Part shown: positions 1 through 64,000 of the stretch, piece after piece
Layout of the letters: every line of letters begins with the position of its first letter
How positions within the stretch are numbered: position 1 is the stretch's first letter
Source of the DNA: a virus
Direction: 5' to 3' (one strand)
IMG/VR virus record: IMGVR_UViG_3300010354_000044
Location: 32,001-96,000 of that record
DNA length: 64,000 nucleotides
Position numbers and translations under genes: made by a program
Notes under the pieces: generated by a model
The model's input: the letters and a program-made list of their open reading frames with translations, nothing else
Told to the model about the DNA's origin: nothing
The model's database searches: none

Positions 1-47
1 AGCTCTTCATCAAAAGCCGCATCAATTTCAAATTCTGTTAGCATAAT

Positions 48-1574
48 TTATACAGTACTACTAGGAGTTCCAAACCCTTTGTTTTTATTTTTGTAAGGAG
101 GTGACCCATCCGACATCATTTTCTTTTTCTTATAGTTAGCGTACTTATTACTCTTTTGCATCGTGGGTTGCCCCGTAAATGGAGGTTTATCTCCGTATTT
201 ACGTTTGTACTCTTTCTTATAAGCAAGAACTGTATAAGCCGCCTTATCCTGTTCTGTCATATTTTTCTTGGCTTTAACCAACGCTGCGATGTTGGCGTAT
301 AAGCGCTTATCACTAGGTTCAACAGTGGAGTAGTTTTCGCCGTCTTTAGCTTCTGCCTGTTCAGACTCCGCAGTCTCCTTATAATCTTTAGTAGTTTGAC
401 TCAGGGCTTCCTTAGATTCTTGATTTGCATAACTACTACTCGTGGGAGCCTGAAAGGCTACGTACTTATCGCATATGTAGCTACTGAGGATTGGTACGTT
501 ATATATCTGACAGACGGCCGTTTGGTACTCTATGTTCCACATAGATGCAGCACATGTTGCGCAAGCCGGGCCGGGCCTATAATTAGGGATTGAACTGTCA
601 TCGTCACTTAATTTCTGTAGGCTGGCCTGTTGCTGAAATGCTTTAATTACGTCGTTTAGATTAGTCCACTTAGAGCTAGTCGGCATACTTTCATCATTAA
701 GATCACAATACTCCTCATAGTCATCAGATGCATGTACGTCATCAGATGTAGAGGTTGATTTAGAGGGGTTGTAAGCCCAGTTCTTCAGAGATATATCTCT
801 TTTGCTGGGGCATCCTTCAGATACAGGACTACCCTGCTCCATACCCCTCATCCGACTCACGAAAGAAATAGTCCTATTGGCCCAAGTAACATGCTTAGCT
901 GTCCAGTTTGCCTTTTCTGTTTGCAGCAGCTCTAGATTACGATTAATAGGGCCCCGGCCTAAACTGGCTTTTGAGCTGCACGGATTGTCCGCCCACCGCT
1001 TCAGTTCACTAGCCGACATATTAACGGTAGCTCTATATTTCTTGTAGACTTCGTCTACGTTGTCAGCGTAGTGTTGTACATCGTCTAGCTCGGCTAAATC
1101 TTCTTCCTCTAGGTAATCCATAGAGTTAGATTCTTTTGGTGCTTGAATCTTCTGTAAGGTGCCACCTTTATGGCCTACTAACGTATCAGTGGCCTCACCT
1201 TCTCTGTAAATCCTAATTTGATAAGCGGGGTCTTCTGGTGTGCCTGTAACTTTAGCGTCAATGTTAGGGACTGTACCGTTGGTTATCTTCTTAGTAATTC
1301 GGCCTCTAGCTGTTCCACCACTAGCTTGCCAACTTACATAATCGCCTACCTTAAAGCTCTTAGGTTCAGCATACGTTTCTGCGCTAGAATTAGTAGAGAC
1401 ATCTACCTCCGGCAGCGGCGTAGTTTCAATGTTAATCCGATCGTCACCCGGATCTACAGACTGAGGAATATCCGCCAACCTCTGAATTGGCGGACTTCCC
1501 TGCTCTTTTCTATAGATATTAACAGAATCAAGCAATAAAGAGTTAATTAGATTGGCTGACAACGATTTTCCCAA
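48..1574 (-). CDS. Head-region protein with DUF2945/Tudor-like and DUF3140-like domains
   Basis: FKVGDYVSWQASGGTARGRITK (DUF2945-like) and VNMSASELKRW (DUF3140-like); near the portal gene. Confidence 0.5.
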   Translation of the reverse strand: MGKSLSANLINSLLLDSVNIYRKEQGSPPIQRLADIPQSVDPGDDRINIETTPLPEVDVSTNSSAETYAEPKSFKVGDYVSWQASGGTARGRITKKITNGTVPNIDAKVTGTPEDPAYQIRIYREGEATDTLVGHKGGTLQKIQAPKESNSMDYLEEEDLAELDDVQHYADNVDEVYKKYRATVNMSASELKRWADNPCSSKASLGRGPINRNLELLQTEKANWTAKHVTWANRTISFVSRMRGMEQGSPVSEGCPSKRDISLKNWAYNPSKSTSTSDDVHASDDYEEYCDLNDESMPTSSKWTNLNDVIKAFQQQASLQKLSDDDSSIPNYRPGPACATCAASMWNIEYQTAVCQIYNVPILSSYICDKYVAFQAPTSSSYANQESKEALSQTTKDYKETAESEQAEAKDGENYSTVEPSDKRLYANIAALVKAKKNMTEQDKAAYTVLAYKKEYKRKYGDKPPFTGQPTMQKSNKYANYKKKKMMSDGSPPYKNKNKGFGTPSSTV

Positions 1575-1623
1575 AATCTAGTCCAAACTTAGTCTTTTAG
1601 TTATATTCCTTTGTGTTCAATAT

Positions 1624-2181
1624 ATGGCTATACCTTCTTTGGCTTATCTACTCTCGGTCCAGAAGCTACTGGAAGTTTATGTGAAAGAGTCTCTTGTAGA
1701 CCTAACTAAGCCTCAGTGTAATATCAGAATTCCAGGCTTACCCGCTCGCATGGTTTGTAGCCAGCAGCTTCTAAATCTGAGTGATTTTAACTGGGACTTT
1801 AGTAATTATGATTTCTGTCTGTCTATCTTAGAATTGGAAGAGTCTATCGCTGACTCAATAGCACACGCTCAGATAAGTAATAATAACCTTTTTATTATTA
1901 TGAACGACTTTAAGTCGTATAACTTCCTAGTACCTAACTATCCAGCGCTTTATGATAAGCTTGTAGCCGCCCAGATGATTCGCCTAGGTTGTACCTTAAG
2001 AGAGTACCCGGGCAGATATATTGTCATAAAGGACATCTCTACAAAACTATTTGAAACAAATGGTATAGCCTGTAGCTGTGAAGCGCCTCTATGTAACCAC
2101 AGAACGCTGGCTAATGTTTACATCAATAATTCCAAGCTGTTGCAACCTATTGTAAGTGCCAGCATGCCTGGTTATTTCTGA
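1624..2181 (+). CDS. Hypothetical protein with C-terminal SWIM-like Zn finger
   Basis: CSCEAPLCNH fits the CxC...CxH pattern. Confidence 0.45.
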   Translation: MAIPSLAYLLSVQKLLEVYVKESLVDLTKPQCNIRIPGLPARMVCSQQLLNLSDFNWDFSNYDFCLSILELEESIADSIAHAQISNNNLFIIMNDFKSYNFLVPNYPALYDKLVAAQMIRLGCTLREYPGRYIVIKDISTKLFETNGIACSCEAPLCNHRTLANVYINNSKLLQPIVSASMPGYF

Positions 2182-3599
2182 TTTAACTTCCCACTAGGTT
2201 TACGCCCAGATACTGGTCTAGGTTTATCCAAAGGGGTAGAAACGCCTACGGGTCTGCCCGGCTGTACCTCTTCCAGCAATACCTTCTTGATAAAGTCTAC
2301 GTCCTTCTTATCGTGCGGCCTGTCTAAAGCTCTTACCATCTGCCGGACCATCTGGTGGTCAGTCGGATTCAAGGGGTTAAAGTAGCCAGACTTTGTCATA
2401 CCAGTGACGACTTGCATCATAGCCACACGATCTTCAGCCCGATCACTATAGACCCGAGAGAAGCTGGCTGCATACCGGGTTGATTCACGGTTGAAGTTAT
2501 ACTCAATTAGCCTTGAGAAGGCTTGGCGGGCAATAGGCTGTAGCAATAGATTCCTGTAGTGCTCCATATTGCCATAGTACAGCTCCATACGGCGCTCTAC
2601 CCCTTGTTCATTGTTATTCAATTCATTGGTAATAAGGAAAGGCGGGATACCCAGTGGTAAGATTTCTTGCTCAGTTACAAACCTAATAGCATCTATAAAC
2701 GTACTGCCGATATTATTTCCGGTGGTGAGAGAACCTACTTCAGGCTTATTCGCCCCATCCTGTTGGGGTAGGAATAGGATGTTACCGTTGGTATCTAAAT
2801 TCTGTATGGTCTCTTGAAATACATCCTGAGTGGTTAAACTACGCTCCTCGCCAGTAGCAGGGTCAATGGTAGTTTGATTGGTTGGGTAAACAGGCATCTT
2901 GACATATAGCAATGGATTACCATAACGGTCTAAAGCCACTGCCATCATGTCAATCAAGGCATCCTTTAACCTATGCCATTTATAACAAGGAGCTACCGCT
3001 GAATAACCATAATAATTACCAAATGCAGCATTATTAGCAACGTAGATGATCTTCCAGAAGGGCAGCTGCTTCTCGGGTCTAAATCTATTAGGTGTTTGAT
3101 AAATTCCTGATTTCCAGTACCCACCGGGCGTAGGTTTATTCTCGGTTAACATCCCGTTAACATCTGGGCGGATAATGATAGTGTTCGGCGGGTATGTCAC
3201 AATACCATCTAGGAACAGCGTACCCATGTCCAGATTATACAGATTCTCTGATACAGAGAACCCGGCCCACAAAGTCGTAAATATAGCTTGAAATAGTATT
3301 TCGTTTAGGTTCTGGTTGGTCTTATCCTGAAGTTTCTGAACGTTGTATTGTAGGAACTCTTTTATCTCTGGGTCCGGATGATAAACCGTACCAACAGTAG
3401 ATAAGATACTCTTTACCATTATATTGAGGGCAGTAAAGAGCGTTGTATCCTGATAGACCATCTGCTCGTAAGTTTTTAGCTTCTGGAGCGATGGGCGTAA
3501 GGTTCCTACTGGGATAGACCCTTGCTGCCTGGATGCACCCCGTATTTGACGCCTGCTCTCAAAGCGTCTATCTACTGTATAAAGGGTAGATGGGGCCAT
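2172..3599 (-). CDS. Portal protein (Mu gp29/DUF935-like)
   Basis: 475 aa; YEQMVYQD, WAGFSVSE, FGNYYGYSAVAPCYKWH, LDRYGNPLLYVK segments typical of this portal family. Confidence 0.75.
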   Translation of the reverse strand: MAPSTLYTVDRRFESRRQIRGASRQQGSIPVGTLRPSLQKLKTYEQMVYQDTTLFTALNIMVKSILSTVGTVYHPDPEIKEFLQYNVQKLQDKTNQNLNEILFQAIFTTLWAGFSVSENLYNLDMGTLFLDGIVTYPPNTIIIRPDVNGMLTENKPTPGGYWKSGIYQTPNRFRPEKQLPFWKIIYVANNAAFGNYYGYSAVAPCYKWHRLKDALIDMMAVALDRYGNPLLYVKMPVYPTNQTTIDPATGEERSLTTQDVFQETIQNLDTNGNILFLPQQDGANKPEVGSLTTGNNIGSTFIDAIRFVTEQEILPLGIPPFLITNELNNNEQGVERRMELYYGNMEHYRNLLLQPIARQAFSRLIEYNFNRESTRYAASFSRVYSDRAEDRVAMMQVVTGMTKSGYFNPLNPTDHQMVRQMVRALDRPHDKKDVDFIKKVLLEEVQPGRPVGVSTPLDKPRPVSGRKPSGKLNQK

Positions 3600-3613
3600 T
3601 GCGTACCTGTACC

Positions 3614-3805
3614 TTAATTACTTTCTGAGCTGTCTGGATCTTCTTGAGGGTCGGCTTCCGGTGGAGAAACATCCAGCTTTGCTGGGTCTAAGTAAGCCTG
3701 CTTATACTCAATAACGGCCTTGGTAAGCTCCGAAGTAATCTCATTGTTACCTTGATCAACTGGCATTTGTAGACTACCAATGAAAAGCAGTGTATAGAAT
3801 AACAT
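3614..3805 (-). CDS. Small acidic hypothetical protein (start may be 3766)
   Basis: Fills the gap between co-oriented morphogenesis genes. Confidence 0.45.
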   Translation of the reverse strand: MLFYTLLFIGSLQMPVDQGNNEITSELTKAVIEYKQAYLDPAKLDVSPPEADPQEDPDSSESN

Positions 3806-3810
3806 CTTAG

Positions 3811-4347
3811 TTAAGTTAAAAACCGCGCAATACTAGAGCCAGGGTCTCTCGGGAATTGCAGCTTAGACTGATTTTCAGCTCTAATCATATCCAGCTTCTT
3901 CTCCTGTTCCCTAGCTGCCCGCTCCCGAGCTCTGACAACTTCTTCTACTTCCCAAGCGATAGCCTTTTTGATTAGGTCATCCAGGCCATGATCTTGCATC
4001 CATGGGTCTCGGCCTAACCAGTCTTGTATGGGTAGATACGTAATCTGGTTGATAGCCACCCAAGAGGCTATGTCATACTTCTTAGCTACTGCCTGTACTA
4101 AATCCTGCTGATCGTTAAAGTCGCTAAAAAATGCTTGTTCGTCCGAGGTGTACTCAAATCTAATCAAGAAATCAACAGCTGTTGAAGCTAAGGCGCCCAG
4201 TAAGTAATATAACGGTTCAAAAACCTCTACTCTATAAATTGGATAGTTGTCTAAGAAACAGTGGCTTTGCGGGATTGTACTGGCGTAGTAGCTTCTGTCA
4301 AGTCTTTGGGACCTGAGGATAGCTGCTGCCTCAGATCGCCAGCTAAC
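3811..4347 (-). CDS. -1 frame extension of tail assembly chaperone (gpGT-like C-terminal part)
   Basis: The frame of ORF 3811..4167 stays open upstream to the A AAA AAG site at 4353-4347, and is closed by TGA just before it. Confidence 0.7.
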   Translation of the reverse strand, partial: VSWRSEAAAILRSQRLDRSYYASTIPQSHCFLDNYPIYRVEVFEPLYYLLGALASTAVDFLIRFEYTSDEQAFFSDFNDQQDLVQAVAKKYDIASWVAINQITYLPIQDWLGRDPWMQDHGLDDLIKKAIAWEVEEVVRARERAAREQEKKLDMIRAENQSKLQFPRDPGSSIARFLT

Positions 4348-5006
4348 TTTTTTGCGTCATCCATATCAGTATCGCCAATAGTAAACATATTGATGAACAC
4401 CGTAGCTGCAAACTGGACATCAGCAATATCCCAGCTATCTAGAATAGAGATAACATCCTTTGGCTTTTCTACCTCTACGTCATTGACAGTAGCTAAGCAG
4501 TACGATAATAGAAACTCTTCTAACGAACATCCAGTTTCAGCCATGCCATTATACTTTTTGTCTGCCTGAAACTGTACGCCGGTAGAAGGGGTATTGAACT
4601 CAATAGTAAGGTTTGGGTTTGGCATAGACCCTTTCGGAATTCTATACCGGGGTTGGTACTGCTTAGACAGGTTCTCTGCAATTTCCTTTGCACTTTGAGC
4701 TTGTTCCTTAGATAGAAACAGCAAGTCTGTCATAGCGATTGTTAGAAACTGTCGGTCCCGAATAGGAAAAGGCTCTAGTCTATCAACGAGGTCCCGGGGC
4801 TGACTATCAAAGGGCTTATCATCTACCTCTTTCATAGCAATAGCCAAAAGCAGCTCTTCCACCGAATAAGGCATACGCTCCTGTTGAGGGTAACGGCGGC
4901 GTGCGCTTCGGTACATACTATACGTCGGAATTTCCAACGTCAGTGAATATAGTTGAGACGGGATCTGGCTTTTGTCAATCCGCAGAGTCTTTACATCAAT
5001 AGCCAT
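4251..5006 (-). CDS. Tail assembly chaperone (gpG-like)
   Basis: 251 aa with internal two-fold repeat (SVEELLL/SLEEFLL); slippery heptamer near the 3' end. Confidence 0.65.
   Translation of the reverse strand: MAIDVKTLRIDKSQIPSQLYSLTLEIPTYSMYRSARRRYPQQERMPYSVEELLLAIAMKEVDDKPFDSQPRDLVDRLEPFPIRDRQFLTIAMTDLLFLSKEQAQSAKEIAENLSKQYQPRYRIPKGSMPNPNLTIEFNTPSTGVQFQADKKYNGMAETGCSLEEFLLSYCLATVNDVEVEKPKDVISILDSWDIADVQFAATVFINMFTIGDTDMDDAKKLAGDLRQQLSSGPKDLTEATTPVQSRKATVS
4347..4353 (-). other. Programmed -1 ribosomal frameshift site A AAA AAG
   Basis: Canonical X XXY YYZ heptamer in frame (GCA AAA AAG TTA), followed by a TAGCTG...CAGCTA stem. Confidence 0.7.
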
Positions 5007-5117
5007 ATACTAAGGAGAAGATGTTGTTATTATCAATAGTCTCCATCATTGTTAACGGATTGTAGAGTTTGTAAGTAGCCAACTTTGAGTTCCGTCGTAT
5101 TGAGTAGTATCTAACTA

Positions 5118-5354
5118 ATGGTTTATGGCAAGCTTTTACTAGTTACTATTTTTGCTATGCTTTACCAACGATCTAAGGCTTCTAATCTGGCCCTACAACT
5201 TACATTGGTGTACATTATTGTAACTCTGAATTTTATATCAGCCGGTATTACTAATGCCGCGGCCACTAAAATAACAGCAGAACGTATGACGGGCCGGCCA
5301 TCGACCAATGAAGCTGTTACCTACAGGCATAAAACCACAACTCCTGCGTATTAA
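5118..5354 (+). CDS. Possible small hydrophobic protein
   Basis: Stop overlaps the start of the giant ORF (TAATG); no recognisable motif. Confidence 0.3.
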   Translation: MVYGKLLLVTIFAMLYQRSKASNLALQLTLVYIIVTLNFISAGITNAAATKITAERMTGRPSTNEAVTYRHKTTTPAY

Positions 5355-8300
5355 TGTCTTTATTCCCCGAGTACAATATATACGGGCCAGATAGTCTTGG
5401 GCGTGATGTACAAAGGTTAATAGATTCAGAAGCTGACCCTGAAAGTATTGCCCGACGTCAACTAACTTTGCCTAACCTAGAGGCAGAACGTGAAGTTGCA
5501 GCTTTTAGGTTAAACTACGGTGAGGTTCATACAAAGCCTGGGAATCGTTACAACATACTGGGCCAAAAGCTATATGACCCTTTACCTACTGCAGTAGAAG
5601 GTCGGTTGGCTACTGGCAATTTGCAGGCAAATATCACGCAAGATAGAACGATTCAATTAAGAGGGTTAGAGGTTATCAACACCCTTAACTCCGGGCTAGG
5701 GGGTACAGCAGCCCCCGCTCTTAGTAATCGCCAGGGTTCTATGGCAAATCGTTTTACTAAGACGACAGTTTTTGATAGCCTTGTAGGCCCTAGTGATACT
5801 AATATTTTACGGGGTCTTGTTAATAGTCCGGTATTTGAAGAGCCGGTTACTGTAAGGCCTACAACTCAAGATATATCAAACCAATTAGTCTTTCCGACTC
5901 AACAACGCACTAATTATAGTTCCCATTTAGGGGCCTTTGCTCATAAAAATGTTAATGAACAAGGGGTGCAGGAATTATACAATAGCGTTGTCAACCTACA
6001 AAATAGTCTGGGTAATGCTATTACGTCTATAGAAAGACAGTATGCCCAGCAAATGGTTAATGGCCGCATTGAACGAGTACTAGTCGGCGTTCGTGTAGGC
6101 ATTCGTAATTATAACGATTTATACGATGGCCTAGGTTTATATAGTCAGGCATCTTATCCCGGTGTACAGCGGGCGCACTATTTCAATTTCACAGTTAATA
6201 GAAACAACCAGGTTATAGAGACCAGTACTAATAGACTTATTACAGGCTCTCTAATCTCTCAAAACTCTGGTCATATCTCTAATATGGGGGGTCGCAATAG
6301 CGCTTATAACACCGTACTGGGTTTACTTTCTAGCTATGCTAGGTCGGCTGAAATTGAGGCTAAGTACGGAGTTACTCATAGTCTATTTAATATCATGGTT
6401 GCGAGGCAAGACTATAGCTCGTTAGGGCGGGTCTTTGCTGAAATGCTAATTCAACGTGACCAAAGTACTATTGTTAACCAGGGTAATAAGTTCAGGGAAA
6501 CGCTGGAGCTTTTACTAAGCACGACAAATAATAAGGGCCTATCGTCCATTGTAGAAAATACGGTTGATAGGATCGCCAGACAAGGTCTAGATTACTATAC
6601 AACCATTGGGGCTCTATTAGATAAAGATGTACTAGAGCAGCAAATTAATAAACTTTATAGTTATAGGAAGCAGCAGCTACTAAAGGCCTTTGAACCTATT
6701 ACGTCCCATGTAGGTGGGATTAACGAGACGTTTGGTCTAGCTGTAGATACAACTTTACGCAACCTCAATGAGCTTGTAGCTAACGATGCCGAGCAGTTTT
6801 CTATTCCTATAAACGGGCGGCGGGTCACTATTGCCGGGTTTGAAGACCTGAAAATGGCTGCGTTGTCCCTCAGTCCATCGGAGCACGCTCATTATGATTT
6901 TAGAAAGAATCAAGCGAGTAGTTCCATATTGCAGCTTTTGATGTCGCCGTTTCTAATGCCGCACGAAACAGGCTTCAGCGGCTCCCAGGCTGCCGCTCGG
7001 CTTGGTTTCTACCACATGGTAGAAACTAGGGGTGGGCGTAATATGTATGAAATATACCCTGCAGTCTACCGGCATGGTTTCGGCGGCACAAAACCTGGGG
7101 AGTACATTAAATTAATCTCAGCACAGTCCGCTAAGTCCAGCTTATTTAAATACACCTCCCATTTATATAACTTTACCGGAGCCAAGAAAGTCGTAGAGTT
7201 CTTTGAAACTCGTACAGTCTTTGAAGGTATGCCCGCCTTGCGCTATAGCTCCCTCAAAGAAGTAAGGGAACACTTGCAGAGTATCAACTATACAAGCGCT
7301 GATGAGATTATAAAAAATTACAAGACTCGGATGCATCTTGGGGCGGATGAGGAGGATGACACTGAGATTCTACTACTGCCCTTTAGAAAGGCCGAGCAGA
7401 TTAGCCAGCGGTTAAAGAATCTACTAGGCGGGCGTCCTATGCTAGAACTTAACACAACCTTCCGCCAAGCTATTCTGAAGCAGGATAAAGAGGCTCTGCT
7501 TAACTTGTTTGAGCGTAATGAGTTCGGGGATTTGTATCTAAGCGCGAACGCCCTGGCCGGTGAAGTGCCCGCTAATCTAAACAAGATACAATATGACCGT
7601 CTTATTCTAGAACGGAATCGTATCATAAAACGTCTAGGCTACGAAGGTAGGGCTTTAAGTGATAGCGAAAAACTCATACTATCCACCGAGCTTGTTAAGG
7701 CCATGCGGGCAGCAGAGCTTGATATATTTGACGGAGGCGGTTTTGTACAAGGTCGCCGGACCCGGCGAGTTGCTGTAGCAATGGGTGTGAACACCCTTAG
7801 CGACTTCATGCTTGTTAATAATGATTACTTGCAAGCATCGTCTTTTGGGTACATGCATGTTAGTAACCAAAAAATTGCTATTACGCATACCCTTAAAACA
7901 GATAAAGTCGGTACGATACGGCAGCCTGACCCTTTATTTGATGCAAAGGTCAACTTTATTGCTAGCGCATTTAGGCCAGGGACTATTGTCTACTTACAAC
8001 CAAAGGCTTTAGAGAATGAGAAGGTAAAGGATAGCTTAAGCAGATTAGCGGCTAAGTTACGCAGTGAATATCTGGCCAAGAATTTAGACAGCCGCTATTT
8101 AGATGCGCAGGTTACGCAAGCTTTACTACAGTCTTTCCCTGCTCTTGATTCAGTTAGCTTTACTGATGGTGAGTTAACCACAGTAATGCTCAAAGCTGGT
8201 GCATATCAGTTTACTAATGACTCCATTAACTTCCTAGGGGCTCTGGAAGGAAGCAGAATCCGACTAGGATTAATGAATAAAGGGGGGCGCTTTAATCTAA

Positions 8301-11300
8301 CCACTGGCCCTAGCTCAGAGCCTGGCACTGAGTTCTTCGAAATAAAAGTACCTGGAGAAGTCCGTAAGTACACAGGAGGTATGCTAGCTGTTGCCGGGCC
8401 TACCAAAGCAAAGCCAGGTCAGGGCGGCGGCCTAGAGCTAGAAATCCCCTGGTTAATAGAAACAGGAATTGGAGGTACAAGCCGGTCATCTTCCCTGACT
8501 AAGGGGCCTTGGTTAATGTACGACGGCGCCGGATTTGAAGCCTTTGGCACGGCTTTCAAAGCCAATTCTATGCTTTCACATCTCCAGAATGACAGCATCT
8601 TTGCCGTGATGAACCCGGGCGTTTTCAAGGCTTATAATTATGAATCTGGGCTGTCTATTCTACGGGATACTGCGTCTAGGCAAAGTCTACTGAATTTAAG
8701 TAGCGGCGATTTAAGTTTGATTCTGGGTATCGCGTTTTTACAAAAGAACACGGATACCCGTCTTCGGCAAGCCCTGGTCAATTACCTAGACAGTAACTCC
8801 AGTTCACTAGCAGTAAGCCCTTACTTACGAACGCTTATTCAAGATAAATCCTTTGGATCATCAGCGGCTAAGTTAGAAAACCTCTTACTAACAGCTCCTG
8901 ACTTAGCTACCTTAGTAGATAGTCCAACCCTTAGAGACTTTGGAGATAAATTAGCTGAGCAATTTGAGAGTGGGACTTTTGATATACAGAGCCGACTTGA
9001 AGCTATTGTTAATAGGGCTCTTAAAGGGTCTACGACTATTTATGAACAGATAGAAGGGGATGTACGGGGCATTCGCACGTTTGACGAGCGAAACTTTAGT
9101 GTACGTAGTGCCGGCATTTTAGCTGATATTATTCATACAACACAACAAACAATAGACCCAAGCCGTACTTTAGGTCGTATAACAGGCAGTAAACCCTTAA
9201 CAGGCCTTAACTTTATAGATGATCAAGGCCGCCCTAACGTTAGAAAATTTATAGATAACCGCGATTTCCGGGCTGCATCGTTAGACATGGCGCAAAAACT
9301 AAGGGTGCGCTCTCTGTTGCCCAATCAGAGTATTTTAGAGAGCTCTTTAAGTCAGCTCAGGGAGGGGGATGCTCTTTATAAGGACATAGAGAACCTGCTC
9401 TATGTTATCCATAGTTCGTTAATGGCGTCTCCCTACATTGAACGAGCCATTAATTTACTACCTAGTCGTGTTTTATACCCGGCAGGCTCTGAGGACGCTG
9501 TAGGCCTAGAATACCATTATTCTTTAAGCCTTAGTAAAAAAGAGTTTGCGGCCTTACGGGGGCAGGGGCTTGATATGGAAAGGTTCACCCAAGCCCAAGC
9601 TGCTTATAGCACTGTTGTAACCCATAGTGGTGTTAATGAAATTAGCCGTAGGATGGAGATTATATCTCCATTTGGTGTAGACCCAGCGCAGCGGAATTTA
9701 GGTCGTATCGTCTCGGCGCTTATACAGAATTACAATGAGATATCGGGTAAAGCTCAGTTTATTGGTAATGATAACCTTAGCCCCTTAGATGCTATTGTCC
9801 GTAGTATAAGCGCCGGGGATGAGACTGAGCTAAATAGCTTAATGTCCCGGTATCAACTTATTAATCAAGCCGTAAGGTATCATCGCGGCGTAGGCCCCTC
9901 TGACCAACAAAGTGCGGTTAATCTGATAAGTGCGGTTAATCTGATAACTGCGCTTAACCCGAGTCGGCTTGATTTAAGTCAAGCCACTGACGAGCAAATT
10001 AGAACCTTAGGAGCTTTATATAACCTAAGGGGCGATGTTACTACTATCCGGCAAAGGTTGTCGGAGTTAGGCCCTACGTTGGGCCGAGGTCTGCTTTATT
10101 TAGACCGCAGTGACAATCTATTTAGTGAAAGGCGCTTGGCTTTGTCTAAAGCCATTATAACCTACTCGGAGTTAAGACGAAATAAGGGGCTTACTGACTT
10201 AAGTTACAACCTAAGTCCTTATGCTGCTGACGTACAGTCTGCATTAGTAACTTCAAATGTTAATAGCTACAATATTGGGTTTCTTGAGTTTGAGCAGGCC
10301 TTAAATTTAGTCACAGACCAGTCCTCCGGACGCCTTGATGTTAGATACGCCGATAATAGGTCTACAAAGATACTTAATGTAGCCAGTAAATTGCAAGCTA
10401 ATGACGCTTTTGTAGAACGGCTAGCGTTGAACGCCGCGGGTACTAGCACTACAGATACGTTTATTAATTCTCTACAGCGAATAGTAGCCGGTACAGAGAA
10501 TATTCTTAAATTCTATGGAAAGGAGACTGAACAAGCCCAGAGAGCACTAAAACTTCGTAGTGAAGTTTACGATACAAAAACGTTGCTCCTACCTGCTATT
10601 GAAACATATACAGCGGGAGACGGGACTATTATAAAACTAGCTGAGTCAGATAGTAACGGAAAAGTACAGTATACAGATACTCCCGTAGTTCAACTAGGGT
10701 TGGATGTTCTAAGTCAAATACCTACTAGATTTGAATCTTACATTAATGAAGTTGTGGAACGCCAGCAACGTATTCGTGAGCTGATTCCTAAATTCCAGGA
10801 AGTGGTTAACCAATTACAGAAGGGCTTCATCTCTAATGCATCTGTCAGCGATATCAGCATTATAGAAGAGATGCAGCGATTAGCTTACGAAAGTCAACAT
10901 GATTTAGAATCTATTTTAACGTCTGTTCTGCAGCAGAATGCTGAGAACGAGAAGCGTAAATACCCTGGGGTGGCGTTTACAGCAGTAGCTGATTACTTAG
11001 CTACACCTACAGAGGCTTTTGTCGGTAAGCGAGTTACCTCCACTGGGTTAAACCAGGTAGTTAGGGATGCGAAAGCTACTTTAAACTCCCCGGAGCTGTC
11101 CAAGGTAGAAGTAGAAGCACTACAACGTATCGGCCAGTTAACCGGGTATGTCAACAGGGCTGGGGGCTTAAGCGGAGCAAGCCAGTCTACTAACATGCTC
11201 CATGATGTTAAGTCTCAGGCTATTCTAAAAGAACGTGGTCAGCTAGAGAATAATCAATTACAGCTATCTCTACAGGGTAATGAAACAGCCTTGATTGTTT

Positions 11301-14300
11301 CTATGTACGGACGATTCGGGGTCCATGGCGGTGACTTTGATGGTGACTCTTATCAGCTGATATTCGGATTTAGGGATATCCAAGAAAGCCTTGTCAAGGC
11401 TATTCAGCACCGCGATGCTATCCGTAATAGCCTGCTAAACCTACAGAGTCAATCTACTCTAAATTCAGATTACAATGTCGCTATTCAAGGTAGGATATCC
11501 AATCTACAGACAGCCCTTACCGCCAGCCAGCAGGACGTAGATAGGTTAATTACTGAGGTAGATAATCTAAGCACCATTACCGCCGACCGGGTTAAAGAGG
11601 GTATGCGTAGGCACGTAGCTGCTTTTACGGGTATTCCCTTGTCTTTGGCTCTAAAACCGGAATATTACAGCGATGAAGAAATCGCGTACATGATTGAACA
11701 GCAGCGAGGGGTTACTCCGGGTTTGACTGACGCCGGCGAGAAGTATGGCGATCAAATAACAAAGTTTACTCAGCTGTTTAACAGACTTAATCCAACCACT
11801 CTCGCTAGTGCCTCGGATGAGATTATTGATTCTGAAGCTAGCCGACTCAAGTTCAGCGCAGAGGAGCTTAGTCTCTTCAAGGAGTTTGCCCGCCAAGATA
11901 ATTTGTACGCGGACAATCTAACGGCTTCGGACCGTAACCGTTTATTTACCGAATCTATCACGTCTTATTTTAACCTGCACATGGGTTTATCTGAAGGGAA
12001 TAAATTTGCCCAGGCCGCCGCAGGTTCTGTATTGGATTTAGGAACCTTTGAGGTTCTCCAGACGGTAGTAGGTAATGTAGGGACATCCTTAATTGGTGAA
12101 GGCTATAACGCTATCACGACACTTATTGGCCGCAGTGTTCTAGCTAGAACTATGGGGCAGGCCTTAAATGACCCTACTACAAATATAGGCGAGGGAATCG
12201 TTCAAGCGCTGGATACCCTAAATACCAATAATACTTTAGACGATAATGTAACCCGTATCAAAGACTTATTTTCAGAAGGGCGATTAAAGCAAACGGCGGC
12301 GTTTGCCGAGTCCCGGGCCCAGCAGTTACAAATGAATTTAGGGCTTATCCAGCAAATCATCCGGGACTCGCTAAAGCCAAAACAAGAGGGAGGGACTATT
12401 GCGGCCATTGCGGAGCAGATGGGCGATGAAAGCTTTAAGACTAAGTTCCTTAACGAGCAAGATACGGACACGCGCATGGAGTTGTTGCGCAACTTCGTGT
12501 CCACCAGAGCGGTGACAACCATGGTTGGGAGTCAGACCTCTGGTAATACTTCCCTTATCAATACCTTCGGGGCTATCTTTTTATTAGCTGACTATACAAA
12601 GCTAGAGGACCCTACCTCTATGCTACGTAGTGATAGCCCTCGGTACGATACGCTGCGCCGCACCCAGCAACTATACAAATCAGCCGCAGAAGGGCTTGAC
12701 GTTAATCTTGAAAGTTTAGACGTTATCAGCCGCTTGAGACTCAAAGACAAAGAGTTTGTGGCCCGGATGGCGACAGATGAAGAATTTTTGGTACGTCAGA
12801 CAATAACTGATCTGATCAATACAGCGGTAGCTGAGGAGGCTTTCAATAAGTACTATGCTTATGGTCAAAGTGACGAATCTCTAATAAGCCGAGCTAACAT
12901 TGAGCGAGATAACTATATTAAAGCGTTATCCGACTCTAACCTTACAGGGGATAGCGGGCTGTACTTCAAGAACGAGCAGCACAGAGAAGCCGTCAGGAGA
13001 AGCCTCCATATAGATGGAAATACCGATGACTTTTTCTTTACGGCAGAGACGGCCCGGCAGTCCTTGTTAGACATAACTCTGGTGCGTAAAACCTTCCTGG
13101 GCATGACTGAGAGCGATGTAGAGTTCTCCCGGAAGGTCAATAGGGCCGGGTCCATTCTATCGCAGCCTGACATTAGTGCCAGTTTTGCCCCTTTTGCCAG
13201 TGCCCAGGCCGAGAACCTTGTAGCTATCCAACAATGGGCTAAGCGTGGTCGTATGGACGACCCTAGAGCCATGACTACATTTGAGATTGGTTCATCCGCA
13301 CGTTTATTTGACGCAATAGACCAGGTCCACCAGAATCTGACGGAGGAGTTTGGTTCTCTAGAAAACGCATTATCTAAACAGGAAGTATACGCAGCCTATT
13401 CTCAGATGGCCGAGCTCGCCGGCGTGTTTGATATTAGCAGGGAGGATAGTAATATTCTAAGCTTGGCGCTTCAGACAAGAGTTGAGGGCCGGCAGTCTAT
13501 ATTCTCAGAGTTAGCTAATTACAATGCCGGACTTGCTTATATGCAGGAACGTATTAACCAGCAACAGGATATTATTTCAAAAGGTACCTTAACTGATGCA
13601 GACGAAAGTCGGTTAAATACCCTTTACGCAGACCTAGAAGCTTTTGCCACCGGCTTAGATGCTAATGCCAATCAGAACGAGGCCTTCAGAGCTAAGGTAA
13701 GAGAGATTGGCGAGTTTCAGCGCTCCTTAAAAATGGACCAGGCTCAGCAGAGAAAGGCCACCTACGCCAATATTATTAATACAAAAATACATACACCTAC
13801 CTCCCTAGATGTTACTGGGTATGGGTTTAATAACACCTTGGAATTGTTTGCGGCCCCTATTATTGGGGCTGCGTTAATCCAAGGGGGACTTGACGAGCGG
13901 TTAGTCTCTGGGACTTACGATTTACTGCAGGGTCTGTCTACCGTTGAGGGTTCGGCCGGCAATGTAAGAGCACTAGAAGCTGACCGGTTATTTAGGTTGG
14001 CGCGCTTTAAAGAGCAAATGTTACAAGGGGAAAGTTTGCTTTTAGGTGCAACTCAAGCCCTAGCTGCCGAGACATTTTTCATGGGAACTGCGTCTTTAAT
14101 TGCCTCCAAATTACGTTCCCCCAACTCCCCCTCCCCTAACTCCCCTAACAATCGGCAGTCTGGTTTAAGTGGAATTATGGCCGAGGCAGTGGTTACAGCT
14201 GCTGCCTTGGCTTTTACTCGCCGGAACAACCAATATGGTATTGACGGAGAACCTTACCGAAATCTCGCTGCAGAGGCTCTATTACAGACAGCGGAAGCAA

Positions 14301-14509
14301 TAGAATCTAGCACCAGCGAATGGTTAGAACGTGCTATGGATATCCAGGTAGAAACGGAAGATCAAATTGTTACCTTTGATTTTGATCCTTCCATTGCCCC
14401 TAGTAGCTATGAAGAGCGTATTGTAACTGGCTGGATTGAGATGAGCATAGAAAACTCTGACGAATTTGCTAATGCTTATTATGAAACTGGGAATTATATT
14501 GATGGGTAA
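5354..14509 (+). CDS. Giant single-chain two-barrel RNA polymerase, probably virion-packaged and possibly tape-measure-fused
   Basis: GGDFDGD at 11333-11347, upstream VNRAGG, beta-like SLTKGP...IFAVMNPG at ~8490-8620; lies between tail chaperones and baseplate genes; hydrophobic helices near the C-terminus. Confidence 0.75.
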   Translation: MSLFPEYNIYGPDSLGRDVQRLIDSEADPESIARRQLTLPNLEAEREVAAFRLNYGEVHTKPGNRYNILGQKLYDPLPTAVEGRLATGNLQANITQDRTIQLRGLEVINTLNSGLGGTAAPALSNRQGSMANRFTKTTVFDSLVGPSDTNILRGLVNSPVFEEPVTVRPTTQDISNQLVFPTQQRTNYSSHLGAFAHKNVNEQGVQELYNSVVNLQNSLGNAITSIERQYAQQMVNGRIERVLVGVRVGIRNYNDLYDGLGLYSQASYPGVQRAHYFNFTVNRNNQVIETSTNRLITGSLISQNSGHISNMGGRNSAYNTVLGLLSSYARSAEIEAKYGVTHSLFNIMVARQDYSSLGRVFAEMLIQRDQSTIVNQGNKFRETLELLLSTTNNKGLSSIVENTVDRIARQGLDYYTTIGALLDKDVLEQQINKLYSYRKQQLLKAFEPITSHVGGINETFGLAVDTTLRNLNELVANDAEQFSIPINGRRVTIAGFEDLKMAALSLSPSEHAHYDFRKNQASSSILQLLMSPFLMPHETGFSGSQAAARLGFYHMVETRGGRNMYEIYPAVYRHGFGGTKPGEYIKLISAQSAKSSLFKYTSHLYNFTGAKKVVEFFETRTVFEGMPALRYSSLKEVREHLQSINYTSADEIIKNYKTRMHLGADEEDDTEILLLPFRKAEQISQRLKNLLGGRPMLELNTTFRQAILKQDKEALLNLFERNEFGDLYLSANALAGEVPANLNKIQYDRLILERNRIIKRLGYEGRALSDSEKLILSTELVKAMRAAELDIFDGGGFVQGRRTRRVAVAMGVNTLSDFMLVNNDYLQASSFGYMHVSNQKIAITHTLKTDKVGTIRQPDPLFDAKVNFIASAFRPGTIVYLQPKALENEKVKDSLSRLAAKLRSEYLAKNLDSRYLDAQVTQALLQSFPALDSVSFTDGELTTVMLKAGAYQFTNDSINFLGALEGSRIRLGLMNKGGRFNLTTGPSSEPGTEFFEIKVPGEVRKYTGGMLAVAGPTKAKPGQGGGLELEIPWLIETGIGGTSRSSSLTKGPWLMYDGAGFEAFGTAFKANSMLSHLQNDSIFAVMNPGVFKAYNYESGLSILRDTASRQSLLNLSSGDLSLILGIAFLQKNTDTRLRQALVNYLDSNSSSLAVSPYLRTLIQDKSFGSSAAKLENLLLTAPDLATLVDSPTLRDFGDKLAEQFESGTFDIQSRLEAIVNRALKGSTTIYEQIEGDVRGIRTFDERNFSVRSAGILADIIHTTQQTIDPSRTLGRITGSKPLTGLNFIDDQGRPNVRKFIDNRDFRAASLDMAQKLRVRSLLPNQSILESSLSQLREGDALYKDIENLLYVIHSSLMASPYIERAINLLPSRVLYPAGSEDAVGLEYHYSLSLSKKEFAALRGQGLDMERFTQAQAAYSTVVTHSGVNEISRRMEIISPFGVDPAQRNLGRIVSALIQNYNEISGKAQFIGNDNLSPLDAIVRSISAGDETELNSLMSRYQLINQAVRYHRGVGPSDQQSAVNLISAVNLITALNPSRLDLSQATDEQIRTLGALYNLRGDVTTIRQRLSELGPTLGRGLLYLDRSDNLFSERRLALSKAIITYSELRRNKGLTDLSYNLSPYAADVQSALVTSNVNSYNIGFLEFEQALNLVTDQSSGRLDVRYADNRSTKILNVASKLQANDAFVERLALNAAGTSTTDTFINSLQRIVAGTENILKFYGKETEQAQRALKLRSEVYDTKTLLLPAIETYTAGDGTIIKLAESDSNGKVQYTDTPVVQLGLDVLSQIPTRFESYINEVVERQQRIRELIPKFQEVVNQLQKGFISNASVSDISIIEEMQRLAYESQHDLESILTSVLQQNAENEKRKYPGVAFTAVADYLATPTEAFVGKRVTSTGLNQVVRDAKATLNSPELSKVEVEALQRIGQLTGYVNRAGGLSGASQSTNMLHDVKSQAILKERGQLENNQLQLSLQGNETALIVSMYGRFGVHGGDFDGDSYQLIFGFRDIQESLVKAIQHRDAIRNSLLNLQSQSTLNSDYNVAIQGRISNLQTALTASQQDVDRLITEVDNLSTITADRVKEGMRRHVAAFTGIPLSLALKPEYYSDEEIAYMIEQQRGVTPGLTDAGEKYGDQITKFTQLFNRLNPTTLASASDEIIDSEASRLKFSAEELSLFKEFARQDNLYADNLTASDRNRLFTESITSYFNLHMGLSEGNKFAQAAAGSVLDLGTFEVLQTVVGNVGTSLIGEGYNAITTLIGRSVLARTMGQALNDPTTNIGEGIVQALDTLNTNNTLDDNVTRIKDLFSEGRLKQTAAFAESRAQQLQMNLGLIQQIIRDSLKPKQEGGTIAAIAEQMGDESFKTKFLNEQDTDTRMELLRNFVSTRAVTTMVGSQTSGNTSLINTFGAIFLLADYTKLEDPTSMLRSDSPRYDTLRRTQQLYKSAAEGLDVNLESLDVISRLRLKDKEFVARMATDEEFLVRQTITDLINTAVAEEAFNKYYAYGQSDESLISRANIERDNYIKALSDSNLTGDSGLYFKNEQHREAVRRSLHIDGNTDDFFFTAETARQSLLDITLVRKTFLGMTESDVEFSRKVNRAGSILSQPDISASFAPFASAQAENLVAIQQWAKRGRMDDPRAMTTFEIGSSARLFDAIDQVHQNLTEEFGSLENALSKQEVYAAYSQMAELAGVFDISREDSNILSLALQTRVEGRQSIFSELANYNAGLAYMQERINQQQDIISKGTLTDADESRLNTLYADLEAFATGLDANANQNEAFRAKVREIGEFQRSLKMDQAQQRKATYANIINTKIHTPTSLDVTGYGFNNTLELFAAPIIGAALIQGGLDERLVSGTYDLLQGLSTVEGSAGNVRALEADRLFRLARFKEQMLQGESLLLGATQALAAETFFMGTASLIASKLRSPNSPSPNSPNNRQSGLSGIMAEAVVTAAALAFTRRNNQYGIDGEPYRNLAAEALLQTAEAIESSTSEWLERAMDIQVETEDQIVTFDFDPSIAPSSYEERIVTGWIEMSIENSDEFANAYYETGNYIDG

Positions 14510-14722
14510 ATGTCAGACCTAAATTATTGACTATACTATTTATTTATTACTTACTATTATCTATTTATTATGATTTGGTCTAGCACGTCTTGGCTTATTT
14601 TTGGCTTTACGTTATATCTCATGACTTTGAAATTATTCCTTTAGCCGAAGGCGGCTGTACGCTCGGCTTCTTTATTTGCAGATCGCATACTTTGCTTAAA
14701 TCCTCTTTGATAAAATGGGTTC

Positions 14723-15631
14723 ATGGTAAGAACTACATTTAGTGGGACTGCGCGGCAAATTACACGTTTTCTAAAGGATGGCGTGCATCTAATTGCTGTG
14801 GGTAATACCAACACAGCATTTAGTTCCGGGGCGTGGCCTATCAACACTAGCCCACCGCCAGTCCCAGTTAGCCTAGCATCATTAGAAAATATCTGTGGTT
14901 ACGTACCGCTAAAACGTGTAACTCCAGTAGTCGAGTATGCGGCGGGTAATCTAACCTTAGCAGACGGCTCTATATGGTTAGATTTTCCCTATTACACCGA
15001 AGACATTCTAATATCAGCAGCCTGTGACTCTGTCCTTGTTGAAGCTTCTATAGACCATAATGCTCTGCCGGTTGAGGTGGATAGGTATCACTCATTGGGT
15101 CTTTACGTTGGCTGTACGGTCAAGCAGCCAATAAACGAAGCTACAAAATTTATACCTAAGGACCAAGTCATAGGTTATTTGGATACAGCCTGGTACTTTC
15201 CAAAAGTTGTTAAGAATACTAACTATGTTCAAAACATCCAACTGATTAGAAAGTTTTCGTCTGTTCCTCGTGAGCAAGGGTTTAACCCTTATTTAGTTCA
15301 AGTAGATTCAGTAACTGACAGTAGTGTAACCTTATCAATCTCTACTACTCCGGCTAAGTTATACTCCATTGTTCTTCCAGCTAACTCTCCAGCTCCAACT
15401 GTTGCAGAAGTTATTAACGCTGCAAACTCATTAAGAGGTGTTTTCACAAGAACCACGACATTTGTAGGATTGGATAGTTTAACTCTATACGAGTTTTATA
15501 CGGTACTAGAAGATATTTACGGTAATTTGTCTACTTTACGAAAGAATACTGCGGCCACATCAAGGAGCCCAACGTTAGGGCTTCAATTATTTAGACCCGA
15601 AAACGCTATACAACTTGGGATGCCTATCTAA
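14723..15631 (+). CDS. Putative baseplate/tail structural protein
   Basis: LIAVGN...AWP N-terminus and FN3-like C-terminal segment; starts the structural cluster. Confidence 0.45.
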   Translation: MVRTTFSGTARQITRFLKDGVHLIAVGNTNTAFSSGAWPINTSPPPVPVSLASLENICGYVPLKRVTPVVEYAAGNLTLADGSIWLDFPYYTEDILISAACDSVLVEASIDHNALPVEVDRYHSLGLYVGCTVKQPINEATKFIPKDQVIGYLDTAWYFPKVVKNTNYVQNIQLIRKFSSVPREQGFNPYLVQVDSVTDSSVTLSISTTPAKLYSIVLPANSPAPTVAEVINAANSLRGVFTRTTTFVGLDSLTLYEFYTVLEDIYGNLSTLRKNTAATSRSPTLGLQLFRPENAIQLGMPI

Positions 15632-15632
15632 G

Positions 15633-16484
15633 ATGCCACTTAAAGGTAAAGACGGTTCACAGACCGACTATTTTATTAAGACAGAGAGTGATGTTTTTAA
15701 TAACAGTAATGACGGGGGTTCCGCGCCTACAGCGACGGCCACTATTGTTGCAAGTCCTGATCTAGGTCGGCAGAGTGATTCCGCAGCTACTAGCAATACT
15801 GGATCGTTTAGTATTGTCGCTCTACTAAAGCGTCTACTAGGGACTACCTTAGTAGACGTTTCTAGTAACCTTACATCGTTACGCTCAGGGGTTAATGATG
15901 ATCTAGGGCGGAGGGCTGATACAGCAGCCACAAGCAACACAGGAGAATTTAGTGTTGTGGCGCTTCTGAAGCGTCTGCTAAACACTACGCTGGCTGATGT
16001 GGCTACTAATGTATCCGCCTTGCGTACTGGCGTTAATAATGACCTTGGCCAAAGAAGCGACTCAGCAGCTACTACCAATACAGGAGAATTTAGTGTTATA
16101 TCCCTGTTAAAGCGGTTGTTAGATACAACCCTTAGTAATGTTTCTACCAATATTGCGGCATTACGTCTAGCTGTTAATAACGATAATAGGGTTCAGGCCC
16201 AAATCTTAGGCTCTATTCCCTTACCCATAACTGATAACGGCAGCAGTGTTACTGTAGATAATAATGGCACGTTTCCGGTACAGGTCAATAACCAAGTTAG
16301 TCTGAATGCTGTTTGGGGTATTCCAGCCTTTGATAGAATTGCACTAACTTACGACGGACAGAATAACGTCACGTCTATTACCTATGGTCGGGGCAATAAT
16401 ACCAATATAGCCACGCTGAGTATTACCTACAGTGGGGGGAACATCGCTACGATTATACGAAATCCTGCCCTAAGTAATCTGTAA
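15633..16484 (+). CDS. Virion fibre-like protein with three ~40-aa repeats
   Basis: DLG..D.AAT.NTG.FS...LLKRLL.TTL repeated three times; ATG at 15633. Confidence 0.55.
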   Translation: MPLKGKDGSQTDYFIKTESDVFNNSNDGGSAPTATATIVASPDLGRQSDSAATSNTGSFSIVALLKRLLGTTLVDVSSNLTSLRSGVNDDLGRRADTAATSNTGEFSVVALLKRLLNTTLADVATNVSALRTGVNNDLGQRSDSAATTNTGEFSVISLLKRLLDTTLSNVSTNIAALRLAVNNDNRVQAQILGSIPLPITDNGSSVTVDNNGTFPVQVNNQVSLNAVWGIPAFDRIALTYDGQNNVTSITYGRGNNTNIATLSITYSGGNIATIIRNPALSNL

Positions 16485-16532
16485 ATTCTAGAAAGTTATG
16501 CCATACATTATACTTGGGAGAGGGTAATTTAA

Positions 16533-17591
16533 ATGCCCGCAGGCTTCAATTTTATTACTGGCGATTTTACTGTAACCCCATCTATTGCACTTAATGACTT
16601 AAACCCTAGTCTAAGGGACAGGATTAAGTTATTTGGGGGTAGTGGGGGTCAAAACGGCACAACAGATTTTGTAGCTACCGCAGATACGACATTAGATCAA
16701 GGTTTTTACTTCTTTCGTAATTTTACAGTTACTGAATGTACAGTAACTATTAATAAATTTGCCTATATTTTCTGCACGGGTAATGTACTGATCAACCAAG
16801 GTCAATTGTTTGTAACCCCCGCCGCTCCTGGGGGTACACCTGGTTACCTGGACCTCGCAGCCGCAACTGGTGCCGCTTTCGGTGGTAGGCCGGGCTTCGG
16901 GGCAGGCACTACAGAAGTAGAAGTTATAAGCCAGCCTAGATACGGTGTTCCAGGTACTGCTTATCCTTGGACACTCCAGCCCTTCGGCAGCGGCGGCAGT
17001 GCTGGTTATGTGACCGGTACTAGTGGGGACGTGAGGGCGGGTAATGGCGGTGCTGGGGGTGGGGGCTTAATCATTGAGGCAATTGGCTCAATTACGATCA
17101 TTCCTGCAGCGGGTTTACCAGGGTCAAGGTCAGCGATCGCAGCTGATGGTGTAGCAGGCACTAATGGCTTTATTGGCGTAGGCGCCGTTGGTGCTGCTTC
17201 CGGTGGTGGGGGCGGTAGTGGCGGATTAGTTAAGTTGTCTAGTCTAACGTCTATCGTCTTTAATGCTGGCTCATCAGGCAATTTTTGCATCTCCGCTCAA
17301 GGTGCCGATGGCGGGGACGGAGTTGCTAGTGACGGACTTGATGCTGGCGGAGGTGGTGGCGGTGGCGGAGGATGGGTGCTACTAACCGCACCTAGCCTTA
17401 CGTTTAATGGAGCATCCAGGGTCCTCCCTGGGCTTATTGGTACTACAATTGGCACACTTGGTGCCAGTCCTGGTGGTGGCTACGGGGGCGCTTTTGGTGG
17501 CAATGGCGGGTCAAATACTGAAGCTACCAATCCAATTATTGATGCGGCCCGCGTCGGGCGGTATATTAGCCGTACTTGGAGAGAGTTTTAG
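16533..17591 (+). CDS. Glycine-rich tail fibre-like protein
   Basis: Repeated GGGGGSGG-LVxL motifs; GGGAGAGGG RBS upstream. Confidence 0.6.
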   Translation: MPAGFNFITGDFTVTPSIALNDLNPSLRDRIKLFGGSGGQNGTTDFVATADTTLDQGFYFFRNFTVTECTVTINKFAYIFCTGNVLINQGQLFVTPAAPGGTPGYLDLAAATGAAFGGRPGFGAGTTEVEVISQPRYGVPGTAYPWTLQPFGSGGSAGYVTGTSGDVRAGNGGAGGGGLIIEAIGSITIIPAAGLPGSRSAIAADGVAGTNGFIGVGAVGAASGGGGGSGGLVKLSSLTSIVFNAGSSGNFCISAQGADGGDGVASDGLDAGGGGGGGGGWVLLTAPSLTFNGASRVLPGLIGTTIGTLGASPGGGYGGAFGGNGGSNTEATNPIIDAARVGRYISRTWREF

Positions 17592-17593
17592 TA

Positions 17594-18097
17594 ATGCAAT
17601 ATTACGTTGACAGTAGCAGCGGTGCCGTTATTGGCGTTCACTACGGAGAGCCTGTAGAACCCCCTGACGGGTGGTTATTAATTGAAGGCCCCGACGGTAA
17701 CCCTACTGATGTCTTTTACGACGAGACGGGTATTCAGTTAAAGCCCGAGAAGCCTACCGTAACAGCTTATTGGCATAGTGAGCTTAAAGAGTGGCGGGAA
17801 CCGGAACCTCTGCCCGAACCTCCAAAACCTCCTAGCTGGGGTGGCTTCTATAAGGACTTCTTAACAACGGCAGCCTACTCAGTAATCCTAGAAGTATCCG
17901 CTCAGAGCTTAGAAGCCAACACAGTCTTTACTAACCTTAGTAACGCTTTGTTATTGGCCTCTCAAGGGTTTGCAAATATAAATGCCATTCAGTCTGCATT
18001 TGATTCTTTGTTATCTCTTACAGAATTTACAGAGGATGATAAGCTGGAGGTTCTGGACTTAGTTGAACAGCATTCTGTTAGCCTGAACGTTCAGTGA
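17594..18097 (+). CDS. Putative tail fibre assembly chaperone
   Basis: Follows the fibre gene; acidic, with P-x-P...W...W pattern; ATG at 17594. Confidence 0.5.
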   Translation: MQYYVDSSSGAVIGVHYGEPVEPPDGWLLIEGPDGNPTDVFYDETGIQLKPEKPTVTAYWHSELKEWREPEPLPEPPKPPSWGGFYKDFLTTAAYSVILEVSAQSLEANTVFTNLSNALLLASQGFANINAIQSAFDSLLSLTEFTEDDKLEVLDLVEQHSVSLNVQ

Positions 18098-18098
18098 G

Positions 18099-19712
18099 AT
18101 GGTGCTCTTTAATTTTGACTTAGGGCGGACCTTAGACGCATTAGATGTAGGGGCTAATAATCTACAGAAAATCCGAGATGCCTGGAATTTAAGTAGTCAA
18201 GAGGAGCGCGAAGCTACTGCGCAGAAGGCTATATTAGATGACCTGAGTCCGTTTCTTTCTCTAAATCCAGAGAATACACAGTCCGGGTTTTTATCTACTG
18301 AACTAATAAGCGGGCCAGCTAGTAACCGTATTTCACAGGCTATAGAGCAGCAGTTCTACCAACGTACTGATTATTTCTCTATCACTTACTATGACAAGTA
18401 TGTAGGAAAAGCCAGAAATTTTGCTTTTTCTTTGCTGCCTGCAATTGAAAATAGTATTAGGCCTAATATCCCGGGCCAGACAGTACCTGGTGTGATGCCG
18501 GGTATTATGATACATACCAAAATGAGGCACCGAGCGGTCCTTATACCTGGTGGGACTCCGGTCTATCAAAGCATAGGGCTTGAGGCTGTTGAAATAAGAT
18601 TATGTGGACTGTTTACCGGAAATGAAAATGCACTTGCGCCGAAAGGTAAATCAGCGCTATTTACGGACTCTCCAGAACTTAATGTCGTTAGTGGCTATGA
18701 TGTAGCGCAGTTCTTTCGGGAGAATATTGTTATACCTGGGACGCCGGTTGAATTAGATATCTTTGCGTCTAATGGTCACATAGATGTAACCGGAGACTCT
18801 TTATCTGAATTAGAACAGCGAGCAGGGTTAGTCCGCATCACCGGGACATTATTAATTAATGAGTTACGTACCTTCAGCGCTAGGGCCTCCCGGGATTACT
18901 ATTGTATTGATGGTTATCTAATTAACTATAAATTAGAGAAGCGCGCCGATCCAGAAGGTTCTGGAGCTGCTGCGGATATCAAGGCTTGTCTACAAAAAGC
19001 TGAAGAGTATAAAAAGAATAAGGCTTCGGCTAAAGAGGCTGCCAAGTCTCAAACTCAAGCCTTAGCAGGACCTGGGCTAGTAGTTTTACCAGAATCCGAA
19101 TACCGCCGGGCTTTAGATATCTACACCGCCGAGGTTAAAAGTGGCCCTGGCGCTCAGTTTCCAACCGTAGGTCGGGCTAAGCAGGGTGATAGCCTTCAGT
19201 TGACAGGTCGGCTTGATAATGGCTGGGCGGAGCTAGCGGACGGTAACTGGATACAAGCCACCTATGTGAAATTCAGTGCTCCGAATGTAGGTCCTGGTGT
19301 TATAGGAACAGGATCTACTCCTTTCCCGCCGTTTGACCCAAATTGCATGCGTATCCTTAAAAATGCGAATGTAGATGTGTCTCAGTTAAATAATGATTTA
19401 GAGGAACCTCTTGCAGAAAGGCCCCCAGCTAACGAGCTGGACGGAGATGGTAGCTCTAAAGTAATTAAAGGCGTAGGGCCTTTTAGTCTGAACGTCATGA
19501 AAAGCGGGCTTGACTCTAATCAAGTTTCGGAGCAGTTAAAGCGCTTAGGGACCGAGGCTGGATTAATAAAGGTTATTTCTGGCCAAAGTGTCTCAGTAGG
19601 TCCATTAGATAATACAACCGCCAACCTATTGTATGGCCGGTATAAAGAAGCACAGTTCACTATTTATACCTACACTAGTGAACCTGGCGGTACCCCTTCA
19701 GCTGCGCGGTAA
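18099..19712 (+). CDS. Tail/baseplate-associated protein with SH3b-like domain
   Basis: EVKSGPGAQFPTVG...GWAELADGNWIQATYV is a bacterial SH3 signature. Confidence 0.55.
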   Translation: MVLFNFDLGRTLDALDVGANNLQKIRDAWNLSSQEEREATAQKAILDDLSPFLSLNPENTQSGFLSTELISGPASNRISQAIEQQFYQRTDYFSITYYDKYVGKARNFAFSLLPAIENSIRPNIPGQTVPGVMPGIMIHTKMRHRAVLIPGGTPVYQSIGLEAVEIRLCGLFTGNENALAPKGKSALFTDSPELNVVSGYDVAQFFRENIVIPGTPVELDIFASNGHIDVTGDSLSELEQRAGLVRITGTLLINELRTFSARASRDYYCIDGYLINYKLEKRADPEGSGAAADIKACLQKAEEYKKNKASAKEAAKSQTQALAGPGLVVLPESEYRRALDIYTAEVKSGPGAQFPTVGRAKQGDSLQLTGRLDNGWAELADGNWIQATYVKFSAPNVGPGVIGTGSTPFPPFDPNCMRILKNANVDVSQLNNDLEEPLAERPPANELDGDGSSKVIKGVGPFSLNVMKSGLDSNQVSEQLKRLGTEAGLIKVISGQSVSVGPLDNTTANLLYGRYKEAQFTIYTYTSEPGGTPSAAR

Positions 19713-19715
19713 GTT

Positions 19716-20633
19716 ATGGTCCCAATTGAGCTGCAGAACCATCTATCTACTATCGGGGCCCAGTTTGGAGGGTTTGATACGATCGCTGAGCTTCTGCCGG
19801 CCTCCGATATTTACTACCTATCTACCTTCCCCGGGTCATTCTTTGTCGTAACACCGTGGACTATTAACCTAGAAGGTTATAAAGTTGATTTCTCCTATGC
19901 CGGACATTTGGCAGGTAGACCTTACAAGGTATTCAATAAAGAGTTTATCTATCTACACAGTAATACTAGCTTAATCTTTGAGGGTACAGAAGCTGAAGCT
20001 CTGTTAGCCTCAGCGTACCATGGCGAGTATTTTCATATACAACTGGCAACTAAGAATGGGCTTGAACTTGTTATCCTATGGGTTTGTAAAAGAGTCGCGC
20101 CTGTTGTAATTGATAATACATTACGCCAGTTACGCAACCAAATTAAACCCGTTGTAGAGCAGCCGCATCAACTTATTCTTGATTGCCGGGGTCTAAGTCT
20201 TTCTATTTACATTGGTTACGGCAATAATCTTACTGTTCAGGACTTAATTGTAAATGGCCAGATAGTTGAGGTCTCAGACCGTATTATACGGTTAACACCT
20301 ACTCAGTCTACCTGGTATGGATTTAAGTCTGAAGATATTTGGTACACAGTTACCCTAAGTGGCGACCAAGCTGACCGTTGGCGGCAGATTGGTGAGCTAC
20401 ATTATTTCAAAGCTACTAATAGTTATATCCCTAGGGTTGATACCCTAACTACCCGAAATTTCTCACTAGCCAAATTGGGGCGGGCAAATTTATACGGTAG
20501 ACCTAAGGCTATTGAATACATCCGAGGCCAGTCGTATGTTATTTGTAGAGTAAACTACGAGCCTGAGTTCATTAACTTAAACTTTGACTTTTCTATACCG
20601 TATAGTTCTATTATGTTTAAACAGTACATGTAA
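19716..20633 (+). CDS. Hypothetical protein in the structural cluster
   Basis: Long ORF tightly coupled to its neighbours. Confidence 0.5.
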   Translation: MVPIELQNHLSTIGAQFGGFDTIAELLPASDIYYLSTFPGSFFVVTPWTINLEGYKVDFSYAGHLAGRPYKVFNKEFIYLHSNTSLIFEGTEAEALLASAYHGEYFHIQLATKNGLELVILWVCKRVAPVVIDNTLRQLRNQIKPVVEQPHQLILDCRGLSLSIYIGYGNNLTVQDLIVNGQIVEVSDRIIRLTPTQSTWYGFKSEDIWYTVTLSGDQADRWRQIGELHYFKATNSYIPRVDTLTTRNFSLAKLGRANLYGRPKAIEYIRGQSYVICRVNYEPEFINLNFDFSIPYSSIMFKQYM

Positions 20634-21238
20634 TGCCTGCAGGACACCTTCCGGCTAGAGATGCCAATAATCAAATTATTTATATTAAAAGCACTAAAGC
20701 TAACTCACAAGCAGAACCGGCGCTTAGTCAGGAAGATGTAGTAACAGCTTTAGGTCTTGAAACTAATACTAGCGCCCCGGCTAGTGATACGGCTGCTGCT
20801 AGTTTAAACGGGCGTTTAGTCCGGCTAGCGCAGCAGTTTACGACTTTGCTGAGCCTCTTGCCGGCATCACTAGGGCAAAAAACGAGCGCGGCTAGCCTTC
20901 CAGTAGTAATAGCGAGCAATCAACCAAGTCAGCCCGTAACAATGACTCCTATTACATTGTCGTCGGTATCAGGCGACCAGACGATCGTTTCCCCAACTGC
21001 TGGCAAGGCCTTACGTATCTATAGCATTGTATTAAGTAACCCTTCTGCAGCGACTAGTTTCATACTGAAATCTGGTACAGCCGCTCAAGGTCAGACAACT
21101 CTTAGCAGTACAATAGTTGCCCACGATTATGCTGGAGATTTTAAACATCCCTTGGGTCTGCTTGCAGACCGGAGCCTTGTTATTAATCTGCCGGTTAGTG
21201 GTTCCCTTAGTGGTTATGTCACCTGGAGGGAAGAGTGA
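20633..21238 (+). CDS. Virion structural protein
   Basis: SLGQKTSAASLPVVIASNQ motif; N-terminus resembles the 15633 gene. Confidence 0.5.
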   Translation: MPAGHLPARDANNQIIYIKSTKANSQAEPALSQEDVVTALGLETNTSAPASDTAAASLNGRLVRLAQQFTTLLSLLPASLGQKTSAASLPVVIASNQPSQPVTMTPITLSSVSGDQTIVSPTAGKALRIYSIVLSNPSAATSFILKSGTAAQGQTTLSSTIVAHDYAGDFKHPLGLLADRSLVINLPVSGSLSGYVTWREE

Positions 21239-21612
21239 GTTCTATTCAAAGTCAAACATTTGGGGGCACCTTTATTAACATGGGAGTACAAGGTATTGGG
21301 CCCACCTCGCCCCTTAACAGTATTACACCCGTAACTACTCATTCACTTTATGTGCAAAGGACTACAAGCTTAGCTGACCCTCAAGGAGCCCGAGAAGTTC
21401 TTTGGGTTGCAGCAGGGGCGACATCAGCTGGGTGGGTTGTAGCCTCCGCTACACCTATTCGGCGATATAGCGTTAATAACCCTGCCGGGACAGTGATAGC
21501 TGACTTTGTAGGGCAGTCTTTGATTAATTACTCTATAGACGAATACGGGAACTCAAGCACCGCAACCCTTTATATATCTGGGAGTGGGAGTACCTCATGG
21601 TATGCCGTATAG
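21235..21612 (+). CDS. Small structural protein
   Basis: N-terminus MSSIQSQTF nearly identical to that of the 22554 gene. Confidence 0.45.
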   Translation: MSSIQSQTFGGTFINMGVQGIGPTSPLNSITPVTTHSLYVQRTTSLADPQGAREVLWVAAGATSAGWVVASATPIRRYSVNNPAGTVIADFVGQSLINYSIDEYGNSSTATLYISGSGSTSWYAV

Positions 21613-22511
21613 CATTTCTTCGGCCTCCATTAGTAGACAACCGCGTGGCTGGCCGACATATCTCAACCCTAGAGCTTGTCAAAGGTCTAAGAAGTATTGG
21701 TGTTAACGCCGTTTACACACATAACCTAAAGGCCAAGGCAGACTACTATGCCGTTGACTGTTTAGAAGATATCCGATGGCTGCCCGATGTAGCTCCAGCC
21801 AGGCGAATTGCTTGGATTAGGCGTGATGTCTATAAGCAGGTACAACGTCCTGTTATTGAAGGTGTTGGGCATTTATTCGCAAGCAGCCAGTTTGTCGCCC
21901 GGGCGTGGAAAGAGTACCCAGTGACAGTCCTACCCGATGCCGTATATCTACCCGCTTGGATACGTCCTCATGTTCGCCACCGTTTACTCTACGTTGGCAG
22001 GGTCTGCCGAAGTAAAGGTATACCCTTATTACTCCAAGCTATGAAGTTCCTGAATTATCGTTGGCATCTAACAATAGCTGGGCCGATTCTTGCAGATTTT
22101 GGCCCAATGGTAGAAAACTATAATATTAAATATCATGTTAAATTTACCGGGGAGCTGCCTTACTGGCGCATTGGTCAGTTATACCGGCAAGCAGAATGTG
22201 TCATAGTCCCGAGCCATAATGAGCCCTTTGGCCGCGCTGTTGTTGAGTCTTGGGCAAATGGATCTACCCCGATCGCTATCGCTGGTAGTGGGGGCCCAGA
22301 GGAAACGCTACAGCAGGTTTCATTAGCAAAGTTCCCTTATTTAGTTCCGCATAACCCTAAGCAGATTGCTAAAGCTATTCGCTGGGTAACCGAGTCTGAT
22401 GGCGATGGTATCCCCTATCGTCTTGATTATGAACACTGCCGAGAACTGGCTAAACCTTATGATAGGCGGTCTATTGCTAAACAATTTATGGAGCATTTAA
22501 CTAATGCTTAG
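21597..22511 (+). CDS. Glycosyltransferase family 4 (GT-B)
   Basis: LLYVGRVCRSKG, PSHNEPFGRAVVES (E-x7-E), GGPEE. Confidence 0.85.
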   Translation: MVCRIAFLRPPLVDNRVAGRHISTLELVKGLRSIGVNAVYTHNLKAKADYYAVDCLEDIRWLPDVAPARRIAWIRRDVYKQVQRPVIEGVGHLFASSQFVARAWKEYPVTVLPDAVYLPAWIRPHVRHRLLYVGRVCRSKGIPLLLQAMKFLNYRWHLTIAGPILADFGPMVENYNIKYHVKFTGELPYWRIGQLYRQAECVIVPSHNEPFGRAVVESWANGSTPIAIAGSGGPEETLQQVSLAKFPYLVPHNPKQIAKAIRWVTESDGDGIPYRLDYEHCRELAKPYDRRSIAKQFMEHLTNA

Positions 22512-22553
22512 TAGTTATTTGCTTGTTACCTACCTTGTCTGGAGAGTACGTCG

Positions 22554-23411
22554 GTGAGTTACATTCAAAGTCAGACATTCTTACCTTCCGGCGGTGGCTT
22601 TAGCTTTAAGTACACCTTCAGCGATAGCACCAGCAGCGGGCCATCGGCGGGGCAGGTGCGGCTCAATAATGCAGCCTCCGCCAGCGCTACTCAAATATTT
22701 ATCAGCGAGACAGACCGCAACAGCAAAAATATGGCAGCCTTGCTGGACTTGGTTGCCGCCAATACTGGCTTGTTGTTGACCAGCGAGGCGGACCCTAGCC
22801 GGTACGCTTACTATGTTGTCACTGGCAGCACCGACAATAGTAGCGATCGCACCTTGGCGGTAACCCATGTGGCCAGCAGTAGCACGCTGACTGGGAACGT
22901 GACCATATCCGTTGCTGGGGGTGGTGGGGGTAGTGGTGGTGCCTCATTGACGCTAACAGAGCAAGCGCAGATCCCAAGCACAAGCGGTGATGAAATCAAG
23001 TTAGCCAACGTCAGTAATAACTTTCAATGGCGGTTAGAAAGCAACGGTCTTACCTACACCGCAGCCGCTACCAACCGAAGCCAGTCCTATACTGGAGCTC
23101 AGACAGTTTCGAGCATCAGTTTAATAGACACATTTACTATTAGTACAAACGCGAGTCAAGGGAACGTTTTTACTGTTACATTATTTGGAAATAGAACATT
23201 AGGAGCTCCCACTAATCTACAGGCTGGGGGAACCTATTTATGGATCATAACTCAAGGAAGTAGTTCCAGAACTCTGCAATATAATTCAATATTTAAATTC
23301 CCTAACGGTTTAGTGCCTGAATTAAGTACTGCAGCTAACGCAATTGATGTTCTGACCTGTGTATATAACGGGACTGCCTTATTGTGTAACTTAGTTAAGG
23401 ACTTTAGGTAA
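22554..23411 (+). CDS. Tail fibre-like protein
   Basis: Ser/Thr/Gly-rich; C-terminal FTVTL.GNRTL..P...ITQG...LST.ANAIDVL domain common in fibres. Confidence 0.6.
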   Translation: MSYIQSQTFLPSGGGFSFKYTFSDSTSSGPSAGQVRLNNAASASATQIFISETDRNSKNMAALLDLVAANTGLLLTSEADPSRYAYYVVTGSTDNSSDRTLAVTHVASSSTLTGNVTISVAGGGGGSGGASLTLTEQAQIPSTSGDEIKLANVSNNFQWRLESNGLTYTAAATNRSQSYTGAQTVSSISLIDTFTISTNASQGNVFTVTLFGNRTLGAPTNLQAGGTYLWIITQGSSSRTLQYNSIFKFPNGLVPELSTAANAIDVLTCVYNGTALLCNLVKDFR

Positions 23412-25948
23412 TGTTTACGTTCCCTACTGGATTATTTGCAGGGGCCCGTCCCGACTACGGAGACAACCTAGCTTTAATTGTTGAGACGGATAATATACCA
23501 TTTTCCAGTGGCAGTCCATCAACAAGTGTACAATTTAGGTTACCTTTAGCATTTCAAACCAGTTACAATTTTACTATTGATTGGGGGGATGCCGTTGTAG
23601 AAACTATTGTAACAAGTGGTATAAGCTCACAACCGGTTCATACCTACCCTAGTGCGGGTGTTTATACTATAAAAATTAGAGAAAACGTTACTAATGGATT
23701 TCCTACGTTAAGGTTTACTAATACTGGTGACCGATTTAAATTAATTGAACTTGCTAATTGGGGTAACTGTACCTGGACTACATTTGAATCAGCGTTTTAC
23801 GGGTGTGCAAACCTCGTCATTACTGCTTTAGATAGCCTAACAGCAAAAACAGGACTCGTTACAAGTTTTAGAGACGCGTGGAGGGGGTGTACTAATTTAA
23901 GAACATTTCCGAATATTGATGTATCAAGTGGTACAAACTTTAGAGATGCTTGGTCCGGTTGTAATAAATTAATTGAATTTCCTGCTCTTAATTTTGTCTC
24001 AGGGGTAGACTTTAGGGGTACTTGGTGGGGTTGTCGGGGATTAACTACATTTCCAACTGTTAATTTTCCGGCAGGGGTGGATTTTAGTAATGCTTGGTAC
24101 GATTGTCAAGGTCTACTCAACTTTCCGAATATTTCGTTTCCAGTGGCAACTGTGTTTACCGCAGCCTGGAAATTTTGCTCTAATCTAGTTAGCTTTCCAA
24201 TCACTGATTTTCCGTCTGGTATATTATTTACTGAAGCTTGGAGTCATTGTTATTTCTTAAGCAGTTTCCCGTCTGCTAACTTCCCAAATGCTACTGATTT
24301 TAAGTATGCATGGTATAGTTGCTATAGATTACAGAGCTTTCTTACCACTAATTTTCCTGCCGCTATAGATTTTAACCGGGCATGGGCTTATTGTGGTCTC
24401 TTGCCAGACTTTCCTCTTATAAATGTACCTAACGCTTCGGGTTTTCAATTAACATGGTTCAACTGCACTAGTTTAACTACTTTCCCGCCCATTAGCTTTC
24501 CTAAAGGTACTGAATTCTCCAACGCTTGGGGTGGTTGTACTGGACTAACGAGCTTTCCTGCCCTTAACTTTCCAGTTGCCACAAATCTTGCCGGCGCATG
24601 GTCTGAGTGTACTAGCCTAACTAGTTTTCCTGTTATTACAGCTCCATTAGCTACTACATTTAATTATGCCTGGGCAGATTGCAGCAGCCTAACCAGCTTT
24701 CCCATTATCGAGTTTCCTCAAGCGACTATCCTTTCACGCGCTTGGCTTAACTGCACTAGTTTAACTACTTTTCCAACTCTTAACTTTCCTGTAGCTACCG
24801 ATTTTGTAGAGACGTGGAGAAACTGTAGTAGTTTAGCAACGTTTCCACTTATTAGTTTCCCAGCGGCTATAAGTTTCTACAGAGCATGGAGTCTCTGTAC
24901 TAGCCTTACAACCTTTCCCGCAATTGATTTCGCTACAGCTACGAGTCTTGATGAGGCGTGGGCAGGATGCACAAGATTAACAAGTTTCCCTCTAATTAAT
25001 ACCCCTAATGTTAGTGGCTTTAGTAGTACATGGGTTGACTGCACAGGTCTAAACAACATTGACTTTCCACTTATTAACATGGGAGTTATGATATCCGGAT
25101 ATGACTGCTTCACCGGCGTCAGTCTATCAACCCAGTCCTACTCCAATTTGTTAATTGACATTAACACTAGAAATAGCCGATCAAATGTTAGCTTTGATGC
25201 CGGCGGCAGCACGTACAATACGAACGCAGCTACCGCCCGCGCTGCTTTAGTCTCCCGTGGGTGGTTGATAACTGACGGAGGGCCTATTGATCCAGATCCT
25301 TTTTATGACAATGTTTCGTTGCTATTGCTTGGAAATGGTACTAACAATCTAGCTAATTTCAGAGATTCAGGGCCGGCGCGTAGATCCGTGACCGTATCCA
25401 GCGGGAATCCAGTAATTACTACCTCTCAATTCAAATATGGCAATGGGTCTATAACCGGCGGTAGGATTGAAGTCCCGTATAGCCCCGCCTTTGATTGGGG
25501 GACTGGAGACTTTACCATTGAATTTTGGTTCAGATGGAGCGGAACGCTCAGTTCTGAGTTTAGGTTCTGCGTAGGCGGTACTCCTCCCTGTTTCGGCTTT
25601 GGAAGTAGAAGCTCTGGAGGCCGTGTCATCGGCCTAGTTCAAGAAAATGTGGCGTGGGATGTTGAGATCCCATGGACTCCAGTAGGGTCAGGTACTTGGT
25701 TCCATCTTGCCCTAGTTAGGGCAAATGGTGTTGTAACTATCTTCCAGAATGGCGTAAGTATCGGATCTCAGGCTAATACCCGAAACTGGACTATGAACAA
25801 CAGTGTATTTGTTATAATGCCTGATACGCTCATAGCCTCTAGCGGCGCCTGGTTTGATGACTTCAGAGCAACCGAAGGCGTAGCCCGGTACACGTCAAAC
25901 TTTACACCACCGAGTACAGAGTTACCCGACGAGGGTGATTTACCTTAG
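23411..25948 (+). CDS. Adhesin/receptor-binding protein: PKD-like, DUF285/BspA-like 22-aa repeats, LamG domain
   Basis: FTIDWGD...HTY..AGVYTIKI; ~18 repeats FP..F...T.F..AW..CTSLT; GDFTIEFW...WFHLALVR...FDDFRATEGVARY. Confidence 0.7.
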   Translation: MFTFPTGLFAGARPDYGDNLALIVETDNIPFSSGSPSTSVQFRLPLAFQTSYNFTIDWGDAVVETIVTSGISSQPVHTYPSAGVYTIKIRENVTNGFPTLRFTNTGDRFKLIELANWGNCTWTTFESAFYGCANLVITALDSLTAKTGLVTSFRDAWRGCTNLRTFPNIDVSSGTNFRDAWSGCNKLIEFPALNFVSGVDFRGTWWGCRGLTTFPTVNFPAGVDFSNAWYDCQGLLNFPNISFPVATVFTAAWKFCSNLVSFPITDFPSGILFTEAWSHCYFLSSFPSANFPNATDFKYAWYSCYRLQSFLTTNFPAAIDFNRAWAYCGLLPDFPLINVPNASGFQLTWFNCTSLTTFPPISFPKGTEFSNAWGGCTGLTSFPALNFPVATNLAGAWSECTSLTSFPVITAPLATTFNYAWADCSSLTSFPIIEFPQATILSRAWLNCTSLTTFPTLNFPVATDFVETWRNCSSLATFPLISFPAAISFYRAWSLCTSLTTFPAIDFATATSLDEAWAGCTRLTSFPLINTPNVSGFSSTWVDCTGLNNIDFPLINMGVMISGYDCFTGVSLSTQSYSNLLIDINTRNSRSNVSFDAGGSTYNTNAATARAALVSRGWLITDGGPIDPDPFYDNVSLLLLGNGTNNLANFRDSGPARRSVTVSSGNPVITTSQFKYGNGSITGGRIEVPYSPAFDWGTGDFTIEFWFRWSGTLSSEFRFCVGGTPPCFGFGSRSSGGRVIGLVQENVAWDVEIPWTPVGSGTWFHLALVRANGVVTIFQNGVSIGSQANTRNWTMNNSVFVIMPDTLIASSGAWFDDFRATEGVARYTSNFTPPSTELPDEGDLP

Positions 25949-26250
25949 GTAAGGCCAATCCTATCGTCTATGGCCTGCAGTAATGTATAGAGCACTGAAA
26001 GCTGGTTTATCTCAAACGGAGTTAGGCCGCGATCGTACATCGCCCTAATCTGATGAATGACGAGGTCTAGCCGTTGCATCGTATAGAATTCAATCAAAAG
26101 CTGAACAGCCAGATCCTGCGTTAGGCCATGGGTCTCGGATAACTGCTTGAGGGCTGTGAACGTAGGGCTGGTGAGTGCCAGTCGGTCATACTCGTACCTA
26201 CCGTTTGTCTTGCTTCTTGCTAACCGCTGTGGTTTTCCTGTTGCAGCCAT
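25945..26250 (-). CDS. Small putative DNA-binding protein (RHH-like)
   Basis: RLALTSPTFTALKQLSETHGLTQDLAVQLLIEFY. Confidence 0.4.
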   Translation of the reverse strand: MAATGKPQRLARSKTNGRYEYDRLALTSPTFTALKQLSETHGLTQDLAVQLLIEFYTMQRLDLVIHQIRAMYDRGLTPFEINQLSVLYTLLQAIDDRIGLT

Positions 26251-26462
26251 ACTTGCTCCTCCTCTTCTTCAGTTCCTACAAAAGACTCATCGCAGTTTAA
26301 ATAAACATTCCTACCATCTATACGAATATCACCGGCGCTTTTAATGGTTATATGCGCACGGTCTATGATTATCTGTGTAGAGCTATTTTGTATGCAAAGT
26401 GTATGCTTATGTACGCGCACATAGTCTAATAAACGCCACAATCTTATTACTTTCTGTATCAT
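26220..26462 (-). CDS. Small baseplate spike-like protein (gpV/gp5 C-terminal-like)
   Basis: ITIKSAGDIRIDGRNVYLN beta-helix-like repeat next to PAAR. Confidence 0.45.
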   Translation of the reverse strand: MIQKVIRLWRLLDYVRVHKHTLCIQNSSTQIIIDRAHITIKSAGDIRIDGRNVYLNCDESFVGTEEEEEQVWLQQENHSG

Positions 26463-26471
26463 GTTATATGC

Positions 26472-26726
26472 TTATTGTACAAAAACTGTATTAGAGCCTT
26501 GGATGCAAACGCCGCCCCCACTATTCCTATCCATCTTCCGATGCGCCCGCCGACCTTCTATGTAAACCCGGCTTGATCCTGTGGTAGCTACAAAGCGCAC
26601 AAGCCTATCGCCTACCGTAGCCGCTTTGCGGTTATTGACAAAGGTGCGTTTGCTTCTGCATCGGGTAATAGGTCTAATCCCGCGCCAGGTTACCTCTAGG
26701 TCCCCTAATCTAGCTTGTGGTTTCAT
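26472..26726 (-). CDS. PAAR-family spike tip protein
   Basis: QARLGD, TFVNNRKAATVGD, GSSRVYIEGRRAHRKMD, GSNTVFV. Confidence 0.85.
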   Translation of the reverse strand: MKPQARLGDLEVTWRGIRPITRCRSKRTFVNNRKAATVGDRLVRFVATTGSSRVYIEGRRAHRKMDRNSGGGVCIQGSNTVFVQ

Positions 26727-27546
26727 TTTGTATAGGTTGGTATAGAGTATTATCAATTAGATTTTGAAGGGCTATTGATTTACATTCCTCAATTAGCCGA
26801 CTCTCTAGGCTGAGATCAATGGTAGGGATATCTCGGTGCTCATAGTTATCCAAATCAGCGGACCAATAGTCTCCTATCTCTTGATCCGTTGCCAAGGTCT
26901 GAATAGATGTTAGGGCAAATTGTTCTACGGTCTGCGTCGTTTGGGTAACTCCGTAAATAACCCTATTAGGTAATTTCCGGATAGTCGCTAGACTCAAGGG
27001 TCTATAGAGGGCTATGTTTGCAGGCGTCTCCTGGGCTGGTACAGTATCACTTAGTAACGTCCGCCTGCGCTGCTCTGCTAGGATAGCCTCTTTTTCGTCT
27101 GCATAGGGCTGTCCAGAATACCCAAAAGAGTAATGCTTTAAGTTTAGTGTCTGACTCTCATAGACAACATCAGTATCTGCCCAGAGTTCGTTAAGCCCTC
27201 GCCCATTAACCCTTCCTGTGTAGGCTTCTTCAATTAAACTCTCGGGCGCGGTAATAGGTTCAGTAAATACAGAGGCACTGCTTGTAAAATAAAATAGCCG
27301 AATATCTAAGTTACCAATGTTTAGAGTTAATTTAGGAATAAACGGTCTATTGGCTAAGCGATCGTAGGATTGGATTCGGACGATAGCGCCCTGCTCAAGA
27401 CGGAGTTCAAACTGCATCTGCTGGTATACTAACCCCCCGCCATATTGCTCTTGTTGGCTATACAGCGGGCGGGCTAAGTCCGGCAGATTCAAGTCCTTGG
27501 TTACAATAATCATATAGAAATATCTGCGGTACTTTGGGTTTAGCAC
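26710..27546 (-). CDS. Hypothetical protein (start may be 27513)
   Basis: Long ORF overlapping the PAAR start. Confidence 0.5.
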   Translation of the reverse strand: MLNPKYRRYFYMIIVTKDLNLPDLARPLYSQQEQYGGGLVYQQMQFELRLEQGAIVRIQSYDRLANRPFIPKLTLNIGNLDIRLFYFTSSASVFTEPITAPESLIEEAYTGRVNGRGLNELWADTDVVYESQTLNLKHYSFGYSGQPYADEKEAILAEQRRRTLLSDTVPAQETPANIALYRPLSLATIRKLPNRVIYGVTQTTQTVEQFALTSIQTLATDQEIGDYWSADLDNYEHRDIPTIDLSLESRLIEECKSIALQNLIDNTLYQPIQNETTS

Positions 27547-27572
27547 CGCAGATATAACGCAGACTATCCAAC

Positions 27573-27887
27573 TCAGAAGTCTAATTCCTGAGCCGCTGGA
27601 AGTGTAACCCCCTTGGAGGCCTTTACGGACTTATCCGCAACAGGCCTTGGCGTCTCTTTTACTACCGGCTCTTGTATAGCAACGGTGCTGCTGCGCGATC
27701 GCTCCACCGCGGCGTTAGTAGGAGGGGCTGTTGACTGAGGTTTATCTAAATAATCCCACGAGACCGTAAGCATAAACTCAAAGACATCGGCCCAGTTTAG
27801 CCTGGCGCGGCGCCTGTTTTCTTGCAGCCGGGTTTTTAATGCTTTTAAACCCTCTACAATCTTTAGGTCCGATATCCTATAGTTCAT
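27573..27887 (-). CDS. ParR-like adaptor/DNA-binding protein
   Basis: Coupled downstream of the actin-like gene (ATGA overlap); disordered tail ending ELDF. Confidence 0.5.
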   Translation of the reverse strand: MNYRISDLKIVEGLKALKTRLQENRRRARLNWADVFEFMLTVSWDYLDKPQSTAPPTNAAVERSRSSTVAIQEPVVKETPRPVADKSVKASKGVTLPAAQELDF

Positions 27888-28972
27888 CCTACCATGACTC
27901 CTACGCGCTGGTTGCTTAGCCTATACAGGGCATGTACATTGCTGAGCTCGGGTTGATCAGGGATATAGATTTCAAAATTCTTCAAAGGGGCGCGCAGAAT
28001 GTTAGCTCCACCGCCGAAGAACATAATACCACTCATCCCTTCACTGCCCGTAGAACCTTTAAATCTATTACTGCACTTAGACTGAATCTCTAGATAATAC
28101 GAGCGAGCTACTTTCCTAAAGATATCAGAAAAGTCAAAGCGCTGATTATTATCCAAGGGGTACTCATATCGCGGTTTGCCGTCATGGCCAATCACCGGGC
28201 GGCATAAAGCATCCATAATAATACCAGAATTGGGAATACCAGTTACTGCATTACGAAATTCTGGGTTATCTGCCAATTGGCTTGTAATAGCGACTACGCC
28301 CGCCAAGGGTGAGCCATTAGAGCCATTATAAGATTCGCGGTCTAGTAGGGTGTTGTCACTATCTAAGGTCACCATCTCAACGGTGCCCCCGCCAATATCC
28401 ACACCTAAAACAGTTCCATATTCCGATAGGTAACCATCTTCCCGCGCAAATACAACAGCATCTAAGCCCTCCGGGCGGCAAACCTTAGGCTTAATAGCAA
28501 CCGTCATATCATAGGCGCCGCTATGGTCCGTATAGGTATACCGGAAAGTCCGCGCGAGGGCCCGCTCCAATCGCTCAGCGACGGTCATCGTAATCTCTTC
28601 ACCCACGTCATCGCGCCCGCGGCAAATTAAACTAGGTTCAGGAAGACTCCAATAAAGTTCTACCTCATAGGAGCAGACTCGCTTACTTAAAGGCCCTAGT
28701 GTAGATAAAACCATAGGCACATAATTTTCAGGCTCAAGCTTGTTTAAGTCCATCAGCTCATGGGCCGCCGCCCCATACTTACGAGCCTGATGCCCAATAT
28801 GCCACGCCCCATATTCATTAGATTCAATAATTACATTATCTGGCTTTACTTCAATCCGGCGGCCAATTAGCTGAGCCATAACTGACTTGCGAGTCCTCGG
28901 CGCCGTCTCATCATCACGTAGTCCATAAGTTGTGTAATTACCAACGTCAATAGCTTGACTAATCGTAGGCAT
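27884..28972 (-). CDS. parM: ParM/StbA-family actin-like ATPase
   Basis: Phosphate-1 AIDVGNYTT, RPEG, phosphate-2 GVDIGGGT, adenosine FFGGGA, PELSNV. Confidence 0.85.
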   Translation of the reverse strand: MPTISQAIDVGNYTTYGLRDDETAPRTRKSVMAQLIGRRIEVKPDNVIIESNEYGAWHIGHQARKYGAAAHELMDLNKLEPENYVPMVLSTLGPLSKRVCSYEVELYWSLPEPSLICRGRDDVGEEITMTVAERLERALARTFRYTYTDHSGAYDMTVAIKPKVCRPEGLDAVVFAREDGYLSEYGTVLGVDIGGGTVEMVTLDSDNTLLDRESYNGSNGSPLAGVVAITSQLADNPEFRNAVTGIPNSGIIMDALCRPVIGHDGKPRYEYPLDNNQRFDFSDIFRKVARSYYLEIQSKCSNRFKGSTGSEGMSGIMFFGGGANILRAPLKNFEIYIPDQPELSNVHALYRLSNQRVGVMVG

Positions 28973-29055
28973 ATATATATATAACTGAATTCGACTTATT
29001 AGAGTATACCTAAATTACCTAAAACTTGCACCTTACTTACATACAAAACTCACCC

Positions 29056-29078
29056 AGCCGCTCTTGAGCGGCTTTTTT
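29056..29078 (+). terminator. Intrinsic terminator-like hairpin
   Basis: AGCCGCTC-TT-GAGCGGCT followed by a T tract. Confidence 0.55.
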
Positions 29079-29397
29079 ATTTGTACTTGCCCAACTTGTA
29101 TGGGTACAAATTTCCAGCATTAACCCTACAAAGAGAGATGGCTGCGACCAGCAGGGTAAAGGGGCAAAGGAGTAAAGCTAGTTGCACTCTTACAACTACC
29201 GAGGAATCGTCGGTAGTTAACCCCCCATCTGCTGGTAAAGGAGGGTGGAGTAAAGAGATTAAAAAGACTAAAGAGACTAAGTATAAATACCTAGAAGGCG
29301 CTATAGCGAAAAAATGGCGCGGATTTTAAGTGGGTAGTTATGGGTCTAATGGACATCCCCCCTCGGGTGTGGAATGAGAAATGAAGACCTGCTTCAA

Positions 29398-29485
29398 AAG
29401 ACCTTGCCGAGTGGTCTTAAAAAATGCTCGGACGGTTTGCCTAGTCCGCTAAAGCTAGGTTGCTGTCGATTCCCAAGGAGGGAAT
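29398..29485 (+). ncRNA. Structured leader: pseudoknot PK1 + pseudoknot PK3 + SD hairpin
   Basis: Covarying copy of the motifs at 32211, 32657 and 33325. Confidence 0.65.
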
Positions 29486-29668
29486 ATGTCTAAAGTAACT
29501 CTAACTGCCGCAACTCTCGTAGTCCTTCTAGGGCTAGGAGGTTGTATGGAGCAGGAGTCTAGCTCCTGCTCGGTCAACGAGCAGGGGGCAGTAGTGAGCG
29601 AGGGGCACGACTGCCCCTCCTCCCATGACCGATTCCCCCGGCGCCGCCAAGGGCCTGGGACCTGGTAA
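29486..29668 (+). CDS. Small lipoprotein
   Basis: AAGGAGG RBS; signal peptide with LGGC lipobox. Confidence 0.6.
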   Translation: MSKVTLTAATLVVLLGLGGCMEQESSSCSVNEQGAVVSEGHDCPSSHDRFPRRRQGPGTW

Positions 29669-29673
29669 CTAAG

Positions 29674-29859
29674 ATGACCTACTACAGGGGTCATTAAATA
29701 AGCTGTAGTTCCCTACCCTGGTGGGCTTGGTGCGGTCCGATTCCGCACTAGGGTTTTGCCTTGAATTTCTTTCTCCAAGGATATTCACACAGGTACTTAG
29801 AGTACAGGCGAAATCTTGTGTATGGATGCCTTTATGCCTACACAAGCTAGGAGAAAAAG
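29674..29859 (+). ncRNA. Structured leader: PK1 + tRNA-like element + 3-way junction/anti-SD module
   Basis: Near-copies at 31504-31685 and 30739-30885 with compensatory changes. Confidence 0.7.
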
Positions 29860-30189
29860 ATGGATTTCAACTTCGTTGACTATAACGGTGCCGACCTCGC
29901 TGGTGAAGACCTCACCGGCGCCAACCTCGTCTGCGCCAACCTTAGCGGCGCCGACCTTACCGGTGCCGACCTCAGCGGTGCCGACCTCGGCGGCGCCAAC
30001 TTTGACGGTGCCAACCTCACCGGCGCCAACCTCACCGGTGCTGACCTCTTTGACACTGTCATCACTAACGCGAACTTTAGCGGTGCTAACCTCAGCGGTG
30101 CTAACCTTAGCCTCGTTGATTTTATTAACTGCAATCTGGTTGGCACCAATTTCGCCGGTGCCAACCTCTACGGCCTCCGCGTTAGCTAA
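29860..30189 (+). CDS. Pentapeptide repeat protein
   Basis: A(D/N)LxG repeats throughout; AGGAGA RBS. Confidence 0.9.
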   Translation: MDFNFVDYNGADLAGEDLTGANLVCANLSGADLTGADLSGADLGGANFDGANLTGANLTGADLFDTVITNANFSGANLSGANLSLVDFINCNLVGTNFAGANLYGLRVS

Positions 30190-30195
30190 CTAAAC

Positions 30196-30336
30196 GACCT
30201 ACTACAGGGGTCACTAAATAAGCTGTAGTGCCCTACACCCAATACAAGGGGGTGCCTGGTAGGTTCGACTCCTACCTAGGGTCTGTCAACAATGCTCTTC
30301 GTTTTGTTGACGATTTTTTAACCATAAGGAGGAAAT
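30196..30336 (+). ncRNA. Structured leader: PK1 + tRNA-like element + terminator-like hairpin
   Basis: GGTAGG-TTCGACT-CCTACC T-arm; TGTCAACAA/TTGTTGACG stem followed by a T tract. Confidence 0.65.
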
Positions 30337-30738
30337 ATGGCAAGTGTTGACTCTTGGGCTGCAGAGATGCAGTTCAAGGCCCTGTGCAAAAAACGGGGCA
30401 TTAAGTTAGTGGCGATATCTGCAAAGGTATTGCCACAGGGGTTACGGTTTGTCGGAAAGCGTAAGCTAGAAAACGCTTTCCGACATTTAAGACTTGCTCA
30501 CCCGAGTGGGCAATTTCCAGCCGGCGAGGTCCTGGACCTCGTCTTTTCTCTGGACGCGGTTATCCAGTACCGCGGTCAGGTAATTGGGGTTGATGTGACG
30601 ATGGACCCCAGCCAGGTTGCAGCTAAAGAAGAGAAGCTGCGCTCTTTGGCCAAAGCGCACGCTGCGATCGGGATTCAACGCTCAGTGACTTACTGCAGCA
30701 CGATTGAATCCTTTGACGAATGGCTGCTGCGCCTATAA
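30337..30738 (+). CDS. Hypothetical protein, possible PD-(D/E)xK-like fold
   Basis: AAGGAGG RBS; LDAVIQYRGQVIGVDVT. Confidence 0.45.
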   Translation: MASVDSWAAEMQFKALCKKRGIKLVAISAKVLPQGLRFVGKRKLENAFRHLRLAHPSGQFPAGEVLDLVFSLDAVIQYRGQVIGVDVTMDPSQVAAKEEKLRSLAKAHAAIGIQRSVTYCSTIESFDEWLLRL

Positions 30739-30885
30739 CCCTGCCCCGGTGGGCTACTCATGGTTCAACTCCATGACAGGGCATTGCCTTGAATTCCTTT
30801 CTCCAGGAATTTTCACTCAGGTACTTAGAGTACAGGCGCAATCTTGTGTATGGATGCCTTTATGCCTACACAAGCTAGGAGAAAC
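30739..30885 (+). ncRNA. Structured leader: tRNA-like element + 3-way junction/anti-SD module
   Basis: TCATGG-TTCAACT-CCATGA T-arm; shared CAGGTACTTAGAGTACAGGCG core. Confidence 0.7.
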
Positions 30886-31488
30886 ATGGCTGTACGTCGC
30901 GAATTTCAAGTCCTCTCTGCCATTAGCAGTGAAGAGGACGTGTTCGACAATCTCCTGCCCGTGCGGGATATAATCTCAGGCCTAGAAGGCCTGCTATTGT
31001 GTAGTGAGGCCTGTACGTGGCCTCAGGATTTGGTTTACGAAGCAACCTGGCTTGAGGGGTGCTATACTCCTCGGGCAGTTAAGGATGACCCTAGGCTGGC
31101 ACTAGGGTTTCATCCCTATACCGAGACACGGTGGAAATACCACTCAGGCGTCTTACGCCTGAGTACGCAGACTACGGAGGGGTGGATTTCGGTTATCAAA
31201 CGTACTAAACGGGCCATGATGGCCTATCTGGAAGGTATTCATCTTCCAGAGGTAGACCTCTGCGGGGTAGACCTTTGGAAGGCTGACCTTCGGGGGGCAA
31301 ACCTTCAGGGGGCAGACCTCAGGGGAGCTGACCTCCGAAGGGCTAACCTTCAAGGGGCTGACCTTCAAGGGGCTGACCTTCGAGGAGCTAAGCTTCTAGA
31401 GGCCAACCTTCTAGAGGCTGACCTTCGGGGAGCCGACCTTTGGGGGGCTTTAGTAGAGAAGGCCACCCTACAAAAGGCGAAGACCTAA
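30886..31488 (+). CDS. Protein with C-terminal pentapeptide repeats
   Basis: ADLRG/ANLQG repeats; ATG at 30886 after AGGAGA. Confidence 0.85.
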   Translation: MAVRREFQVLSAISSEEDVFDNLLPVRDIISGLEGLLLCSEACTWPQDLVYEATWLEGCYTPRAVKDDPRLALGFHPYTETRWKYHSGVLRLSTQTTEGWISVIKRTKRAMMAYLEGIHLPEVDLCGVDLWKADLRGANLQGADLRGADLRRANLQGADLQGADLRGAKLLEANLLEADLRGADLWGALVEKATLQKAKT

Positions 31489-31503
31489 AGTTACTTCCCT
31501 GCT

Positions 31504-31685
31504 TGACCTACTACAGGGGTCATTAAATAAGCTGTAGTGCCCTACTCTGGTGAGCTAGGTGCGGTCCGATTCCGCACTAGGGTTTTGCTTTGTCTATTTA
31601 TCTCCATTTAGACACACAGGTACTTAGAGTACAGGCGCAATCTTACTTGGGACGCCTTTATGCCCTTGTAAGCTAGGAGAACATC
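31504..31685 (+). ncRNA. Structured leader: PK1 + tRNA-like element + 3-way junction/anti-SD module
   Basis: Covarying copy of 29674-29859. Confidence 0.7.
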
Positions 31686-32084
31686 ATGTCTATTATCAAA
31701 CAGACTTCTTCAGTAGTCCCGACTATTGAGGAAGCAACTGCCCTAGCATGCACCCTACGGATGCAGGGGATACCCTGCTATGTGGGGAAAGTTGGAACCC
31801 ACTACCGGGTAGACCCGGCTCTTCCCAAGCAGTACAAGAAACGGGCTAGTAAGAGACCTGCCCGGGACTACATTTCCCTCCTAGGAGGGGATGACTGGTG
31901 CCTTAAGGCGCCGACCAAAGTCCCAAAAACGGGAGACTGGGTGGATTGTACCCCCGAAATGGGGGTGGCGGCCTGCCAGGCCGCTTTGGCAGAGAGGGAC
32001 TGGGAGCTAGTCTCCCGGTTAGAGGTAACGTATTGCGGTAAACCCGCAATACGGGCGACCTATAGCAAGGTACGCCCTAAATAA
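31686..32084 (+). CDS. Hypothetical protein
   Basis: AGGAGA RBS after the structured leader. Confidence 0.65.
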   Translation: MSIIKQTSSVVPTIEEATALACTLRMQGIPCYVGKVGTHYRVDPALPKQYKKRASKRPARDYISLLGGDDWCLKAPTKVPKTGDWVDCTPEMGVAACQAALAERDWELVSRLEVTYCGKPAIRATYSKVRPK

Positions 32085-32092
32085 CCAGCCAC

Positions 32093-32298
32093 CGACCTGA
32101 CACCACGGTCGTTAAATAAAAGGTGACGCCGAGCCCGAGGGATTGTTTATATCCATAGCGTGGTGCCTGTGCAATTCAGGCTTAAATTGGCGTGCCGGTT
32201 TGAATCCGGCGTGACTTTGCCAGGTAGTCATTAAATATGCCCGGACGGTTTGCCTAGTCCGCGAAAGCTAGGTTAGTTTATCCCGAAGGAGGGAAATT
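32093..32298 (+). ncRNA. Structured leader: PK1 + two T-arm-like hairpins + PK1 + PK3 + SD hairpin
   Basis: GCCTG-TGCAATT-CAGGC and GCCGG-TTTGAAT-CCGGC lie between two PK1 copies. Confidence 0.6.
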
Positions 32299-32526
32299 AT
32301 GGGCCTCTTTTACGCCGCTGCTACCCGGTGTTCCTGTGGCGATTTTGTGCTTGTCTGGAACGAGGAGACGGGGGTTCAATACCCCGTCCACAGATCTGTG
32401 CCCAAAGATGGGCACTGGTATAGATTAATCATCGTTGAATACAACGAGAGCCATCTGTACAGATGGCTTCGTCGGGATTATATCCCGGGGGTTCAGTTCC
32501 AAGAATTCCAGGGTGTAGAAGAATAA
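32299..32526 (+). CDS. Hypothetical protein
   Basis: AAGGAGG RBS. Confidence 0.6.
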   Translation: MGLFYAAATRCSCGDFVLVWNEETGVQYPVHRSVPKDGHWYRLIIVEYNESHLYRWLRRDYIPGVQFQEFQGVEE

Positions 32527-32539
32527 ACCCTGGAATTTA

Positions 32540-32749
32540 AACTCTGTCTAAGCTGCGCCAATTAATCTAATTCTGCTTTGCAGCCTAGGCAGAGTTCTAT
32601 TCGCTGCGCCTGTCGCCTGCCCCTGTAGGCTACTTGCGCAGCTATTTAGTCAATCCATGACCCAGACATAGGGTCATTAAATATATATGTCCGGTTTGTC
32701 CAGCCCGTCCAAAGCTGGATTACTCACCTATTCCCAAGGAGGGAACATC
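32540..32749 (+). ncRNA. Structured leader: long hairpin + PK1 + PK3 + SD hairpin
   Basis: Homologous to 33180-33416 with compensatory changes. Confidence 0.6.
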
Positions 32750-33175
32750 ATGAGTTTAGTAATTCGGAATATGCCAGCCCACACCGCGTGGGTTGAGTAT
32801 CAACGGGCCATTAAGGCTCTGGAGACCCGGTTGGCCCAAGAAGGGCTCCGTAGGTATACCTACGGATGGGATACGAAGCTCACGGAAATAGCTCCCCCTA
32901 CGGAGGGGGAGCTTTGGTCTTGTAACGAGGACCTGGCTGCCTACCTCCACGAGATTGTGGAGCTATATATCCCGGAGGAAGGCCTCCGGGGGCCGGATAA
33001 GGCCAGATTAGTACTCAGACTTCAGGCGTTAAGGGCGCTTGGGGTTAAAGCCCCACCGGGCAATGTATATAGTATTTACAGGTTGCTAGGGGGCGAAGGT
33101 CCCCCTGCCCAGAACTTGAAGCTCCGCCTTACGGAGCTCATAAACTTCCTGGAACGCAACGAGGAAGTTTATTAA
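32750..33175 (+). CDS. Hypothetical protein
   Basis: ATG at 32750 after AAGGAGG, with the same leader as the RNAP fusion gene. Confidence 0.65.
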   Translation: MSLVIRNMPAHTAWVEYQRAIKALETRLAQEGLRRYTYGWDTKLTEIAPPTEGELWSCNEDLAAYLHEIVELYIPEEGLRGPDKARLVLRLQALRALGVKAPPGNVYSIYRLLGGEGPPAQNLKLRLTELINFLERNEEVY

Positions 33176-33179
33176 CTAG

Positions 33180-33416
33180 CAGCCGGAGTATAAGCTGCGC
33201 CTATTGGCTGTATACACGCAGTTTCTACTCCGGCTAAGTGGGTGTGTCTGCTGCGCCTATCCCCTGCCCCTGTCGGCTACCTGTAGGACTATTCCTACTT
33301 ATGGCTGACAGGGGCATTTTGCTTTGACCCAGATATGGGGTCGTTAAATATACGTATTCGGTTTGTCCAGCCCGCCCAAAGCTGGATTAGTAAATTATTC
33401 CCAAGGAGGGAACATC
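33180..33416 (+). ncRNA. Structured leader of the helicase-RNAP gene
   Basis: AGCCGGAGTA/TACTCCGGCT hairpin, degenerate tRNA-like element, PK1, PK3, TTCCC-AAGGA-GGGAA. Confidence 0.6.
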
Positions 33417-36400
33417 ATGGCTATTTTGACCATTCTTACCGTTACCGCTACTATCTCAGCCTCCGCCCCTGGGGCTAAGCCCAAAGCGCGTAAGCGCCCC
33501 AACCGTGCTGCACAAAAAGCACAGCAACGCAGGGCCGCATTCTTACGTCGTAAGCGGCAGTCCCGTAATGGGCGCCGCCCATTCCATGGGGTGCGGTATT
33601 GTAATATTGCTGATAGGCCCAAGGCCCGTCAGCAGAAGTTTTGGGCCCGTGCCCGTAAGCTGGGAGTTGCCAGGGAGGTAGCCCACCTCCTATGGATGGG
33701 CGACGACTTAGGCGCCAGGCGCGTCCTTAAGGAGGCCCGGCGGCGCTACCAAGTAAAGCGTAGCCTTGTGCTGCGCACCCCGGTTGATAGCCGGGGGGAC
33801 GAAGCTTTACAGGCCAGGCCCAGTCTAAAACCCTCCACCGGGAGGGTATTTGAGAGGGGCACTAAAGGGAAACCCCCACGTAACTGGGGGTTGACGAAAA
33901 AGTCCCAGCCAGAGCCTAGCTGGCGGGACTTCCTTGTTAAGGCTAGGGAGGTTCACCGGGACATCCTAGCTGACCTGGTTAGGGTCGTGGGTGGGGAGCC
34001 TACAGACACCGTTGTCTGTATGGCCCAAACCCCTCCTCCCCCTTCCCCCCAAGGGCGGCAGTCTACCCTCCAAAGGGTAAATGGGCTAGGGCTACCGTTT
34101 GAGCTGTCGGAGGACCAGCTCACCGCCCTAGACAAGATGCTGGCGTTCGCAGAGAGCCCGGCCCGTGGAGGTACCTTTACCTTAGAAGGGTACGCGGGTA
34201 CAGGTAAGACTACTTTGCTACCTATTTTCCTACGGTTACTGCCAAGGAATATCCGGGCGGCTACCGCAGTAACCGCGCTCAGTAACAAGGCGGCGCGTGT
34301 ACTGTCTGAGAAGCTACGGGGCCAAGGTTTACGTGTAGAGGCTTCTACCATTCACAAGCTTCTAGGTATTAAGGCTATCAAACAGAATGCAGAGATTCAG
34401 TTTGATAGGGGAGGGAGCTGCACTATCAGCGAAAACTTGCTCGTTATCGTAGACGAGGCGTCTATGCTGGGCGAGGTCTTATGGAACCATATGACTTCCT
34501 ACTTCAAGAGCATTAAGTTCTTATTTACAGGCGACCCAGCTCAGTTACCGCCTGTTAACGAAACTGGGGCTCCGTGTTTTAGCTTGGCTGATGACTATGC
34601 CAAGTTGACTAAGGTCCTTCGGCATGGCGGTCCAGTTCTACGTGAGTCAACGCTAGTCCGTGACCTGGGGCATGGTACTTACCACCCGGCTCAGTCGCTG
34701 AGTGAAGGTAATAACGTCTTCTGTTATCAGCACATTAACTGGTTTAAGGTCATTAGTGGGTTGGTAAGTGACCCTGAGAAGTGGGCCAAATTTACCGATG
34801 ATCCTAACTTCTTTAGGATTGTGGCCTGGCGTAACGCTAGGGTTGCTGAGCTAAATACCTATGTCCGCCAACTATTGCACGTAGGGAAAAAGCTGGAGCG
34901 TTTCATGGTGGGGGACCTTGTCATATTAGACGCCCCGTATGAAGACCTCTTTACAGGGGATGAGTTTTGGGTACGTGCTGTAAATAATGGCAAGGTTGAT
35001 GGCTGGAATTGCCTGGAGATTACCTTGGAACCGGTGCATGATGCAAAGGCTGAAACTATAGTACGAGTGCTTGCTGCGGAGGAAGCAAGCCGGTACAAGC
35101 AAGAGTCAGACCGGTTACGTGAACTGGCAACACAGCATGTTATTCCTTGGGCGGAGTACTGGGCGTTGCAAGAATTATTCGCAGGGCTCAGTTATGGCTA
35201 TGCTATGACAGTCCACAAGTCTCAAGGGTCTACGTTTCGTAACGTTCTGGTGGACTATAGCGACATCAAGTTATGTAGGGGTCTTGAGCTTAATAAGCTT
35301 ATCTACGTAGCTATAAGTCGTGCGTCTAAGAACGTCATTATGAACGTAGGCACGAGTCCCATTTATGAGCGGGTGAAACCTGCCGGGGAAATTGATACAG
35401 GACCGCCGGAAATACCAGAACCCCCGGTGGTGAATGCCCAGGAGCCTGTGGTAGAGGAGGCCCCGCCTACCTTGCCAGAGGAAGAGTCTGTTGCTGAGGT
35501 AGGCGCGAGCGTCTCTATTGCTGTTGCTCCACAAGAGCCGGCAGTAGAGGAAACTCAGGCTGCGCCTATTAACACAGGGCAGCCTGTGACGGAAACAACC
35601 ACGAAGGAGGAAACTATGTGGTTTGTAGAGATTGACGTAGCGGAACTCACGTTCTTTGCTACAAAGACCAATCATGCGGGTACATTCCCCGTCAACGGTC
35701 TAGAAGTCTTTAAGAAGGGCTTGCTAGGCAAGGGGTATAAGCTTGTGGAAACGCAAGTAGGCCCCGAAGGGGAGGAGCTTAAGCTCGTCTACGCTAAGCA
35801 GCCGCCTACGGCGCTTGGTGGAGAACGAGCCCCGGCTGACCCGCCTGACCAGCCGTTTGCTTCTGGCAACGTAGCCCAGTTCAAGCAGACGGTGCTGAAC
35901 TTTATTGCTCAGCGACTCGGGAAGCTGCACCAGCAGTATCCCGAGTCTGGTATGCGGGAGTTGATCGTCCGCATGACAGAGGCGATTAACTACAGCCCGC
36001 GGGATGCCTTCTTCGCCGCTCCGCTCAGTGACATGCTAAGTATGTGGGTATTTGAGGCGACCCACTCTAAGGAGCTTGGTAACCGGCCTATTCCGGTTAT
36101 TGAGAAGGAGGCTTACTACCTCTCTGGTAAGTGCCTCACTGGGCGCCCGTCGCTGATCGGAGACTTGGACCTTCTGTTGAGCCGCCAACGGCTTGACATT
36201 GAAGGCGATAGTTACCGCCTGCGGTATCCCATTGAGCAGGTAGAGGCGGCGATACTGGACGCTGAGGGCCGGGATCTCTATGAGGGTTACCGGGTTATCC
36301 TCAGCGAGGGTATCAAAAGCCACGCTGTCCTCAATGGTAACTTCCCCCACCTAGGGGTTGAAGTTGAGGATATGGCGGCAGCGCTGACTGTCCACCAGCT

Positions 36401-39400
36401 AGCGCCCAGTGCCTTTAGCTATGGCCTGCCTATCGTCAAGGCTGTGCTTGCAGAGCACCTGGCCGAGGTGCTTTGTCAACTTGGCTATAGCGAGGCTGTA
36501 GCAGGGATGGTAAGCATCCCTGCTGGGTGGAATCTGCCTTGCCCGCAGATGACTGTCGCTAAGCTCAAGAATATGCTTGAGTACATTAGCGACGTGTTCT
36601 CTTCTTTTGGTATCAAGGATTACGAGTATATCTCGTTGAGTCCTGATGCCACGGAGGAGAAGTTCACCGTGTACATCTGCGGCATTGAATTTGCCGTGGA
36701 TGCTCAAGGTGTAACCTTGGTTGACGCGCTGAATCAGAAGGCCATATACGCCACGTATATGGCCCTTCCTATTTGCCATAGAAGCATCCGGGAGGATGAA
36801 GGCGCTTTGATGAGCCCTCACGCGGTCTTCGCCTATATGCTAGCTGAGGTTGTCTTGCCTCTGCTAGTTCGGGTAGACCGTGATAGCTACCGGAATAGGC
36901 TGGTAGGTAGCAATGTCATGCAAACCTACTTCCGAGTAGCTGGGGCGGTAAACACGTATCTTCGTAATTACGTGTCTATTGACCTCCGTTCAGCTACCAT
37001 CGGTGAGCTAGACGACGCAGCAGAAGCCCGCAACCGGGGTGTCGTGGCAGTAGCCTTGAACTACCCCCGCTCCCTATACCGGGATGCTCTGCCTTCAGAG
37101 GTCAAGTCTGGCAATGGATTCTCCATGCTTAACGTAGGCCTTATGAAGGGAAACATCTACGTTGGGGGTGGCAAGGCTATGCCTTCTGAGCTCAGCGTAG
37201 AGGAACGGCAGAACCTAATCCTTGAGCGCGCTGCGCTTAAGACTTTGGGTTACGCTAACACTCAAGTAGTCCACAAGCGGATGCTTGAGCTCGGCTTCTG
37301 CCAAGAGCCGTTCGGGCGGATGACTGTGGTATCGCAGGACATCCATGGCATTAACTTCACAGGTCAGAAAGAAGCTGTGAAGGACTTCTGGGAAAGCCAG
37401 GGCGTCGTAGATGTCATGGAGGTGGCTGCAATCCTAGGCTGCAGAGCAGACTGGACGGAGATCGCGCGAGAAACTTTCGTCGCGTTGTCCAATAAGGGCG
37501 CTAAGCAGCTCAAGCGGACGGCCAACTTCTACCACAATGGCTGTATCTTCATTAGCCAGGCGGTGCAGGCGGCTCAGACCAACGGGGTCTTCAATGAAAT
37601 CAAGGCACTGGCTGTTAAGGCAATTATTGCCAACAGTGCTTTATTCGGTGGCCCTGGTATGGTTTGGGCTAACAAGCAGAAGATTCAGGACATGGGCATC
37701 CGGTACCGCACCGGTGGCCAGGTCTATGAATTCAGCTCCGAGAGTCAGCTGTACTGCGAAGGCTTCGCTTATGAAGCTCAGCATTATAACGAGCACTCCG
37801 GCTGGAACAGCGTGGAGCCTGTAGACCTCCATGTTGTAGAAGGCCGGCCCTTCGGCTTGCTCATCAAGCACGACGGGTACGAGGCAAACATCTCTGCAGA
37901 GCAGAGTGGCCAGGTCACTAAGATCATGTGGCGCTGGGTCACGAAGTTCAATGCCGAGGTGATGGAACTCCGGCTCATCTATGATAAGCGGGAGTATGGC
38001 GCCTTTAAGATCCGTAATGGCTACAAGGGCCTAGTTGCCTTCGTTGAGCCTGAACTGATCGGCAAGGGTGCTGACCTGGTTATCTTCGGGGATGCCAATA
38101 AAACCATGGACATTCTCTACTCCCGCCTACGGGAGGCCGCAGAGAGCTTCGTCCGGGTGCCCCGTGGAACTACCGTTACCCTTAACGGTAAGGACTATGA
38201 TCTCCGCGAGCTGCTGCGTTCATTGAACCAGCAGGCTGGTCCGGCCATGGGTATGGCTATTGAAGACTATGACAGGGATGATCGCCTGTTCATTGACTTC
38301 AAGCTGTTGGCTAAAGGCGCTTACGACATTGTAGGCGAGCTCTTTGAAGCTATCTTTGGCCAGTCCCACTGGTTCCGTTTTGATGGGCCCGACCTGGTCA
38401 AGTTCACGGCCCAGTATTACGGAGCCAAAGCGGAAGCCAACGAAGGCTGGCGTAAGCTGGTTCCTGCTGAGCTTAAGGGTCTAGGCTACCCGAACGCCGT
38501 CGGTTTTACCGATGGTAAAGTAAATGACCCGCATAGCAATGTGCTGGTTGTTGAAGAGGGTGTCGTGCACCACCGTTCCTGGGTCTATGCCGCTAAAGAC
38601 GGTATTGACCTGTATGTTCCGATTAAGCCGGAATATACCACCGTCAGCCAGAACGTGAACTATGCACCTTTGGCTCTCGGCCCTATTGTAGACCCCAGTA
38701 TCCCGACTGAGGTGGCCCGGGAGCTCATCCATGCTGGTGAGGCCAATCGGACCAAGTACACGCTTCTGCATATTTTGCGGAAGCATAGCCTGGGTCCTGT
38801 GGCGTTCACGATGGGTGGCGTTGAAGTGCAGACCGTAACTCTGGCTAGCACGGATACGTTTGCTGGCTTCTTTGGTGAGCATACCCAGATGCTTCAGCAC
38901 AAACGGGCCCTCAGCCGCACTAGTTTTGTACGCGCACTCTGCAACCTATTGCAGACTAAAGTGCTGTGCGTGGAAACTAGTAGATGGACCGAGAGTGGTA
39001 GGGTGATGGCTAACATTTACCTACCTCTGTTGTCCAGCTTTATCATCGGCTCGCTGGATGACCATGCCGATGAGAGCAGCCTCGCGGGTAATGCCTTCAT
39101 GTTCTTTGACATGTGGGCCGCGGGTGAATCGCTCAGTAGCCCAGCCATGGTCAAGATTGCAACTACCATAAGCAATCTGATCAGCAAGCTCTGCGACGGT
39201 AATCGTATGCAGAAGCAGCTGACCTATGGTCCTACCGCTGTAGGTGCGAAGTTGGGTGCATTGCCCATTATCCCCACTGGGGAGCTATGGGTGCTGCGTG
39301 GTGGCGAAGTGCATCGTCGCTTGAAAGTGCGCTTTGGCGATGCCATTAACAATGGCTACGTCATGATGGTGCGTGCGCCTATGACCCGTTCTTGCATCTG

Positions 39401-41942
39401 CAAACTGCGGGTTGTAGACGCTGAGCAGCGTGGGTTTGTACTAAACGGAGTGATGATGTATACATCTCCCTTCGGTCAGTACTTTAATCTAGGTGACTTT
39501 GACGGCGATGGTGTCTTTACCTATGACATCACTAAGTACGTCAACGCTGGGCTCATCAAGCAAGACTCCTACGAGTCTATGCTGGAGTTCCAGAAGTCCC
39601 TGCTCGGGTATGACATGATGTCCCCTGAGTTCTGGGGTTCTGGCGCCCCTGCTCAGTATTATGCAGACCACTATGACATTCCTAGCTACGCTGCTCTGCA
39701 GAAGAAGCTGGGTATGAAGTGTCTGGATAGCGAAGGGCGTTTGATGAACCCTGAGAAGGCCCATGTCTTTAACCGAAAAGCGTTTGAGCTAAGGCAGACC
39801 GGGGCATATGAACAGCAGACCCGGTATGTCTCTTCTTCTTATGGAGTAGAGTACTTTGCTCAGGTCTTTGCTGAGATCTGCCGGGCTATGGGCTTTAAAG
39901 ACTTCATGTGGCTGGCTGACCTAGCGCCGCAGCTGCAGTCCTTGTATGAGGTCGCCCTGGGTGGATACGACAACAACATGTTGTATGTCGCCTTTGGCCT
40001 TATGGACCGAGCCTATAACGGTATGAAGCATACGCCGCACTGGCTGAAGATTGTAGATGAAGATATCTACGATCGCTTCGTTACCGGCAAGACTCATTAC
40101 TACCGGCCTACGGCGTTTCTGAAGGATACTGAGTATACAGCCTTCACCGGGCTGCCCTTTACTGAGGTTCTTCCTTACATGCAGACCCTAGGCTTCTGCT
40201 GGAAGGATGGTAAGCGGGATGATGAGGCTATCCATGGCTTCATCAATGCCGCTATGCTCGCAGGGCTTGCTAAGGTTGCCCGAAAGCTTCCTAAGCCTGA
40301 AGACAGCACTAGCCCGGCTGCGATCGTAGACCAGCTGTTTGAAGATATGGTCGCTGTCTACGGGCGTGACTTTGCTACGGCTGTTCATATGGCGCAGATT
40401 ATCTGCGACACAAGCCGTAATAAAGATAATCAGCGGGGTGGTCAACTGTGCCGGCTTGTTCATGAGCACATGATTGAGCGTTCAGCCGTTGCGCTATTGT
40501 TCAAGCTCATCATGGATGCAAAGCAGCGTATTAACGCGCCCACGCCCGAGCTTAATATTAACGATGTCATTGCTTTGACTCGTTATATTGAGCTTGCTGA
40601 TGTCCTCTCTGAACAGGATGAGGAGTTCCTTGATGTACCTAGTACATCTGGGGAAGCTGCGGCAGAGCCTGAAGATGATAATCAAGGTGATGATGATGAA
40701 GGGGGCATTGCTGTGCCGGAGCCTACTCCGGATAAGCCCGGCCCTGCACCAGGAGCTGCTGAGCCCATTGAGGAGAGCCCTGCTGGTATTGTTCAAGAAG
40801 ATGCAGGATCTTGTATCGTACAAGATCCAGCTACTGTGGAGGTAAAATCCATGTACGTGCAGAACTGGTTCTCAAATATGCTCCCATTAGAAGTCCCAAT
40901 TAAGACTGACTTTGGGACCTTTCAAACGGTAGAGAACTACTACCAGGCTATGAAAACCCTAGACTTGGAGCAAAGGAAAATTATAGCTGAGCTATCTCCC
41001 CACGCTAGTAAGCGTTATGGTCGGCGTAAAATTCAATTACGCTCTGACTGGGAGCAGATCAAGCTAGCTGTTATGGAGGAAGCTCTTCGCAAGAAATTCG
41101 CTCCTGGGACTAAAGCCCTTGAGAGATTACTTGCAGAAAAAGGTGAGATAGTTGAATGGAATAACTGGGGTGATACTTACTGGGGGGCTCTTGCTACTTT
41201 AAGTAATGACGGAACAGTTATTCCTGTTGAGCCTCGTAAAGGCTGTAACCATCTTGGGCGTTTGCTCATGGCCGTTAGAGACGAACATTTAGCGGAGAAT
41301 AAAGTGACCGGAATATTTGACGTGCCCGCGCAGGTGCTGGTTAATCCAGTTAACTGCGGCGGTACCTGGGGCGGAGCTCTTTCCAAAGGGTTCATAGACC
41401 GATACCCAGAAAATACAGCCGCCCTCAAAGTGGCCTCTGAAGCCGGGTCCGTTAAGATAGGGCAGGTGTTAGTGACTGAGGAAGGGGGTAAGTTCATTGT
41501 GAACTTACCTACTAAGCTGGATGCTAACATCCCCAGCCGGCTCGTTGACATAGAAGCTGGTTTATACGCCTTACTAGCCTGGGCTCTGGTTAATAAGCCC
41601 AAATCCATTGCCATACCCGCCCTAGGGTGTGGCCTCGGTGGGCTTAAGTGGGAGGATGTGCTCCCAGTGATTAAACAGGTAGCCACGCTTATGGGTAACC
41701 ATGGTATTGTGGTTTACCTGTTTAACGACCGTGCCGAGCTAGTCACGGTTGACGGAGTTCCTGTCCAGTACGAGGAAGAAATCGTAGAGGAAGAGGTAGT
41801 AGAGCCCCAGCGTCCTACTCTTCCTAAGCTACCTACCCTCAAGCCTCCACAGGCTAACGATGAGGACGAGTATGTGGAGTATGTGGAGCAGGACCCCAAC
41901 ATGCCTGAAGCTGAAGTAGGGGGTCTCTTCAATAATCAATAA
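33417..41942 (+). CDS. Multidomain protein: Dda/RecD-like SF1B helicase + single-chain two-barrel RNA polymerase + NADAR + DarG-like macrodomain
   Basis: Helicase: GYAGTGKTT, IVDEASM, GDPAQLPPV, TVHKSQGST, YVAISRA. RNAP: FKIRNGYKG...ADLVIF (38007), VRAP...NLGDFDGD (39495-39509). NADAR: FSN...VENYYQAMK...DWEQIK...WGDTYWG...NHLGRLLM. Macro: VNPVNCGG...NLPTK...IAIPALGCGLGGLKW. ATG at 33417 after AAGGAGG. Confidence 0.85.
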   Translation: MAILTILTVTATISASAPGAKPKARKRPNRAAQKAQQRRAAFLRRKRQSRNGRRPFHGVRYCNIADRPKARQQKFWARARKLGVAREVAHLLWMGDDLGARRVLKEARRRYQVKRSLVLRTPVDSRGDEALQARPSLKPSTGRVFERGTKGKPPRNWGLTKKSQPEPSWRDFLVKAREVHRDILADLVRVVGGEPTDTVVCMAQTPPPPSPQGRQSTLQRVNGLGLPFELSEDQLTALDKMLAFAESPARGGTFTLEGYAGTGKTTLLPIFLRLLPRNIRAATAVTALSNKAARVLSEKLRGQGLRVEASTIHKLLGIKAIKQNAEIQFDRGGSCTISENLLVIVDEASMLGEVLWNHMTSYFKSIKFLFTGDPAQLPPVNETGAPCFSLADDYAKLTKVLRHGGPVLRESTLVRDLGHGTYHPAQSLSEGNNVFCYQHINWFKVISGLVSDPEKWAKFTDDPNFFRIVAWRNARVAELNTYVRQLLHVGKKLERFMVGDLVILDAPYEDLFTGDEFWVRAVNNGKVDGWNCLEITLEPVHDAKAETIVRVLAAEEASRYKQESDRLRELATQHVIPWAEYWALQELFAGLSYGYAMTVHKSQGSTFRNVLVDYSDIKLCRGLELNKLIYVAISRASKNVIMNVGTSPIYERVKPAGEIDTGPPEIPEPPVVNAQEPVVEEAPPTLPEEESVAEVGASVSIAVAPQEPAVEETQAAPINTGQPVTETTTKEETMWFVEIDVAELTFFATKTNHAGTFPVNGLEVFKKGLLGKGYKLVETQVGPEGEELKLVYAKQPPTALGGERAPADPPDQPFASGNVAQFKQTVLNFIAQRLGKLHQQYPESGMRELIVRMTEAINYSPRDAFFAAPLSDMLSMWVFEATHSKELGNRPIPVIEKEAYYLSGKCLTGRPSLIGDLDLLLSRQRLDIEGDSYRLRYPIEQVEAAILDAEGRDLYEGYRVILSEGIKSHAVLNGNFPHLGVEVEDMAAALTVHQLAPSAFSYGLPIVKAVLAEHLAEVLCQLGYSEAVAGMVSIPAGWNLPCPQMTVAKLKNMLEYISDVFSSFGIKDYEYISLSPDATEEKFTVYICGIEFAVDAQGVTLVDALNQKAIYATYMALPICHRSIREDEGALMSPHAVFAYMLAEVVLPLLVRVDRDSYRNRLVGSNVMQTYFRVAGAVNTYLRNYVSIDLRSATIGELDDAAEARNRGVVAVALNYPRSLYRDALPSEVKSGNGFSMLNVGLMKGNIYVGGGKAMPSELSVEERQNLILERAALKTLGYANTQVVHKRMLELGFCQEPFGRMTVVSQDIHGINFTGQKEAVKDFWESQGVVDVMEVAAILGCRADWTEIARETFVALSNKGAKQLKRTANFYHNGCIFISQAVQAAQTNGVFNEIKALAVKAIIANSALFGGPGMVWANKQKIQDMGIRYRTGGQVYEFSSESQLYCEGFAYEAQHYNEHSGWNSVEPVDLHVVEGRPFGLLIKHDGYEANISAEQSGQVTKIMWRWVTKFNAEVMELRLIYDKREYGAFKIRNGYKGLVAFVEPELIGKGADLVIFGDANKTMDILYSRLREAAESFVRVPRGTTVTLNGKDYDLRELLRSLNQQAGPAMGMAIEDYDRDDRLFIDFKLLAKGAYDIVGELFEAIFGQSHWFRFDGPDLVKFTAQYYGAKAEANEGWRKLVPAELKGLGYPNAVGFTDGKVNDPHSNVLVVEEGVVHHRSWVYAAKDGIDLYVPIKPEYTTVSQNVNYAPLALGPIVDPSIPTEVARELIHAGEANRTKYTLLHILRKHSLGPVAFTMGGVEVQTVTLASTDTFAGFFGEHTQMLQHKRALSRTSFVRALCNLLQTKVLCVETSRWTESGRVMANIYLPLLSSFIIGSLDDHADESSLAGNAFMFFDMWAAGESLSSPAMVKIATTISNLISKLCDGNRMQKQLTYGPTAVGAKLGALPIIPTGELWVLRGGEVHRRLKVRFGDAINNGYVMMVRAPMTRSCICKLRVVDAEQRGFVLNGVMMYTSPFGQYFNLGDFDGDGVFTYDITKYVNAGLIKQDSYESMLEFQKSLLGYDMMSPEFWGSGAPAQYYADHYDIPSYAALQKKLGMKCLDSEGRLMNPEKAHVFNRKAFELRQTGAYEQQTRYVSSSYGVEYFAQVFAEICRAMGFKDFMWLADLAPQLQSLYEVALGGYDNNMLYVAFGLMDRAYNGMKHTPHWLKIVDEDIYDRFVTGKTHYYRPTAFLKDTEYTAFTGLPFTEVLPYMQTLGFCWKDGKRDDEAIHGFINAAMLAGLAKVARKLPKPEDSTSPAAIVDQLFEDMVAVYGRDFATAVHMAQIICDTSRNKDNQRGGQLCRLVHEHMIERSAVALLFKLIMDAKQRINAPTPELNINDVIALTRYIELADVLSEQDEEFLDVPSTSGEAAAEPEDDNQGDDDEGGIAVPEPTPDKPGPAPGAAEPIEESPAGIVQEDAGSCIVQDPATVEVKSMYVQNWFSNMLPLEVPIKTDFGTFQTVENYYQAMKTLDLEQRKIIAELSPHASKRYGRRKIQLRSDWEQIKLAVMEEALRKKFAPGTKALERLLAEKGEIVEWNNWGDTYWGALATLSNDGTVIPVEPRKGCNHLGRLLMAVRDEHLAENKVTGIFDVPAQVLVNPVNCGGTWGGALSKGFIDRYPENTAALKVASEAGSVKIGQVLVTEEGGKFIVNLPTKLDANIPSRLVDIEAGLYALLAWALVNKPKSIAIPALGCGLGGLKWEDVLPVIKQVATLMGNHGIVVYLFNDRAELVTVDGVPVQYEEEIVEEEVVEPQRPTLPKLPTLKPPQANDEDEYVEYVEQDPNMPEAEVGGLFNNQ

Positions 41943-41989
41943 TAACTTAGCGCCCTGATCTACCTTTAGACCTAGGGCGCTAAGTTATT
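41941..41989 (+). terminator. Long inverted repeat after the RNAP fusion gene
   Basis: AATAACTTAGCGCCCT...AGGGCGCTAAGTTATT. Confidence 0.55.
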
Positions 41990-42097
41990 AAGCTAACAAA
42001 TCCCCCTGGGTGTGTTTATTGCTGCGCTCTACCCTGTATAGGGTCCAGGTGCGGTTCCGGTCTTTGGTTTGTCGGTGGTGTCCGTAGGGTGTCGGGC

Positions 42098-42226
42098 TGG
42101 CCTGCTTCGGTTCGGGTTGGCGGCAGTCTGCAGAGCCTGTCGGTCTGTGCCCGCATTGTTGGGGCTGTCCACTTCCACCGCGTTGTTGGATTGGCCTGCT
42201 TCGGTTCGGGTTGGCGGCAGTCTGCA
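42098..42226 (+). repeat. Exact 35-nt direct repeat (2 copies) in an A-depleted tract
   Basis: TGGCCTGCTTCGGTTCGGGTTGGCGGCAGTCTGCA at 42098-42132 and 42192-42226. Confidence 0.85.
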
Positions 42227-42254
42227 TCGTTGTTGGAATACTAGGAGAAAGAAA

Positions 42255-42872
42255 ATGGAACTGAAAGTAACCCCTAAGATCCTTGAGAACGGACGCGTAT
42301 GGAATACCTTCTGGGGTAGTGCCACCTCAGAGAATGGCGTCAGGGTATTGCAGGAGGACCTAGGTAACAGCATATACGCAATTGACATAAGTTGCGTATC
42401 TGTGATTTGGTATAAGAATGGGGACCTCTCCGTAGAGATATCGTCTCCGCTCCTTACCCCAGTGGGAGAGGTAAAATACTTAACCGTGGGTAAATCCACG
42501 GTTGAGAGGTCGCGTTTTATTCAATTATTCGGGCGTGAGGTCTACGAGACTTTGCTCACCCTAGAAGTGAGTAAGCGCCATTCCCTGGAGGGGCGTGGCC
42601 GAATTGCCTGGAAATGGGCGCCCCGTAAAGAGGAGGGAGAATTGTATTTCTCTGAACTTGATACTGACTGTCCGAACATCAGGATCAGGTTGTTCGCCGG
42701 TGTGGGTGGCCTGCTGCCAAATAGCGCAGTTCGTGCTTGGGAGCCCGCGCCTGCTGCTCCCAAGGCTCCTGCGCCCCTGGCTCCCCTACCCACTCTGGTC
42801 CCGCTTACACCCCAGCCCCCCAAGCTGGGGGTGCCCGAGGCCCCCGCACCCGCCGCCCTAGATAACGTCTAG
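42255..42872 (+). CDS. Hypothetical protein with Pro-rich tail
   Basis: AGGAGA RBS before ATG 42255. Confidence 0.6.
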   Translation: MELKVTPKILENGRVWNTFWGSATSENGVRVLQEDLGNSIYAIDISCVSVIWYKNGDLSVEISSPLLTPVGEVKYLTVGKSTVERSRFIQLFGREVYETLLTLEVSKRHSLEGRGRIAWKWAPRKEEGELYFSELDTDCPNIRIRLFAGVGGLLPNSAVRAWEPAPAAPKAPAPLAPLPTLVPLTPQPPKLGVPEAPAPAALDNV

Positions 42873-43281
42873 GCCCCCCATTCTGCCGTCCTCCCAAGGG
42901 CGGCAGTTTGGTTTGGATGTTACGTAACGGCGAAGTCTTGACCTCCTTCCCCTTACCGACACATCCCACCTCGGCCCTACCCGGTGGGCTAGAAAACTAC
43001 CGGGCGGTGTCGGCTAAGGCGACGTTAAAGACACGCGCGGGGGGAGGACCTAAGCTCCAAAACCCCGCCATGAGGTGTACCAGGACTGTACACCAAATAA
43101 GCCCAGTCCCCTCTAGGGGTTCAAAAAGCCTGGGTCAATGTGCAAAGGGGGCTTGGCCAGCCCCCGGATGGGCTCGCTTTGCCCTCATGCCCAGGGCGCC
43201 CTGGGCAAAAACCAAACCGCCGTTGTGTTAGCTATGATAAGCTAATATAGCGGCGGTTTGGTTTAGGAAAGGTGTAAAAGA

Positions 43282-43668
43282 ATGTTCGTATCACAAATTG
43301 AAGAAGTCTTGTACCGCCCCTATACAACGGGGATGATACGGGAGGAGCTGCCGCAGTCCACAATAAAAGCGGTGGTCGTCTCCCTAGCGGGGACAGACTA
43401 CACGCAACTCCCGGAGGAGGGAGATCTAGATACAGGAAATCTAGGCCTATGCCTGGAATTCCCTGCTTTTGGCTGCCCTCAATGGGTAGTGGCAAAAGTG
43501 GCAAAGAGGACCTCCCACTACCCGTGGGTAGGGGTCTTTGACCACGGTAAAAGGGAGTTCGTGGTAATACACACGATTGCCGATTACTGGGTACCTCAGT
43601 ACCCGGTAATGGGGGAACTCCTTAGCCGCACTCCAGAGGGGGTGGAGCTAGTGCTTCCCCCGGTGTAG
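43282..43668 (+). CDS. Hypothetical protein
   Basis: Bounded by family hairpins; RBS upstream. Confidence 0.6.
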   Translation: MFVSQIEEVLYRPYTTGMIREELPQSTIKAVVVSLAGTDYTQLPEEGDLDTGNLGLCLEFPAFGCPQWVVAKVAKRTSHYPWVGVFDHGKREFVVIHTIADYWVPQYPVMGELLSRTPEGVELVLPPV

Positions 43669-43744
43669 GCTAATCCTACAAACCGCCGTGTATTAGCTTA
43701 TTATAGTTAATACACGGCGGTTTGATTTTGACGGAGTAGAGACT

Positions 43745-44131
43745 ATGGAAATTATGATCAAGTACCCCGCAGGGGGTACCGCTATTGTTTGCGAGCTCCC
43801 CCCTGCAGGGAGTCTCCCTACCGCGTTTGCGTTAGAAGATGTCTCTAGACCTAGACAAGTAATCCGCATTGAGCGGAGAGAGGAGGGCGACCTCCTGGTT
43901 GAACGGGGAATCGTAGGTAGACACTGGCACGTATATAAGGTAGCTACTATTAAGGTAGCTGGTATTTGGGGGGAAGTCCGCGGGGACTTCTGCTCCATTA
44001 AGGAAGGGGATGGGACAATAATTGAATACAGAAAAGGCCCAGGGGATTATTGTATCTCCTGCGGGACTTTTCAAGGCCCTCGCGGGGAGTACCGCGAGGG
44101 CCATAACTGCTACATGTGCGGGATGAATTAG
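43745..44131 (+). CDS. Hypothetical protein with C-terminal Zn ribbon
   Basis: CISC...CYMC. Confidence 0.6.
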   Translation: MEIMIKYPAGGTAIVCELPPAGSLPTAFALEDVSRPRQVIRIERREEGDLLVERGIVGRHWHVYKVATIKVAGIWGEVRGDFCSIKEGDGTIIEYRKGPGDYCISCGTFQGPRGEYREGHNCYMCGMN

Positions 44132-44132
44132 C

Positions 44133-44261
44133 ATGTATATGTCTCCGTTAAAACAGCTAGGCTTGTGGGTATCAGGAGTGGCGATTGGCTTTGCGATCGC
44201 CACTGGTATCCAATTGGTAGAGTGCCCGCCACCGCTACCATCTACAGAGCAACAGCCTTGA
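44133..44261 (+). CDS. Small membrane peptide (42 aa, not in ORF track)
   Basis: MYMSPLKQLGLWVSGVAIGFAIATGIQLVECPPP...; fills the gap exactly. Confidence 0.4.
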   Translation: MYMSPLKQLGLWVSGVAIGFAIATGIQLVECPPPLPSTEQQP

Positions 44262-44371
44262 AACCAAACCGCCGTTACTAAGCTACTATAAGCAAAGTAA
44301 CGGCGGTTTGATTTATTCCACGGATTCACTACAATAATTACCCCCGACCGTGGCGGGGGAGGAGGAAAATT

Positions 44372-45298
44372 ATGAGCCTGTTGTTTGTATTAAACCCCGC
44401 GCCCAAGGCGCAGGAGGAAATGATCAAATTGATTAAGGCCCAGCCCGGGCCTTACATCGGGTTGGAAATGACGGTCCCAGAGCTAGCAGCTCTGATGGAC
44501 GTCAATATAGACCCTCAACATACAGGCTTTGACGCAGCGACGAGCTGCGTCAAAGCCTGCCTAGAAGGGTCCTTCCTGGTGAAGGGAGGGGCCTACTTCA
44601 CCGTCCGCGCTGACCTGGACGCATTCGCGTCCTACCTGATCCTCGCGGGTCTAGTAGATATTAATAATGAAGATGTCTTCGTCAGACTCATGATGATTCA
44701 TGTAGCGGATACGTTCGCCCATGGCCCTTGGTCACTTGGAGCTAGCGGTACTGGCTATGAAAAGCCTTCGTTGGCGGGTATTAACCGCTGCGTGGCGGAC
44801 TACAAGCTGCCGGTAGAGGAACGGCTCGCTGCTCTCCAGCATTGGCTGGAAACCGGGGAGCATCCAGAGAAACACCTGGCTGAGGTAGAAGCCGAGGCCG
44901 AGGAAATCGCCACCGCCTTAGAAAGCGGGCAGACTGTAGTAACCATTTTAAGTGGTTACACCATAGTACAGTCTGAGTTGCGCGGAGCACCCAGCATTGG
45001 CTACCGGAGTAATCCGGTGGTTCTTGCGTGGAACCCGGCCTTCCCCATTTACGGGGAAATTGATGGAAATCAGGTTGTCGTTGGGCAAGGGCTTAAGTAC
45101 TCCGTCTGCCAGTGGGCAGAGGGGTACATTGACCTGAATGGTTTCCTTGCGGAAATCCGTAAGGAAGAGCCCGGGTGGGGAGGAAGCCCCACGTTCGTAA
45201 GCTCGCCCCAGAACGTGGCTAGTGAGGTCCCACTACAGCGTGTGCAAGAACTGTTTTACCAGTTCTTGCACCCTACTGCACAACTTGCTAGTTGCTAA
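44372..45298 (+). CDS. Putative DHH-superfamily-like phosphoesterase
   Basis: NIDPQH, RADLDA and C-terminal GWGGS motifs; GGAGG RBS. Confidence 0.4.
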   Translation: MSLLFVLNPAPKAQEEMIKLIKAQPGPYIGLEMTVPELAALMDVNIDPQHTGFDAATSCVKACLEGSFLVKGGAYFTVRADLDAFASYLILAGLVDINNEDVFVRLMMIHVADTFAHGPWSLGASGTGYEKPSLAGINRCVADYKLPVEERLAALQHWLETGEHPEKHLAEVEAEAEEIATALESGQTVVTILSGYTIVQSELRGAPSIGYRSNPVVLAWNPAFPIYGEIDGNQVVVGQGLKYSVCQWAEGYIDLNGFLAEIRKEEPGWGGSPTFVSSPQNVASEVPLQRVQELFYQFLHPTAQLASC

Positions 45299-45386
45299 TG
45301 TTTCGTAAATCAAACCGCCGTTACTAAGCTATTATGCAAGGTAACGGCGGTTTGATTTACATAGCTATAGCTAAGGGAGAAACTAA

Positions 45387-45773
45387 ATGGATTGGGTCAG
45401 AACGATCCAGGAGCAGGTAGCTCCTGTTATGCTGAGTGAGTTTGAGGACCGAAAAAGACGCCTAACGGTTTTCCTGGAATTATGGAAACGTCAAGAGCCC
45501 CAAGCATATGCTAAATGGGCCCAAGAGGAGGAAGAGGCCACACTTGCCGACTGGCAGTGGGCTAACGGCACGGGAAATGGGACGTTTGGCCCTCTGTCGG
45601 TCTATCATATAGATCCGACAGAATATATAAAGATAGGTGTCCCCACTAAACAAGCCTACGCGGGCTTGTTCAACAAGGATACCCGAACATGGACCGGCGT
45701 GTACCTAAATAAAATACAAACCCTATGCTTGAGTAGTAAACTACCCAAGCATTGCGAGATAAGGGTCATATAG
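45387..45773 (+). CDS. Hypothetical protein
   Basis: GGAG RBS; bounded by hairpins. Confidence 0.6.
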   Translation: MDWVRTIQEQVAPVMLSEFEDRKRRLTVFLELWKRQEPQAYAKWAQEEEEATLADWQWANGTGNGTFGPLSVYHIDPTEYIKIGVPTKQAYAGLFNKDTRTWTGVYLNKIQTLCLSSKLPKHCEIRVI

Positions 45774-45840
45774 GTTGCTGCCGTGGTGTTGACTCCCTAG
45801 GTCAACACCACGGCGGTTAGATTTGCAGTAGGAAATAACC

Positions 45841-46029
45841 ATGCTTACAGAACACCAAAAAAATCACGCAGCGAAGACCCTCAGGCTATTTGAAGTTCTT
45901 CCTCCATACAGCGAGGAAGAGCTTACTAAGATCGTAAATGCGCATGCGCAAATCAGCGCATCGCTGAAGGATATAATAGTAAAGCGGGATGGAAGCGGCC
46001 ACGTTGATTGGGGAGATTTATTCTTCTAG
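45841..46029 (+). CDS. Hypothetical protein
   Basis: AGGA RBS after a hairpin. Confidence 0.5.
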   Translation: MLTEHQKNHAAKTLRLFEVLPPYSEEELTKIVNAHAQISASLKDIIVKRDGSGHVDWGDLFF

Positions 46030-46206
46030 GCCGCCGAAACTGCCGCAAGAGGCCGGGTAAACGGGTGTCTACTGATGGAGGAAACGTGCAATGAAATAAA
46101 AGCCGCACGTTCTAGCCTCCGGTAGGTGTACGAACTGCCGGTAATAAAGCCTATTACAGCTTATTACCGGCAGTTTGATATAGTTACCCCAGGAGGGGAG
46201 GAATAT

Positions 46207-46542
46207 ATGAACGTAGTATTTAAGGAGTTCATGGTTGCGCTAGTAGAGAATAATATCAGTTTCTCCTTTCATCAGACGCAGCGTGGAGCATCAAAGGGGA
46301 TTACCATACACTTCGGTACCGCTGAGGGGAGCTATTTCTTCACTCCAACGGAAAAAGAAATCGCGCTATACGCCCCGAACAGGACGTTCACCGGGGGTTA
46401 CATTTACTCCTTTGAGGATGTAGCCCAACTGGCGTTCAAGTATTGGACATCCTCTGAGGACAGTTATGTCCTAGAGGAGTGGGAGGATATTTTCCGGGAA
46501 CGGGGATGGGTTGAAGAGGTTACCGTCCTCAAGCCTAAATAA
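46207..46542 (+). CDS. Hypothetical protein
   Basis: GGAGG RBS before ATG 46207. Confidence 0.6.
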   Translation: MNVVFKEFMVALVENNISFSFHQTQRGASKGITIHFGTAEGSYFFTPTEKEIALYAPNRTFTGGYIYSFEDVAQLAFKYWTSSEDSYVLEEWEDIFRERGWVEEVTVLKPK

Positions 46543-46610
46543 AAACTACCGGGGTATTGATCCTAAAAATCAATACCCCGGCTGTTTGATTTACTCATAG
46601 GGGAGGCGAA

Positions 46611-47321
46611 ATGTACTTAGTAGGGGGGTCCGTTAGGGACCTTTTGTTAGAGCTCACTGTTGACGACTACGACTTTGTATTCGTAGCCTACAGCTGGGAG
46701 CATTTGGTAGAACTAGCCCAAGGGGAGTTTGGGCCAGTTCCTAAGGCCGGGACGGAATCTGGATTTGTTGAATTTCCAGACACCTTCACCTTAAAGGGGA
46801 TGAAGGTGATTGATAGGAAGCGGCAGATCTGTGACATTGCCGCTGCCCGGCGGGAATACCACAGTGGCCCCGGGCATAAGCCCTCGGCTATTTCTTTGGC
46901 GCCTACGCTAGAGGAAGACCTAAAGCGCCGGGACTTCACAGTTAACGCGATGGCACGTGACTGGAAGACCGGTGAGTTAATTGACCTATATGGCGGGCAG
47001 GCCGACCTGTCCGCCAGGGTGCTTCGCTGTGTCGGCGATACGGAAAAACGCCTATTAGAGAACCCAGACCGGGTAATCCGGGCGTTTTATTTCCAGTGTA
47101 AACTAGTAGGCTTCACATTCTGTGAAGAGCTGGAAGCAGTTCTTCGTGAGTCTGTGGTGGTTCAAAAAGCAGTCGCCGACGACTGCCCTGACCGAAAAGC
47201 TCAGCAGCTGACTAAGCTCCTTAAAAGGGCTTCAACGGCTGAGCTGATGGGAACGATCTCCGAATACCCCCAAACATGGGCGGCGATCACAAAGGGGCTT
47301 AAGCTAAAGTTCACAACTTAA
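46611..47321 (+). CDS. tRNA nucleotidyltransferase/poly(A) polymerase family protein (head and neck only)
   Basis: YLVGGSVRDLLL...DYDF, DLKRRDFTVNAMA, ENPDRVIRAF. Confidence 0.85.
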   Translation: MYLVGGSVRDLLLELTVDDYDFVFVAYSWEHLVELAQGEFGPVPKAGTESGFVEFPDTFTLKGMKVIDRKRQICDIAAARREYHSGPGHKPSAISLAPTLEEDLKRRDFTVNAMARDWKTGELIDLYGGQADLSARVLRCVGDTEKRLLENPDRVIRAFYFQCKLVGFTFCEELEAVLRESVVVQKAVADDCPDRKAQQLTKLLKRASTAELMGTISEYPQTWAAITKGLKLKFTT

Positions 47322-47387
47322 GCACACCAGGCTGCCGCTATTACCCCCAATAGCGGCGGTTTGATTTGTAAATCTAAGGAGGGCTTT

Positions 47388-47756
47388 ATGACCAAGATAC
47401 ATCGGGACAGTCGGGGGGTGCTTTACCGCCTTCCCGACCTGGAAGACGCGCACCTAGAGAATATAATCAGGCGCCTAGAGCGGGCAGCCTGTCTAGGGGT
47501 ACGTGTTAAGGTAAAGTATGGGTACACAACCGTCTATGGCGTTGAGGCTGAGCAGTATTTAGAACTCTCAAAGTACCGCGAAGAGCAGGAAAGACGGGCT
47601 AAGATAGCAAGCTTGCGTAAAAGCGTGAGCGAACTTAAGGCTGTTTTAGCAGAGAGGCCTATTCCTAATATACAGGACATCATAAGAGCCCAAGAGGAGT
47701 GGTTTACACAATACCACTTCTACTGTAACGAACCCAAGCGTGGTGCTTACCGCTAA
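47388..47756 (+). CDS. Hypothetical protein
   Basis: AAGGAGG RBS before ATG 47388. Confidence 0.6.
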   Translation: MTKIHRDSRGVLYRLPDLEDAHLENIIRRLERAACLGVRVKVKYGYTTVYGVEAEQYLELSKYREEQERRAKIASLRKSVSELKAVLAERPIPNIQDIIRAQEEWFTQYHFYCNEPKRGAYR

Positions 47757-47832
47757 GGGTAACTAAAAATGACAAGGCCGCCTGTGTATCCTATACACCG
47801 GCGGTTTGATTTGTAAGCTTTAAGGAGGGTTC

Positions 47833-48108
47833 ATGGCTAAAGTATTTACGAAGGTAGTGGGGCATTGTAGCGAATGCCCTAATTACCGAAAGGCCCCCTG
47901 GGGCGGGCAGTGTCTGTCACTTGAGGTAGATATCTATCTTAAGGCAGACACAGAAATCCTAGCTGATTGCCCACTAGAAGGAGACGGGGTACAGGTACAG
48001 GTACAGGAACCCGAGACTAAAGTGCGCTCAAGGGTTGACTGGAGTAAGGTACCTAAAGTAATTGAGCCGGAAGAGTTAGACTTCCGGCAAGCCTGCGAGG
48101 ATGCGTAG
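47833..48108 (+). CDS. Small Cys-containing hypothetical protein
   Basis: CSECP...C...CPL; AAGGAGG RBS. Confidence 0.6.
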   Translation: MAKVFTKVVGHCSECPNYRKAPWGGQCLSLEVDIYLKADTEILADCPLEGDGVQVQVQEPETKVRSRVDWSKVPKVIEPEELDFRQACEDA

Positions 48109-49184
48109 TGATAGGCTTCATCCTGGCCCTACTAGGGAGTAGAATCCCGAACGGGCCTTTAATAGCGTTGTTCATATGCCCCTCGGCATATGACGCTATC
48201 ACCTGCTTCTTTGCAGGCCTTTACCTGAACACTCCCCGGGAGCTGATGCGCCCGGAGGAGTCCGGCAATCTGGAGCAGATGCTTGCCACAGGCGGGCGGA
48301 GGCTCCGGTTTGACGATAGGACGCTTGGCATCGCCATTGAAGTAATGGTGCATGTCAAGCTGATGATGTTCATTTTCGGTCTAGCCTTCGGAGTTTTCTT
48401 CGGCTACGTAGGCGCAGACCGGATCTATGGAATGGCGCCCTTCACCGGGGCGCTCGTTATTCTTTGGGTCATCCTGAAGAGTGACGATACGGTAAAAACC
48501 ATTATTAGCCTGGCGTTTTCAGGCGTAATGGTTTTCGCCTTAATTAAGTTGGGGTTACCTAACGCCCTGCCGGTGCTATTGCTGACTCTAAGCACGTCGC
48601 CGGCAAAAGAAGAGGAGAGCGTTGAGGTGGATGGCCTTACCGAGGTCCTCCGCTGCAAAGAGCATGCCCCGATGGATTGGCTGCTCGGCGGGATGGTTGG
48701 GCTCGTCCCTGGCCTGAACGCCAGCAACTGGGTCTGTAATTTCGGGAATTCCGATAACCGGGATAACCGATTAACGGCCCTTGCCATAGGCATATTCGCC
48801 GAGGGTATTGCCCTTGGCGTCATCATGGCCTCCCGATTTACCGGGAAGACTGCGCTTAGCCAAATGCTAAGTGATTGGCAGTTCATTCCCGGCACCACCG
48901 CGCTGCTACTCGGGCTAATCGCCTGGATGGCAGCTGCGATGCTATATCGCCGGTGGCCGCGGCTGGCGATGGCCCAGGTCCCTGGGTTAGGCCTTATTGG
49001 ACAGGTAGGGCCTCTGGCCCTGGCGGTAGTTTACGCTACTGCCAACCAATGGGCGCTCCTATTTCCAGGCAGCGGCCTAGCTGCTGCGCTGGTTATAGTA
49101 GGAGGGCTGAAGATGTTGTCAGTCTCAGTACCTGACAACATCAAACCCGTCATCGCCACCCTACCCGTCTTGGGAGGTGGGTGA
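48108..49184 (+). CDS. Polytopic membrane protein, TctA-like
   Basis: About 9-10 hydrophobic segments; LLGGMVGLVPGL motif. Confidence 0.5.
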   Translation: MIGFILALLGSRIPNGPLIALFICPSAYDAITCFFAGLYLNTPRELMRPEESGNLEQMLATGGRRLRFDDRTLGIAIEVMVHVKLMMFIFGLAFGVFFGYVGADRIYGMAPFTGALVILWVILKSDDTVKTIISLAFSGVMVFALIKLGLPNALPVLLLTLSTSPAKEEESVEVDGLTEVLRCKEHAPMDWLLGGMVGLVPGLNASNWVCNFGNSDNRDNRLTALAIGIFAEGIALGVIMASRFTGKTALSQMLSDWQFIPGTTALLLGLIAWMAAAMLYRRWPRLAMAQVPGLGLIGQVGPLALAVVYATANQWALLFPGSGLAAALVIVGGLKMLSVSVPDNIKPVIATLPVLGGG

Positions 49185-49561
49185 TGAAATTAAACTTAGC
49201 TCTAGCGCTGGGGGTGCTTGTTTTTGTTGGCCGTTGCGCCGACAATCGCACCCCGATGGAGTGGGAGGTGCATAACCTAGTCGAGTGCGACCAGGATGGG
49301 TGCTTCACAGAAGGCGGCGGTCGTGTTTCTGGCCACCACCTTCAAGAAGGCCTGCAGGAGGTGCTGATACAGAAGGGGAATAACCCAACCATCCTACGCA
49401 GCTCCCCTGTCCTAGGGAAGGAACCCCTAGGTAAAGTTACCGACATAGCCCCGGCGGGGGCGGAGTACGTAGTGACTGCTAACGGTGAGCAATACATCGT
49501 GGCAGACTGCGAAAAGGGTGCACAGCTATTCAAGAAGGGGTTAACCCTCTCCTGCGAATAG
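49181..49561 (+). CDS. Secreted or lipoprotein hypothetical
   Basis: N-terminal signal ending VGRC. Confidence 0.5.
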   Translation: MMKLNLALALGVLVFVGRCADNRTPMEWEVHNLVECDQDGCFTEGGGRVSGHHLQEGLQEVLIQKGNNPTILRSSPVLGKEPLGKVTDIAPAGAEYVVTANGEQYIVADCEKGAQLFKKGLTLSCE

Positions 49562-49794
49562 TTTGTACCCGTACAAAGGGCCCCCTCCCCTACTCCCCCT
49601 AAAAGCGGCGGGTTGGGAGAGGGTACGCTCCGCCCCCACCCCTCTCCCTCCTCCTCCTAAGCCCCCCAAGGGCGGCAGGATGGTCATGATGTTTCTTTAA
49701 ACAAATCGCTGTGTCCCCCAAGGATGCGGCGGTTTGCTTTAGGGGTTTAAACCCCTAAAGCATTATCCACTTAACCAAAACGAGTCAAATCAAA

Positions 49795-50868
49795 ATGTCT
49801 AACCAAACAATCCAAACACTCAACGAACCTGAAAGCCCCGCTGTTATCGAGTTCCGGGAGTCCATGAACCGAGCCATCGGGGAATACAACAAGACCGGAA
49901 ATATCACCGAAAAATTTGAACTATTCGGCCTGCAGTGGGAATGGTATGTGCGCATTGGTAGCAACAACCAGTACTCTTTGGAATGCCAAGTAACCTATGA
50001 TCACCCCACCTTAACGGGAGAAGATGGGAAACCCCTCTCTCAATGGATCGGGGACGATACTGATAATGTCCGGGGCTCTATGATTATCGTCCCTAGAAAG
50101 CAGGGCTCTACGTTTACTGGGGAGTTTTACTATGGAGTAAACTTCTTCTACCGCAATGGTGACTTCTTTAACGGCGTTCGCGATGCTCTATATGGTTATA
50201 AGAGCCTGCACGCTGTTAATAAGCTAGCCGTGCGCCATCCCTTTAAGGCACTGGGGAATTCTGCTGTACAGGGTGAAATGCGTGAGGCTGCTCGGAAAAT
50301 GGTGGCCGCTAAAAACGAAGAACAGCAGCATAAAACCGTCACGACAGTGACTGGGGCCGATGGCTCTGAAATAGTGATCAGCTACACCCAGGTTTCCATC
50401 GGGAAGTTTGGGTTGTACATAAATGTCAGCAATAAGGGGGCTGTCGTAGTGCACTCTGCCAATGGCGGAGAGAACTACACGGTGCTTAACCTTATTGGGG
50501 GGCGCCCTGACCACTTGGACACCGTTCTCCGTAATGACGCCACTACCCTGGTACTGGAGTTGAGTGCCTACATTGCCGTAGGCAATGAACTGCTGACTGT
50601 CCGAGAGCTATTCAAAGGCAAGGAATTCGCCAACGACGCCTGTCGGGACTGGTTCTACCAGAATATGGCCGAGCTTATCTCCAAGGCGTTGCGACATGGT
50701 CCCATGCGCGCAGCGGTGACTCCTGCTATGCTCCATCCACAATACATTCGGTGTGAGTACACCGAACCTCGCATCGGCGGTAACAGCACCGAGCAGTTGC
50801 AGCCGCTTGATACTTTGCAAGTCGCTAACGCGATTCCTCAGGTCAGCGATGCGCTGAGCAACGCCTAA
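49795..50868 (+). CDS. Hypothetical protein (357 aa)
   Basis: Long ORF, last gene before a strong terminator. Confidence 0.7.
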   Translation: MSNQTIQTLNEPESPAVIEFRESMNRAIGEYNKTGNITEKFELFGLQWEWYVRIGSNNQYSLECQVTYDHPTLTGEDGKPLSQWIGDDTDNVRGSMIIVPRKQGSTFTGEFYYGVNFFYRNGDFFNGVRDALYGYKSLHAVNKLAVRHPFKALGNSAVQGEMREAARKMVAAKNEEQQHKTVTTVTGADGSEIVISYTQVSIGKFGLYINVSNKGAVVVHSANGGENYTVLNLIGGRPDHLDTVLRNDATTLVLELSAYIAVGNELLTVRELFKGKEFANDACRDWFYQNMAELISKALRHGPMRAAVTPAMLHPQYIRCEYTEPRIGGNSTEQLQPLDTLQVANAIPQVSDALSNA

Positions 50869-50916
50869 TCCCATAGGGCCTGTGTCTTCATAGGCCCTAG
50901 CTCGTTTTCTCCTAGC

Positions 50917-50961
50917 GGAGCCGGTTACCGTACCCAGGTATAGTAACCGGCTCCTTTTTTT
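50917..50961 (+). terminator. Intrinsic terminator ending the early-type region
   Basis: GGAGCCGGTTAC/GTAACCGGCTCC stem followed by T7. Confidence 0.75.
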
Positions 50962-51011
50962 CTATTAAAAATATCAGGTAATTTTTTATTAGAACGAGGC
51001 GTTATTAAAGT

Positions 51012-51981
51012 AACAGCCCCACATCCTCACCCATCTCCACATCCTCCACTAACAGCCCCACCCTCAACCCCATAGCTATAACCCCAACAGCCCCACCCTC
51101 CCCCACATCCGACTCCGACAGCCCCACCACATCTCAAATATCCCAAGGGGCTATCTTGCGGATTAAGCAATTTACCCCCTATAGGCGAAACGAGACTATC
51201 CGTAACGATATTGAAAAATCGCTACTGTATTAGCCATATCGGAGGTGCCCGGGTTGCGGTTTCTAAGTCTGTAAATGGAGGGTAGGAGGCTAGAGGAAGG
51301 AGTTATTCAGGGGGAAGAGGGTGGAGTAACTCTCTTTAGGGGAACATTCGGTGTAAAAACCGGAAAAAGTAGGGGCAAAAGAGGGTTAGAAGGGGTTTAG
51401 AAGAGGGGCGATGTTGCGGATTCCGCATTTTACCCCCTATACAGAAACGCGACTATCCGTAACGATATTGGAAAATCGCTACGGTATTGGTGATTTGGAG
51501 GATGTTCAGGTTGCGGATAACGGTGGGAGGAATCCCCCTCTCCCCCACTCCCCCTAAATCCGGCGGCCTGAAAGTCACTTCAAGTTGACCACATTTGTGA
51601 TATTTATGTGTGGTTTTATGAAGAGCATAAGGCCAACAGGCGGGTTAAAGCGGTCGGTGGTTCTCCGATAGGTAAGACTTTAAAGACCTAAGGGCACAAT
51701 TGAATAAATTGATACACCTGAATAGGGTGTATATAGGTGGAATTACGCAAAAATGGCATTTTTTTGCCATGGCAAATTCCCCCCTCTTATGTTGCACACT
51801 TTCCGCCCCTCCACCCACGAATCCTCGTTAATCGCTTCATACGGGAGTGGGTTCAATCGCTATCTTAGCAAAAGCATCGCTACGGGCTAGGTTCAATCGC
51901 TATCTGGATTGAATACATATTTTGGTGCGATCGCTGACTGTGTGCGGGTTTAATCGCTGTCGGCATGCGGCTACGATCGCT
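51012..51981. repeat. Non-coding repeat-rich region (origin, centromere or packaging site candidate)
   Basis: 4x RACAGCCCCAC; two ~100-bp direct repeats (51156, 51414); 7x ATCGCT (51831-51981). Confidence 0.7.
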
Positions 51982-52155
51982 GGTTCAGAGTGATTGTTTT
52001 AGTATTAAGCTATAATCTAGGAGTGGAGAAAATTATCCGCGCCTCTGGTATCTAAGCTAAAAAATAGGGCTTTTTCACCTATATTAAGGGCAATATAGTA
52101 TTGCCAACCGATGGCCCCGGGTTGCCTGGGAGTCCCTGTATTAATCTCTTGTACT

Positions 52156-52755
52156 ATGAAAACACAAACTGCCACCGGGGGTAAGGATTACCCCCTTCTA
52201 AACTTTGAACAATTTGAACGCCTAATATGGGGTTTTTTCTCTGAGTATAATAGCCGCCAGTTCACCACTAACGACGGCCTGTTTTCGTGTGCGTTATTTA
52301 ACGCCTCAGAGGTAGGCACGTGCCCAGACAGCATTGTCACTTACTCGGCTATTACAGGTAAGTGGTACCTGCATATTCTTTCCGGCGAGTTCAAAGCCTC
52401 CGAGGGGGATTCTCTTACGGAAGCAATGACTACTGAAATGCTCAAAGGTCTTGGTATTTCTTTTCCAAGTAAGGAAAGGGATATTAGGCCCGCTGGGCGG
52501 GATTCTCAGGCGCATACCTTTGAGCAATTTGAGTTTTTGCTTGATTTCGTTCTGTCTTTTAATAAAGACAAGGACCACTGCGAGTTTGTTAATAAGCAGC
52601 AACTATTCTCATGTGCGGTGTCTCCAACTTATCCCTACTCAGGCACACCCCGGGAGGCTATTGTCACTTATTCTACGAGTACTCAAAAATGGTATCTGCA
52701 TACCTTTTTTGATGGGTTTAAGGCCTTTGAAGGAGATAATCTTGGTGAAATGTAA
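52156..52755 (+). CDS. Hypothetical protein with two copies of a ~70-aa module
   Basis: FEQFE...LFSCA...IVTYS..T.KWYLH...FKA.EGD.L occurs twice. Confidence 0.65.
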   Translation: MKTQTATGGKDYPLLNFEQFERLIWGFFSEYNSRQFTTNDGLFSCALFNASEVGTCPDSIVTYSAITGKWYLHILSGEFKASEGDSLTEAMTTEMLKGLGISFPSKERDIRPAGRDSQAHTFEQFEFLLDFVLSFNKDKDHCEFVNKQQLFSCAVSPTYPYSGTPREAIVTYSTSTQKWYLHTFFDGFKAFEGDNLGEM

Positions 52756-52823
52756 AGCCCCTGGGCTACCTCCGTAGGGGCCATTCAGTTGCTGAGGTGT
52801 TCTTAATCTTTTTTTTATAAGCT

Positions 52824-53141
52824 ATGGGAAACGAAGTTAAATCCAGTACCTACACGTTTAGGCAGTTTAAGGCCCTAGTAGACGCAAAGATAGGTCGCTA
52901 TTACGACGACTACCGCTTCACATCAGCGAATAGTGTGTTTGCTGCCCAATTATGGAATAGTCCCAGTGTATACATAAATGAGGATACGTGCATTATAGTA
53001 CCGGATATTACCATTACGTACTCCTTGAGTACGGGTAAATGGTACTTGCACAATACGTTTGACGGTTTTTCTGTTTCTGAAGGAAACTCTCTTGAAGAAG
53101 TGCTGCCTGGGCATTCTCATAAAACTAATGAGGAAAACTGA
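52824..53141 (+). CDS. Hypothetical protein, paralog of the 52156 module
   Basis: TFRQF...ITYSLSTGKWYLHNTFDGFSVSEGNSLEE. Confidence 0.65.
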   Translation: MGNEVKSSTYTFRQFKALVDAKIGRYYDDYRFTSANSVFAAQLWNSPSVYINEDTCIIVPDITITYSLSTGKWYLHNTFDGFSVSEGNSLEEVLPGHSHKTNEEN

Positions 53142-53146
53142 GCGCT

Positions 53147-53926
53147 ATGGAAATAAAGATTCAGGGGTTTTACGGCTCCACGATGCTTTATATGCAATTC
53201 GTTCGTGGGGGGACCTTTCTCATGGGCTCTCCTTTAGCGGAGCCTGAGCGTGGAAGGGATGAAGGCCCGCAGCATGAGGTAAGCATACCGGCGTTCTCAA
53301 TAGGTAAATACGCGGTTACCAATGCTCAGTGGCGAGCTATGGCAAGTTTAACCCCCGTAAACTTTAAGTTAGACCCCGACCCTTCTTTCTTTAAGGCAGC
53401 CAATTGTCCGGTACAGAACATCTCTTGGTATGAAGCTATGGAGTTCTGCGCCCGGTTGTCTCGTCTTACCGATAAGTTGTACACATTACCCAGCGAAGCC
53501 CAATGGGAATATGCTTGCCGCGCCGGTACTACTACAGCATTTCATTTCGGCGGAAGTATACATACTGAGCAAGTTAACTGTGTAGGTAAGGCCCCGGAGT
53601 GGTGTAAAAACAAGGGGCAGATAAAATCAAGAGAGCGCCCCCTTATTGCAGGCTGTTTCCCTCCTAATGACTTTGGTCTTTACGATATGCACGGCAATGT
53701 ATGGGAGTGGTGCTTGGACTATTATCATGACAATTACGAGGGCGTGCCTACTGATGGCAGTGCGTGGGTTGATATCAACGCTGAGCAAGATAAGCCCCGA
53801 GTTCTTCGCGGCGGTTCCTGGCTAAACCTTAGTCAGTATTGCCGTTCGGCTTTTCGGGGTTGTAGTAAGCCTAGTACTAATAATTATTCGGGTGATATAG
53901 GCTTTCGTGTCGTAACAGAGGAGTGA
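53147..53926 (+). CDS. FGE-sulfatase (formylglycine-generating enzyme-like, CLec fold) protein
   Basis: FLMGSP..E, LPSEAQWEYACRAGT, NDFGLYDMHGNVWEWC, RVLRGGSW, IGFRVV. Confidence 0.9.
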   Translation: MEIKIQGFYGSTMLYMQFVRGGTFLMGSPLAEPERGRDEGPQHEVSIPAFSIGKYAVTNAQWRAMASLTPVNFKLDPDPSFFKAANCPVQNISWYEAMEFCARLSRLTDKLYTLPSEAQWEYACRAGTTTAFHFGGSIHTEQVNCVGKAPEWCKNKGQIKSRERPLIAGCFPPNDFGLYDMHGNVWEWCLDYYHDNYEGVPTDGSAWVDINAEQDKPRVLRGGSWLNLSQYCRSAFRGCSKPSTNNYSGDIGFRVVTEE

Positions 53927-54294
53927 AAACCATGGCTGCCAAAAGTTTAGACCTTAAGTCGTTTGCTACTGAGGTAAACCGGGCGTTGCAACACTTTGCG
54001 CCTGCGTGGTTAGAGGGTGAGTATGAAGGGAACGACTCATATTATTTTTATAAGAAGGGTGATCTACGCATTACTTACTTCGGCTGTTACTCCAGCTGTG
54101 CTCAAGTGAGGTGGAACGGGTGTGAATATAAAAAGCCTGCTATATGGAGCGCTATTGCCGAATGGTATTTCGAGAATAAAGATGTTGTAACGGCCAAAAC
54201 TGACGACAACAGCCAAGTTGGATTTAACGTGCACAGCCAAGATTTATGGGCTGAACTTTTCCGCGAGAGGCATGGGGAATATCCTCATCCCTAA
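53923..54294 (+). CDS. Hypothetical protein
   Basis: Coupled to the upstream gene. Confidence 0.55.
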   Translation: MKTMAAKSLDLKSFATEVNRALQHFAPAWLEGEYEGNDSYYFYKKGDLRITYFGCYSSCAQVRWNGCEYKKPAIWSAIAEWYFENKDVVTAKTDDNSQVGFNVHSQDLWAELFRERHGEYPHP

Positions 54295-54393
54295 ATGGCC
54301 GTGAATAAAGCAACGTCTGAGCGCATCGTCTATGATAAGGGCGAAGACGTTCTGAGTAGGTAGAGTTTTACCCTAGTAATTTTTAGGTAACCG

Positions 54394-54819
54394 ATGATGC
54401 ACATGACTTTTGAAAGCTTTCAAGATTTTGTTAAGGCTCGTTACCCTCAGGCTAAGAATTTTCATGAACTTGATGGCTACTCTTGCGTAGTCAAAGGTGA
54501 GCACAACACTGATTCTATAAATTACAGCAATTGTATTGGCTGGTATGTTGCTCGGGTAACCGCTGAGGAATCCTATAGAGGTACGGGCCCTACCTTAGAT
54601 TCAGCTATTAAAAACCTACAACTTACCTTTACAAGCCCTGTACCAACGCCAGGAGGTACCAGAGATATCCAGAAGATTCTTGAATGTCTGGATGCATTCA
54701 CGACAACTGTGGTAGAAGTATTAGACGCCGCTGGTTACGGTAACCAATACTTGAACGCTACATTAGCGGAATTAAATAAGGCAATTACCGACTATGACCG
54801 GCGTCAAAGCAAAGACTAA
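54394..54819 (+). CDS. Hypothetical protein, paralog family
   Basis: TFESFQD.V...YP.A..F...YSCVVK...SY.G.G.TL shared with 54879. Confidence 0.6.
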   Translation: MMHMTFESFQDFVKARYPQAKNFHELDGYSCVVKGEHNTDSINYSNCIGWYVARVTAEESYRGTGPTLDSAIKNLQLTFTSPVPTPGGTRDIQKILECLDAFTTTVVEVLDAAGYGNQYLNATLAELNKAITDYDRRQSKD

Positions 54820-54878
54820 CTGCCACTACTAAAAGCTGCTAGGGTGCAGACCGCTGTAAATATCTAGAGGATTGAACG

Positions 54879-55178
54879 ATGAAAATAAGTTTTGAAACGT
54901 TTCAGGATACTGTCAGGCGAGTGTATCCACACGCTGAGGGTTTTACTAATAGCGATCGCTGGATTCCAGCCAATTATTCTTGTGTAGTTAAGAACCTGCA
55001 CAGTGCTGAATTTATTAGCTACAACCCTCCTTCTGGGTTGTGGTTCGTGCACCGGGAGACCTCTGGAGGTTCATATGATGGAAGTGGTCTCACCTTAGAG
55101 CTTGCCTTGAATAATTTACAGTGGCAAGACTCCACCATTACTATGGAGTTTCAGGACGGTCTGCTGGTAAATGATTAA
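54879..55178 (+). CDS. Hypothetical protein, paralog family
   Basis: Shares motifs with 54394; GAGGA RBS. Confidence 0.6.
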   Translation: MKISFETFQDTVRRVYPHAEGFTNSDRWIPANYSCVVKNLHSAEFISYNPPSGLWFVHRETSGGSYDGSGLTLELALNNLQWQDSTITMEFQDGLLVND

Positions 55179-55305
55179 TCCGGACAGAGTCTAATGCCGG
55201 GTTATGTGGCCTAAGCCTATTGTGTACCCTAGCGTCTTCATTGTCGCTGGGGTACCCTAGGAAAAGCTTAAAATATAATAAGAACACCACTCGCGGAGGT
55301 CGGTA

Positions 55306-55617
55306 ATGGACGGCGTTGATAAGAATGAATTTGCCACAGACTTAGAAAAATTGCAGCGAATTATGTGGAAGTCCCCTCTTGATTACATAGTCAGGAATAA
55401 CCACCTAGAGTTCCTAGAAGAACTGGCGGAGTGTGCTGCAGAGGTGGCTCAGAAGGCATCCGTGTTATCATCTGCGATCCGTAATGAGCCGGCCCAAGGC
55501 GCTTCTATCTCCTACCCTGTAGGGGATGGGAGCGGCGGTGGCACTTATTCCGTACCGATTTCCGCAGAATCTCAAGAGGAGATTGATCGTCTTAGAGATA
55601 ACTGGGATGTGCGCTAA
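55306..55617 (+). CDS. Hypothetical protein
   Basis: GGAGGT RBS. Confidence 0.6.
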   Translation: MDGVDKNEFATDLEKLQRIMWKSPLDYIVRNNHLEFLEELAECAAEVAQKASVLSSAIRNEPAQGASISYPVGDGSGGGTYSVPISAESQEEIDRLRDNWDVR

Positions 55618-55940
55618 TGTCTGACTATTCGTTGGATCAGCTGACTGATATGATTTTTAAAAAAGAGGTTGAAATCGCCGCCCTTAAGGCCAACCTAGCA
55701 CAACTGCATCGGTCTGAGTTAGGACTTCGTATGATGGTTGAGGACGAGCTCCCGGAAATTAAAAACGAGAAACGGCGCCAGCTTGCAATCCATAACGAGC
55801 TTCTTGCTACACAGGACTATACTGATGTGCAAAACGCAATTGCAAAAAAAACTTTAGAGTTAGAGTTGGCACAAGCGCAGCTGAATTTTCTGAAAAATAC
55901 CTTTGAGGTAGAAAAGCTAAAGTTAAAAAATAATGAGTGA
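55617..55940 (+). CDS. Coiled-coil protein
   Basis: Heptad pattern; EIKNEKRRQ; TAATG coupling. Confidence 0.6.
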   Translation: MSDYSLDQLTDMIFKKEVEIAALKANLAQLHRSELGLRMMVEDELPEIKNEKRRQLAIHNELLATQDYTDVQNAIAKKTLELELAQAQLNFLKNTFEVEKLKLKNNE

Positions 55941-56640
55941 GTTTATAATGAAAAGATTTAGACTCCTACAGAAAACAGTCGCCGAGCATGCATTTGATGA
56001 TTGTTTTAATATGGGGATATACATTGGTTCAGTTCCATCACTCAAGCTAGAAGGCGAGGCATTTACTTGTCTTTGCTTGGCTGGTTTTTCTACAGCCTAT
56101 GCCTTAGGTGAGTCAGACCCCAGCTATTTACCTACGGCTGATAACTTAGTGGGTTATGGACTCTATGCAAAACTTGCCAAAGCTAGGGATGAATACTATG
56201 AGCTTCAGGGGCAAGTATGTAGGGAGTCGGATAATCCAATTACCGTAAACTTTTTCATACGCCACGCCTCAGAGTGGTTGGGAATTCCTTATCATAGCCA
56301 ACTATGGACTACTTTTGAGTGGCCTAAACCGTTTGGCTATCTGTATGACCACTTTGAAAAGGCAAGGCCCACAATTAAGAGTCTATACTTAGAGTCTCGG
56401 TCTCAATGCCTCTATGAGGTTTTTCAGCTTCCTGGTACTTACTTTAGAGCCCTTGCTGGGTGTCTAGCTCTCCAGATTTATATGGAGTGTACGCCTGCCG
56501 AAGACTGGTCTACAAAGGTAGCTGACGTTGGCTGTGCGGACGCTCTGGCTCAGGTCTTCACGGAGTACTCTGGGTTTATTGATAAGTTTGAATCAATGGC
56601 CGCTAACACGCCGGGGGCTAAGCCTTTTCTGGTAAAGTAA
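55933..56640 (+). CDS. Hypothetical protein
   Basis: Overlapping start in the operon. Confidence 0.6.
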   Translation: MSEFIMKRFRLLQKTVAEHAFDDCFNMGIYIGSVPSLKLEGEAFTCLCLAGFSTAYALGESDPSYLPTADNLVGYGLYAKLAKARDEYYELQGQVCRESDNPITVNFFIRHASEWLGIPYHSQLWTTFEWPKPFGYLYDHFEKARPTIKSLYLESRSQCLYEVFQLPGTYFRALAGCLALQIYMECTPAEDWSTKVADVGCADALAQVFTEYSGFIDKFESMAANTPGAKPFLVK

Positions 56641-56657
56641 AAGATTATAAAAGGATT

Positions 56658-57140
56658 ATGAAAAAGTATATTACCGGGCGCGAACTCAAAGAAATGTTTG
56701 AAAAGGGCCTGCCTCTTACTATTGAGATAGCACCCGAACGGGTGTTGACTCAACAAGATGAGTGGCAGGAAAACTACTTGTGTTACGACACAGACTTTTC
56801 CCCTAGGATGAGGGCTGACGTAATAAACGTTAAGAGTGATGATGAACTCTTAGAGTTAGTGTTAGACCTGTCTAATTGGGAATCTTATAACAACAGGTTT
56901 GACCTCCCTAACCATACAGAAGGGGAACACGTAGATTTGAAATGGTGTGAAACTAAACGTTACAAGAAATTCTATAATGGACATACTATTATTAGGACGA
57001 GCATTTATGCTGCCCTAGACACCACCCACGAATTTACCTTAGTCGGGAACGCCGCCCAAGAGCTGCATCAAAAGTTTTTGGAGTCCAGCCATCCAAATTA
57101 TGTCCAATGGTTGGAAAGTCAGATAGGTGAGTGTTCTTAA
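56658..57140 (+). CDS. Hypothetical protein
   Basis: AAGGA RBS. Confidence 0.6.
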   Translation: MKKYITGRELKEMFEKGLPLTIEIAPERVLTQQDEWQENYLCYDTDFSPRMRADVINVKSDDELLELVLDLSNWESYNNRFDLPNHTEGEHVDLKWCETKRYKKFYNGHTIIRTSIYAALDTTHEFTLVGNAAQELHQKFLESSHPNYVQWLESQIGECS

Positions 57141-57199
57141 AGTCACTTGAACATTAAGTCTGCCCCTTAATTACCTAATCCACGTTTATAAAAGAATTC

Positions 57200-57379
57200 A
57201 TGGAAAATCCTATTACAGGGCATAAGCTAAGAATTGAGTTTGAAATATTGCGGCTTCATAGAAGGTTCTATAGGTCAGGCCACCCGGATTATGTCAGATG
57301 GCTAGAGGAGCAGGTACTTCAATTAGAAAAGCGAACAAGTGAGCTAGAGAAAGAAGCAGACCATCTAGCCGCGCAGTAG
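57200..57379 (+). CDS. 59-aa protein resembling both ends of 56658 (not in ORF track)
   Basis: MENPITGHKL...LHRRFYRSGHPDYVRWLEEQV vs YITGREL...LHQKFLESSHPNYVQWLESQI. Confidence 0.55.
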   Translation: MENPITGHKLRIEFEILRLHRRFYRSGHPDYVRWLEEQVLQLEKRTSELEKEADHLAAQ

Positions 57380-57390
57380 AACTCGTATAT

Positions 57391-57429
57391 ACAAAAGCCC
57401 GGTGCTTGTATTAACCACCGGGCTTTTGT
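57391..57429. terminator. Bidirectional terminator-like hairpin
   Basis: ACAAAAGCCCGGTG/CACCGGGCTTTTGT. Confidence 0.65.
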
Positions 57430-57444
57430 GTGCAAACTTTTAAC

Positions 57445-57503
57445 AATTTGTATGTCAAGTGCATGTCAATTGTATGTAATAGCATGCACTTGACATACAA
57501 ATT
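57445..57503. repeat. Perfect 21-bp inverted repeat with 17-nt spacer
   Basis: AATTTGTATGTCAAGTGCATG / CATGCACTTGACATACAAATT. Confidence 0.85.
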
Positions 57504-57675
57504 AGCTCAAATTAGGAGCAAGAACAAGCAATGGATGACCACGAATTGTTGCATGATTTATTGCAGCGCCGGGGCTTAACTTGGGTCTTGGAAGACCTTT
57601 TCAAGCACCCTGAGATTTATTCACCGGGGTGTGTTTACAATACTTTAAGAAGAATATCTATAAACTGGTACGCTC

Positions 57676-58302
57676 ATGTCAAAAACAAACTCAGTCAACT
57701 TTAATACCCCCTTTAATCGCACGGTCGCGGAAAACCTAGACCAACTAGCTATAAAGCTGGTAAGCTATTTCCTTTGTAATAAGTATGGTTCAGCGGGGCT
57801 TTTTAGTTCCCCTCTAAATTCTTCCGTTTGGGAAAGTATCAATAGCCTTTTACTCTGCCCTTGGGAGAATGTTGATGAAATTAGGCAGTTCCTCGTGCCT
57901 AGCGTCATCACTGAGCATGGGGAGATTATCACTATTGAAGGGCTTGCAGCTAAACAAGAGGTAGACACATATTCTTTTGTCCAGCAGTTAAGGGAGGACC
58001 TAAACAAACCAAGTCAGCCCGTCGGTTTATTTGTCTTGTACCTAATGGAACCCTATATAAGATATAAGCGGGATAATATCAAAAGTTACCCTGCGGCTTT
58101 TGTTGAGGCCCGAGGTTATTGGCACTTTTTGGATAACATTCTCCAGTGCCTAGAATCTTTTCGGTCGAATCCGATTGAATTCTATACGCACACAGAATGC
58201 CGGGAGTTTTACATGGATAACCTAGTTAGGTTGATGAGCAACTTTACCCTAACTCATTTTTGTTTCCCGTCTCTGCAATCATACACTGTACGACTGGTTT
58301 AA
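57676..58302 (+). CDS. Hypothetical protein
   Basis: 208-aa ORF on the coding strand. Confidence 0.6.
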   Translation: MSKTNSVNFNTPFNRTVAENLDQLAIKLVSYFLCNKYGSAGLFSSPLNSSVWESINSLLLCPWENVDEIRQFLVPSVITEHGEIITIEGLAAKQEVDTYSFVQQLREDLNKPSQPVGLFVLYLMEPYIRYKRDNIKSYPAAFVEARGYWHFLDNILQCLESFRSNPIEFYTHTECREFYMDNLVRLMSNFTLTHFCFPSLQSYTVRLV

Positions 58303-58411
58303 TCTACAGCTTGCTGTAGAGCTATTAACCCTCAGCAGCAAAAGTCTAAGTATATTGGAAACTTCCGGCCTGTATGGCAGTGAATTCAATTCTATTGACA
58401 TCCTAAAGGAG

Positions 58412-59014
58412 GCTATGATCCGTGAGTACGCGACTGAGGACTTTTAATACCCACTCCCGTGCCCAGGAGTAGCCAGACTAGCACAATTACAATAAATATC
58501 TATTTTAACTATGGGCATTAAACTACCAGGCAATATGACCGTGGGGCTAATCCTGCCACTGTCGCTAATTAGCCTAGACAACTCCGCAGAGGATTGGGGA
58601 GGCAACTGGCCACCGCTGGCCCATTTACTTGAAGAAGTAAACTGGGCTGAATTCTTCCGTCAAGTTAACTATCGGCCAAGAATAGACGGTGATAGGGAGA
58701 CTTTCTTGGAAGACCTAAGAAAGCATTACTTGGATTTCTCGGAGATTCTTGATGCCTTGCTTGATGAGGACGGGCTGAATCTCACCGGTATTATCGTCCG
58801 ACTTGACGTGGCAGGCTTTGACTTTGAAGCCTATGAGGGCTTCCCTTATTTCAAATGGAAGCACTTCTATGGCTACTGCGAAACTTTTGCGGAAGTCGAA
58901 TGGATGATTTTGGGATTGGTCTTAAAAGCCAGTCAGGGGGTAGGGGGTGACGGCATGAACCTACAGCCCGGTCTATAAACACGCTATGATCTGTGAGTAC
59001 GCGACTGAGGACTT
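58412..59014 (+). repeat. 32-bp direct repeats flanking gene 58511..58978
   Basis: GCTATGATCYGTGAGTACGCGACTGAGGACTT at 58412-58443 and 58983-59014. Confidence 0.85.
58511..58978 (+). CDS. Hypothetical acidic protein
   Basis: 155-aa ORF between direct repeats. Confidence 0.6.
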   Translation: MGIKLPGNMTVGLILPLSLISLDNSAEDWGGNWPPLAHLLEEVNWAEFFRQVNYRPRIDGDRETFLEDLRKHYLDFSEILDALLDEDGLNLTGIIVRLDVAGFDFEAYEGFPYFKWKHFYGYCETFAEVEWMILGLVLKASQGVGGDGMNLQPGL

Positions 59015-59023
59015 CTAGCATTA

Positions 59024-59443
59024 ATGTTGTACTACCATGGAAGTACTATCTACTTACCAGTAGGTACTTTACTGAGGCCCGGGATAGACTATGAAAAGCA
59101 CTGGGCGTCAACCGATTTTTATACTGCTCTAGAGCATTACAGACCAACTGGTAAGCTAGCGCATAAAGACGCTGTTTTTATGTGTGAGTCTGAAGATGAT
59201 GTTGATTTATGCGGCGGAGGTACTGAGTGGTTATTTAGTGTTAACCCTCTTGGCCCGGTGCATAAACACGATGTGAATTGGTCTAGTGAGATTAGTTGTT
59301 TAATCTCTAAGGGGTATTCTATAAATAGCCCTGAAGTAGAATCGGCGGCGTCTAGCTACTGGAATTCTATGCCTCATTACAATGAAAGCGTGTGGGAGTA
59401 CTTAACGCCCTCCGCTACGATCCTAAAAGTTGTACGGTACTAA
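59024..59443 (+). CDS. Arr-like ADP-ribosyltransferase-fold protein
   Basis: YYHGSTIYLPVGTLLRPG start, AVFM, FSVNPLGPV, VWEYL. Confidence 0.55.
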   Translation: MLYYHGSTIYLPVGTLLRPGIDYEKHWASTDFYTALEHYRPTGKLAHKDAVFMCESEDDVDLCGGGTEWLFSVNPLGPVHKHDVNWSSEISCLISKGYSINSPEVESAASSYWNSMPHYNESVWEYLTPSATILKVVRY

Positions 59444-59446
59444 AAA

Positions 59447-60055
59447 ATGAAAAAAGTTTCCCTCATCAATGTGGCCCAATTAGGTATCTGTCTTGTATTC
59501 TTGTCTGTTTTGTTCTTAGCACTTCGCCCGTTGTGGGCTCCTAAGCCAGAAACTCCTATGATTGAAGAAGCTGAGGAGGAACTAGTCCAGGAGGACGTTC
59601 CTCAGTCTAATGTCAGTCCGCCTAGTGGAGGTTTCTACGGTAGTGGTTATTACCCTGGAGGGTACAACCAGTTTTATCGTCCTTGGGGGCCATCTCAGAC
59701 CGCTCCTCAACAGCCTTACAGTCCCTCTAACGGGTTCCGGTCTAATCGGAGACCTAGTCGCGATTCTGGCCCTGCAACCACCCCCTCCCCCTCCACCCAG
59801 CAGACCCCCAAGGCTCGGCAGTCTACGCCTGCTACTAGTGGTAGTGGTTCAGGTAATGGGCAACCTACAAGGTCCGTGAGCCCTGTAAAGCCTAATGAAA
59901 CTACAAGACCTTCTACGCCTGCGGCAAGGCCTGCGACAAAGCCTAGTACAGCTAATCCTAGTTCTACTAGACCGGCGGCGCCACGGCCTTCAAGTGTACG
60001 TCCGCCATCACCTAGAGTTAGCCCTAGCCGGCCTAGTAGCCCTACACGACGTTAA
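59447..60055 (+). CDS. Membrane-anchored Pro/Ser/Arg-rich protein
   Basis: N-terminal TM helix and low-complexity tail. Confidence 0.65.
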   Translation: MKKVSLINVAQLGICLVFLSVLFLALRPLWAPKPETPMIEEAEEELVQEDVPQSNVSPPSGGFYGSGYYPGGYNQFYRPWGPSQTAPQQPYSPSNGFRSNRRPSRDSGPATTPSPSTQQTPKARQSTPATSGSGSGNGQPTRSVSPVKPNETTRPSTPAARPATKPSTANPSSTRPAAPRPSSVRPPSPRVSPSRPSSPTRR

Positions 60056-60077
60056 AATAAGCTAAAGAAGGTGCAGT

Positions 60078-61139
60078 ATGAGAATGATAAGATTCCCTGA
60101 CGTTGGACAATTTAGGAATGTGGTCCAGTCACTTCGTCTGCGTGCTCAATTTGCAGGCAAGGCAGAGGATGGGACTCCTATTTATGACGAGTCAAGAAAG
60201 GCGCAGCCTGTTACCTTTTCTGGAACTGTAAAGCTTGATGGAACCAATGCTGCTATCTGTTTTGATGGCGAGAATACCTGGTTCCAGTCCCGAGAGAGGA
60301 TTCTTACCCTTGAAAGTGATAACTATGGGTTTTGTCGGAGATTTCAACAGGATGAAGCAGTTACTTCTTTGATTTCAAGTGTCACTGCAGCAGTGGAGTT
60401 TTCTAACGGGGAAACTCTTTGCATCTTTGGAGAGTGGATTGGAAAAGGCATTGCCAAGGGTATGGCCGTCTGTCAGATTGAGAGAGAGTTTATTGTTTTT
60501 GGCGTTGCTGTTTGCTCAGCCTTTGAAGGTGAACAGGCGGATGACTCTGCCTCTCTTAAGTGGATTGATTTAGGTACGCTTGATCAGGCGATTAAGGGTA
60601 GTGGCTTTGACACTGTTCTATCTTGTCCTCAGTATTTGCTTGTCGTTGATCCAGAGAATGCGGAGGCAGCCTGGCATACTGCAAAATCGCTAACTGACCT
60701 TGTTGTTAGTGAATGTCCATTTGGAAAGCTTCGCGGGAAAGTTGGAGCCGGAGAGGGTATTGTTTGGTTTGGTACTGATGATACTGGGAAAACTTTCCTG
60801 TTTAAAACCAAAGGGCAGAAGCAGTCTGTTGTCTCCTCTCCTAAGGAACTCCCTAAGTTTGAGGCTCAGGGTGCAATTAACACCTTTGTCACTGATGTAC
60901 TTACTGAGGCCCGGTTGAATCAAGGGATTGAGCGGGTCTTTACTGCAAACGACATTGTTCCGTCTATTGAAAAGACTGGCTCCTTCCTTCAGTGGATCAG
61001 CCGCGACATTGAAAAGGAGGAGGGTTTCTCTTTTGAGGCTCTTGCTGCTCTTGGTATTACCAAGAAGAAAGCTATGGGTCCAGTCAATCGTGCCGCTCGC
61101 GATTGGTTTATGGACTATCTAAACTTGTTGTCCCTGTAG
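60078..61139 (+). CDS. RNA ligase (Rnl2-like)
   Basis: Motif I VKLDGTN, QSRER, FGEWIG, GEGIVW, FKTK; ILTEARL-like C-domain. Confidence 0.8.
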   Translation: MRMIRFPDVGQFRNVVQSLRLRAQFAGKAEDGTPIYDESRKAQPVTFSGTVKLDGTNAAICFDGENTWFQSRERILTLESDNYGFCRRFQQDEAVTSLISSVTAAVEFSNGETLCIFGEWIGKGIAKGMAVCQIEREFIVFGVAVCSAFEGEQADDSASLKWIDLGTLDQAIKGSGFDTVLSCPQYLLVVDPENAEAAWHTAKSLTDLVVSECPFGKLRGKVGAGEGIVWFGTDDTGKTFLFKTKGQKQSVVSSPKELPKFEAQGAINTFVTDVLTEARLNQGIERVFTANDIVPSIEKTGSFLQWISRDIEKEEGFSFEALAALGITKKKAMGPVNRAARDWFMDYLNLLSL

Positions 61140-61217
61140 ATTACCACGTCAAAACCCCGCCTGGAAGGTCTAAAGTCCCCAGGCGGGGTTAGGAACCCAT
61201 TTACTAGGTTAATTGCT

Positions 61218-61412
61218 ATGTTACTACCTGCCGTTGATTTACCACCTGTCCATGCCCAGCTGCAGACCGTTGATACCACCGCCGACAGCTCCAGGGATGA
61301 ATTTCCCCGGCGCCGGTGTGCCCCGCACCCTAGAGGTCGTGGCCTGTCCTGTACCGAGATTGTACCGGGCAACCCCTACCAGGTCATCAAAACCTGGTTA
61401 GGGCGGTCCTAG
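61218..61412 (+). CDS. Small hypothetical protein
   Basis: R.P.P...C.T..EIV.G.P resembles 61481. Confidence 0.4.
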   Translation: MLLPAVDLPPVHAQLQTVDTTADSSRDEFPRRRCAPHPRGRGLSCTEIVPGNPYQVIKTWLGRS

Positions 61413-61480
61413 ACCGTTCTAGCTACCATTCCGGGGAGGTTACTACCCCGGTGTACCAGCCGTTTACCTAACTTCAAACC

Positions 61481-61669
61481 ATGACTAGATTTCTGTCTGT
61501 AGCCGCTACCTTTTCGCTTACGTCTTTTTTAGTAGGCTGCCCTCTGCAGCAAGACCAAGCAGATCGCCGATACCCTGACCCGGCTCAACCGGACTGCTAT
61601 ACAACAGTCGAGGTAGTAGCCGGGGAACCCACAGTAAAAGTTCATAACTGCAATCTGGACATTGATTAG
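61481..61669 (+). CDS. Small lipoprotein
   Basis: Signal peptide with LVGC lipobox. Confidence 0.55.
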   Translation: MTRFLSVAATFSLTSFLVGCPLQQDQADRRYPDPAQPDCYTTVEVVAGEPTVKVHNCNLDID

Positions 61670-61724
61670 ACCAGCGCACTAACCACCCCGGGGAGGGAAC
61701 TAACCCGGGTCCAATTCTAAGGAG

Positions 61725-61937
61725 ATGAGAAATACCATGCAACGGTTATCTGTTAGTTTGGCTGAGGATGTTTCTCAATTGCTTGAATCCTTGGCTAAGT
61801 CACAAGGGATTACCAAAAATGAAGCTATCCGCAAGGCTATCGCGACGGAAGCTTATCTTTTGCAAGAGAGGCTGGGAGGCAGCAAAATCCTTCTCCAAAA
61901 ACCTGACAAAGAAGTTCGGGAAGTGCTCTTTCGCTAA
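61725..61937 (+). CDS. CopG/ribbon-helix-helix regulator
   Basis: RLSVSLAEDVSQLLESLAKSQGITKNEAIRKAI. Confidence 0.8.
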   Translation: MRNTMQRLSVSLAEDVSQLLESLAKSQGITKNEAIRKAIATEAYLLQERLGGSKILLQKPDKEVREVLFR

Positions 61938-62003
61938 TAGAGTACTTAGTTTGTTAACTGACAGGGCCTGGTTAACCAGGCCCTGTATAATAAAAAAAAA
62001 TAG

Positions 62004-62074
62004 GAGACATTAGCTTAATGGTAAAGCACGGGGCTTTTAACCTCTTGATGAAAGTTCGATTCTTTCATGTCTCA
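62004..62074 (+). tRNA. trnK: tRNA-Lys (UUU), CCA not encoded
   Basis: GAGACAT/ATGTCTC acceptor, GCTT-AATGGTA-AAGC D arm, CT-TTT-AA loop, GAAAG-TTCGATT-CTTTC T arm. Confidence 0.85.
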
Positions 62075-62104
62075 TTTGCTGTTAGTTAACAACCTGGAAA
62101 CTGT

Positions 62105-62497
62105 ATGAAAGATAAACTTGCGTTACTAGCCTCTTATATACAAGTAGCGTTGGAGGCCTCAGAATCCGACGCTACGCACATCATAGACCTTAACTATATG
62201 CTAACTCTACTTTCTGAGGTAGAGCAGGTATCAAGGGAGCTAAGGGGAGCAATCCTGGAAAAGTCTCCATTTAAGATAGGGGACTACGTTAGGGTCGTAT
62301 CTAATGACTTTCTTGGGCATGACGCGACTTTGAATGAGGGTTATATCTCTCAGATCAATATCTCAGGCTACATGTGCGGGTTGTATTATGTAGTACGGGC
62401 TCCTACAACCAGGGGTAACTTTAATCCAAATGGTAGAATTATTAGGGCCGCCGCTTCATTACGGACACTTGTTAAATGTGACCCGCCTTCTGTGTAG
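62105..62497 (+). CDS. Hypothetical protein (SH3-like barrel possible)
   Basis: SPFKIGDYVRV motif. Confidence 0.55.
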   Translation: MKDKLALLASYIQVALEASESDATHIIDLNYMLTLLSEVEQVSRELRGAILEKSPFKIGDYVRVVSNDFLGHDATLNEGYISQINISGYMCGLYYVVRAPTTRGNFNPNGRIIRAAASLRTLVKCDPPSV

Positions 62498-62557
62498 AAT
62501 AATTTAATTTAACAACCTGTTAGTTTTAAAAGTTGCGACAAAAGGTGTCAGTTAACA

Positions 62558-63139
62558 ATGAATTTTAACGACTATAATTACCCGCTGAAAACCCTTTCAG
62601 ATAACAACTCAGCCTGGGAGGAGGCCTTTAAGGAGGTTTACAACAAATTCAAGGATGATGTCTTTAAGACCTTAACTGCAATCGGACAGCATCCAAACCG
62701 GGAGTTCTTATTCGCCGCAGCCTGGGCAAAATACCCTAGAAGCTGGGAGAAAATTTTCAAGGACCTTGAGGAGTTTTCCAAAATCCTTGACCGTCTATTC
62801 CAGGCGGTAGATAAGGATCAGATGCTGGCCTTGAGCGCCGAATTGGTTAACAAAGCCCAAGTGCAACAAGAGCTAAATTTAGATACCCGATCATTTGCGA
62901 ACGCTGTTAGAGAATTGAAAAACGAACAAGCACTAATTCAGCAGGCCAATCAATTGGTTATGGAAGCCGAATTAGATCAAGCCATGCTAGACATGGACGC
63001 ATGGGGGCATTCAGACAATTTAGACTCTTGGAGAGATTCGGAGGGTTATAATAATCCTTGGAGAGATTCAAAAATGGGATTACCGCACCCTTTAACGCGC
63101 ATTTATAGCCCGTGGAGAGATTCGGACGAGACCGAATAA
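62558..63139 (+). CDS. Hypothetical protein with three C-terminal WRDS repeats
   Basis: DSWRDS, NPWRDS, SPWRDS. Confidence 0.6.
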   Translation: MNFNDYNYPLKTLSDNNSAWEEAFKEVYNKFKDDVFKTLTAIGQHPNREFLFAAAWAKYPRSWEKIFKDLEEFSKILDRLFQAVDKDQMLALSAELVNKAQVQQELNLDTRSFANAVRELKNEQALIQQANQLVMEAELDQAMLDMDAWGHSDNLDSWRDSEGYNNPWRDSKMGLPHPLTRIYSPWRDSDETE

Positions 63140-63192
63140 ACGGCCTGGGATTTCTGCAGGGCTTCTACTAGGAAATTTTTTGAGGTATTTCA

Positions 63193-63645
63193 ATGGTATT
63201 AATACCTAAAACCGTTCTACAGGGCCGTATTCTTGATTTTGAAAATGCGGTGAAATGTGTATTAGATGGGGAGTTCTACGCGGTCGGAGGACTCTTTGGC
63301 AGTATTATGCGCGACTGGTTAAATACCTGCCCGGGTGAATCCGTAGATGTACAGGATATTGCCGAGGGCATTGACCGGCTCGCACAACAAGAATTCCTTG
63401 AAATTGTGATGAGGGAAGCTTCTAGAGACAGGCGCTCTGTTACTTTAAATTATAAACTTGGGTCTATTGTACTAGTGGCAAAAAACAGGCTGATTAAAAT
63501 TCCCGATGCCTGGGCAACTAGTAAAGAGGTCTACCTAGATATTTATGGAGTACTCCATGGTTATCTAAAAAGAGACGGGGTCTCAGATGAAGCTATAAAA
63601 GACGAGCTCGTGCAGTGCTACAAGTACCGTAATGGGGACAATTAA
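63193..63645 (+). CDS. Hypothetical protein
   Basis: GAGGT RBS; paralog follows. Confidence 0.65.
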   Translation: MVLIPKTVLQGRILDFENAVKCVLDGEFYAVGGLFGSIMRDWLNTCPGESVDVQDIAEGIDRLAQQEFLEIVMREASRDRRSVTLNYKLGSIVLVAKNRLIKIPDAWATSKEVYLDIYGVLHGYLKRDGVSDEAIKDELVQCYKYRNGDN

Positions 63646-64000
63646 GAAGACTACTTTATACGAACGGATCGCTGATTTTGAGGATGCGGTGACTGCCGCA
63701 GGTACAGAGTTTTATGGCATCGGACCACTGTTTGGCGATATTGCCCGCCACTGGCTACAAAATCAAGTTGGAGAAAACATAGAGCTGTTGTCTATTGCTG
63801 TCGCGATTGAAACGTGGCTGCGCGATGACTTTGGTAAGCTGGTAGTGCAATACGCTAGTAGAGAAAAGTATGCGGGATCTTTGGAGGGTAAAGTCAACGC
63901 TATTGTACGTGTAGCCAAAAATCGGCTCATTACAGCCAAAGAAGCCTGGTCTGAGGGTAGAGAGTTCTATTCCACTATCTATGGTGATCATCATGAGCTT
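63632..64000 (+). CDS. Paralog of 63193, truncated by the window end (not in ORF track)
   Basis: MGTIKKTTLYERIADFEDAV...EFYGIGPLFG...VAKNRLI...AW; open to 64000. Confidence 0.7.
   Translation, partial: MGTIKKTTLYERIADFEDAVTAAGTEFYGIGPLFGDIARHWLQNQVGENIELLSIAVAIETWLRDDFGKLVVQYASREKYAGSLEGKVNAIVRVAKNRLITAKEAWSEGREFYSTIYGDHHEL

Follow-up and report, generated by a model that had tools for sequence, protein, structure and literature searches.

The window analyzed here (a stretch of 64,000 nucleotides, to which positions refer) belongs to a contractile-tailed, Microcystis-phage-like cyanophage that, among cultured phages, is closest to the Microcystis Ma-LMM01 group and a Microcoleus phage, in keeping with the cyanobacterial host guessed at in a first-pass annotation of this DNA. 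The giant ORF singled out by that annotation is present and uninterrupted at 5354-14509 (+), and its 3051-aa product, designated P0001, contains every motif then listed (GGDFDGD, NRAG, TKG and AVMNPG). P0001 belongs to a small protein family, its members 3000-3900 aa long and confined to cyanomyophage genomes of 135-208 kb, within which conservation was scored across 19-24 members at 19-49% identity. Searches of Pfam, PHROGs and PDB sequences with the whole of P0001 assigned no family, and tblastn and megablast searches against cultured phages (motif region, first 25 kb) returned no match; word-indexed searches starting from the family alignment or from a second giant ORF of this genome (33363-41942) yielded no further relatives. 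A member from a cultured Microcystis phage, Ma-LMM01 gp080 (3562 aa, "hypothetical protein"), was recognized later via synteny and the family HMM (E 2.6e-48); it has copies in MaMV-DC and MaMV-DH01, and carries a matching loop, LGDFDGDT, with only ~20-25% identity to P0001 in alignable blocks.

The features of P0001 and of the genes beside it are collected in Table 1. The N-terminal module stands as an ORF of its own in one relative (L012:2240-6643), and 6 of 11 family members have a DEDDh exonuclease (E 3.6e-5 to 9mrd_A) inserted between their two motif regions, this insertion being the sole match of the family profile in the PDB. An HKD motif is found toward the N-terminus of Ma-LMM01 gp080 and is absent from P0001. 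Around the C-terminal hydrophobic segments, residues P2835, G2898, E2906 and E2944 are conserved. As to the two helical blocks further upstream, a role like that of a bridge helix is conjecture only.

Table 1. Positions in the window of the features of P0001 and of the adjoining genes.
Feature	Position	Strand	Remark
Mu-like portal protein	2172..3599	-	synteny portal - small genes - G/GT, then giant, conserved
"T" extension, -1 frame open	3811..4356	-	from heptamer to 146 codons past the G stop
Tail assembly chaperone candidate "G", 251 aa, tandem-domain	4251..5006	-	conserved beside giant gene
Slippery heptamer A_AAA_AAG, in phase	4347..4353	-	codons 219-220, invariant KK column
N-terminal module, residues ~1-1010	5354..8390	+	P676-K679-Q682-Q685-R686-K688-N689-G692 block invariant
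Candidate beta-like element, residues 1044-1099	8483..8650	+	R1044, K1050, P1052, K1092, G1099 invariant
Candidate beta-prime-like element, residues 1931-2003	11144..11362	+	YVNRAGG ... NETALIVSMYGRFGVHGGDFDGDSYQLIF
GGDFDGD loop, residues 1992-1998	11327..11347	+	family's most conserved element
Long helical hairpin, residues ~2007-2092	11372..11629	+	immediately after acidic loop
Helical blocks	12023..12382	+	both invariant: G2240-x-x-G-T-x-L-I-G-E-x-Y-N2252; L2329 ... QQxxRDSLKxK2343
C-terminal hydrophobic Ala/Gly-rich segments, residues 2828-2846 and 2936-2955	13835..14218	+	

The gene upstream of and divergent from P0001 encodes G, and the frameshifting chaperone pair proposed in the first-pass annotation is borne out by an in-phase slippery heptamer together with an open -1 frame, from which a GT fusion of ~365 aa is predicted. 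In four genomes, whose G proteins share just 31-67% identity, A_AAA_AAG lies 30-55 codons ahead of the stop in an adjacent gene of 251-268 aa. The -1 frame, open from the heptamer onward, extends for a further 137-146 codons in the window, in L001, L010 and L011 and in Ma-LMM01, whose gp082 follows gp081 in the -1 frame. Single G orthologues touched Phage_TAC_7 of Pfam (E 0.056) and phrog_166, "tail protein" (E 1.5e-5), while RNA folding 3' of the slippery site gave no consistent stimulatory structure (z -2.0 to +1.0). The pair resembles lambda gpG/gpGT-gpH and P2 gpE/E+E'-gpT in its -1 frameshift, in the in-phase heptamer toward the 3' end of the first gene, in the ~140-residue extension and in adjoining a very long helical protein. 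Unlike lambda and P2, G here is a tandem duplication of a chaperone-like domain, and the pair points away from the giant gene, an atypical orientation, and lies beside the portal and 13 kb from the sheath and tube. The order portal (-), G/GT (-) and giant (+) recurs in the window, in the P0002 and P0004 contigs, in L001, L010 and L011 and in Ma-LMM01, with gp080 likewise divergent from gp081/gp082 and the portal. On its other side, the P0001 gene is the first of an operon made up of structural and host-recognition genes. The baseplate genes said to flank it were recovered in part, as a weak match to phrog_1394 (virion protein) and an 845-aa ORF with a weak match to a baseplate-wedge-like C-terminal domain, both downstream; the Baseplate_J gene sits elsewhere in the record, after sheath and tube. 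A PAAR gene is present at 26502-26735.

A gpG/gpGT frameshift signature normally marks the tape measure gene, and G/GT pairs act on tape measures, as Xu, Hendrix and Duda reportedly found in 2004. With such a conserved pair beside it, P0001 is therefore probably the tail tape measure; that it is either a tape measure or an ejected tail protein is a reading that we hold with fair confidence. That its ORF was the lone tape measure candidate, as first claimed for the window, holds there and extends to the whole 171,984-bp record (~87% complete by CheckV), in which the search for a separate tape measure gene likewise found none. The sheath gene (phrog_30392, 5.5e-43) is followed by a tube-sized gene, an M23 protein, a lysozyme/hub-like protein, a beta-helix spike-like protein and Baseplate_J, and a long helical protein was sought in this sheath/tube/baseplate module and is absent from it; the tape measure families PF10145 and PF20155 of Pfam are absent from the record. 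In Ma-LMM01, gp080 is transcribed with the portal and tube genes (class B5), with no reads at 0-1 h and increasing reads at 3-6 h (Table S3, PMC5780444). The presence of P0001 in the virion is inferred from its gene context and from this middle/late expression of its homologue, and its tape measure role, ejection, polymerase fold and activity are putative likewise. Another protein of Ma-LMM01, gp064 (1673 aa), considered as a polymerase or tape measure, was set aside, as it lacks DxDGD and does not resemble the second giant ORF.

Two alternatives bear on this assignment. P0001 may be a packaged two-barrel RNAP carried as cargo, comparable to the gp66 of crAss-like phages and functionally to the N4 vRNAP, with the real tape measure being a smaller gene that has escaped recognition and with G/GT serving that gene or chaperoning the packaging of the giant. 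The giant gene does adjoin portal and head genes and is well removed from sheath and tube, and in L012 the giant is split, with no chaperone adjoining it. The tail of MaMV-DH01 measures 260 nm (PMC9927357), for which ~1700 residues would be needed at ~1.5 A per residue, i.e., half of the 3562-aa MaMV-DH01 homologue, making the giant about twice the length required. Since the record is only ~87% complete, a gene could also be missing. Against these points, no other long helical protein or tape measure family match exists in the record, and the G/GT pair, a type that acts on tape measures, is conserved beside the giant in five lineages; we thus consider a cargo polymerase distinctly unlikely. 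The other alternative, that the giant is an intracellular enzyme or scaffold (e.g., of replication or transcription) lying between structural blocks and not a virion component, would suit the exonuclease and HKD modules, which also befit an intracellular nucleic-acid enzyme. We find this improbable, considering that the giant 1) heads a structural and host-recognition operon; 2) is conserved beside the portal and tail chaperones; 3) is expressed, in Ma-LMM01, with morphogenesis genes and not early; and 4) has membrane-like helices at its C-terminus.

As for the polymerase, the acidic loop, whose DFDGD corresponds to the metal-binding loop invariant in cellular-type RNAPs, stands out in the family, GD[FWY]DGD being invariant in all 24 members that cover the region. 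Genome-wide (46,317 residues in ORFs of at least 150 aa), DFDGD is found twice vs. 0.015 expected, and both copies fall in the two giant ORFs. Within the candidate beta-prime-like element, R1935, G1937, T1978 and G1993-D-x-D-G-D1998 are invariant, as is R-[AS]-[GP]-P upstream of the loop; NRAG occupies residues 1934-1937, its N is not conserved in the family, and another, unrelated NRAG occurs at residue 2596. The beta-like TKG...AVMNPG pattern of the first-pass annotation fared unevenly, in that both parts are present (TKG at 1049-1051 and AVMNPG at 1084-1089) and the former is kept in the family as KGP, but MNPG is not conserved across it. R1044, K1050 and K1092 sit ~950 residues upstream of the acidic loop.

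Structural and profile comparisons did not confirm the proposed two-barrel RNAP. Structure prediction, which had been suggested as a check, was carried out with AF2 in two models: that of residues 930-2110 has a mean pLDDT of 68.9, falling below 50 at 1035-1090 and at the DFDGD loop, and that of residues 1740-2460 a mean of 57.7, falling below 50 throughout 1927-2007. Both putative barrel regions are thus poorly predicted, and a double-psi barrel was obtained in neither model. Residues 2007-2460 appear in both as almost all long helices, at low confidence, which, like the hydrophobic segments near the C-terminus, fits a tape measure. Foldseek against the PDB yielded no row at E <= 0.001, the AR9 nvRNAP (7s00_d, E 0.18) being the best among RNAPs, and a wide VIA-align search gave no usable match, its rows being dominated by helical hairpins. 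Sequence and profile searches of Pfam, PHROGs and the PDB found no polymerase for the P0001 family; PF00623 and PF05183, searched across the genome, had no match, and a single family member touched PF05183 (RdRP), with an E of 0.059 too high to rely on. In the PDB, a profile of the 85 residues surrounding the loop drew spurious matches only, and ESM Atlas features for residues 1880-2010 gave autotransporter rows at chance level. By hhalign, the family matched neither gp96 nor gp64 of the Thermus phage P23-45 (for gp96 residues 1-1200, prob 0.4% with the DFDGD loops unaligned). Against a beta-prime alignment of 81 bacteria the family gave P 0.0022; because 88 of 100 shuffles that kept only the motif reproduced this score, and the similarity was gone once the motif was removed, we rejected this match as resting on the motif alone. 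The same control fails for ORF 33363-41942, which is more beta-prime-like, and the shuffle test therefore has low power.

These results may be read as a tape measure or ejected protein in which the DFDGD loop is not a polymerase center, being instead the Ca2+/Mg2+ site of another enzyme (e.g., a nuclease or a cell-envelope-acting module) or a structural site, with the resemblance to RNAP a five-residue coincidence kept for other reasons. All of the tape measure context fits this reading equally; every test for an RNAP fold or profile either came up empty or could be put down to the motif; calcium-binding loops, too, look like D-x-D-G-D; and the DEDDh exonuclease and HKD motif show that family members do harbor other enzyme modules. 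We nonetheless judge it unlikely, since exact DFDGD is found twice in one genome against the 0.015 expected, the loop lies between predicted strands and not in a helix-loop-helix (AF2), the invariant R-[AS]-[GP]-P and the Lys/Arg residues ~950 positions earlier fit a two-barrel layout, the second DFDGD ORF also has VRAPMTR and RNGYKG patterns, and the failed hhalign control comes from a test of low power. We tentatively postulate that P0001 joins a two-barrel polymerase to a tape measure (or ejected tail protein), in the manner of P23-45 gp96, a possibility that we put somewhat below even.

The precedent invoked in the first-pass annotation is real: P23-45 gp96 is a tape measure fused to a virion two-barrel RNAP (Chaban et al. 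2024, PMC10770324). Both gp96 and P0001 are giant, have a DFDGD loop but otherwise no detectable similarity to known RNAPs, lie in a tail gene context and carry hydrophobic segments further downstream, and each genome has a second RNAP-like gene. There remain, however, differences between the two, namely: 1) the lack of sequence homology in the hhalign comparison above; 2) the tail, P23-45 being a siphovirus with an 800 nm tail and the phage here contractile-tailed; 3) the position of the polymerase, which is N-terminal in gp96 (DFDGD at 779), whereas the motif of P0001, at 1994, follows a 1000-residue N-terminal module; 4) the metallopeptidase domain, present in gp96 and absent from P0001; 5) the chaperone genes, divergent here, unlike in P23-45; and 6) the polymerase itself, which in P0001 is putative. 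The putative polymerase also has a likeness to gp66 of the crAss-like phage phi14:2, a large single-chain two-barrel virion RNAP delivered with the DNA and found through a DFDxD motif alone (bioRxiv 10.1101/2020.03.07.982082); it differs from our reading of P0001 in being a podovirus protein and cargo rather than a tape measure.

On the tape measure reading, we surmise that P0001 is a giant tail-lumen protein of Ma-LMM01-related cyanobacterial myophages and a client of gpG/gpGT-type chaperones. G and GT would cover the giant's helical C-terminal part, gathering tube subunits about it, and upon sheath contraction the giant would be driven out into the host, with the hydrophobic helices near its C-terminus possibly helping to form a conduit. 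Residues ~1010-2450 might then refold into a single-chain two-barrel polymerase, with Mg2+ held by D1994, D1996 and D1998, and with R1044, K1050 and K1092 supplied by the first barrel. Transcription of the first phage genes would fall to the injected polymerase, as has been shown for P23-45 gp96. Of firmer value, and independent of the polymerase, is the identification, for the Ma-LMM01 lineage, of a G/GT frameshift pair and a likely tape measure, which have so far been annotated there as hypothetical proteins; the polymerase and tape measure question can now be tested in a cultured system.

The second DFDGD of the genome, in ORF 33363-41942, is preceded by VRAPMTR, a beta-prime-like pattern, and the ORF also holds RNGYKG, a beta-like one. 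The best hhalign between the two giant families pairs RAGG with RAPMTR and aligns the DFDGD loops (prob 73%, P 3e-5), but only 53 of 60 motif-preserving shuffles scored lower. At least two other phages have both the giant and a relative of this ORF, resembling the two-polymerase scheme of P23-45 (PMC10770324). Ma-LMM01-group phages are said in the literature to lack an RNAP (PMC9927357, PMC5780444), and early genes of Ma-LMM01 have sigma-70-like promoters upstream, with no phage-specific motif found (PMC5780444), which weighs against the proposed polymerase. We speculate, while considering it rather doubtful as a whole, that a freshwater cyanomyophage clade including the bloom-relevant Ma-LMM01 group injects a tape-measure-fused single-chain two-barrel RNAP of an origin independent of gp96, which would start at phage-specific elements such as hairpin-TTAAATA and switch on a second, helicase-fused polymerase. 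If so, tape-measure-fused virion polymerases would recur, contractile-tailed phages included, and would not be a peculiarity of one Thermus siphovirus; in addition, early transcription in Ma-LMM01, now credited wholly to the host RNAP, would need re-examination. The hairpin-TTAAATA repeats are found only at 29400-33350 of the window.

The main new result is a conserved tail assembly chaperone pair adjoining the giant 3051-aa ORF (hereafter the giant), the counterpart of which in Microcystis phage Ma-LMM01, gp081-gp082, was previously unannotated as such. The chaperone candidate G, harboring an internal tandem duplication, carries an A_AAA_AAG slippery heptamer, and the -1 frame is open precisely from this heptamer to 146 codons past the G stop. 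Orthologues of G in three viral contigs with relatives of the giant (L001, L010, L011) are 31-67% identical, with the identical heptamer in the same alignment column (invariant KK) and -1 extensions of 137-146 codons. In Ma-LMM01, gp081 is single-domain and shares the AKKL / A_AAA_AAG site with G; gp082, as annotated, occupies the -1 frame, which stays open all the way from the gp081 heptamer, and the record lists the two as separate genes, the frameshift pair not being annotated. This arrangement, which the first-pass annotation had recognized beside the giant, is the hallmark of gpG/gpGT (P2 E/E+E') tail assembly chaperones; weak family matches agree with it, namely Phage_TAC_7 (E 0.056) and phrog_166 'tail protein' (E 1.5e-5), each for one G family member, and an Atlas structural neighbour with T4_baseplate (TM 0.49).

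Coordinates of features in the viral record (window or genome numbering) and in related phages
Feature	Position	Strand	Remark
Large terminase	genome 5001-6752
Baseplate_J	genome 10548-11603
Beta-helix spike-like protein, 384 aa	genome 12638-13792	-	other tail block
Tail sheath, 1183 aa	genome 21999-25550
Major capsid protein	genome 29385-30731		lambda-E-type
Mu-like protease			same viral record
Mu-like portal	window 2172-3599	-
G, 251 aa	window 4251-5006	-	adjoins giant, divergent from it; conserved arrangement
A_AAA_AAG in G	window 4347-4353		codons 219-220, correct phase
Giant	window 5354-14509	+
TKG	giant residue 1049
AVMNPG	giant residue 1084
NRAG	giant residue 1934
GGDFDGD	giant residues 1992-1998
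Ala/Gly-rich hydrophobic segments	giant residues 2828-2846, 2936-2955
Glycine-rich protein, 352 aa	window 16533-17591	+
GT4 glycosyltransferase	window 21597-22511	+
PAAR-motif protein	window 26502-26735	-	33 bits summed; 12 kb downstream of giant
Alp7A/ParM-like partition protein	window 27884-28972	-
Pentapeptide-repeat genes	window 29860-30190, 31243-31470	+
Second giant, 2859 aa	window 33363-41942	+
1467-aa ORF	L012:2240-6643		counterpart of N-terminal ~1000 residues
2186-aa ORF	L012:6779-13339		both motif regions and C-terminal part
DEDDh insertion in family member P0006	L001:14540-15100		residues ~1515-1700
Ma-LMM01 gp081-gp082 G/GT-type pair	L016:23446-24239		A_AAA_AAG in phase at 23748

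Exhaustive HMMER searching placed the giant, an uninterrupted ORF, in a family of 19 proteins, almost all 3200-3900 residues long; a few further members, on viral contigs of 135-208 kb, came from word-indexed and IMG/VR searches. Among the members is Ma-LMM01 gp080, a 3562-aa protein annotated as hypothetical (family HMM E 2.6e-48; loop LGDFDGDT). Pfam, PHROGs and PDB sequence searches assigned the giant no family. All the motifs listed in the first-pass annotation are found in it, but MNPG and the N of NRAG show no conservation across the family. Conservation is spread over the whole protein length, with G-D-[FWY]-D-G-D as its sharpest element (invariant in 24/24 members covering it); invariance extends to R1935 and G1937 (of R-[AS]-[GP]-P), T1978, R1044, K1050, P1052, K1092 and two helical blocks (residues 2240-2252 and 2329-2343). 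In contig L012 the giant is split, the N-terminal ~1000 residues forming a separate ORF. In 6/11 members (P0005-P0007, P0010-P0012) the two motif regions are separated by an inserted DEDDh exonuclease (RNase T/DnaQ-like; E 3.6e-5 to 9mrd_A); the window's giant, with the insertion point near residue 1545, lacks it, as it does the HKD motif of gp080. These insertions suggest a nucleic-acid enzyme.

The source record is a single viral sequence of 171,984 bp, ~87% complete by CheckV, and the window spans its positions 32001-96000. The sheath gene is followed by a tube-sized gene and those for an M23-peptidase protein, a lysozyme/hub-like protein, a beta-helix spike-like protein and Baseplate_J; with sheath, tube-sized, hub/spike-like and Baseplate_J genes present, the phage is therefore contractile-tailed. 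An initial guess at a cyanobacterial host was correct, the closest cultured relatives being Ma-LMM01-group Microcystis phages (Fukuivirus) and Microcoleus phage My-WqHQDG (sheath and portal 24-28% identical). Pairs of the gpG/gpGT type normally adjoin the tape measure gene. As initially noted, the window holds no other tape measure candidate, nor does the rest of the record: a long helical protein is absent from the sheath-tube-baseplate block, and families PF10145 and PF20155 have no match. In both AF2 models long helices run from residue 2007 of the giant onward, with the hydrophobic segments lying beyond them near the C-terminus. The gp080 transcript falls in the class of the portal and tube genes, with no reads at 0-1 h and a rise at 3-6 h (Table S3 of PMC5780444). 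We surmise that the giant is probably the tape measure, or at least a chaperoned, ejected tail-lumen protein, of Ma-LMM01-like cyanomyophages, this being the most likely reading; that it is a non-virion enzyme, for all its relatives' insertions, seems very unlikely beside the chaperone pair. Caveats to a tape measure are that the giant and the chaperone genes are divergently transcribed, that no chaperone gene is adjacent to the giant in L012, and that a tail of 260 nm, as in MaMV-DH01 (PMC9927357), would take up only some half of the 3562-aa homologue in that phage. Weighing these caveats against the pair, we consider it unlikely that the giant is a packaged polymerase and not a tape measure.

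The two-barrel RNA polymerase proposed in the first-pass annotation was not confirmed, as the evidence stops at the motif in fold prediction, fold search and profiles. AF2 models of residues 930-2110 (18 sequences) and 1740-2460 (21 sequences) had mean pLDDT of 68.9, with values <50 at 1035-1090 and at the acidic loop, and 57.7, respectively. Foldseek against PDB yielded nothing at E <= 0.001, its only suggestive rows being AR9 nvRNAP 7s00_d (E 0.18, prob 0.63) and Pol I; in VIA-align the helical hairpin that follows the acidic loop dominated the output, and none of the profile searches arrived at an RNAP. In hhalign of 170 residues around the loop vs. 81 bacterial beta-prime segments, NRAG paired with NRAP and the loops with each other (P 0.0022; P 0.43 without the motif), and 88/100 column shuffles keeping only seven motif columns scored as well. 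The second giant, despite its much more beta-prime-like pattern, also fails this control, which indicates that the test has little power when alignments are this shallow. These results would fit a tape measure in which the acidic loop has some other function, a reading that we regard as somewhat unlikely.

The second giant comprises Dda/SF1B helicase, NADAR and macro domains, a beta-like RNGYKG and a beta-prime-like VRAPMTR ... LGDFDGDG (residue 2045). Its relatives in the L010 and L011 phages (41% and 26% identical) co-occur with the giant family, making at least two other phages with both; none was found in Ma-LMM01 or the phage of L012. Against an expectation of 0.015 occurrences over the ORFs of the genome, DFDGD was observed twice, once per giant. 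Between the two giant families, the best hhalign match runs collinearly through RAGG/RAPMTR and the acidic loops (prob 73%, P 3e-5); 7/60 shuffles that preserved the motif did as well. These counts, the collinear match and the co-occurrence, along with loop invariance and the insertions, are the points left in favour of a polymerase. The central part of the giant may be a single-chain, two-barrel polymerase that is delivered along with the DNA; that the giant combines this with a tape measure or ejected tail-lumen role is a tentative proposal, for which P23-45 gp96 (PMC10770324) would be a parallel, but one with no detectable homology. These Microcystis phages are said to encode no RNAP and to have sigma-70-like promoters throughout (PMC9927357, PMC5780444), which counts somewhat against an injected polymerase and makes the question worth asking; the cultured Ma-LMM01 system permits a test.

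A strand-specific element, GACC-N8-9-GGTC-N-TTAAATA, occurs in 7-8 copies in the 172 kb genome, all on the + strand within a 4 kb stretch (window 29400-33350), where they precede small genes as well as the second giant. As a candidate promoter, terminator or RNA element specific to the phage, it may bear on mechanism. Two small early-region genes with 15-nt periodic repeats encode pentapeptide-repeat proteins. The second giant sits inside a G+C-richer block (0.50-0.55 in window 30000-50000 vs. 0.42-0.48 across the structural half of the window). The giant heads an operon that also encodes a protein of no assigned family, with a glycine content of 23% and a single hydrophobic segment; a GT4 glycosyltransferase lies within the structural/host-recognition operon, and an Alp7A/ParM-like partition protein is encoded on the - strand.

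Follow-up and report, generated by a model that had tools for sequence, protein, structure and literature searches.

A putative early transcription module with a two-barrel RNA polymerase gene and its own RNA-structure motifs in a freshwater relative of Microcystis phage Ma-LMM01

Analysis of a 64,000-nucleotide stretch of viral DNA (here called the window; positions 32,001 to 96,000 of IMG/VR record IMGVR_UViG_3300010354_000044) supports the presence, at 29.0–50.96 kb, of a discrete module that has cis elements of its own and a genuine phage RNA polymerase (RNAP) gene. The window is part of a 172-kb freshwater phage genome that is a distant relative of the Microcystis myovirus Ma-LMM01, and the host is probably a cyanobacterium. 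We regard as about evenly poised the reading in which this block is a self-contained early host-takeover transcription module, read as a polycistronic + strand RNA that would be punctuated by pseudoknot and tRNA-like cassettes in its first 4 kb and by long GGCGGUUUGAUUU-tailed hairpins in its last 7 kb, with transcription stopping at a canonical terminator. A virion-borne candidate polymerase, P1, would be injected and initiate the block, and the polymerase encoded within it, P2, would be made early and assume a share of the later programme, in the manner of Thermus phage P23-45. The initiator of the block, the targets of P2 and the processing of the RNA are points that we infer; the 87% completeness of the contig is counted against this reading.

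Organization and composition of the block

The block opens, after a divergent AT-rich gap, with a small hairpin followed by T6 (29056–29079, + strand; −11.4 kcal/mol). Although it had been described as a one-strand block in the preliminary description, strand sets no border here, as + strand genes extend past it for another ~56 kb, to about window coordinate 107.5 kb. On its 3′ side it is bounded instead by a terminator, by 1.2 kb of non-coding DNA and by a fall in GC content from 0.50–0.55 to about 0.44. Two tandem hairpins close the block (50874–50961, + strand) and fold jointly at −48.8 kcal/mol (z = −8.7). The second of these (50917–50961), a 16-bp interrupted stem at 50917–50954 followed by U7, is an intrinsic terminator of canonical form and of the type usual in bacteria, so that the strong terminator noted previously at the end of the block stands. 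Beyond it lies a non-coding spacer of 1.15 kb (50962–52110) containing C-rich repeats, two 73-nt direct repeats and iteron-like GGTTCAATCGCTATC repeats, and GC content is lower on its 3′ side.

The block is also distinguished by its codon usage. GC at third codon positions is 0.58, compared with 0.40–0.45 elsewhere, and the codons that the phage-encoded tRNAs read (AAA, AGA, ACA and CCA) are 1.5–3 times rarer than in the other genes, a bias that fits early expression. The block thus probably forms a separate, early expression class, in keeping with the dedicated early region proposed before. At its left end, the genome has a high GC content like that of the block, and none of the motifs and repeats of the block are found there. 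The GC shift of the block could alternatively mean a foreign origin of the module.

The gene content comprises ORFans, pentapeptide proteins, and NADAR and macro domains. Two pentapeptide-repeat protein genes (29860–30189 and 30844–31488, + strand; Pfam Pentapeptide, E about 1e-31 each) flank an ORFan near the 5′ end, the P2 gene occupies 33363–41942, and a tRNA nucleotidyltransferase gene with a CCA-adding/poly(A) polymerase head domain lies further downstream at 46611–47321 (+ strand; Pfam PolyA_pol, E 8e-24; PHROG tRNA nucleotidyltransferase, E 8e-40). It is likely that the block encodes anti-defence and RNA-handling proteins in addition to the polymerase. The 172-kb genome encodes a DnaG-type primase and a family A DNA polymerase, and searches of it found no DnaB-type helicase, sigma factor, T7-type RNAP or canonical β′ domain.

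Intergenic motifs of the block

Apart from two motifs, A and B, no intergenic 9-mer recurs strongly in the genome. Scanning of the whole 172 kb with up to one mismatch finds motif B only in the block, and motif A at just one further site, on the − strand far downstream, which bears out the earlier statement that the block has private intergenic motifs. Motif A, GTC[AG]TTAAATA within a pseudoknot, is present in eight copies at 29.4–33.4 kb, all on the + strand (29400–29432, 29676–29708, 30196–30228, 31505–31537, 32094–32126, 32213–32245, 32659–32691 and 33326–33358), the last of them just upstream of the P2 gene. Several copies are followed by tRNA-like T-arm modules and hairpins containing a Shine-Dalgarno sequence, the T-arm-like GGTTCGAnTCC occurring at 29734, 30262, 30762, 31563 and 32197. 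Pairing in motif A is kept in 91.5% of cells, compared with 63% in shuffles, of which none in 500 reached that level, and all six pairs of helix 2 are changed on both sides; these compensatory changes indicate selection on the structure.

Motif B is a long hairpin plus CGGCGGTTTGATTT, with a conserved GGCGGUUUGAUUU in the hairpin tail, and it is present in 11–14 copies, all at 42.9–49.7 kb. Eleven hairpins, each from a few to about 50 nt upstream of the next start codon, are placed at 42883–49741 (+ strand; tail GGC(G/A)GUUUG(A/G)UUU), and their 3′ arms are at 42902, 43252, 43716, 44302, 45346, 45812, 46169, 46580, 47355, 47800 and 49728. The stems have roughly 11–23 pairs, and the four copies that were folded have energies of −25 to −38 kcal/mol (z −6 to −11). 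Among 23 hairpins of this type at three loci, 45 of 430 pairs are G·U, and for 19 of the 23 the better fold is that of the sense strand, not of its complement.

Both motifs are kept in a relative of 93% identity and are still recognisable beside P2 homologues of only 35% identity. Rfam contains no family for any of the intergenic elements, and pattern scans of IMG/VR did not find related loci. Motifs A and B behave as RNA structures and not as duplex promoters, and a punctuated or processed long RNA is therefore preferred over promoters at each gene. The most likely roles of the elements are to guide processing, to keep 3′ ends stable or to attenuate transcription; the idea that long RNAs are processed at the motifs accords with the covariation in motif A and with the G·U content and strand asymmetry of motif B. 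Hairpin promoters of the N4 type were considered and set aside. N4 promoters are template-strand DNA hairpins with a 5–7 bp stem and a 3-nt loop, upstream of the start site, whereas motif B has far longer stems with G·U pairs favouring the sense strand, and motif A is a pseudoknot.

P2 is a single-chain two-barrel RNA polymerase

Translation of the window in all six frames yields DFDGD at two places and no others, aa 1994 of P1 and aa 2045 of P2. P2 (33363–41942, + strand) is a fusion protein of 2859 aa, the database copy of which starts at 33417. It is composed of an SF1B (Dda/RecD-like) helicase at aa 245–670, a two-barrel RNAP core at about aa 1300–2400 (nt 37260–40560), a NADAR domain at aa 2500–2641 and a macrodomain at aa 2655–2770. 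AlphaFold modelling gives a pLDDT of 84 and a pTM of 0.84, and Foldseek comparison of the model with the PDB returns Rpb2/β and β′ at probability 1.0, model residues 19–467 aligning to Rpb2/β and residues 648–1084 to β′/Rpb1 chains. Single-chain polymerases match the core across its length, with VIA-align scores of Z 11.7 over 486 residues for QDE-1, Z 9.8 for P23-45 gp96 and Z 9.2 for P74 gp62. The R.P...DxDxD metal site of the β′-type barrel is present as VRAPM...GDFDGD, and the basic K.R.G.KG loop of the β-type barrel as FKIRNGYKG. Across 37 relatives, R705, P707, G745, D746, D748, G749 and D750 of the former and K250, R252 and K256 of the latter are nearly invariant. The model and these conserved sites confirm P2 as a single-chain two-barrel (double-psi β-barrel) RNA polymerase. 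P2-family genes are also present in unrelated contigs and in a Leptolyngbya assembly, and in another phage the helicase gene adjoins the RNAP gene rather than being fused to it.

P1 is a candidate polymerase of the virion module

P1 (5354–14509, + strand) is a giant protein of 3051 aa in which GGDFDGD.Y lies at aa 1992–2000. Upstream is a divergently oriented portal protein gene (2172–3599, − strand; PHROG 113 portal, E 1.9e-21), and downstream, in the same run of + strand genes as P1, are genes at 22554–25948 with PHROG matches to tail fibre and to baseplate wedge/virion structural proteins (E down to 3e-33). The synteny of portal and giant protein is repeated in a relative (Portal_Mu), and by gene order P1 is placed in the virion module. 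Its homologues fall into just five clusters, with 23–49% identity, and GGDFDGD.Y is invariant across all of them, and it is also present in gp080 of Ma-LMM01, which is matched by the P1-family HMM at E 2e-16. Two further conserved motifs are suggestive, V.RAGG.SG.S about 58 aa upstream of GGDFDGD and PS[RK][VI]L..AGS.D..LE.HYS about 620 aa upstream of it. Sequence and profile searches of Pfam, PHROGs and the PDB gave no match to P1, the ESM Atlas gave no usable match, a third homology search with the P1-family profile added no relatives, and no K.R.G.KG-type loop was found in P1. The AlphaFold model, from a six-sequence alignment, is of low confidence (pLDDT 45) and mostly helical. A weak likeness of the DFDGD region to the GyrB Toprim region (E about 0.8, 12.6 bits) was dismissed as chance because the score is not significant.

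The two proteins have no detectable similarity outside DFDGD, and profile comparison with hhalign aligned just 16 columns around that motif, in line with the earlier description of the polymerases as very divergent. Of the two DFDGD RNAPs that were proposed, the motif is indeed present in both and polymerase identity is proven for P2; for P1 it is the invariant GGDFDGD that points to a likely polymerase, the fold being unconfirmed. P1 is probably a virion-borne polymerase that would be injected and would start transcription of the block, its activity and injection being what we infer.

Promoters and later genes

No promoter of the block was identified. No part of the window is enriched in sigma-70-like sites; in and before the block, 13 were found compared with 14 expected, in a scan that captures cyanobacterial promoters poorly. 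TAAGCT(A) was tried as a promoter candidate and dropped, as its intergenic enrichment is only about 2-fold, and clustering of degenerate 10-mers yielded nothing but AT-rich words of low complexity. A search upstream of the later genes in the genome found no motif common to them, and P2 is thus not tied to those genes; the proposal that the fusion RNAP drives them found no backing here. A two-step polymerase relay is nonetheless plausible.

Counterparts in Microcystis phages

The arrangement has counterparts in the Fukuivirus group, although sequence identity is too low for BLAST, and tblastn of either polymerase region and of one P2 relative of ~1400 aa against GenBank phages gave no match. 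Ma-LMM01, MaMV-DC and MaMV-DH01 resemble this phage in genome size (162–182 kb). Like this phage, Ma-LMM01 has a giant GDFDGD protein, gp080, beside its tail genes; it also has a P2-family protein, gp064 (1673 aa, compared with 2859 aa for P2), with RTPM...GDADGD, directly upstream of the early cluster gp054–gp063 that was defined by RNA-seq (PMC5780444). Every gap of that early unit contains a private hairpin with a U-rich tail, as in the block described here, to which gp067–gp054 of Ma-LMM01 corresponds. These three phages have been published as encoding no RNAP (PMC5780444, PMC9927357), and gp064 and gp080, overlooked in the published annotations, are candidate phage polymerases. The RNA-seq study ascribed all gene classes of Ma-LMM01 to host sigma-70-like promoters and did not settle how host promoters so alike give rise to three temporal classes (PMC5780444). 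With that invocation of host promoters, and with a bacterial-type terminator closing the block, the host independence suggested in the preliminary description is unsupported.

Discussion

The closest precedent for a relay from a virion to a non-virion polymerase is P23-45. In that phage a tape-measure-fused virion RNAP, gp96, is followed by a non-virion RNAP, gp64 (bioRxiv 10.1101/2022.12.01.518664 / PMC10770324), the gene for which lies in a short pre-early region marked by conserved motifs of its own and by a terminator motif that is conserved and unusual, and host RNAP is left with the late genes (bioRxiv 10.1101/2022.12.01.518664). The likeness extends to the presence in a single phage of two single-chain two-barrel RNAPs that differ greatly from each other (P1 being a candidate here), to a virion RNAP within a giant tail or virion protein, and to the structural alignment of the P2 core with gp96 and with P74 gp62. 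The differences are that P2 carries a fused helicase, NADAR domain and macrodomain, that the private motifs here behave as RNA structures and not as duplex promoters, and that the host is probably a cyanobacterium, the relative Ma-LMM01 being a myovirus. Moreover, no second motif class extends across the middle genes; two region-specific classes are present, both RNA-structure-like, with no class on later genes.

P1 itself recalls gp66 of the crAss-like phage phi14:2, a giant virion-module protein related to QDE-1 in which DFDxD is the only recognisable motif, and which is injected and transcribes the early genes without a detectable common promoter motif, middle and late genes being read by host RNAP (bioRxiv 10.1101/2020.03.07.982082). 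P1 is likewise a giant virion-module protein recognisable by a DFDxD-type motif alone, but its sequence has no detectable similarity to any solved RNAP, and crAss-like phages have one phage RNAP, not two. Two-polymerase programmes are also a feature of the jumbo phages phiKZ and AR9, in which a virion enzyme makes early transcripts encoding a second enzyme and transcription is largely host-independent. Their enzymes are split β/β′ multisubunit polymerases, whereas those here are single polypeptides and host independence is not indicated.

Other readings must be weighed against an injected P1 and a P2 that takes over later genes. It is possible, if doubtful, that the scheme is that of T7, with host RNAP starting at promoters on the 5′ edge of the early block and stopping at the canonical terminator, host RNases cutting the polycistronic RNA at the intergenic structures, and P2 as the sole phage transcriptase, acting later; P1 would then be a structural protein, of an ejection or tape-measure-like kind, and its DFDGD region would have either another role or no role in early transcription. 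The T7 early region is similarly a polycistronic unit with a phage RNAP gene, intergenic hairpins and a strong terminator, and its RNA is cut at such hairpins, which are RNase III sites that the long perfect hairpins here recall. The textbook terminator, the codon usage unlike that of the rest of the phage and the mostly helical, unconfirmed model of P1 are all agreeable to such a scheme. T7, however, has a single-subunit right-hand RNAP and no virion RNAP, and the phage studied here has pseudoknot and tRNA-like modules in addition. Sigma-70-like motifs upstream of the Ma-LMM01 early genes also favour host transcription (PMC5780444), although the 'palindromic 6-bp motifs' taken there as −35 and −10 elements may be arms of intergenic GC-rich hairpins. 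Against it are the lack of enrichment of sigma-70-like sites in and before the block, and an invariant GGDFDGD in P1, a giant virion-module protein, that is conserved as far as gp080 and hard to explain without catalysis.

Quite unlikely, in our judgement, is a P2 that takes no part in a transcriptional cascade and instead handles DNA for replication or counter-defence, as a helicase-coupled RNA synthase that works on damaged or single-stranded DNA, whether in priming or in the manner of QDE-1, and itself strips ADP-ribose from DNA. NADAR and macro domains work on ADP-ribosylated DNA, as in DarG and NADAR, the best structural match, QDE-1, transcribes single-stranded DNA together with a helicase, and the association of helicase with RNAP, fused in P2 and neighbouring in another phage, would suit this role in a genome where no DnaB-type helicase was found. 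The phage nevertheless has its own primase and DNA polymerase, P2 matches the transcription polymerases of P23-45 and P74 with a full β/β′ core, and its gene is within a block of early-gene character. Very unlikely as a full account is a cassette gained by horizontal transfer, in which foreign origin and local duplication, and not a temporal class or dedicated transcription, would explain the GC shift and the private repeats. In its favour, composition changes abruptly at the block, members of the P2 family turn up in unrelated contigs and in a Leptolyngbya assembly, and adjacent leaders in the block are 84–98% identical, which indicates recent duplication. Yet compensatory changes preserve the pairing of the motifs, both motif types recur beside distant P2 homologues, and Ma-LMM01 has the same arrangement, with RNA-seq-proven early genes beside gp064; acquisition would in any case be compatible with the early module that we favour.

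A wider version of the early-module reading, to which we give little credence, would extend two cryptic RNAPs, a punctuated early RNA and a P2 working on modified template to the freshwater cyanophage lineage including Ma-LMM01, MaMV-DC and MaMV-DH01. Virion-borne P1/gp080 would make one long early RNA, to be cut at pseudoknot, tRNA-like and hairpin marks in the manner of mitochondrial tRNA punctuation, with assistance from the phage CCA-adding enzyme, and the second enzyme, coupled to helicase and de-ADP-ribosylation, would transcribe through a defended, modified template.

To our knowledge, two-step phage RNAP relays are known only from N4, the phiKZ/AR9 group and P23-45, and the relay proposed here, if true, adds a cyanophage lineage to these systems. 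The fusion of P2 with a helicase and two DNA de-ADP-ribosylating domains links transcription to counter-defence, and the private RNA modules are a compact natural system for the punctuation of bacterial mRNA. Through gp064 and gp080, the transcriptome of Ma-LMM01 is open to a concrete re-reading.

Two divergent DFDGD proteins

A six-frame scan of the window reveals the DFDGD motif exactly twice, at residue 1994 of P1, a 3051-residue protein (ORF 5354–14509, + strand), and at residue 2045 of P2, a 2859-residue fusion protein (ORF 33363–41942, + strand). No similarity between the two beyond DFDGD was detected by BLASTP or profile-profile comparison, and hhalign aligned P1 with the P2 family over 16 columns around the motif and no more. 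The preliminary description had two very divergent DFDGD RNA polymerases; the divergence and the two motifs hold, as does the polymerase assignment of P2 on fold and signatures, but that of P1 is only probable.

Searches of Pfam, PHROGs and PDB sequences match P2 at its ends only: an SF1B Dda/RecD-like helicase (aa 245–670), a NADAR domain (aa 2500–2641) and a macrodomain (aa 2655–2770). The core (aa 1300–2450) has 48 relatives in an exhaustive HMMER search of 1.8 billion representatives, and an alignment with 36 of these gives a confident AlphaFold model (pLDDT 84.4, pTM 0.84), with which Foldseek matches both Rpb2/beta and beta′ chains at probability 1.0. QDE-1 ranks first in an exhaustive VIA-align search (Z 11.7, 486 residues aligned, model residues 1–1092), which also finds the P23-45 virion RNA polymerase gp96 (Z 9.8), P74 gp62 (Z 9.2) and plant RDR2; model residues 19–467 match beta subunits and 648–1084 match beta′ subunits. 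The catalytic signatures FKIRNGYKG (beta basic loop) and VRAPM...GDFDGD (beta′) are near-invariant in the family. As modeled, P2 is a real RNA polymerase. Its pairing with a helicase takes two forms, as neighboring genes in a 195-kb phage contig (L009:10001–16517), where the very next gene after a P2-family polymerase (1442 aa) encodes a stand-alone PIF1/RecD-like helicase (713 aa), and as a single fused protein (P2, P0009 and P0039); because both forms are found, the pairing suggests a conserved functional couple.

P1 has no Pfam, PHROG or PDB matches, its homologues form only five clusters among 5.8 billion proteins searched, and its AlphaFold model failed (pLDDT 45). GGDFDGD.Y is invariant in its family to identities as low as 23%, and V.RAGG.SG.S and PS[RK][VI]L..AGS.D..LE.HYS are conserved about 58 and 620 residues upstream of it, respectively. 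The portal gene lies divergently upstream of P1, with tail-fiber and baseplate genes downstream on the same strand, and this arrangement recurs in a distant relative, where portal and capsid genes accompany the P1 homologue. The invariant signature, the upstream motifs and the gene context together indicate that P1 is probably a polymerase.

Organization of the genome

The source record is linear, 171,984 bp long and an estimated 87% complete, and the window comprises its bases 32001–96000. The virion module consists of − strand genes (genome 4.6–37 kb) and + strand genes (window 5.3–26 kb), and is followed at window 26–29 kb by a short − strand group that includes an Alp7A-like actin/partition protein gene (27884–28972), directly before and divergent from the block and in the same place in the close relative L005. 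The block (window 29.0–50.96 kb) had been described as a one-strand unit ending at a strong terminator. Both the block and the terminator are real, the latter being two tandem hairpins of which the second (50917–50954) is followed by U7, but strand does not bound the block, as + strand genes run uninterrupted from window 29.0 kb to about 107.5 kb.

Beyond the terminator GC content drops from 0.50–0.55 to about 0.44, and there are 1.15 kb of repeat-rich non-coding DNA (window 50962–52110) containing C-rich CCCCAC-type repeats (51017–51128), two 73-nt direct repeats (51187–51259 and 51444–51516) and four copies of the iteron-like GGTT(C/T)AATCGCT(A/G)TC (about 51850–51975); this region may serve as an origin of replication or as a hub for regulation. 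Shortly after the block comes a gene for a 259-residue protein (53147–53926) with a very strong PHROG 'kinase' match (E 2e-75). A palindrome with arms TTTGTAC...GTACAAA is found three times, at the 5′ border of the block (29077–29111), close to its 3′ end (49562–49577) and again about 28 kb further on (about 79330); a regulator common to these sites may use it as its operator. Outside the window, a 335-residue protein (genome 138568–139575; L011:7568–8575) matches the T6SS Tle1-like phospholipase catalytic domain (E 7e-77), which is unusual in a phage, and a family A DNA polymerase is apparently split over adjacent ORFs of 468, 157 and 317 aa (genome 153437–156269), two of them with Pfam matches.

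Evidence for early expression of the block

GC3 is 0.58 in the block versus 0.40–0.45 in three other genome sectors (standard deviation about 0.04–0.05). The phage encodes five tRNAs (Lys-UUU, Arg-UCU, Thr-UGU, Pro-UGG and Met), all downstream of the block (window 62004–62074 and genome 97506–120350), and their cognate codons, all A-ending, are each 1.5–3 times rarer in the block than elsewhere (AAA 0.33 versus 0.52, AGA 0.07 versus 0.20, ACA 0.14 versus 0.26, CCA 0.15 versus 0.22). Such avoidance is expected if the block is early, because its translation would precede accumulation of the phage tRNAs. The gene content agrees, with ORFans predominating alongside two pentapeptide-repeat proteins and P2 with its NADAR and macro domains, and codon usage gives independent support for the block being a putative early region.

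Intergenic motifs of the block

Two motifs account for all the strongly recurring intergenic 9-mers of the genome. Motif A, with the core GTC(A/G)TTAAATA, is present in eight copies at 29.4–33.4 kb, all on the + strand and the last immediately before P2; motif B, a long hairpin with CGGCGGTTTGATTT at its end, is present in 11–14 copies at 42.9–49.7 kb. The claim that the block has its own intergenic motifs is borne out by scanning the 172-kb genome at up to one mismatch, which finds motif B nowhere else and motif A once, on the − strand far downstream.

Thirteen aligned copies of motif A (eight from the window, four from L005, 93% identical, and one from L003, a 35%-identical relative) fit an H-type pseudoknot. 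Pairing is present in 91.5% of cells, versus 63% after shuffling (none of 500 shuffles reached the observed value) and 28–43% with the partners slid; in the second helix each of the six pairs has changes in both partners, and the invariant (A/G)TTAAATA forms the inter-helix loop. The four copies of motif B that were folded reach −25 to −38 kcal/mol (z −6 to −11). Among 23 motif B-type hairpins at three loci, 45 of 430 pairs are G·U and 19 hairpins fold better as the sense strand than as the complement, and motif B therefore appears to function in the + strand transcript; the same features argue against symmetric duplex sites and N4-type template-strand hairpin promoters. The tail GGC(G/A)GTTT(G/A)NTTT is kept even in L003 and in most copies precedes the next Shine-Dalgarno sequence by a few nucleotides.

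The RNA-level pairing, the T-arm-like GGTTCGAnTCC modules also present in several leaders, and the tRNA nucleotidyltransferase encoded within the block favor the proposal that long RNAs are punctuated at these sites, whether by processing, 3′-end stabilization or attenuation, and do not favor a separate promoter for every gene. No block promoter was identified.

Relationship to cultured Microcystis phages

In BFVD, the P2 core is structurally closest to an uncharacterized protein of Microcystis phage MaMV-DC (E 9e-16, TM 0.54). In Ma-LMM01 (AB231700), gp080 (3562 aa, GDFDGD at aa 2537) adjoins the tail-sheath module and matches the P1-family profile (E 2e-16), and gp064 (1673 aa, RTPM...GDADGD) matches the P2-family profile (E 1.4e-8); judged by these sequence matches, gp064 (region 43811–48832) and gp080 (region 57700–68388) are homologues of P2 and P1, respectively. 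Directly downstream of gp064 on the same strand is gp063–gp054, a 5.8-kb cluster that comprises the only early genes of Ma-LMM01 by RNA-seq (PMC5780444). The gaps of this unit carry their own hairpin, after which the U-rich tail CCCTTTTTC(Y)TT(Y)TAGTG is conserved. The 'two palindromic 6-bp motifs' located 6–8 bp upstream of the early start sites were read as sigma-70 sites (PMC5780444); they may instead be the arms of the gap hairpins.

A possible two-polymerase cascade

The earlier observations are largely confirmed, and a cascade of two polymerases, in which the putative virion enzyme would transcribe the block, is plausible, with the balance about even. The further proposal that the fusion polymerase drives later genes gains nothing here: nothing links P2 to late genes, where motifs A and B are absent, although this is absence of evidence only. 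The searches of upstream regions turned up no further shared motif, and they would miss short phiKZ-late-type promoters. Sigma-70-like sites are not enriched anywhere scanned, and no sigma factor, T7-type RNA polymerase or canonical beta′ domain was found in the genome. The label "host-independent" is unproven, and full independence from the host RNA polymerase is unlikely by analogy with phi14:2 and P23-45, whose late genes are read by the host enzyme.

A T7-like scheme, with the early block transcribed by the host polymerase, is possible, if somewhat doubtful. That P2 is instead a helicase-coupled RNA synthase serving replication or counter-defense rather than gene expression is improbable, this reading being weakened by the DnaG-type primase and family A DNA polymerase encoded elsewhere in the genome. 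Least probable of the three is that the block is a foreign cassette of no temporal meaning, given the compensatory changes and an arrangement that persists in Ma-LMM01 and where protein identity is down to 35%.

The closest known system to the two-polymerase cascade is P23-45, with its relay of two single-chain two-barrel polymerases, region-specific motifs and unusual conserved terminator. The present phage differs in the helicase-NADAR-macro fusion, in punctuation at the RNA level, and in its cyanophage lineage, hitherto thought to be without polymerases: papers on Ma-LMM01 and MaMV-DH01 describe phages of this group as lacking an RNA polymerase (PMC5780444, PMC9927357), and our literature search found no paper tying Microcystis phages of this group to DxDxD polymerases, of which gp064 and gp080 would be examples.

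Follow-up and report, generated by a model that had tools for sequence, protein, structure and literature searches.

A phage gene encoding a helicase, a predicted two-barrel RNA polymerase and two ADP-ribose eraser domains in a single polypeptide

The window analysed here is a stretch of 64,000 nucleotides of viral DNA (positions 32,001 to 96,000 of IMG/VR record IMGVR_UViG_3300010354_000044), and it derives from a freshwater phage that is uncultured and probably a cyanophage. The phage, whose portal is nearest to those of Fukuivirus cyanophages, is not crAss-like. Positions 33417-41942 of the window, on the plus strand, hold one intact gene of 2841 codons plus stop. The ORF listing opens the frame at an upstream TTG (33363..41942, +, 2859 aa); the ATG at 33417 is the likely start, giving 2841 aa, and the ribosome-binding site ahead of it (AAGGAGG) is graded strong. 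Immediately 5' of this ATG is a leader (33325..33416, +), recognised from sequence and repeats, with a hairpin, a TTAAATA box and the ribosome-binding site. It is one copy of a module that recurs 5' of neighbouring genes (repeat families D6, D9 and D11); the copy at 32658-32752 is 87% identical, and related copies occur at 29400 and 32213. The gene lies within a block of small leader-bearing genes, outside the structural block and far from the replication block.

A protein of this length is unusual, and it is legitimate to ask if the frame of about 2840 codons described in an earlier note is real. Could it be a mis-assembly, or separate genes joined through a lost stop? The gene caller placed the start of the orthologue on a JGI metagenome contig, L011, 294 codons too late, which may be taken in favour of such an artefact. 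Against it, L011 carries the same uninterrupted frame (L011:4603-13122, 2,839 codons), whose product is 86% identical to the window protein over its whole length. Lake contigs from an independent metagenome, ~91% identical, bridge both ends of the gene: the N-terminus, helicase and polymerase on one side, and the polymerase, NADAR, macrodomain and stop on the other. A more distant relative (P0004, 33% identity) also has the N-terminus, helicase and polymerase in a single frame. Finally, purifying selection acts along the whole gene and on each domain: relative to L011, dN/dS stands at 0.09 in both the polymerase core and NADAR, at 0.16 in the helicase and at 0.40 in the macrodomain, the linkers (0.46-0.9) being the least constrained parts of the fusion. 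Since L011 has the frame intact and independent contigs span the junctions, the fusion is neither an assembly nor a stop-loss artefact, and the chance left to that explanation is vanishingly small. The gene has no megablast match in phage and plasmid collections, and no shorter homologue emerged from a word-indexed search.

From N- to C-terminus, the protein consists of a hydrophobic/Arg-rich N-terminus, an SF1B helicase, a Pro/Glu linker, the polymerase, a NADAR domain, a macrodomain and an acidic tail. The N-terminal region (aa 1-225; 33417..34091, +; dN/dS 0.38), defined by its composition, begins with ~17 hydrophobic residues followed by a strongly Arg/Lys-rich stretch; 49 of the first 200 residues are Lys or Arg, in keeping with its description as Arg-rich. 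It has no match in the PDB, and is conserved in three relatives (P0004, P0005 and P0007), one of which, P0005, is without helicase. The acidic and Pro-rich linkers claimed between the modules were also located. The first, rich in Pro and Glu (aa 656-735; 35382..35621, +), has a dN/dS of 0.46. The second (aa 2341-2478; 40437..40850, +; dN/dS 0.87) combines a low-confidence helical end of the polymerase, with pLDDT <50 from model residue 1055, and an acidic/Pro stretch; residues 2401-2500 of P0001 hold 26 D+E. The acidic/Pro C-terminal tail (aa 2776-2841; 41742..41939, +) ends in GGLFNNQ and has a dN/dS of 0.16 versus L011.

Each of the four domain assignments that the earlier note had made from the letters alone is borne out by profile, PDB and fold searches. 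The helicase (aa 226-655; 34092..35381, +) has its motifs where they were expected: GYAGTGKT at 258, VDEASM at 345 and TVHKSQG at 598 in P0002 numbering, with a Walker A GTGKT (K264), a Walker B DEAS, GDPAQLPP and TVHKSQGST. Pfam identifies AAA_30 (1.2e-21; 77.7 bits versus a cut-off of 27), UvrD_C_2 (7e-10; 39.1 bits versus 27.4) and PIF1 (28.5 versus 25.9), while PHROG 325, a Dda-like helicase, matches at 1.6e-77. In the PDB, the matches are 9kwf_B (2.2e-36), T4 Dda (3upu, 3.4e-15) and RecD2 (3e1s, 8e-11). The Walker A and B motifs, motifs III-VI and the above-threshold profiles all place the module, as predicted from its sequence, in the SF1B class of Dda/RecD2/Pif1 type. Dda, RecD2 and Pif1 translocate 5'->3'.

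The central part of the protein is more elusive. The ~1,600 residues between the first linker and the NADAR domain are without a sequence match in Pfam, PHROGs or the PDB: the first two are silent from residues ~690 to 2480, sequence and profile searches of the region against PDB chains return nothing meaningful, and PF05183 (QDE-1/eukaryotic RdRP) has no Pfam match at E<=0.1. What, then, does this region encode? Both barrels of an RNA polymerase, beta then beta-prime, had been proposed, and their motifs are in place (P0002 numbering): FKIRNGYKG at 1530 and ADLVIF at 1552, then VRAP at 1985 and NLGDFDGD at 2024. The structural check suggested for this region agrees. The AF2 model of the polymerase core, taken as aa 1300-2440, is confident (pLDDT 84.5, pTM 0.85), and a Foldseek search of the PDB returns 162 matches at E<=1e-3, of which the best 50 are all RNA polymerase beta/Rpb2 or beta-prime chains. 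The N-terminal part of the module (aa 736-1299; 35622..37313, +; dN/dS 0.15-0.18), delimited by alignment A1 with P0004, is outside the fold model; in relatives of minimal size (~1,450 aa), ~430 residues precede the modelled core.

Within the model, the beta-like half with the first barrel (aa 1300-1750; 37314..38666, +) spans residues 1-450, with pLDDT mostly >85, and Rpb2/beta chains match residues 5-450 (Z ~11, ~265 residues aligned). The beta-prime-like half with the second barrel (aa 1791-2340; 38787..40436, +) is matched by beta-prime/Rpb1 chains over model residues 492-1039 and by DPBB domains over residues 640-750 (Z 9-11). QDE-1 aligns across model residues 4-1039 and heads the VIA-align results (5fsw_B, Z 13.7, 411 aligned; 7y7p_A, Z 13.4, 398; 7y7s_A, Z 13.2, 431), followed by P74-26 gp62 (Z 10.9, 378 aligned) and P23-45 gp96 (Z 10.0, 316). 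crAss gp66 (6VR4) and YonO are absent among the VIA-align matches listed, which is no evidence against kinship. A long helix at model residues 821-859, after the catalytic loop, is a candidate bridge helix.

Conservation follows the same pattern. Over the 49 sequences of the conservation alignment, K1531, R1533, K1537, R1986, P1988, G2026, D2027, D2029 and G2030 are >=90% conserved; D1559, K1562 and D1565 of the beta-like half are nearly invariant in alignment A2, like K1531, R1533 and K1537. In A2, G727, D728, D730 and G731 are >=90% conserved and D732 is kept in the full-length rows listed. The loop GDFDGD (aa 2026-2031), with predicted catalytic D2027, D2029 and D2031, is retained as GDxDGD in every full-length relative. 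A language-model feature search of an atlas points the same way: 23 of the 30 nearest clusters are in a set whose listed cluster has PF05183 RdRP in 57% of its members, the highest-ranking clusters being viral for the most part. The DxDxD loop, the basic beta-barrel residues and the overall fold of the model all put the module in the two-barrel RNA polymerase superfamily. It is predicted to work like a QDE-1-type enzyme, as kin by fold and by language-model neighbours, with membership in PF05183 left unclaimed.

Both eraser domains follow the polymerase. The NADAR domain (aa 2479-2630; 40851..41306, +) is recognised by Pfam (2.1e-18; 67.5 bits versus a cut-off of 35.1), runs from about 2483 in P0002 numbering, and matches E. 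coli YbiA (2b3w, 1.2e-13); its dN/dS versus L011 is 0.088. The Glu of its IVEW segment aligns with that of LVEH in YbiA, and D-x-YWG then follows. A catalytic Glu in the last strand defines the YbiA subfamily (PMC11543638, PMC11125620), and by profile and by this residue the domain belongs there. The macrodomain (aa 2631-2775; 41307..41741, +) is of DarG/TARG1 type (Pfam Macro 1.3e-10; 41.7 bits versus a cut-off of 22). Its best PDB matches are DarG (5m3i, 2.5e-19; 5m31, 1.9e-17) and then TARG1 (4j5r, 4e-7), and the DarG-type lysine that had been claimed, Lys2700 in the NLPTK at 2696, is confirmed by the alignment of LPTK with the FPTK of DarG, which holds the catalytic Lys. The first half of this domain diverges most, and the sequence of the first phosphate-binding loop is GGTWGGA, versus VGVMGKG in the L011 orthologue. 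DarG's C-terminal DarT-binding domain is absent, only a 66-residue acidic tail following the macrodomain, and there is no ADP-ribosyltransferase (darT) among the neighbouring ORFs; for these reasons, the macrodomain is an orphan eraser domain and not a DarG antitoxin.

The polymerase does not stand alone. It has 48 relatives, as clusters at 50% identity, which together suggest a family of single-chain two-barrel polymerases, nearly all metagenomic and so far devoid of Pfam, PHROG or PDB sequence matches; their genes lie among small ORFs. Searching GenBank phages by tblastn with three family members gave no match, and the Fukuivirus homologue is detectable by fold search and profile search only. 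An SF1B helicase is found in the same chain in 9 of the 48 relatives, N-terminal in two and C-terminal in seven, an arrangement which implies that the fusion arose independently at least twice. In the other 39, among them the homologues from the cultured Ma-LMM01 and MaMV-DC, a fused helicase is absent, so the polymerase would not strictly need a helicase in cis. Other accessory domains are an AlkB-like dioxygenase (P0047), DUF4326 (P0041) and a weak NADAR (P0009), AlkB-like domains occupying the position of the erasers. The NADAR and macro pair, by contrast, is restricted to the window protein and its 86%-identical orthologue; the pair is a recent add-on, for which mechanistic coupling is not necessary. 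The claim that no such protein had been described stands for one part: no paper was found that describes the fusion of a helicase with a two-barrel polymerase. It does not extend to the erasers as such, since a standalone phage NADAR (PMC11825919) and a phage DarG2-like macro protein (PMC13309987) have been published as counter-defences.

Elsewhere in the genome, a separate block encodes a replication set, with a DnaG-like primase, PolA, a clamp-loader-like protein, a RecA-like protein and, in addition, a PIF1-like helicase. The phage also has an RNA-repair set (a PNK-like protein, an RNA ligase and a CCA-adding enzyme), and no capping gene is seen among the ORFs neighbouring the gene. A second giant ORF (5354-14509) adjoins the portal gene, carries a conserved DFDGD and is a putative second polymerase; BLASTP and hhalign aligned only a 14-residue catalytic motif between it and the polymerase, and its AF2 model has a pLDDT of 46.

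What could such a combination do? The explanation that we favour, with about an even chance of being right, is a template-clearing transcription machine: a DNA-dependent polymerase of the QDE-1, crAss gp66 and P23-45 gp64 kind, joined to its helicase and to erasers. The domain identities, the intact catalytic motifs and the recurrence of the helicase-polymerase fusion are observed; the steps that connect them are what we infer. The helicase would move 5'->3' on the non-template strand, a polarity assumed from Dda, RecD2 and Pif1, and so would travel the same way as a polymerase reading the template 3'->5'. It would open the duplex and pass single-stranded template to the polymerase. Unwinding would expose ssDNA, the substrate of DarT toxins, and the tethered NADAR and DarG-type macro would clear guanine-ADPr and thymidine-ADPr, respectively, where the polymerase would otherwise stall. 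This is close to the functional reading of the earlier note, transcription with its own motor and with erasers against DarTG. That reading is still plausible and has gained comparative support from the helicase fused in two orders and from the AlkB-like, DUF4326 and NADAR domains of other members. Points against the favoured explanation are the fast-evolving macrodomain, with its divergent phosphate-binding loop and its lack of the DarT-binding domain, the restriction of the eraser pair to two proteins and the many relatives without helicase, together with the argument for soluble ADP-ribose targets in phages (PMC9503650). The YbiA type of the NADAR also counts against a role versus DarT1: E. 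coli YbiA and one phage NADAR, active on guanine-ADPr in vitro, left cells unprotected from DarT1 (PMC11125620). On the other side, every NADAR subtype tested can hydrolyse guanine-ADPr, whereas thymidine-ADPr is hydrolysed by none of them (PMC11125620); the phage NADAR AdfN neutralises DarTG1 (PMC11825919), and PMC13309987 reports a DarG2-like macro of a phage as counter-defence.

Perhaps the modules are only beads on a string, a polyvalent carrier by which independent activities are just co-delivered or co-expressed, and whose NADAR and macro hydrolyse soluble ADPr-derived signals of immunity or side products of RNA repair, and not template lesions. The long, fast-evolving Pro/Glu/Asp linkers between modules would fit, as would the lineage restriction of the eraser pair, replaced by an unrelated tail in P0004, and the DprA/YpsA (SLOG) gene that comes next downstream of P0005. 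Macro, NADAR, SLOG and DUF4326 domains co-occur in DNA viruses, and most of those in phages have been argued to target soluble ADP-ribose derivatives (PMC9503650); the RNA-repair set of this phage agrees with this. However, the closest solved relatives of the macrodomain are those of DarG, whose substrate is thymidine-ADPr in ssDNA, and the catalytic Lys is kept; AlkB-like domains, at the same place in relatives, act on nucleic-acid bases; and the repeated origin of the helicase-polymerase fusion argues for a functional linkage of those two modules. Published polyvalent proteins, moreover, are multidomain, usually encoded in the structural block and delivered with the DNA (PMC5512222), whereas this gene, equally multidomain, is located among small leader-bearing genes. 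Independent beads are rather unlikely.

Do the erasers serve RNA instead? They could strip ADPr from nascent phage transcripts that ADP-ribosyltransferases targeting RNA have attacked, or process NAD/ADPr-linked RNA ends at the polymerase exit, and both are indeed C-terminal to the polymerase; removal of ADP-ribose from RNA bases by NADAR hydrolases is also reported (PMC11833690). The thymidine specificity of the DarG type, though, is without RNA counterpart, the sequence bears no RNA-binding sign, and neither an ADP-ribosyltransferase nor a capping gene is seen nearby; this role is improbable. Fusions of a helicase with a priming polymerase are common in replisomes, and the protein could be a primase-helicase, or an R-loop-forming initiator, making RNA primers on unwound DNA: QDE-1-type enzymes initiate promoter-free on ssDNA, and in Ma-LMM01 the homologous gp064 falls, like the replication genes, into the middle expression class B5 (PMC5780444 supplement). 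Nonetheless, a DnaG-like primase is already present in the phage, as is a complete replication block with other helicases, far from this gene, and the phage members known in this fold class (crAss gp66, P23-45 gp64 and gp96) are transcriptases. With the primase and that block at hand, a replicative role has a low probability.

Taken jointly, these observations tentatively allow a broader, possible but doubtful view, in which the large, unnamed family of QDE-1-like phage polymerases is a helicase-driven transcription motor, independent of promoter melting, with swappable NADAR, macro, AlkB-like and DUF4326 reversal domains, and includes the Ma-LMM01 gp064 polymerase. If true, transcription-coupled erasure of defence-inflicted base lesions would be a new counter-defence principle. 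The tethered erasers suggest that phages can mend a template damaged by defence just where it is being used, which would extend the known anti-DarTG strategies based on standalone NADAR or DarG-like proteins. The family reaches cultured Microcystis phages, where the gene stands unannotated, and a phage-encoded polymerase would alter the reading of Ma-LMM01-type infection programmes in bloom-forming cyanobacteria. The helicase fusion in both orders makes it possible to ask, on one polypeptide, how the ssDNA-preferring polymerases of QDE-1/crAss type get their template.

How does the protein compare with known systems? Its macrodomain resembles that of DarG (5M3I, 5M31) in profile and catalytic Lys, but lacks the DarT-binding domain and is in tandem with a NADAR and fused to a polymerase. 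The phage NADAR AdfN and T4 gp30.3 (PMC11825919) and the phage DarG2-like protein (PMC13309987) are erasers against DarT1 and DarT2. The NADAR fold and catalytic region are alike in the window protein and YbiA, with the YbiA-type Glu in place of the His of T4-like phage NADARs and the Asp of the DarT1-linked ones.

For the polymerase, the best structural match is QDE-1 (Neurospora, Thielavia; PF05183; 7Y7P, 7Y7S, 5FSW; Z 13.2-13.7, 398-431 aligned), which likewise has both barrels in one chain, beta then beta-prime, and a DxDGD metal loop. Identity is 8-11%, and QDE-1 is eukaryotic whereas the window protein is from a phage. QDE-1-type enzymes prefer ssDNA and start there without promoters, and to make RNA on ssDNA templates QDE-1 depends on RPA and on the helicase QDE-3 (10.1101/2020.03.07.982082). 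QDE-3 is a separate partner; here the helicase is in the chain, together with extra N- and C-terminal modules. The virion RNA polymerase gp66 of the crAss-like phage phi14:2 (6VR4) is also a giant phage protein with a QDE-1-like polymerase, and differs by DFDID instead of DFDGD; the N-terminal helicase, the DarG-type macro and a locus outside the structural block set the window protein apart. Phages P23-45 and P74-26 (nvRNAP gp64/gp62, 8F5M; vRNAP gp96, 8H2M) carry two phage single-chain two-barrel enzymes, one fused to a tape-measure giant virion protein (PMC10770324). The window phage similarly has its second giant DFDGD ORF, a putative polymerase, beside the portal; their enzymes, however, have no detectable sequence similarity to the window protein, and no helicase or ADP-ribose hydrolase domains.

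Closest in kinship are Ma-LMM01 gp064 and MaMV-DC ORF65L, from Microcystis phages of the genus Fukuivirus, ~1,675 aa and annotated as 'hypothetical protein'. In BFVD the top match is the MaMV-DC protein (E 3.4e-17, TM 0.56 by target), and the family profile matches ORF65L (E 6e-9), pairing its GDADGD with GDFDGD and its KLRGLGK with KIRNGYK; both proteins are true, distant homologues of the polymerase module, though without helicase, NADAR and macro. The transcriptome paper on Ma-LMM01 credits the host sigma-70 polymerase for all transcription and leaves a phage polymerase unmentioned (PMC5780444), a view that gp064 would overturn if it is indeed a polymerase. These phages also have in common with the window phage the portal and the giant ORF adjacent to it.

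A single open frame spans window 33363-41942 (+) in the ORF listing, and AAGGAGG stands seven bases before the ATG at 33417. This placement sets the gene at 33417-41942, with 2,841 codons, the very bounds that the earlier note had read. The source virus record is 171,984 bases long, with an estimated completeness of 87%.

The central 1,600 residues of the encoded protein are named by none of the sequence methods used (Pfam, PHROGs, and sequence or profile search against PDB chains). Residues 1300-2440, used as the query of an exhaustive HMMER search, recovered 48 representative relatives, 370-4,100 residues long, and in their alignment conservation reaches 90% of sequences or more at K1531, R1533, K1537, D1559, K1562, D1565, R1986, P1988, G2026, D2027, D2029 and G2030. 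The conserved elements are K-x-R-x-x-x-K, R-x-P, and a GDxDGD loop ∼40 residues past R-x-P. The AlphaFold2 model built from the relatives' alignment is confident (pLDDT 84.5, pTM 0.85; model residue 1 is amino acid 1300). Foldseek returned 162 PDB matches at E ≤ 1e-3, and the 50 listed are RNA polymerase chains throughout, of Rpb2/beta or beta-prime type. VIA-align, run without Foldseek, placed QDE-1 at the top (Z 13.4, 398 residues, model 4-1029), followed by the P74-26 non-virion polymerase (Z 10.9) and the P23-45 virion polymerase (Z 10.0); a second look gave four QDE-1 structures at Z 13.2-13.7 over 411-431 residues. In these alignments beta-type chains cover model 1-450 and beta-prime-type chains 490-1040, and isolated double-psi barrels fit onto 640-750. 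A feature search of a protein atlas gave largely viral top clusters, and 23 of the 30 nearest fall in a set whose listed cluster has 57% of members with Pfam RdRP, which is the QDE-1 family. The fold matches and the conserved motifs identify the protein's middle as a single-chain two-barrel RNA polymerase with the beta-like half first. The earlier note had proposed this order of halves and named AlphaFold and Foldseek as the check; both bore it out. By its modeled fold, the region groups in one clade with QDE-1 and the phage single-subunit polymerases (PMC10770324).

The flanking modules are recognizable by sequence. Residues ∼230-655 match AAA_30, AAA_19, PIF1 and UvrD_C_2 in Pfam and a Dda-like helicase in PHROGs (1.6e-77); in the PDB this segment matches 9kwf_B, T4 Dda and RecD2, and all SF1B motifs are intact. 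NADAR scores 67.5 bits in Pfam against a gathering score of 35.1, aligns to E. coli YbiA at 1.2e-13 and has the Glu diagnostic of the YbiA subfamily, a position held by His in T4-like phage NADARs and by Asp in DarT1-linked ones (PMC11543638, PMC11125620). Among solved structures, the macrodomain best matches the DarG macrodomains from M. tuberculosis (2.5e-19) and T. aquaticus (1.9e-17), with human TARG1 next, and its LPTK lines up with the FPTK that carries the DarG catalytic lysine, as the earlier reading of a DarG-type lysine had it. Nothing resembling the DarG toxin-binding domain follows in the protein, so the macrodomain is an orphan eraser domain and not an antitoxin.

Could such a chain be an artefact of assembly or of a lost stop codon? 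The fusion is real, on four grounds. L011, a JGI metagenome contig with the same synteny, carries a full-length orthologue in an unbroken frame (4603-13122), relative to which its database protein, P0003, starts 294 codons too late. Public contigs from an independent lake metagenome are ∼91% identical to the gene: one extends from the leader across N-terminus and helicase and ends within the polymerase, and another from the polymerase end through NADAR and macrodomain to the stop. The L011 frame and these bridging contigs rule out the artefact. The third ground is P0004, a relative 33% identical, which holds basic N-terminus, helicase and polymerase in a single chain. The fourth is purifying selection on each of the four intact modules, measured between the window gene and its L011 orthologue (Nei-Gojobori): dN/dS is lowest in the polymerase core and NADAR (0.088 each) and rises through the helicase (0.16) and macrodomain (0.40) to 0.46-0.87 in the two linkers. 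In the same comparison the acidic C-terminal tail (window 41742-41939), which ends in GGLFNNQ, is conserved at 0.16; it may act as a docking peptide, with, e.g., a clamp or SSB as the partner.

Two stretches look mosaic from their sequence divergence. The helicase (window 34092-35381) has dS 1.4 against 0.2-0.4 in its flanks when compared with L011, and the first half of the macrodomain (41307-41516) has been replaced by a diverged version, with the loop GGTWGGA in place of the orthologue's canonical VGVMGKG. Both are also the diverged stretches in the lake contigs.

How the modules are combined across the 48 relatives is instructive. Many relatives are ∼1,450 residues long, with ∼430 residues ahead of the modeled core, and this head length probably puts the start of the polymerase module near residue 870. 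An SF1B helicase occurs in nine, N-terminal in two (the orthologue and P0004) and C-terminal in seven, so polymerase and helicase have been joined at least twice; judged from these sequences, repeated joining would be hard to explain unless the two shared a task. The basic N-terminal region, common to the giant protein, P0004, P0005 and P0007, travels with the polymerase and not the helicase, because P0005 has no helicase. Between polymerase and helicase, P0047 carries an AlkB-like 2OG-Fe(II) dioxygenase and P0041 a DUF4326, and P0009 ends in a weak NADAR. The NADAR and macrodomain pair is found only in the giant protein and its orthologue. Its place is filled otherwise in relatives: a DprA/YpsA (SLOG) gene follows that of P0005 (contig L002:9248-10228), and P0004 has a 230-residue tail (residues ∼2450-2686) where the pair would sit.

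Dda, RecD2 and Pif1 move 5'→3' on ssDNA, and the direction in which RNA polymerases read their template is 3'→5'. If bound to the non-template strand, a helicase would thus travel along with the polymerase and hand over the opened template, and NADAR and macrodomain would jointly cover both known DarT lesions where ssDNA becomes exposed. For QDE-1, ssDNA is a much better template than RNA, and RNA synthesis on ssDNA requires RPA and the helicase QDE-3 (10.1101/2020.03.07.982082). DarT1 modifies guanine and DarT2 thymidine in ssDNA, which blocks phage replication and transcription (PMC11543638, PMC11825919); NADARs remove guanine-ADPr and not thymidine-ADPr, and DarG macrodomains do the reverse (PMC11125620). 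That the target of the erasers is RNA seems improbable. A priming role in replication has a similarly slim chance, as the phage has its own DnaG-like primase and replication block. Taken whole, the reading of a helicase-fed polymerase with erasers for DarT lesions stands at about even chances.

The giant gene lies apart from the structural block, where genes for a Mu-type portal, the baseplate and fibres occur together with a 3,051-codon ORF, and also from the replication block, which occupies the far end of the genome. It is flanked by small genes on the same strand that have repeated leaders, and its position suggests expression from a non-structural block; relatives likewise lie among small unknown ORFs, with no adjacent structural genes. 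G+C rises to 0.50-0.55 across ∼28 to 52 kb of the window, the giant gene included, from 0.43-0.46 around it. Leader modules are repeated ahead of consecutive genes over window 29400-33416, in the order GACC...GGTC hairpin, TTAAATA, second hairpin and RBS hairpin ATTCCCAAGGAGGGAA; one 95-base copy ends at the ATG at 33417, and a second lies before the gene at 32750. For a phage polymerase they might serve as promoters or terminators, or they might be RNA elements. Two genes of the block (window 29816-30193 and 30844-31488, +) encode pentapeptide-repeat proteins, which can mimic DNA; the pair are candidate anti-restriction or anti-gyrase factors. Just upstream, an Alp7A-like actin gene (27884-28972, -), conserved in L011, diverges from the block. 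An RNA-repair set comprises a CCA-adding enzyme head domain (46611-47321), an RNA ligase (60078-61139), tRNA-Lys(UUU) (62004-62074) and, outside the window (L006:16839-19061), one protein with kinase and metallophosphatase that resembles polynucleotide kinase-phosphatase.

A further question is where else such polymerases occur. A search of a viral structure library gave as its best match an uncharacterised protein from the Microcystis phage MaMV-DC (E 3.4e-17, TM 0.56 by target), and the family profile matches MaMV-DC ORF65L (1,677 aa; L016:9225-14258, -) at E 6e-9. ORF65L has GDADGD opposite the catalytic loop and also the KLRGLGK element; it has no Walker A motif. It and its Ma-LMM01 counterpart, gp064 (L017:10812-15833, -), are helicase-less, unannotated polymerase homologues. 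In the Ma-LMM01 infection transcriptome gp064 is middle class B5, and immediately downstream of it, past a 42-bp tandem repeat array, come the ten early genes gp054-gp063; that study concluded that the host sigma-70 polymerase serves all phases and mentions no phage polymerase (PMC5780444). The window phage's portal is nearest those of the same two phages, at 26% identity. Adjoining the portal gene is a second giant ORF (window 5354-14509, +; 3,051 aa) without a Pfam match, syntenic with Ma-LMM01 gp080 and MaMV-DC ORF82L. DFDGD is kept in all seven homologues found, one from a Leptolyngbya assembly; hhalign aligns a 14-residue motif alone with the polymerase family, and the AlphaFold2 model (pLDDT 46) is unusable. 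It may encode another polymerase, one carried in the virion, for which P23-45 offers a precedent. The host is probably a cyanobacterium, a lead drawn from the freshwater-lake samples, the Leptolyngbya homologue and the pentapeptide-repeat genes.

The earlier claim that no described protein has this architecture has to be softened. In our literature search, no paper described the fusion of a two-barrel polymerase with a helicase, or with NADAR and a macrodomain. Single-chain two-barrel phage polymerases, a standalone phage NADAR (AdfN) and a phage DarG2-like protein are already published, and NAD/ADPr-type domains in viruses are typically standalone, RNA-virus polyproteins excepted (PMC9503650). 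What is added here to these known systems is the family-wide pattern of architectures and the connection to Ma-LMM01.

Follow-up and report, generated by a model that had tools for sequence, protein, structure and literature searches.

A modular giant gene

The window, a stretch of 64,000 nucleotides, is part of a 172-kb IMG/VR virus record from an uncultured freshwater phage, and it carries on its plus strand an open reading frame (ORF) of 2841 codons with no internal stop (33417-41942). The same unbroken ORF is present in an independent assembly, L002, and also as protein P0173, which is identical to the full-length L002 protein. The modules lie in the order N-terminal basic domain, SF1 helicase, acidic linker, predicted two-barrel RNA polymerase, acidic linker, and NADAR-macro. 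The features are as follows.

33403..33410, + strand: primary Shine-Dalgarno (SD) sequence AAGGAGGG, 6 nt before ATG 33417; same motif class as internal site 1
33417..41942, + strand: full-length ORF of 2841 codons, stop-free; the same in L002 and P0173
33417..34103, + strand: N-terminal basic domain (aa 1-229), matching no Pfam family; kept in relatives with and without the helicase
34104..35378, + strand: SF1 Dda/RecD-like helicase (aa 230-654), assigned by Pfam and PHROG; optional module
35379..35615, + strand: linker 1 (aa 655-733), acidic/proline-rich and Met-free
35604..35610, + strand: internal SD 1, AAGGAGG, 5 nt before ATG 35616
35616..35618, + strand: internal in-frame ATG 1 (Met734); predicted product of 2108 aa, polymerase-NADAR-macro
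35616..40613, + strand: lineage-variable small domain (aa 734 to ~820) and predicted two-barrel RNA polymerase (to aa 2399)
40614..40850, + strand: linker 2 (aa 2400-2478), GC3 0.32; some stretches share homology with the polymerase C-terminal tail of a relative, L005
40806..40828, + strand: perfect 10-bp hairpin with a 3-nt loop, containing TTGTAYCGTACAA, a motif found mostly at gene ends
40838..40843, + strand: internal SD 2, GGAGGT, 7 nt before ATG 40851
40851..40853, + strand: internal in-frame ATG 2 (Met2479); predicted product of 363 aa, NADAR-macro
40863..41285, + strand: NADAR domain (aa 2483-2623), Pfam PF08719 at 67.6 bits (cut-off 35.1)
41340..41669, + strand: Macro domain (aa 2642-2751), Pfam PF01661 at 41.7 bits (cut-off 22)

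The helicase matches Pfam AAA_30 (77.7 bits) and UvrD_C_2 (39.1 bits), both above cut-off, as well as PHROG 325 (Dda-like; 1.2e-78). Both linkers are 79 residues long and acidic/proline-rich, and Met734 and Met2479 are the first methionines after them. The Pfam placement of the helicase, NADAR, and Macro domains thus sets both ATGs after Met-free linkers and at module joins, as the initial annotation had proposed in assigning them to domain borders. In the full-length protein the two joins are spanned by the tryptic peptides EETMWFVEIDVAELTFFATK and SMYVQNWFSNMLPLEVPIK.

The middle part matches no Pfam family and no PHROG family, and a sequence-profile search of solved structures with it gave no match. 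It had been labeled an RNA polymerase, and the label holds on motifs and on the likeness of the modeled fold, which point to a two-barrel (double-psi beta-barrel) enzyme. There is a DFDGDG motif at aa 2027, of the metal-binding DxDGD type, and an RxGxKG-type motif near aa 1533, both of which are invariant in 16 homologues (the G, D, D, G, D columns and the K..R...K columns). When a structure model of aa 1481-2400 (pLDDT 75.9) was used in Foldseek, the top rows were nearly all RNA polymerases or QDE-1, crAss gp66, and AR9, with weak E values of 0.01 to 0.07. VIA-align matches the model to the largest subunits of RNA polymerases at Z of 10 to 11 (e.g., 8xxp_A, with 307 residues aligned at an rmsd of 4.9) and also to p97 N-domain barrels (~91 residues, rmsd 1.9 to 2.0). 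This is the only polymerase gene found in the 172-kb genome.

Optional modules among the relatives

An exhaustive HMMER search with the polymerase returned 47 homologues, and four lineages besides the window were alignable (five lineages in all).

L002 (= P0173): 92% identity to the window; the window's architecture
L005 (P0005, 2686 aa): ~32% identity; helicase fused, no NADAR-macro, and a 140-aa C-terminal domain of no known kind
L003 (P0004, 2230 aa): ~32% identity; no helicase and no NADAR-macro
L007 (1829 aa): 34% identity; no helicase and no NADAR-macro

Comparisons among these are bounded on both sides, with L002 so close (92%) as to be nearly uninformative and the other lineages so diverged that repeated runs align the linkers differently. 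Searches for close relatives among viral, metagenome, and genome contigs, by word-index protein searches, and in cultured phages recovered only L002 and L007.

All four aligned lineages have the basic N-terminal domain (aa 25-216), and in L003 and L007 it is joined straight to the polymerase; the helicase is thus an optional module between them. As judged from these alignments, NADAR-macro is an optional C-terminal module. The ORF is a modular giant protein-coding gene, a polymerase with optional modules, rather than three recently fused genes. The C-terminus of L006, a homologue further removed, bears a weak likeness to NADAR. Two short JGI gene calls on small contigs, P0174 and P0171, were considered as free NADAR-macro proteins and rejected: L008 is identical to L002, and its call begins at an upstream in-frame GTG on a truncated contig, and L009 begins inside NADAR.

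Strength of the two internal start signals

The two signals described in the initial annotation, AAGGAGG with ATG 35616 (site 1) and GGAGGT with ATG 40851 (site 2), are both present and in frame with 33417. With SD sequences of 6 to 7 nt placed 5 to 7 nt from the ATG, they resemble the gene's own start (AAGGAGGG plus 6 nt). They are the two best exact-match SD-ATG pairs among the 69 internal ATGs of the gene, and by duplex energy they rank second and third among its ATGs. We scanned the whole 172-kb genome for AAGGAGG, AGGAGGT, or GGAGGT located 4 to 10 nt before an ATG that opens an ORF of at least 60 aa; there are 15 such signals, 13 of them at ORF beginnings, and sites 1 and 2 make up the rest. 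Most genes of this phage have a weak SD or none, so both sites are strong for this genome. A scan for sigma-70-like promoters found none near either site, and the join of the N-terminal domain and the helicase in the window has no internal start.

Signals of this kind could be a compositional coincidence, in which acidic, valine-rich linkers encode GAG-GAG and GAG-GTN and a methionine happens to open the next module, with neither boundary history nor function required, at least at site 1. Synonymous resampling with the peptide fixed recreated the SD in 28-56% of trials, and the signal therefore resides in the amino acid sequence and not in codon choice. With these peptides the SDs are likely by-products, and Glu/Val-rich linkers favor GAGG and GGAG. 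SD-like words also occur elsewhere in the linkers (e.g., at aa 680), and the frequency of strong internal sites is only modestly above background, at 2/68 in the giant gene and 3/385 in other genes. However, when codons were permuted within each linker so that composition was kept, an SD as good or better arose in just 1.6% (site 1) and 3.3% (site 2) of permutations, and the genome's only two internal signals of this class are both at joins. Moreover, the best internal sites of L005, at codons 339/340 (before the helicase), 774 (after the helicase), and 914, are likewise all at module edges. A chance origin of the two signals is unlikely, and we regard coincidence of composition as quite improbable.

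It is also conceivable that the SD-like words are translational pause sites for folding, or that proteolysis within the linkers separates the modules, with no internal initiation in either case. Both sites end long linkers, and linker 2 has a motif in common with L005 (an acidic run, GGI, and PGPAP) that could be a processing site. Pausing, however, requires neither an in-frame ATG at canonical spacing nor the match to the starts of free-standing homologues seen at site 2, and SD-induced ribosome pausing is itself disputed. We give this explanation very little credence.

Site 1, the helicase-polymerase join

The helicase-polymerase join is common to L005 at ~32% identity, and by this comparison site 1 is not a recent fusion. 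Two distant relatives likewise carry an SD and a start codon where the acidic linker ahead of the polymerase ends. L005 has AGGAGG, 8 nt, and a GTG at the end of the corresponding linker, ranking first among 158 internal candidates, and L003 has TTGAGGTT, 3 nt, and an ATG at the end of its linker. TTGAGGTT is the RBS word of the L003 phage, with 7 copies compared to 0.83 expected, 3 of which precede other ORF starts. The SD and start codon are identical in the close relative L002 and have analogous counterparts in L005 and L003, and L007 has a weak candidate site only. Linker codon permutation combined over four lineages by Fisher's method gives p of ~6e-4, for sites that were partly chosen after looking and with a linker alignment that is unstable.

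The region around site 1 is also similar between the window and L002, with 1/56 codons differing across codons 695-750 (the second half of linker 1 and 17 codons after the ATG), compared to ~30% gene-wide. Near-identical patches also occur where there is no start nearby (codons 90-158 and 24-58), so that the patch at site 1 may reflect recombination. A strong RNA fold was rejected as a special mark of site 1, as the z score of -5 is ordinary within this ORF (mean z of -2.4, with 10/112 windows lower). The structure model of aa 620-1000 has a pLDDT of 34, too low to fix the domain edge, and the placement of site 1 at a module start comes from alignment only. An 11-mer in linker 1, CTGCGCCTATT, in common with intergenic RNA modules was also set aside, as BLAST found nothing beyond 11-14 nt and Rfam found nothing.

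Site 2, a former gene boundary

Several comparisons show that site 2 is a fossil gene boundary, with hairpin, SD, and ATG intact. Free-standing NADAR and NADAR-macro proteins were found, and two free-standing NADAR homologues of the same subfamily, P0053 and P0056, have their starts 1-2 residues away from Met2479 in the alignment (MTIYTDNWFSN and MTFIKNWFSN, compared to MYVQNWFSN in the window). On the upstream side, the polymerase of L005 ends in SCTVQDLRAVKS followed by a stop, and the window has the matching peptide SCIVQDPATVEVKS followed by Met2479; over the hairpin and the first part of the matched peptide, 17/18 nt are identical between the window and L005. The hairpin (40806-40828) ends 22 nt before ATG 40851, and its core, TTGTAYCGTACAA, is present at 7 genome sites (with at most one mismatch) compared to ~0.4 in simulations, four of them within 13 nt of a stop codon, i.e., at gene ends. 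The core recurs in L005, L007, and L003. With its SD inside the last polymerase codons, a SLOG/DprA-like gene of L003 has a 16-nt overlap with the polymerase stop, an arrangement that, as read from the sequence, is the unfused counterpart.

NADAR-macro is fused to the polymerase only in the window/L002 lineage, and the GC3 values of NADAR (0.43) and linker 2 (0.32) differ from that of the polymerase (0.62). Most simply, the polymerase stop codon would have been lost in the window/L002 lineage alone, which joined the gene to a tightly coupled NADAR-macro gene downstream. The initial annotation had offered, as an alternative to nested products, a recent fusion of three genes whose stop codons were lost. 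For the origin of site 2 this fits, given the end of the L005 polymerase, the starting methionine of the free NADARs, and the restriction of the fusion to the window and L002; for site 1 it fails, as the join is old (~32% identity) and the N-terminal domain sits straight on the polymerase in relatives that lack the helicase.

Both signals could be inert relics of gene fusion or cassette insertion, with translating ribosomes and local structure blocking the 30S subunit and only the full-length protein of consequence. In favor of this, site 2 demonstrably once separated two genes, the fusion occurs in one lineage only, and the foreign-looking GC3 of NADAR and linker 2 fits a late acquisition that has had little time to decay; L002 is moreover too close for decay to show. 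The helicase-polymerase join, in contrast, is old, yet an SD and a start are found at the linker end in three lineages, and this recurrence across deep divergence counts against a relic, since one that is unused should have decayed. At site 2, the peptide before the start changes fast and the hairpin, SD, and ATG do not: 6/17 codons before ATG 2 differ between the window and L002, all non-synonymously, and none of the changes is in the hairpin core or SD, with one turning a U-A pair into U-G. By a post hoc count, the chance that all six would spare the signals is C(9,6)/C(17,6) = 0.007, which hints at a constraint on nucleotides rather than on peptide. A strong SD with an ATG is also the normal start signal in this genome. 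We consider it unlikely, though deserving of real weight, that the signals are relics.

Predicted nested products

A strong SD followed by ATG is what 30S subunits recognize. This combination is the gene-start mark in this genome, site 2 is a preserved start, and site 1 recurs across deep divergence, and we thus favor internal initiation. On balance, the gene probably yields a full-length protein, a polymerase-NADAR-macro protein, and a free NADAR-macro protein, although we hold this with limited confidence. Ribosomes would initiate at both internal ATGs, so that one ORF would give rise to three nested proteins with a common C-terminus, of 2841 aa, 2108 aa (from Met734), and 363 aa (from Met2479). 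The three products were proposed in the initial annotation; they are plausible, and comparison with relatives lends them some support, with initiation itself predicted from sequence alone. The purpose may be to supply free polymerase and a free ADP-ribose-removing enzyme beside the large fusion, although any use for free polymerase is conjecture. Conceivably it is the fused form that requires the N-terminal domain, e.g., in packaging or delivery, which is pure conjecture.

More tentatively, the locus may be a "stop-less operon," in which cassettes (the helicase, NADAR-macro, and the other accessory modules in the relatives) dock in frame into linkers of the polymerase gene while keeping a gene-end hairpin, SD, and ATG. 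Each enzyme would then be made both in one large, possibly delivered, polyprotein and free, and the polymerase C-terminus would be a site for exchange of anti-defense cargo. We consider this broader scheme possible but doubtful.

Relationship to known systems

Nested in-frame starts occur in phage T7 4A/4B, lambda C/Nu3, and infB, and in the two phage examples an internal SD and ATG give rise to long and N-terminally shortened forms with distinct roles. The T7 and lambda cases have a single internal start in small genes, in contrast to the two starts in the giant gene here, and to our knowledge they involve neither RNA polymerase nor ADP-ribose hydrolases, nor a traceable fusion by stop codon loss.

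In E. coli, arcB has an internal start placed precisely at the edge of a domain, from which a free domain (ArcB-C) is made, and the internal product of rpnE equals an independent gene; Ribo-RET and western blots established both starts (Meydan et al., bioRxiv 10.1101/520783). The giant gene resembles arcB in having an in-frame SD and start at a domain border that would release a free C-terminal domain, and rpnE in that a predicted nested product, NADAR-macro, equals an independent gene. It differs from both in being a phage gene of 2841 codons with two nested starts, and in being known here solely from sequence. Nested in-frame starts at domain borders are thus already established, and what is particular here is that a traceable stop-loss fusion and two starts come together in a single giant polymerase gene.

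Giant virion RNA polymerase fusions are represented by gp66 of the crAss-like phage phi14:2 (PDB 6VR4) and by the tape-measure-fused RNA polymerase of P23-45 (bioRxiv 10.1101/2022.12.01.518664). These similarly have a two-barrel RNA polymerase inside a very large multi-module phage protein, and phi14:2 gp66/P23-45 entries are among the Foldseek matches, at an E of only ~0.02. However, no sequence-level relationship to them was detected. P23-45 also has a second polymerase from a separate gene, in contrast to the one polymerase gene found in this genome.

Phages also carry orphan NADAR/DarG-like antitoxin genes, the studied cases of which reverse DNA ADP-ribosylation (PMC11825919, PMC11543638). 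The NADAR and macro domains here are likewise phage borne, but the predicted NADAR-macro is fused in frame to a polymerase.

Implications

The locus provides an unusually clear picture of the birth of a fusion, in which two tightly coupled genes merge as the upstream one loses its stop, while the start signals of the downstream one persist, with relatives that show both the unfused state and other cargo at this place. If ribosomes do use the internal starts, then two proteins, a free RNA polymerase and a free NADAR-macro enzyme, are absent from the annotation of this phage group, and the stoichiometry of polymerase, helicase, and ADP-ribose hydrolase would be set by translation rather than fixed at 1:1:1. 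Whether an anti-DarT-type enzyme works on its own or attached to the polymerase is also of importance for phage defense.

Modular organization of the polymerase genes

A basic N-terminal domain of ∼200 amino acids with a TDTVV(C/A)M motif heads every polymerase gene in the family, and no Pfam match was found for it. Where a helicase is present, it is inserted directly after this domain, which is encoded at the following positions:

Window, 33417-34103
L003, relative without the helicase, 2571-3530
L005, helicase-fused relative, 940-1950
L007, relative without the helicase, 9074-9720

The polymerase C-terminus is a docking point for varied accessory modules, which in three of the more distant relatives are as follows:

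L003, 9248-10228, SLOG/DprA-like gene overlapping the polymerase stop
L005, 8557-8997, 140-aa C-terminal domain without an assigned family
L006, 3813-5276, weak NADAR-like end of the polymerase

Other fusions, in P0170 and P0037, involve AlkB-like and C-terminal helicase modules. Two relatives also carry a gene for an Alp7A-like actin close to their polymerase gene (L007, 5808-6014; L002, 514-1509). In L007, repeated iterons containing GGGCCC lie on the 5' side of this gene and may constitute a segregation centromere.

RNA folding and a repeated hairpin motif

Over the whole open reading frame (33417-41942), 150-nt windows are predicted to fold far more stably than their dinucleotide-shuffled controls. 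In a single computation with in-house shuffling code, the z score averaged -2.4 and was lowest (-7.5) near 36567-36716. The motif TTGTAYCGTACAA forms a palindrome or hairpin, with a copy in the window at 40806-40828, and is enriched ∼17-fold in the genome (seven sites observed versus ∼0.4). It is common to related phages, and most of the copies are at stop codons or directly 3' of them. Copies outside the window are located as follows:

Same genome (G000), 91430, 115897, 129368, 136046, 162846, and 171720
L005, 8964
L007, 5997
L003, 14994

The outer stem is GGA...TCC in the window versus GCAA...TTTGC in L005, with pairing kept in both. The motif is a candidate gene-end, processing, operator, or promoter hairpin.

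Mosaic divergence from the closest relative

The JGI call for the polymerase gene of L002 (4603-13122), the closest relative, starts at an internal GTG and gives 2,545 aa, but the reading frame can be followed without a stop from an ATG 3' of GAGGAGGG, giving 2,839 aa; P0173, called in another sample, is this 2,839-aa version. Identity to L002 is just 48 to 70% in the helicase core (aa 300 to 600; 34300-35220) and 46% in part of the Macro domain (aa 2651 to 2700; 41370-41520). The rest of the comparison is ∼90 to 100% identical. This mosaic pattern of sequence divergence points to recombination inside modules with divergent phages.
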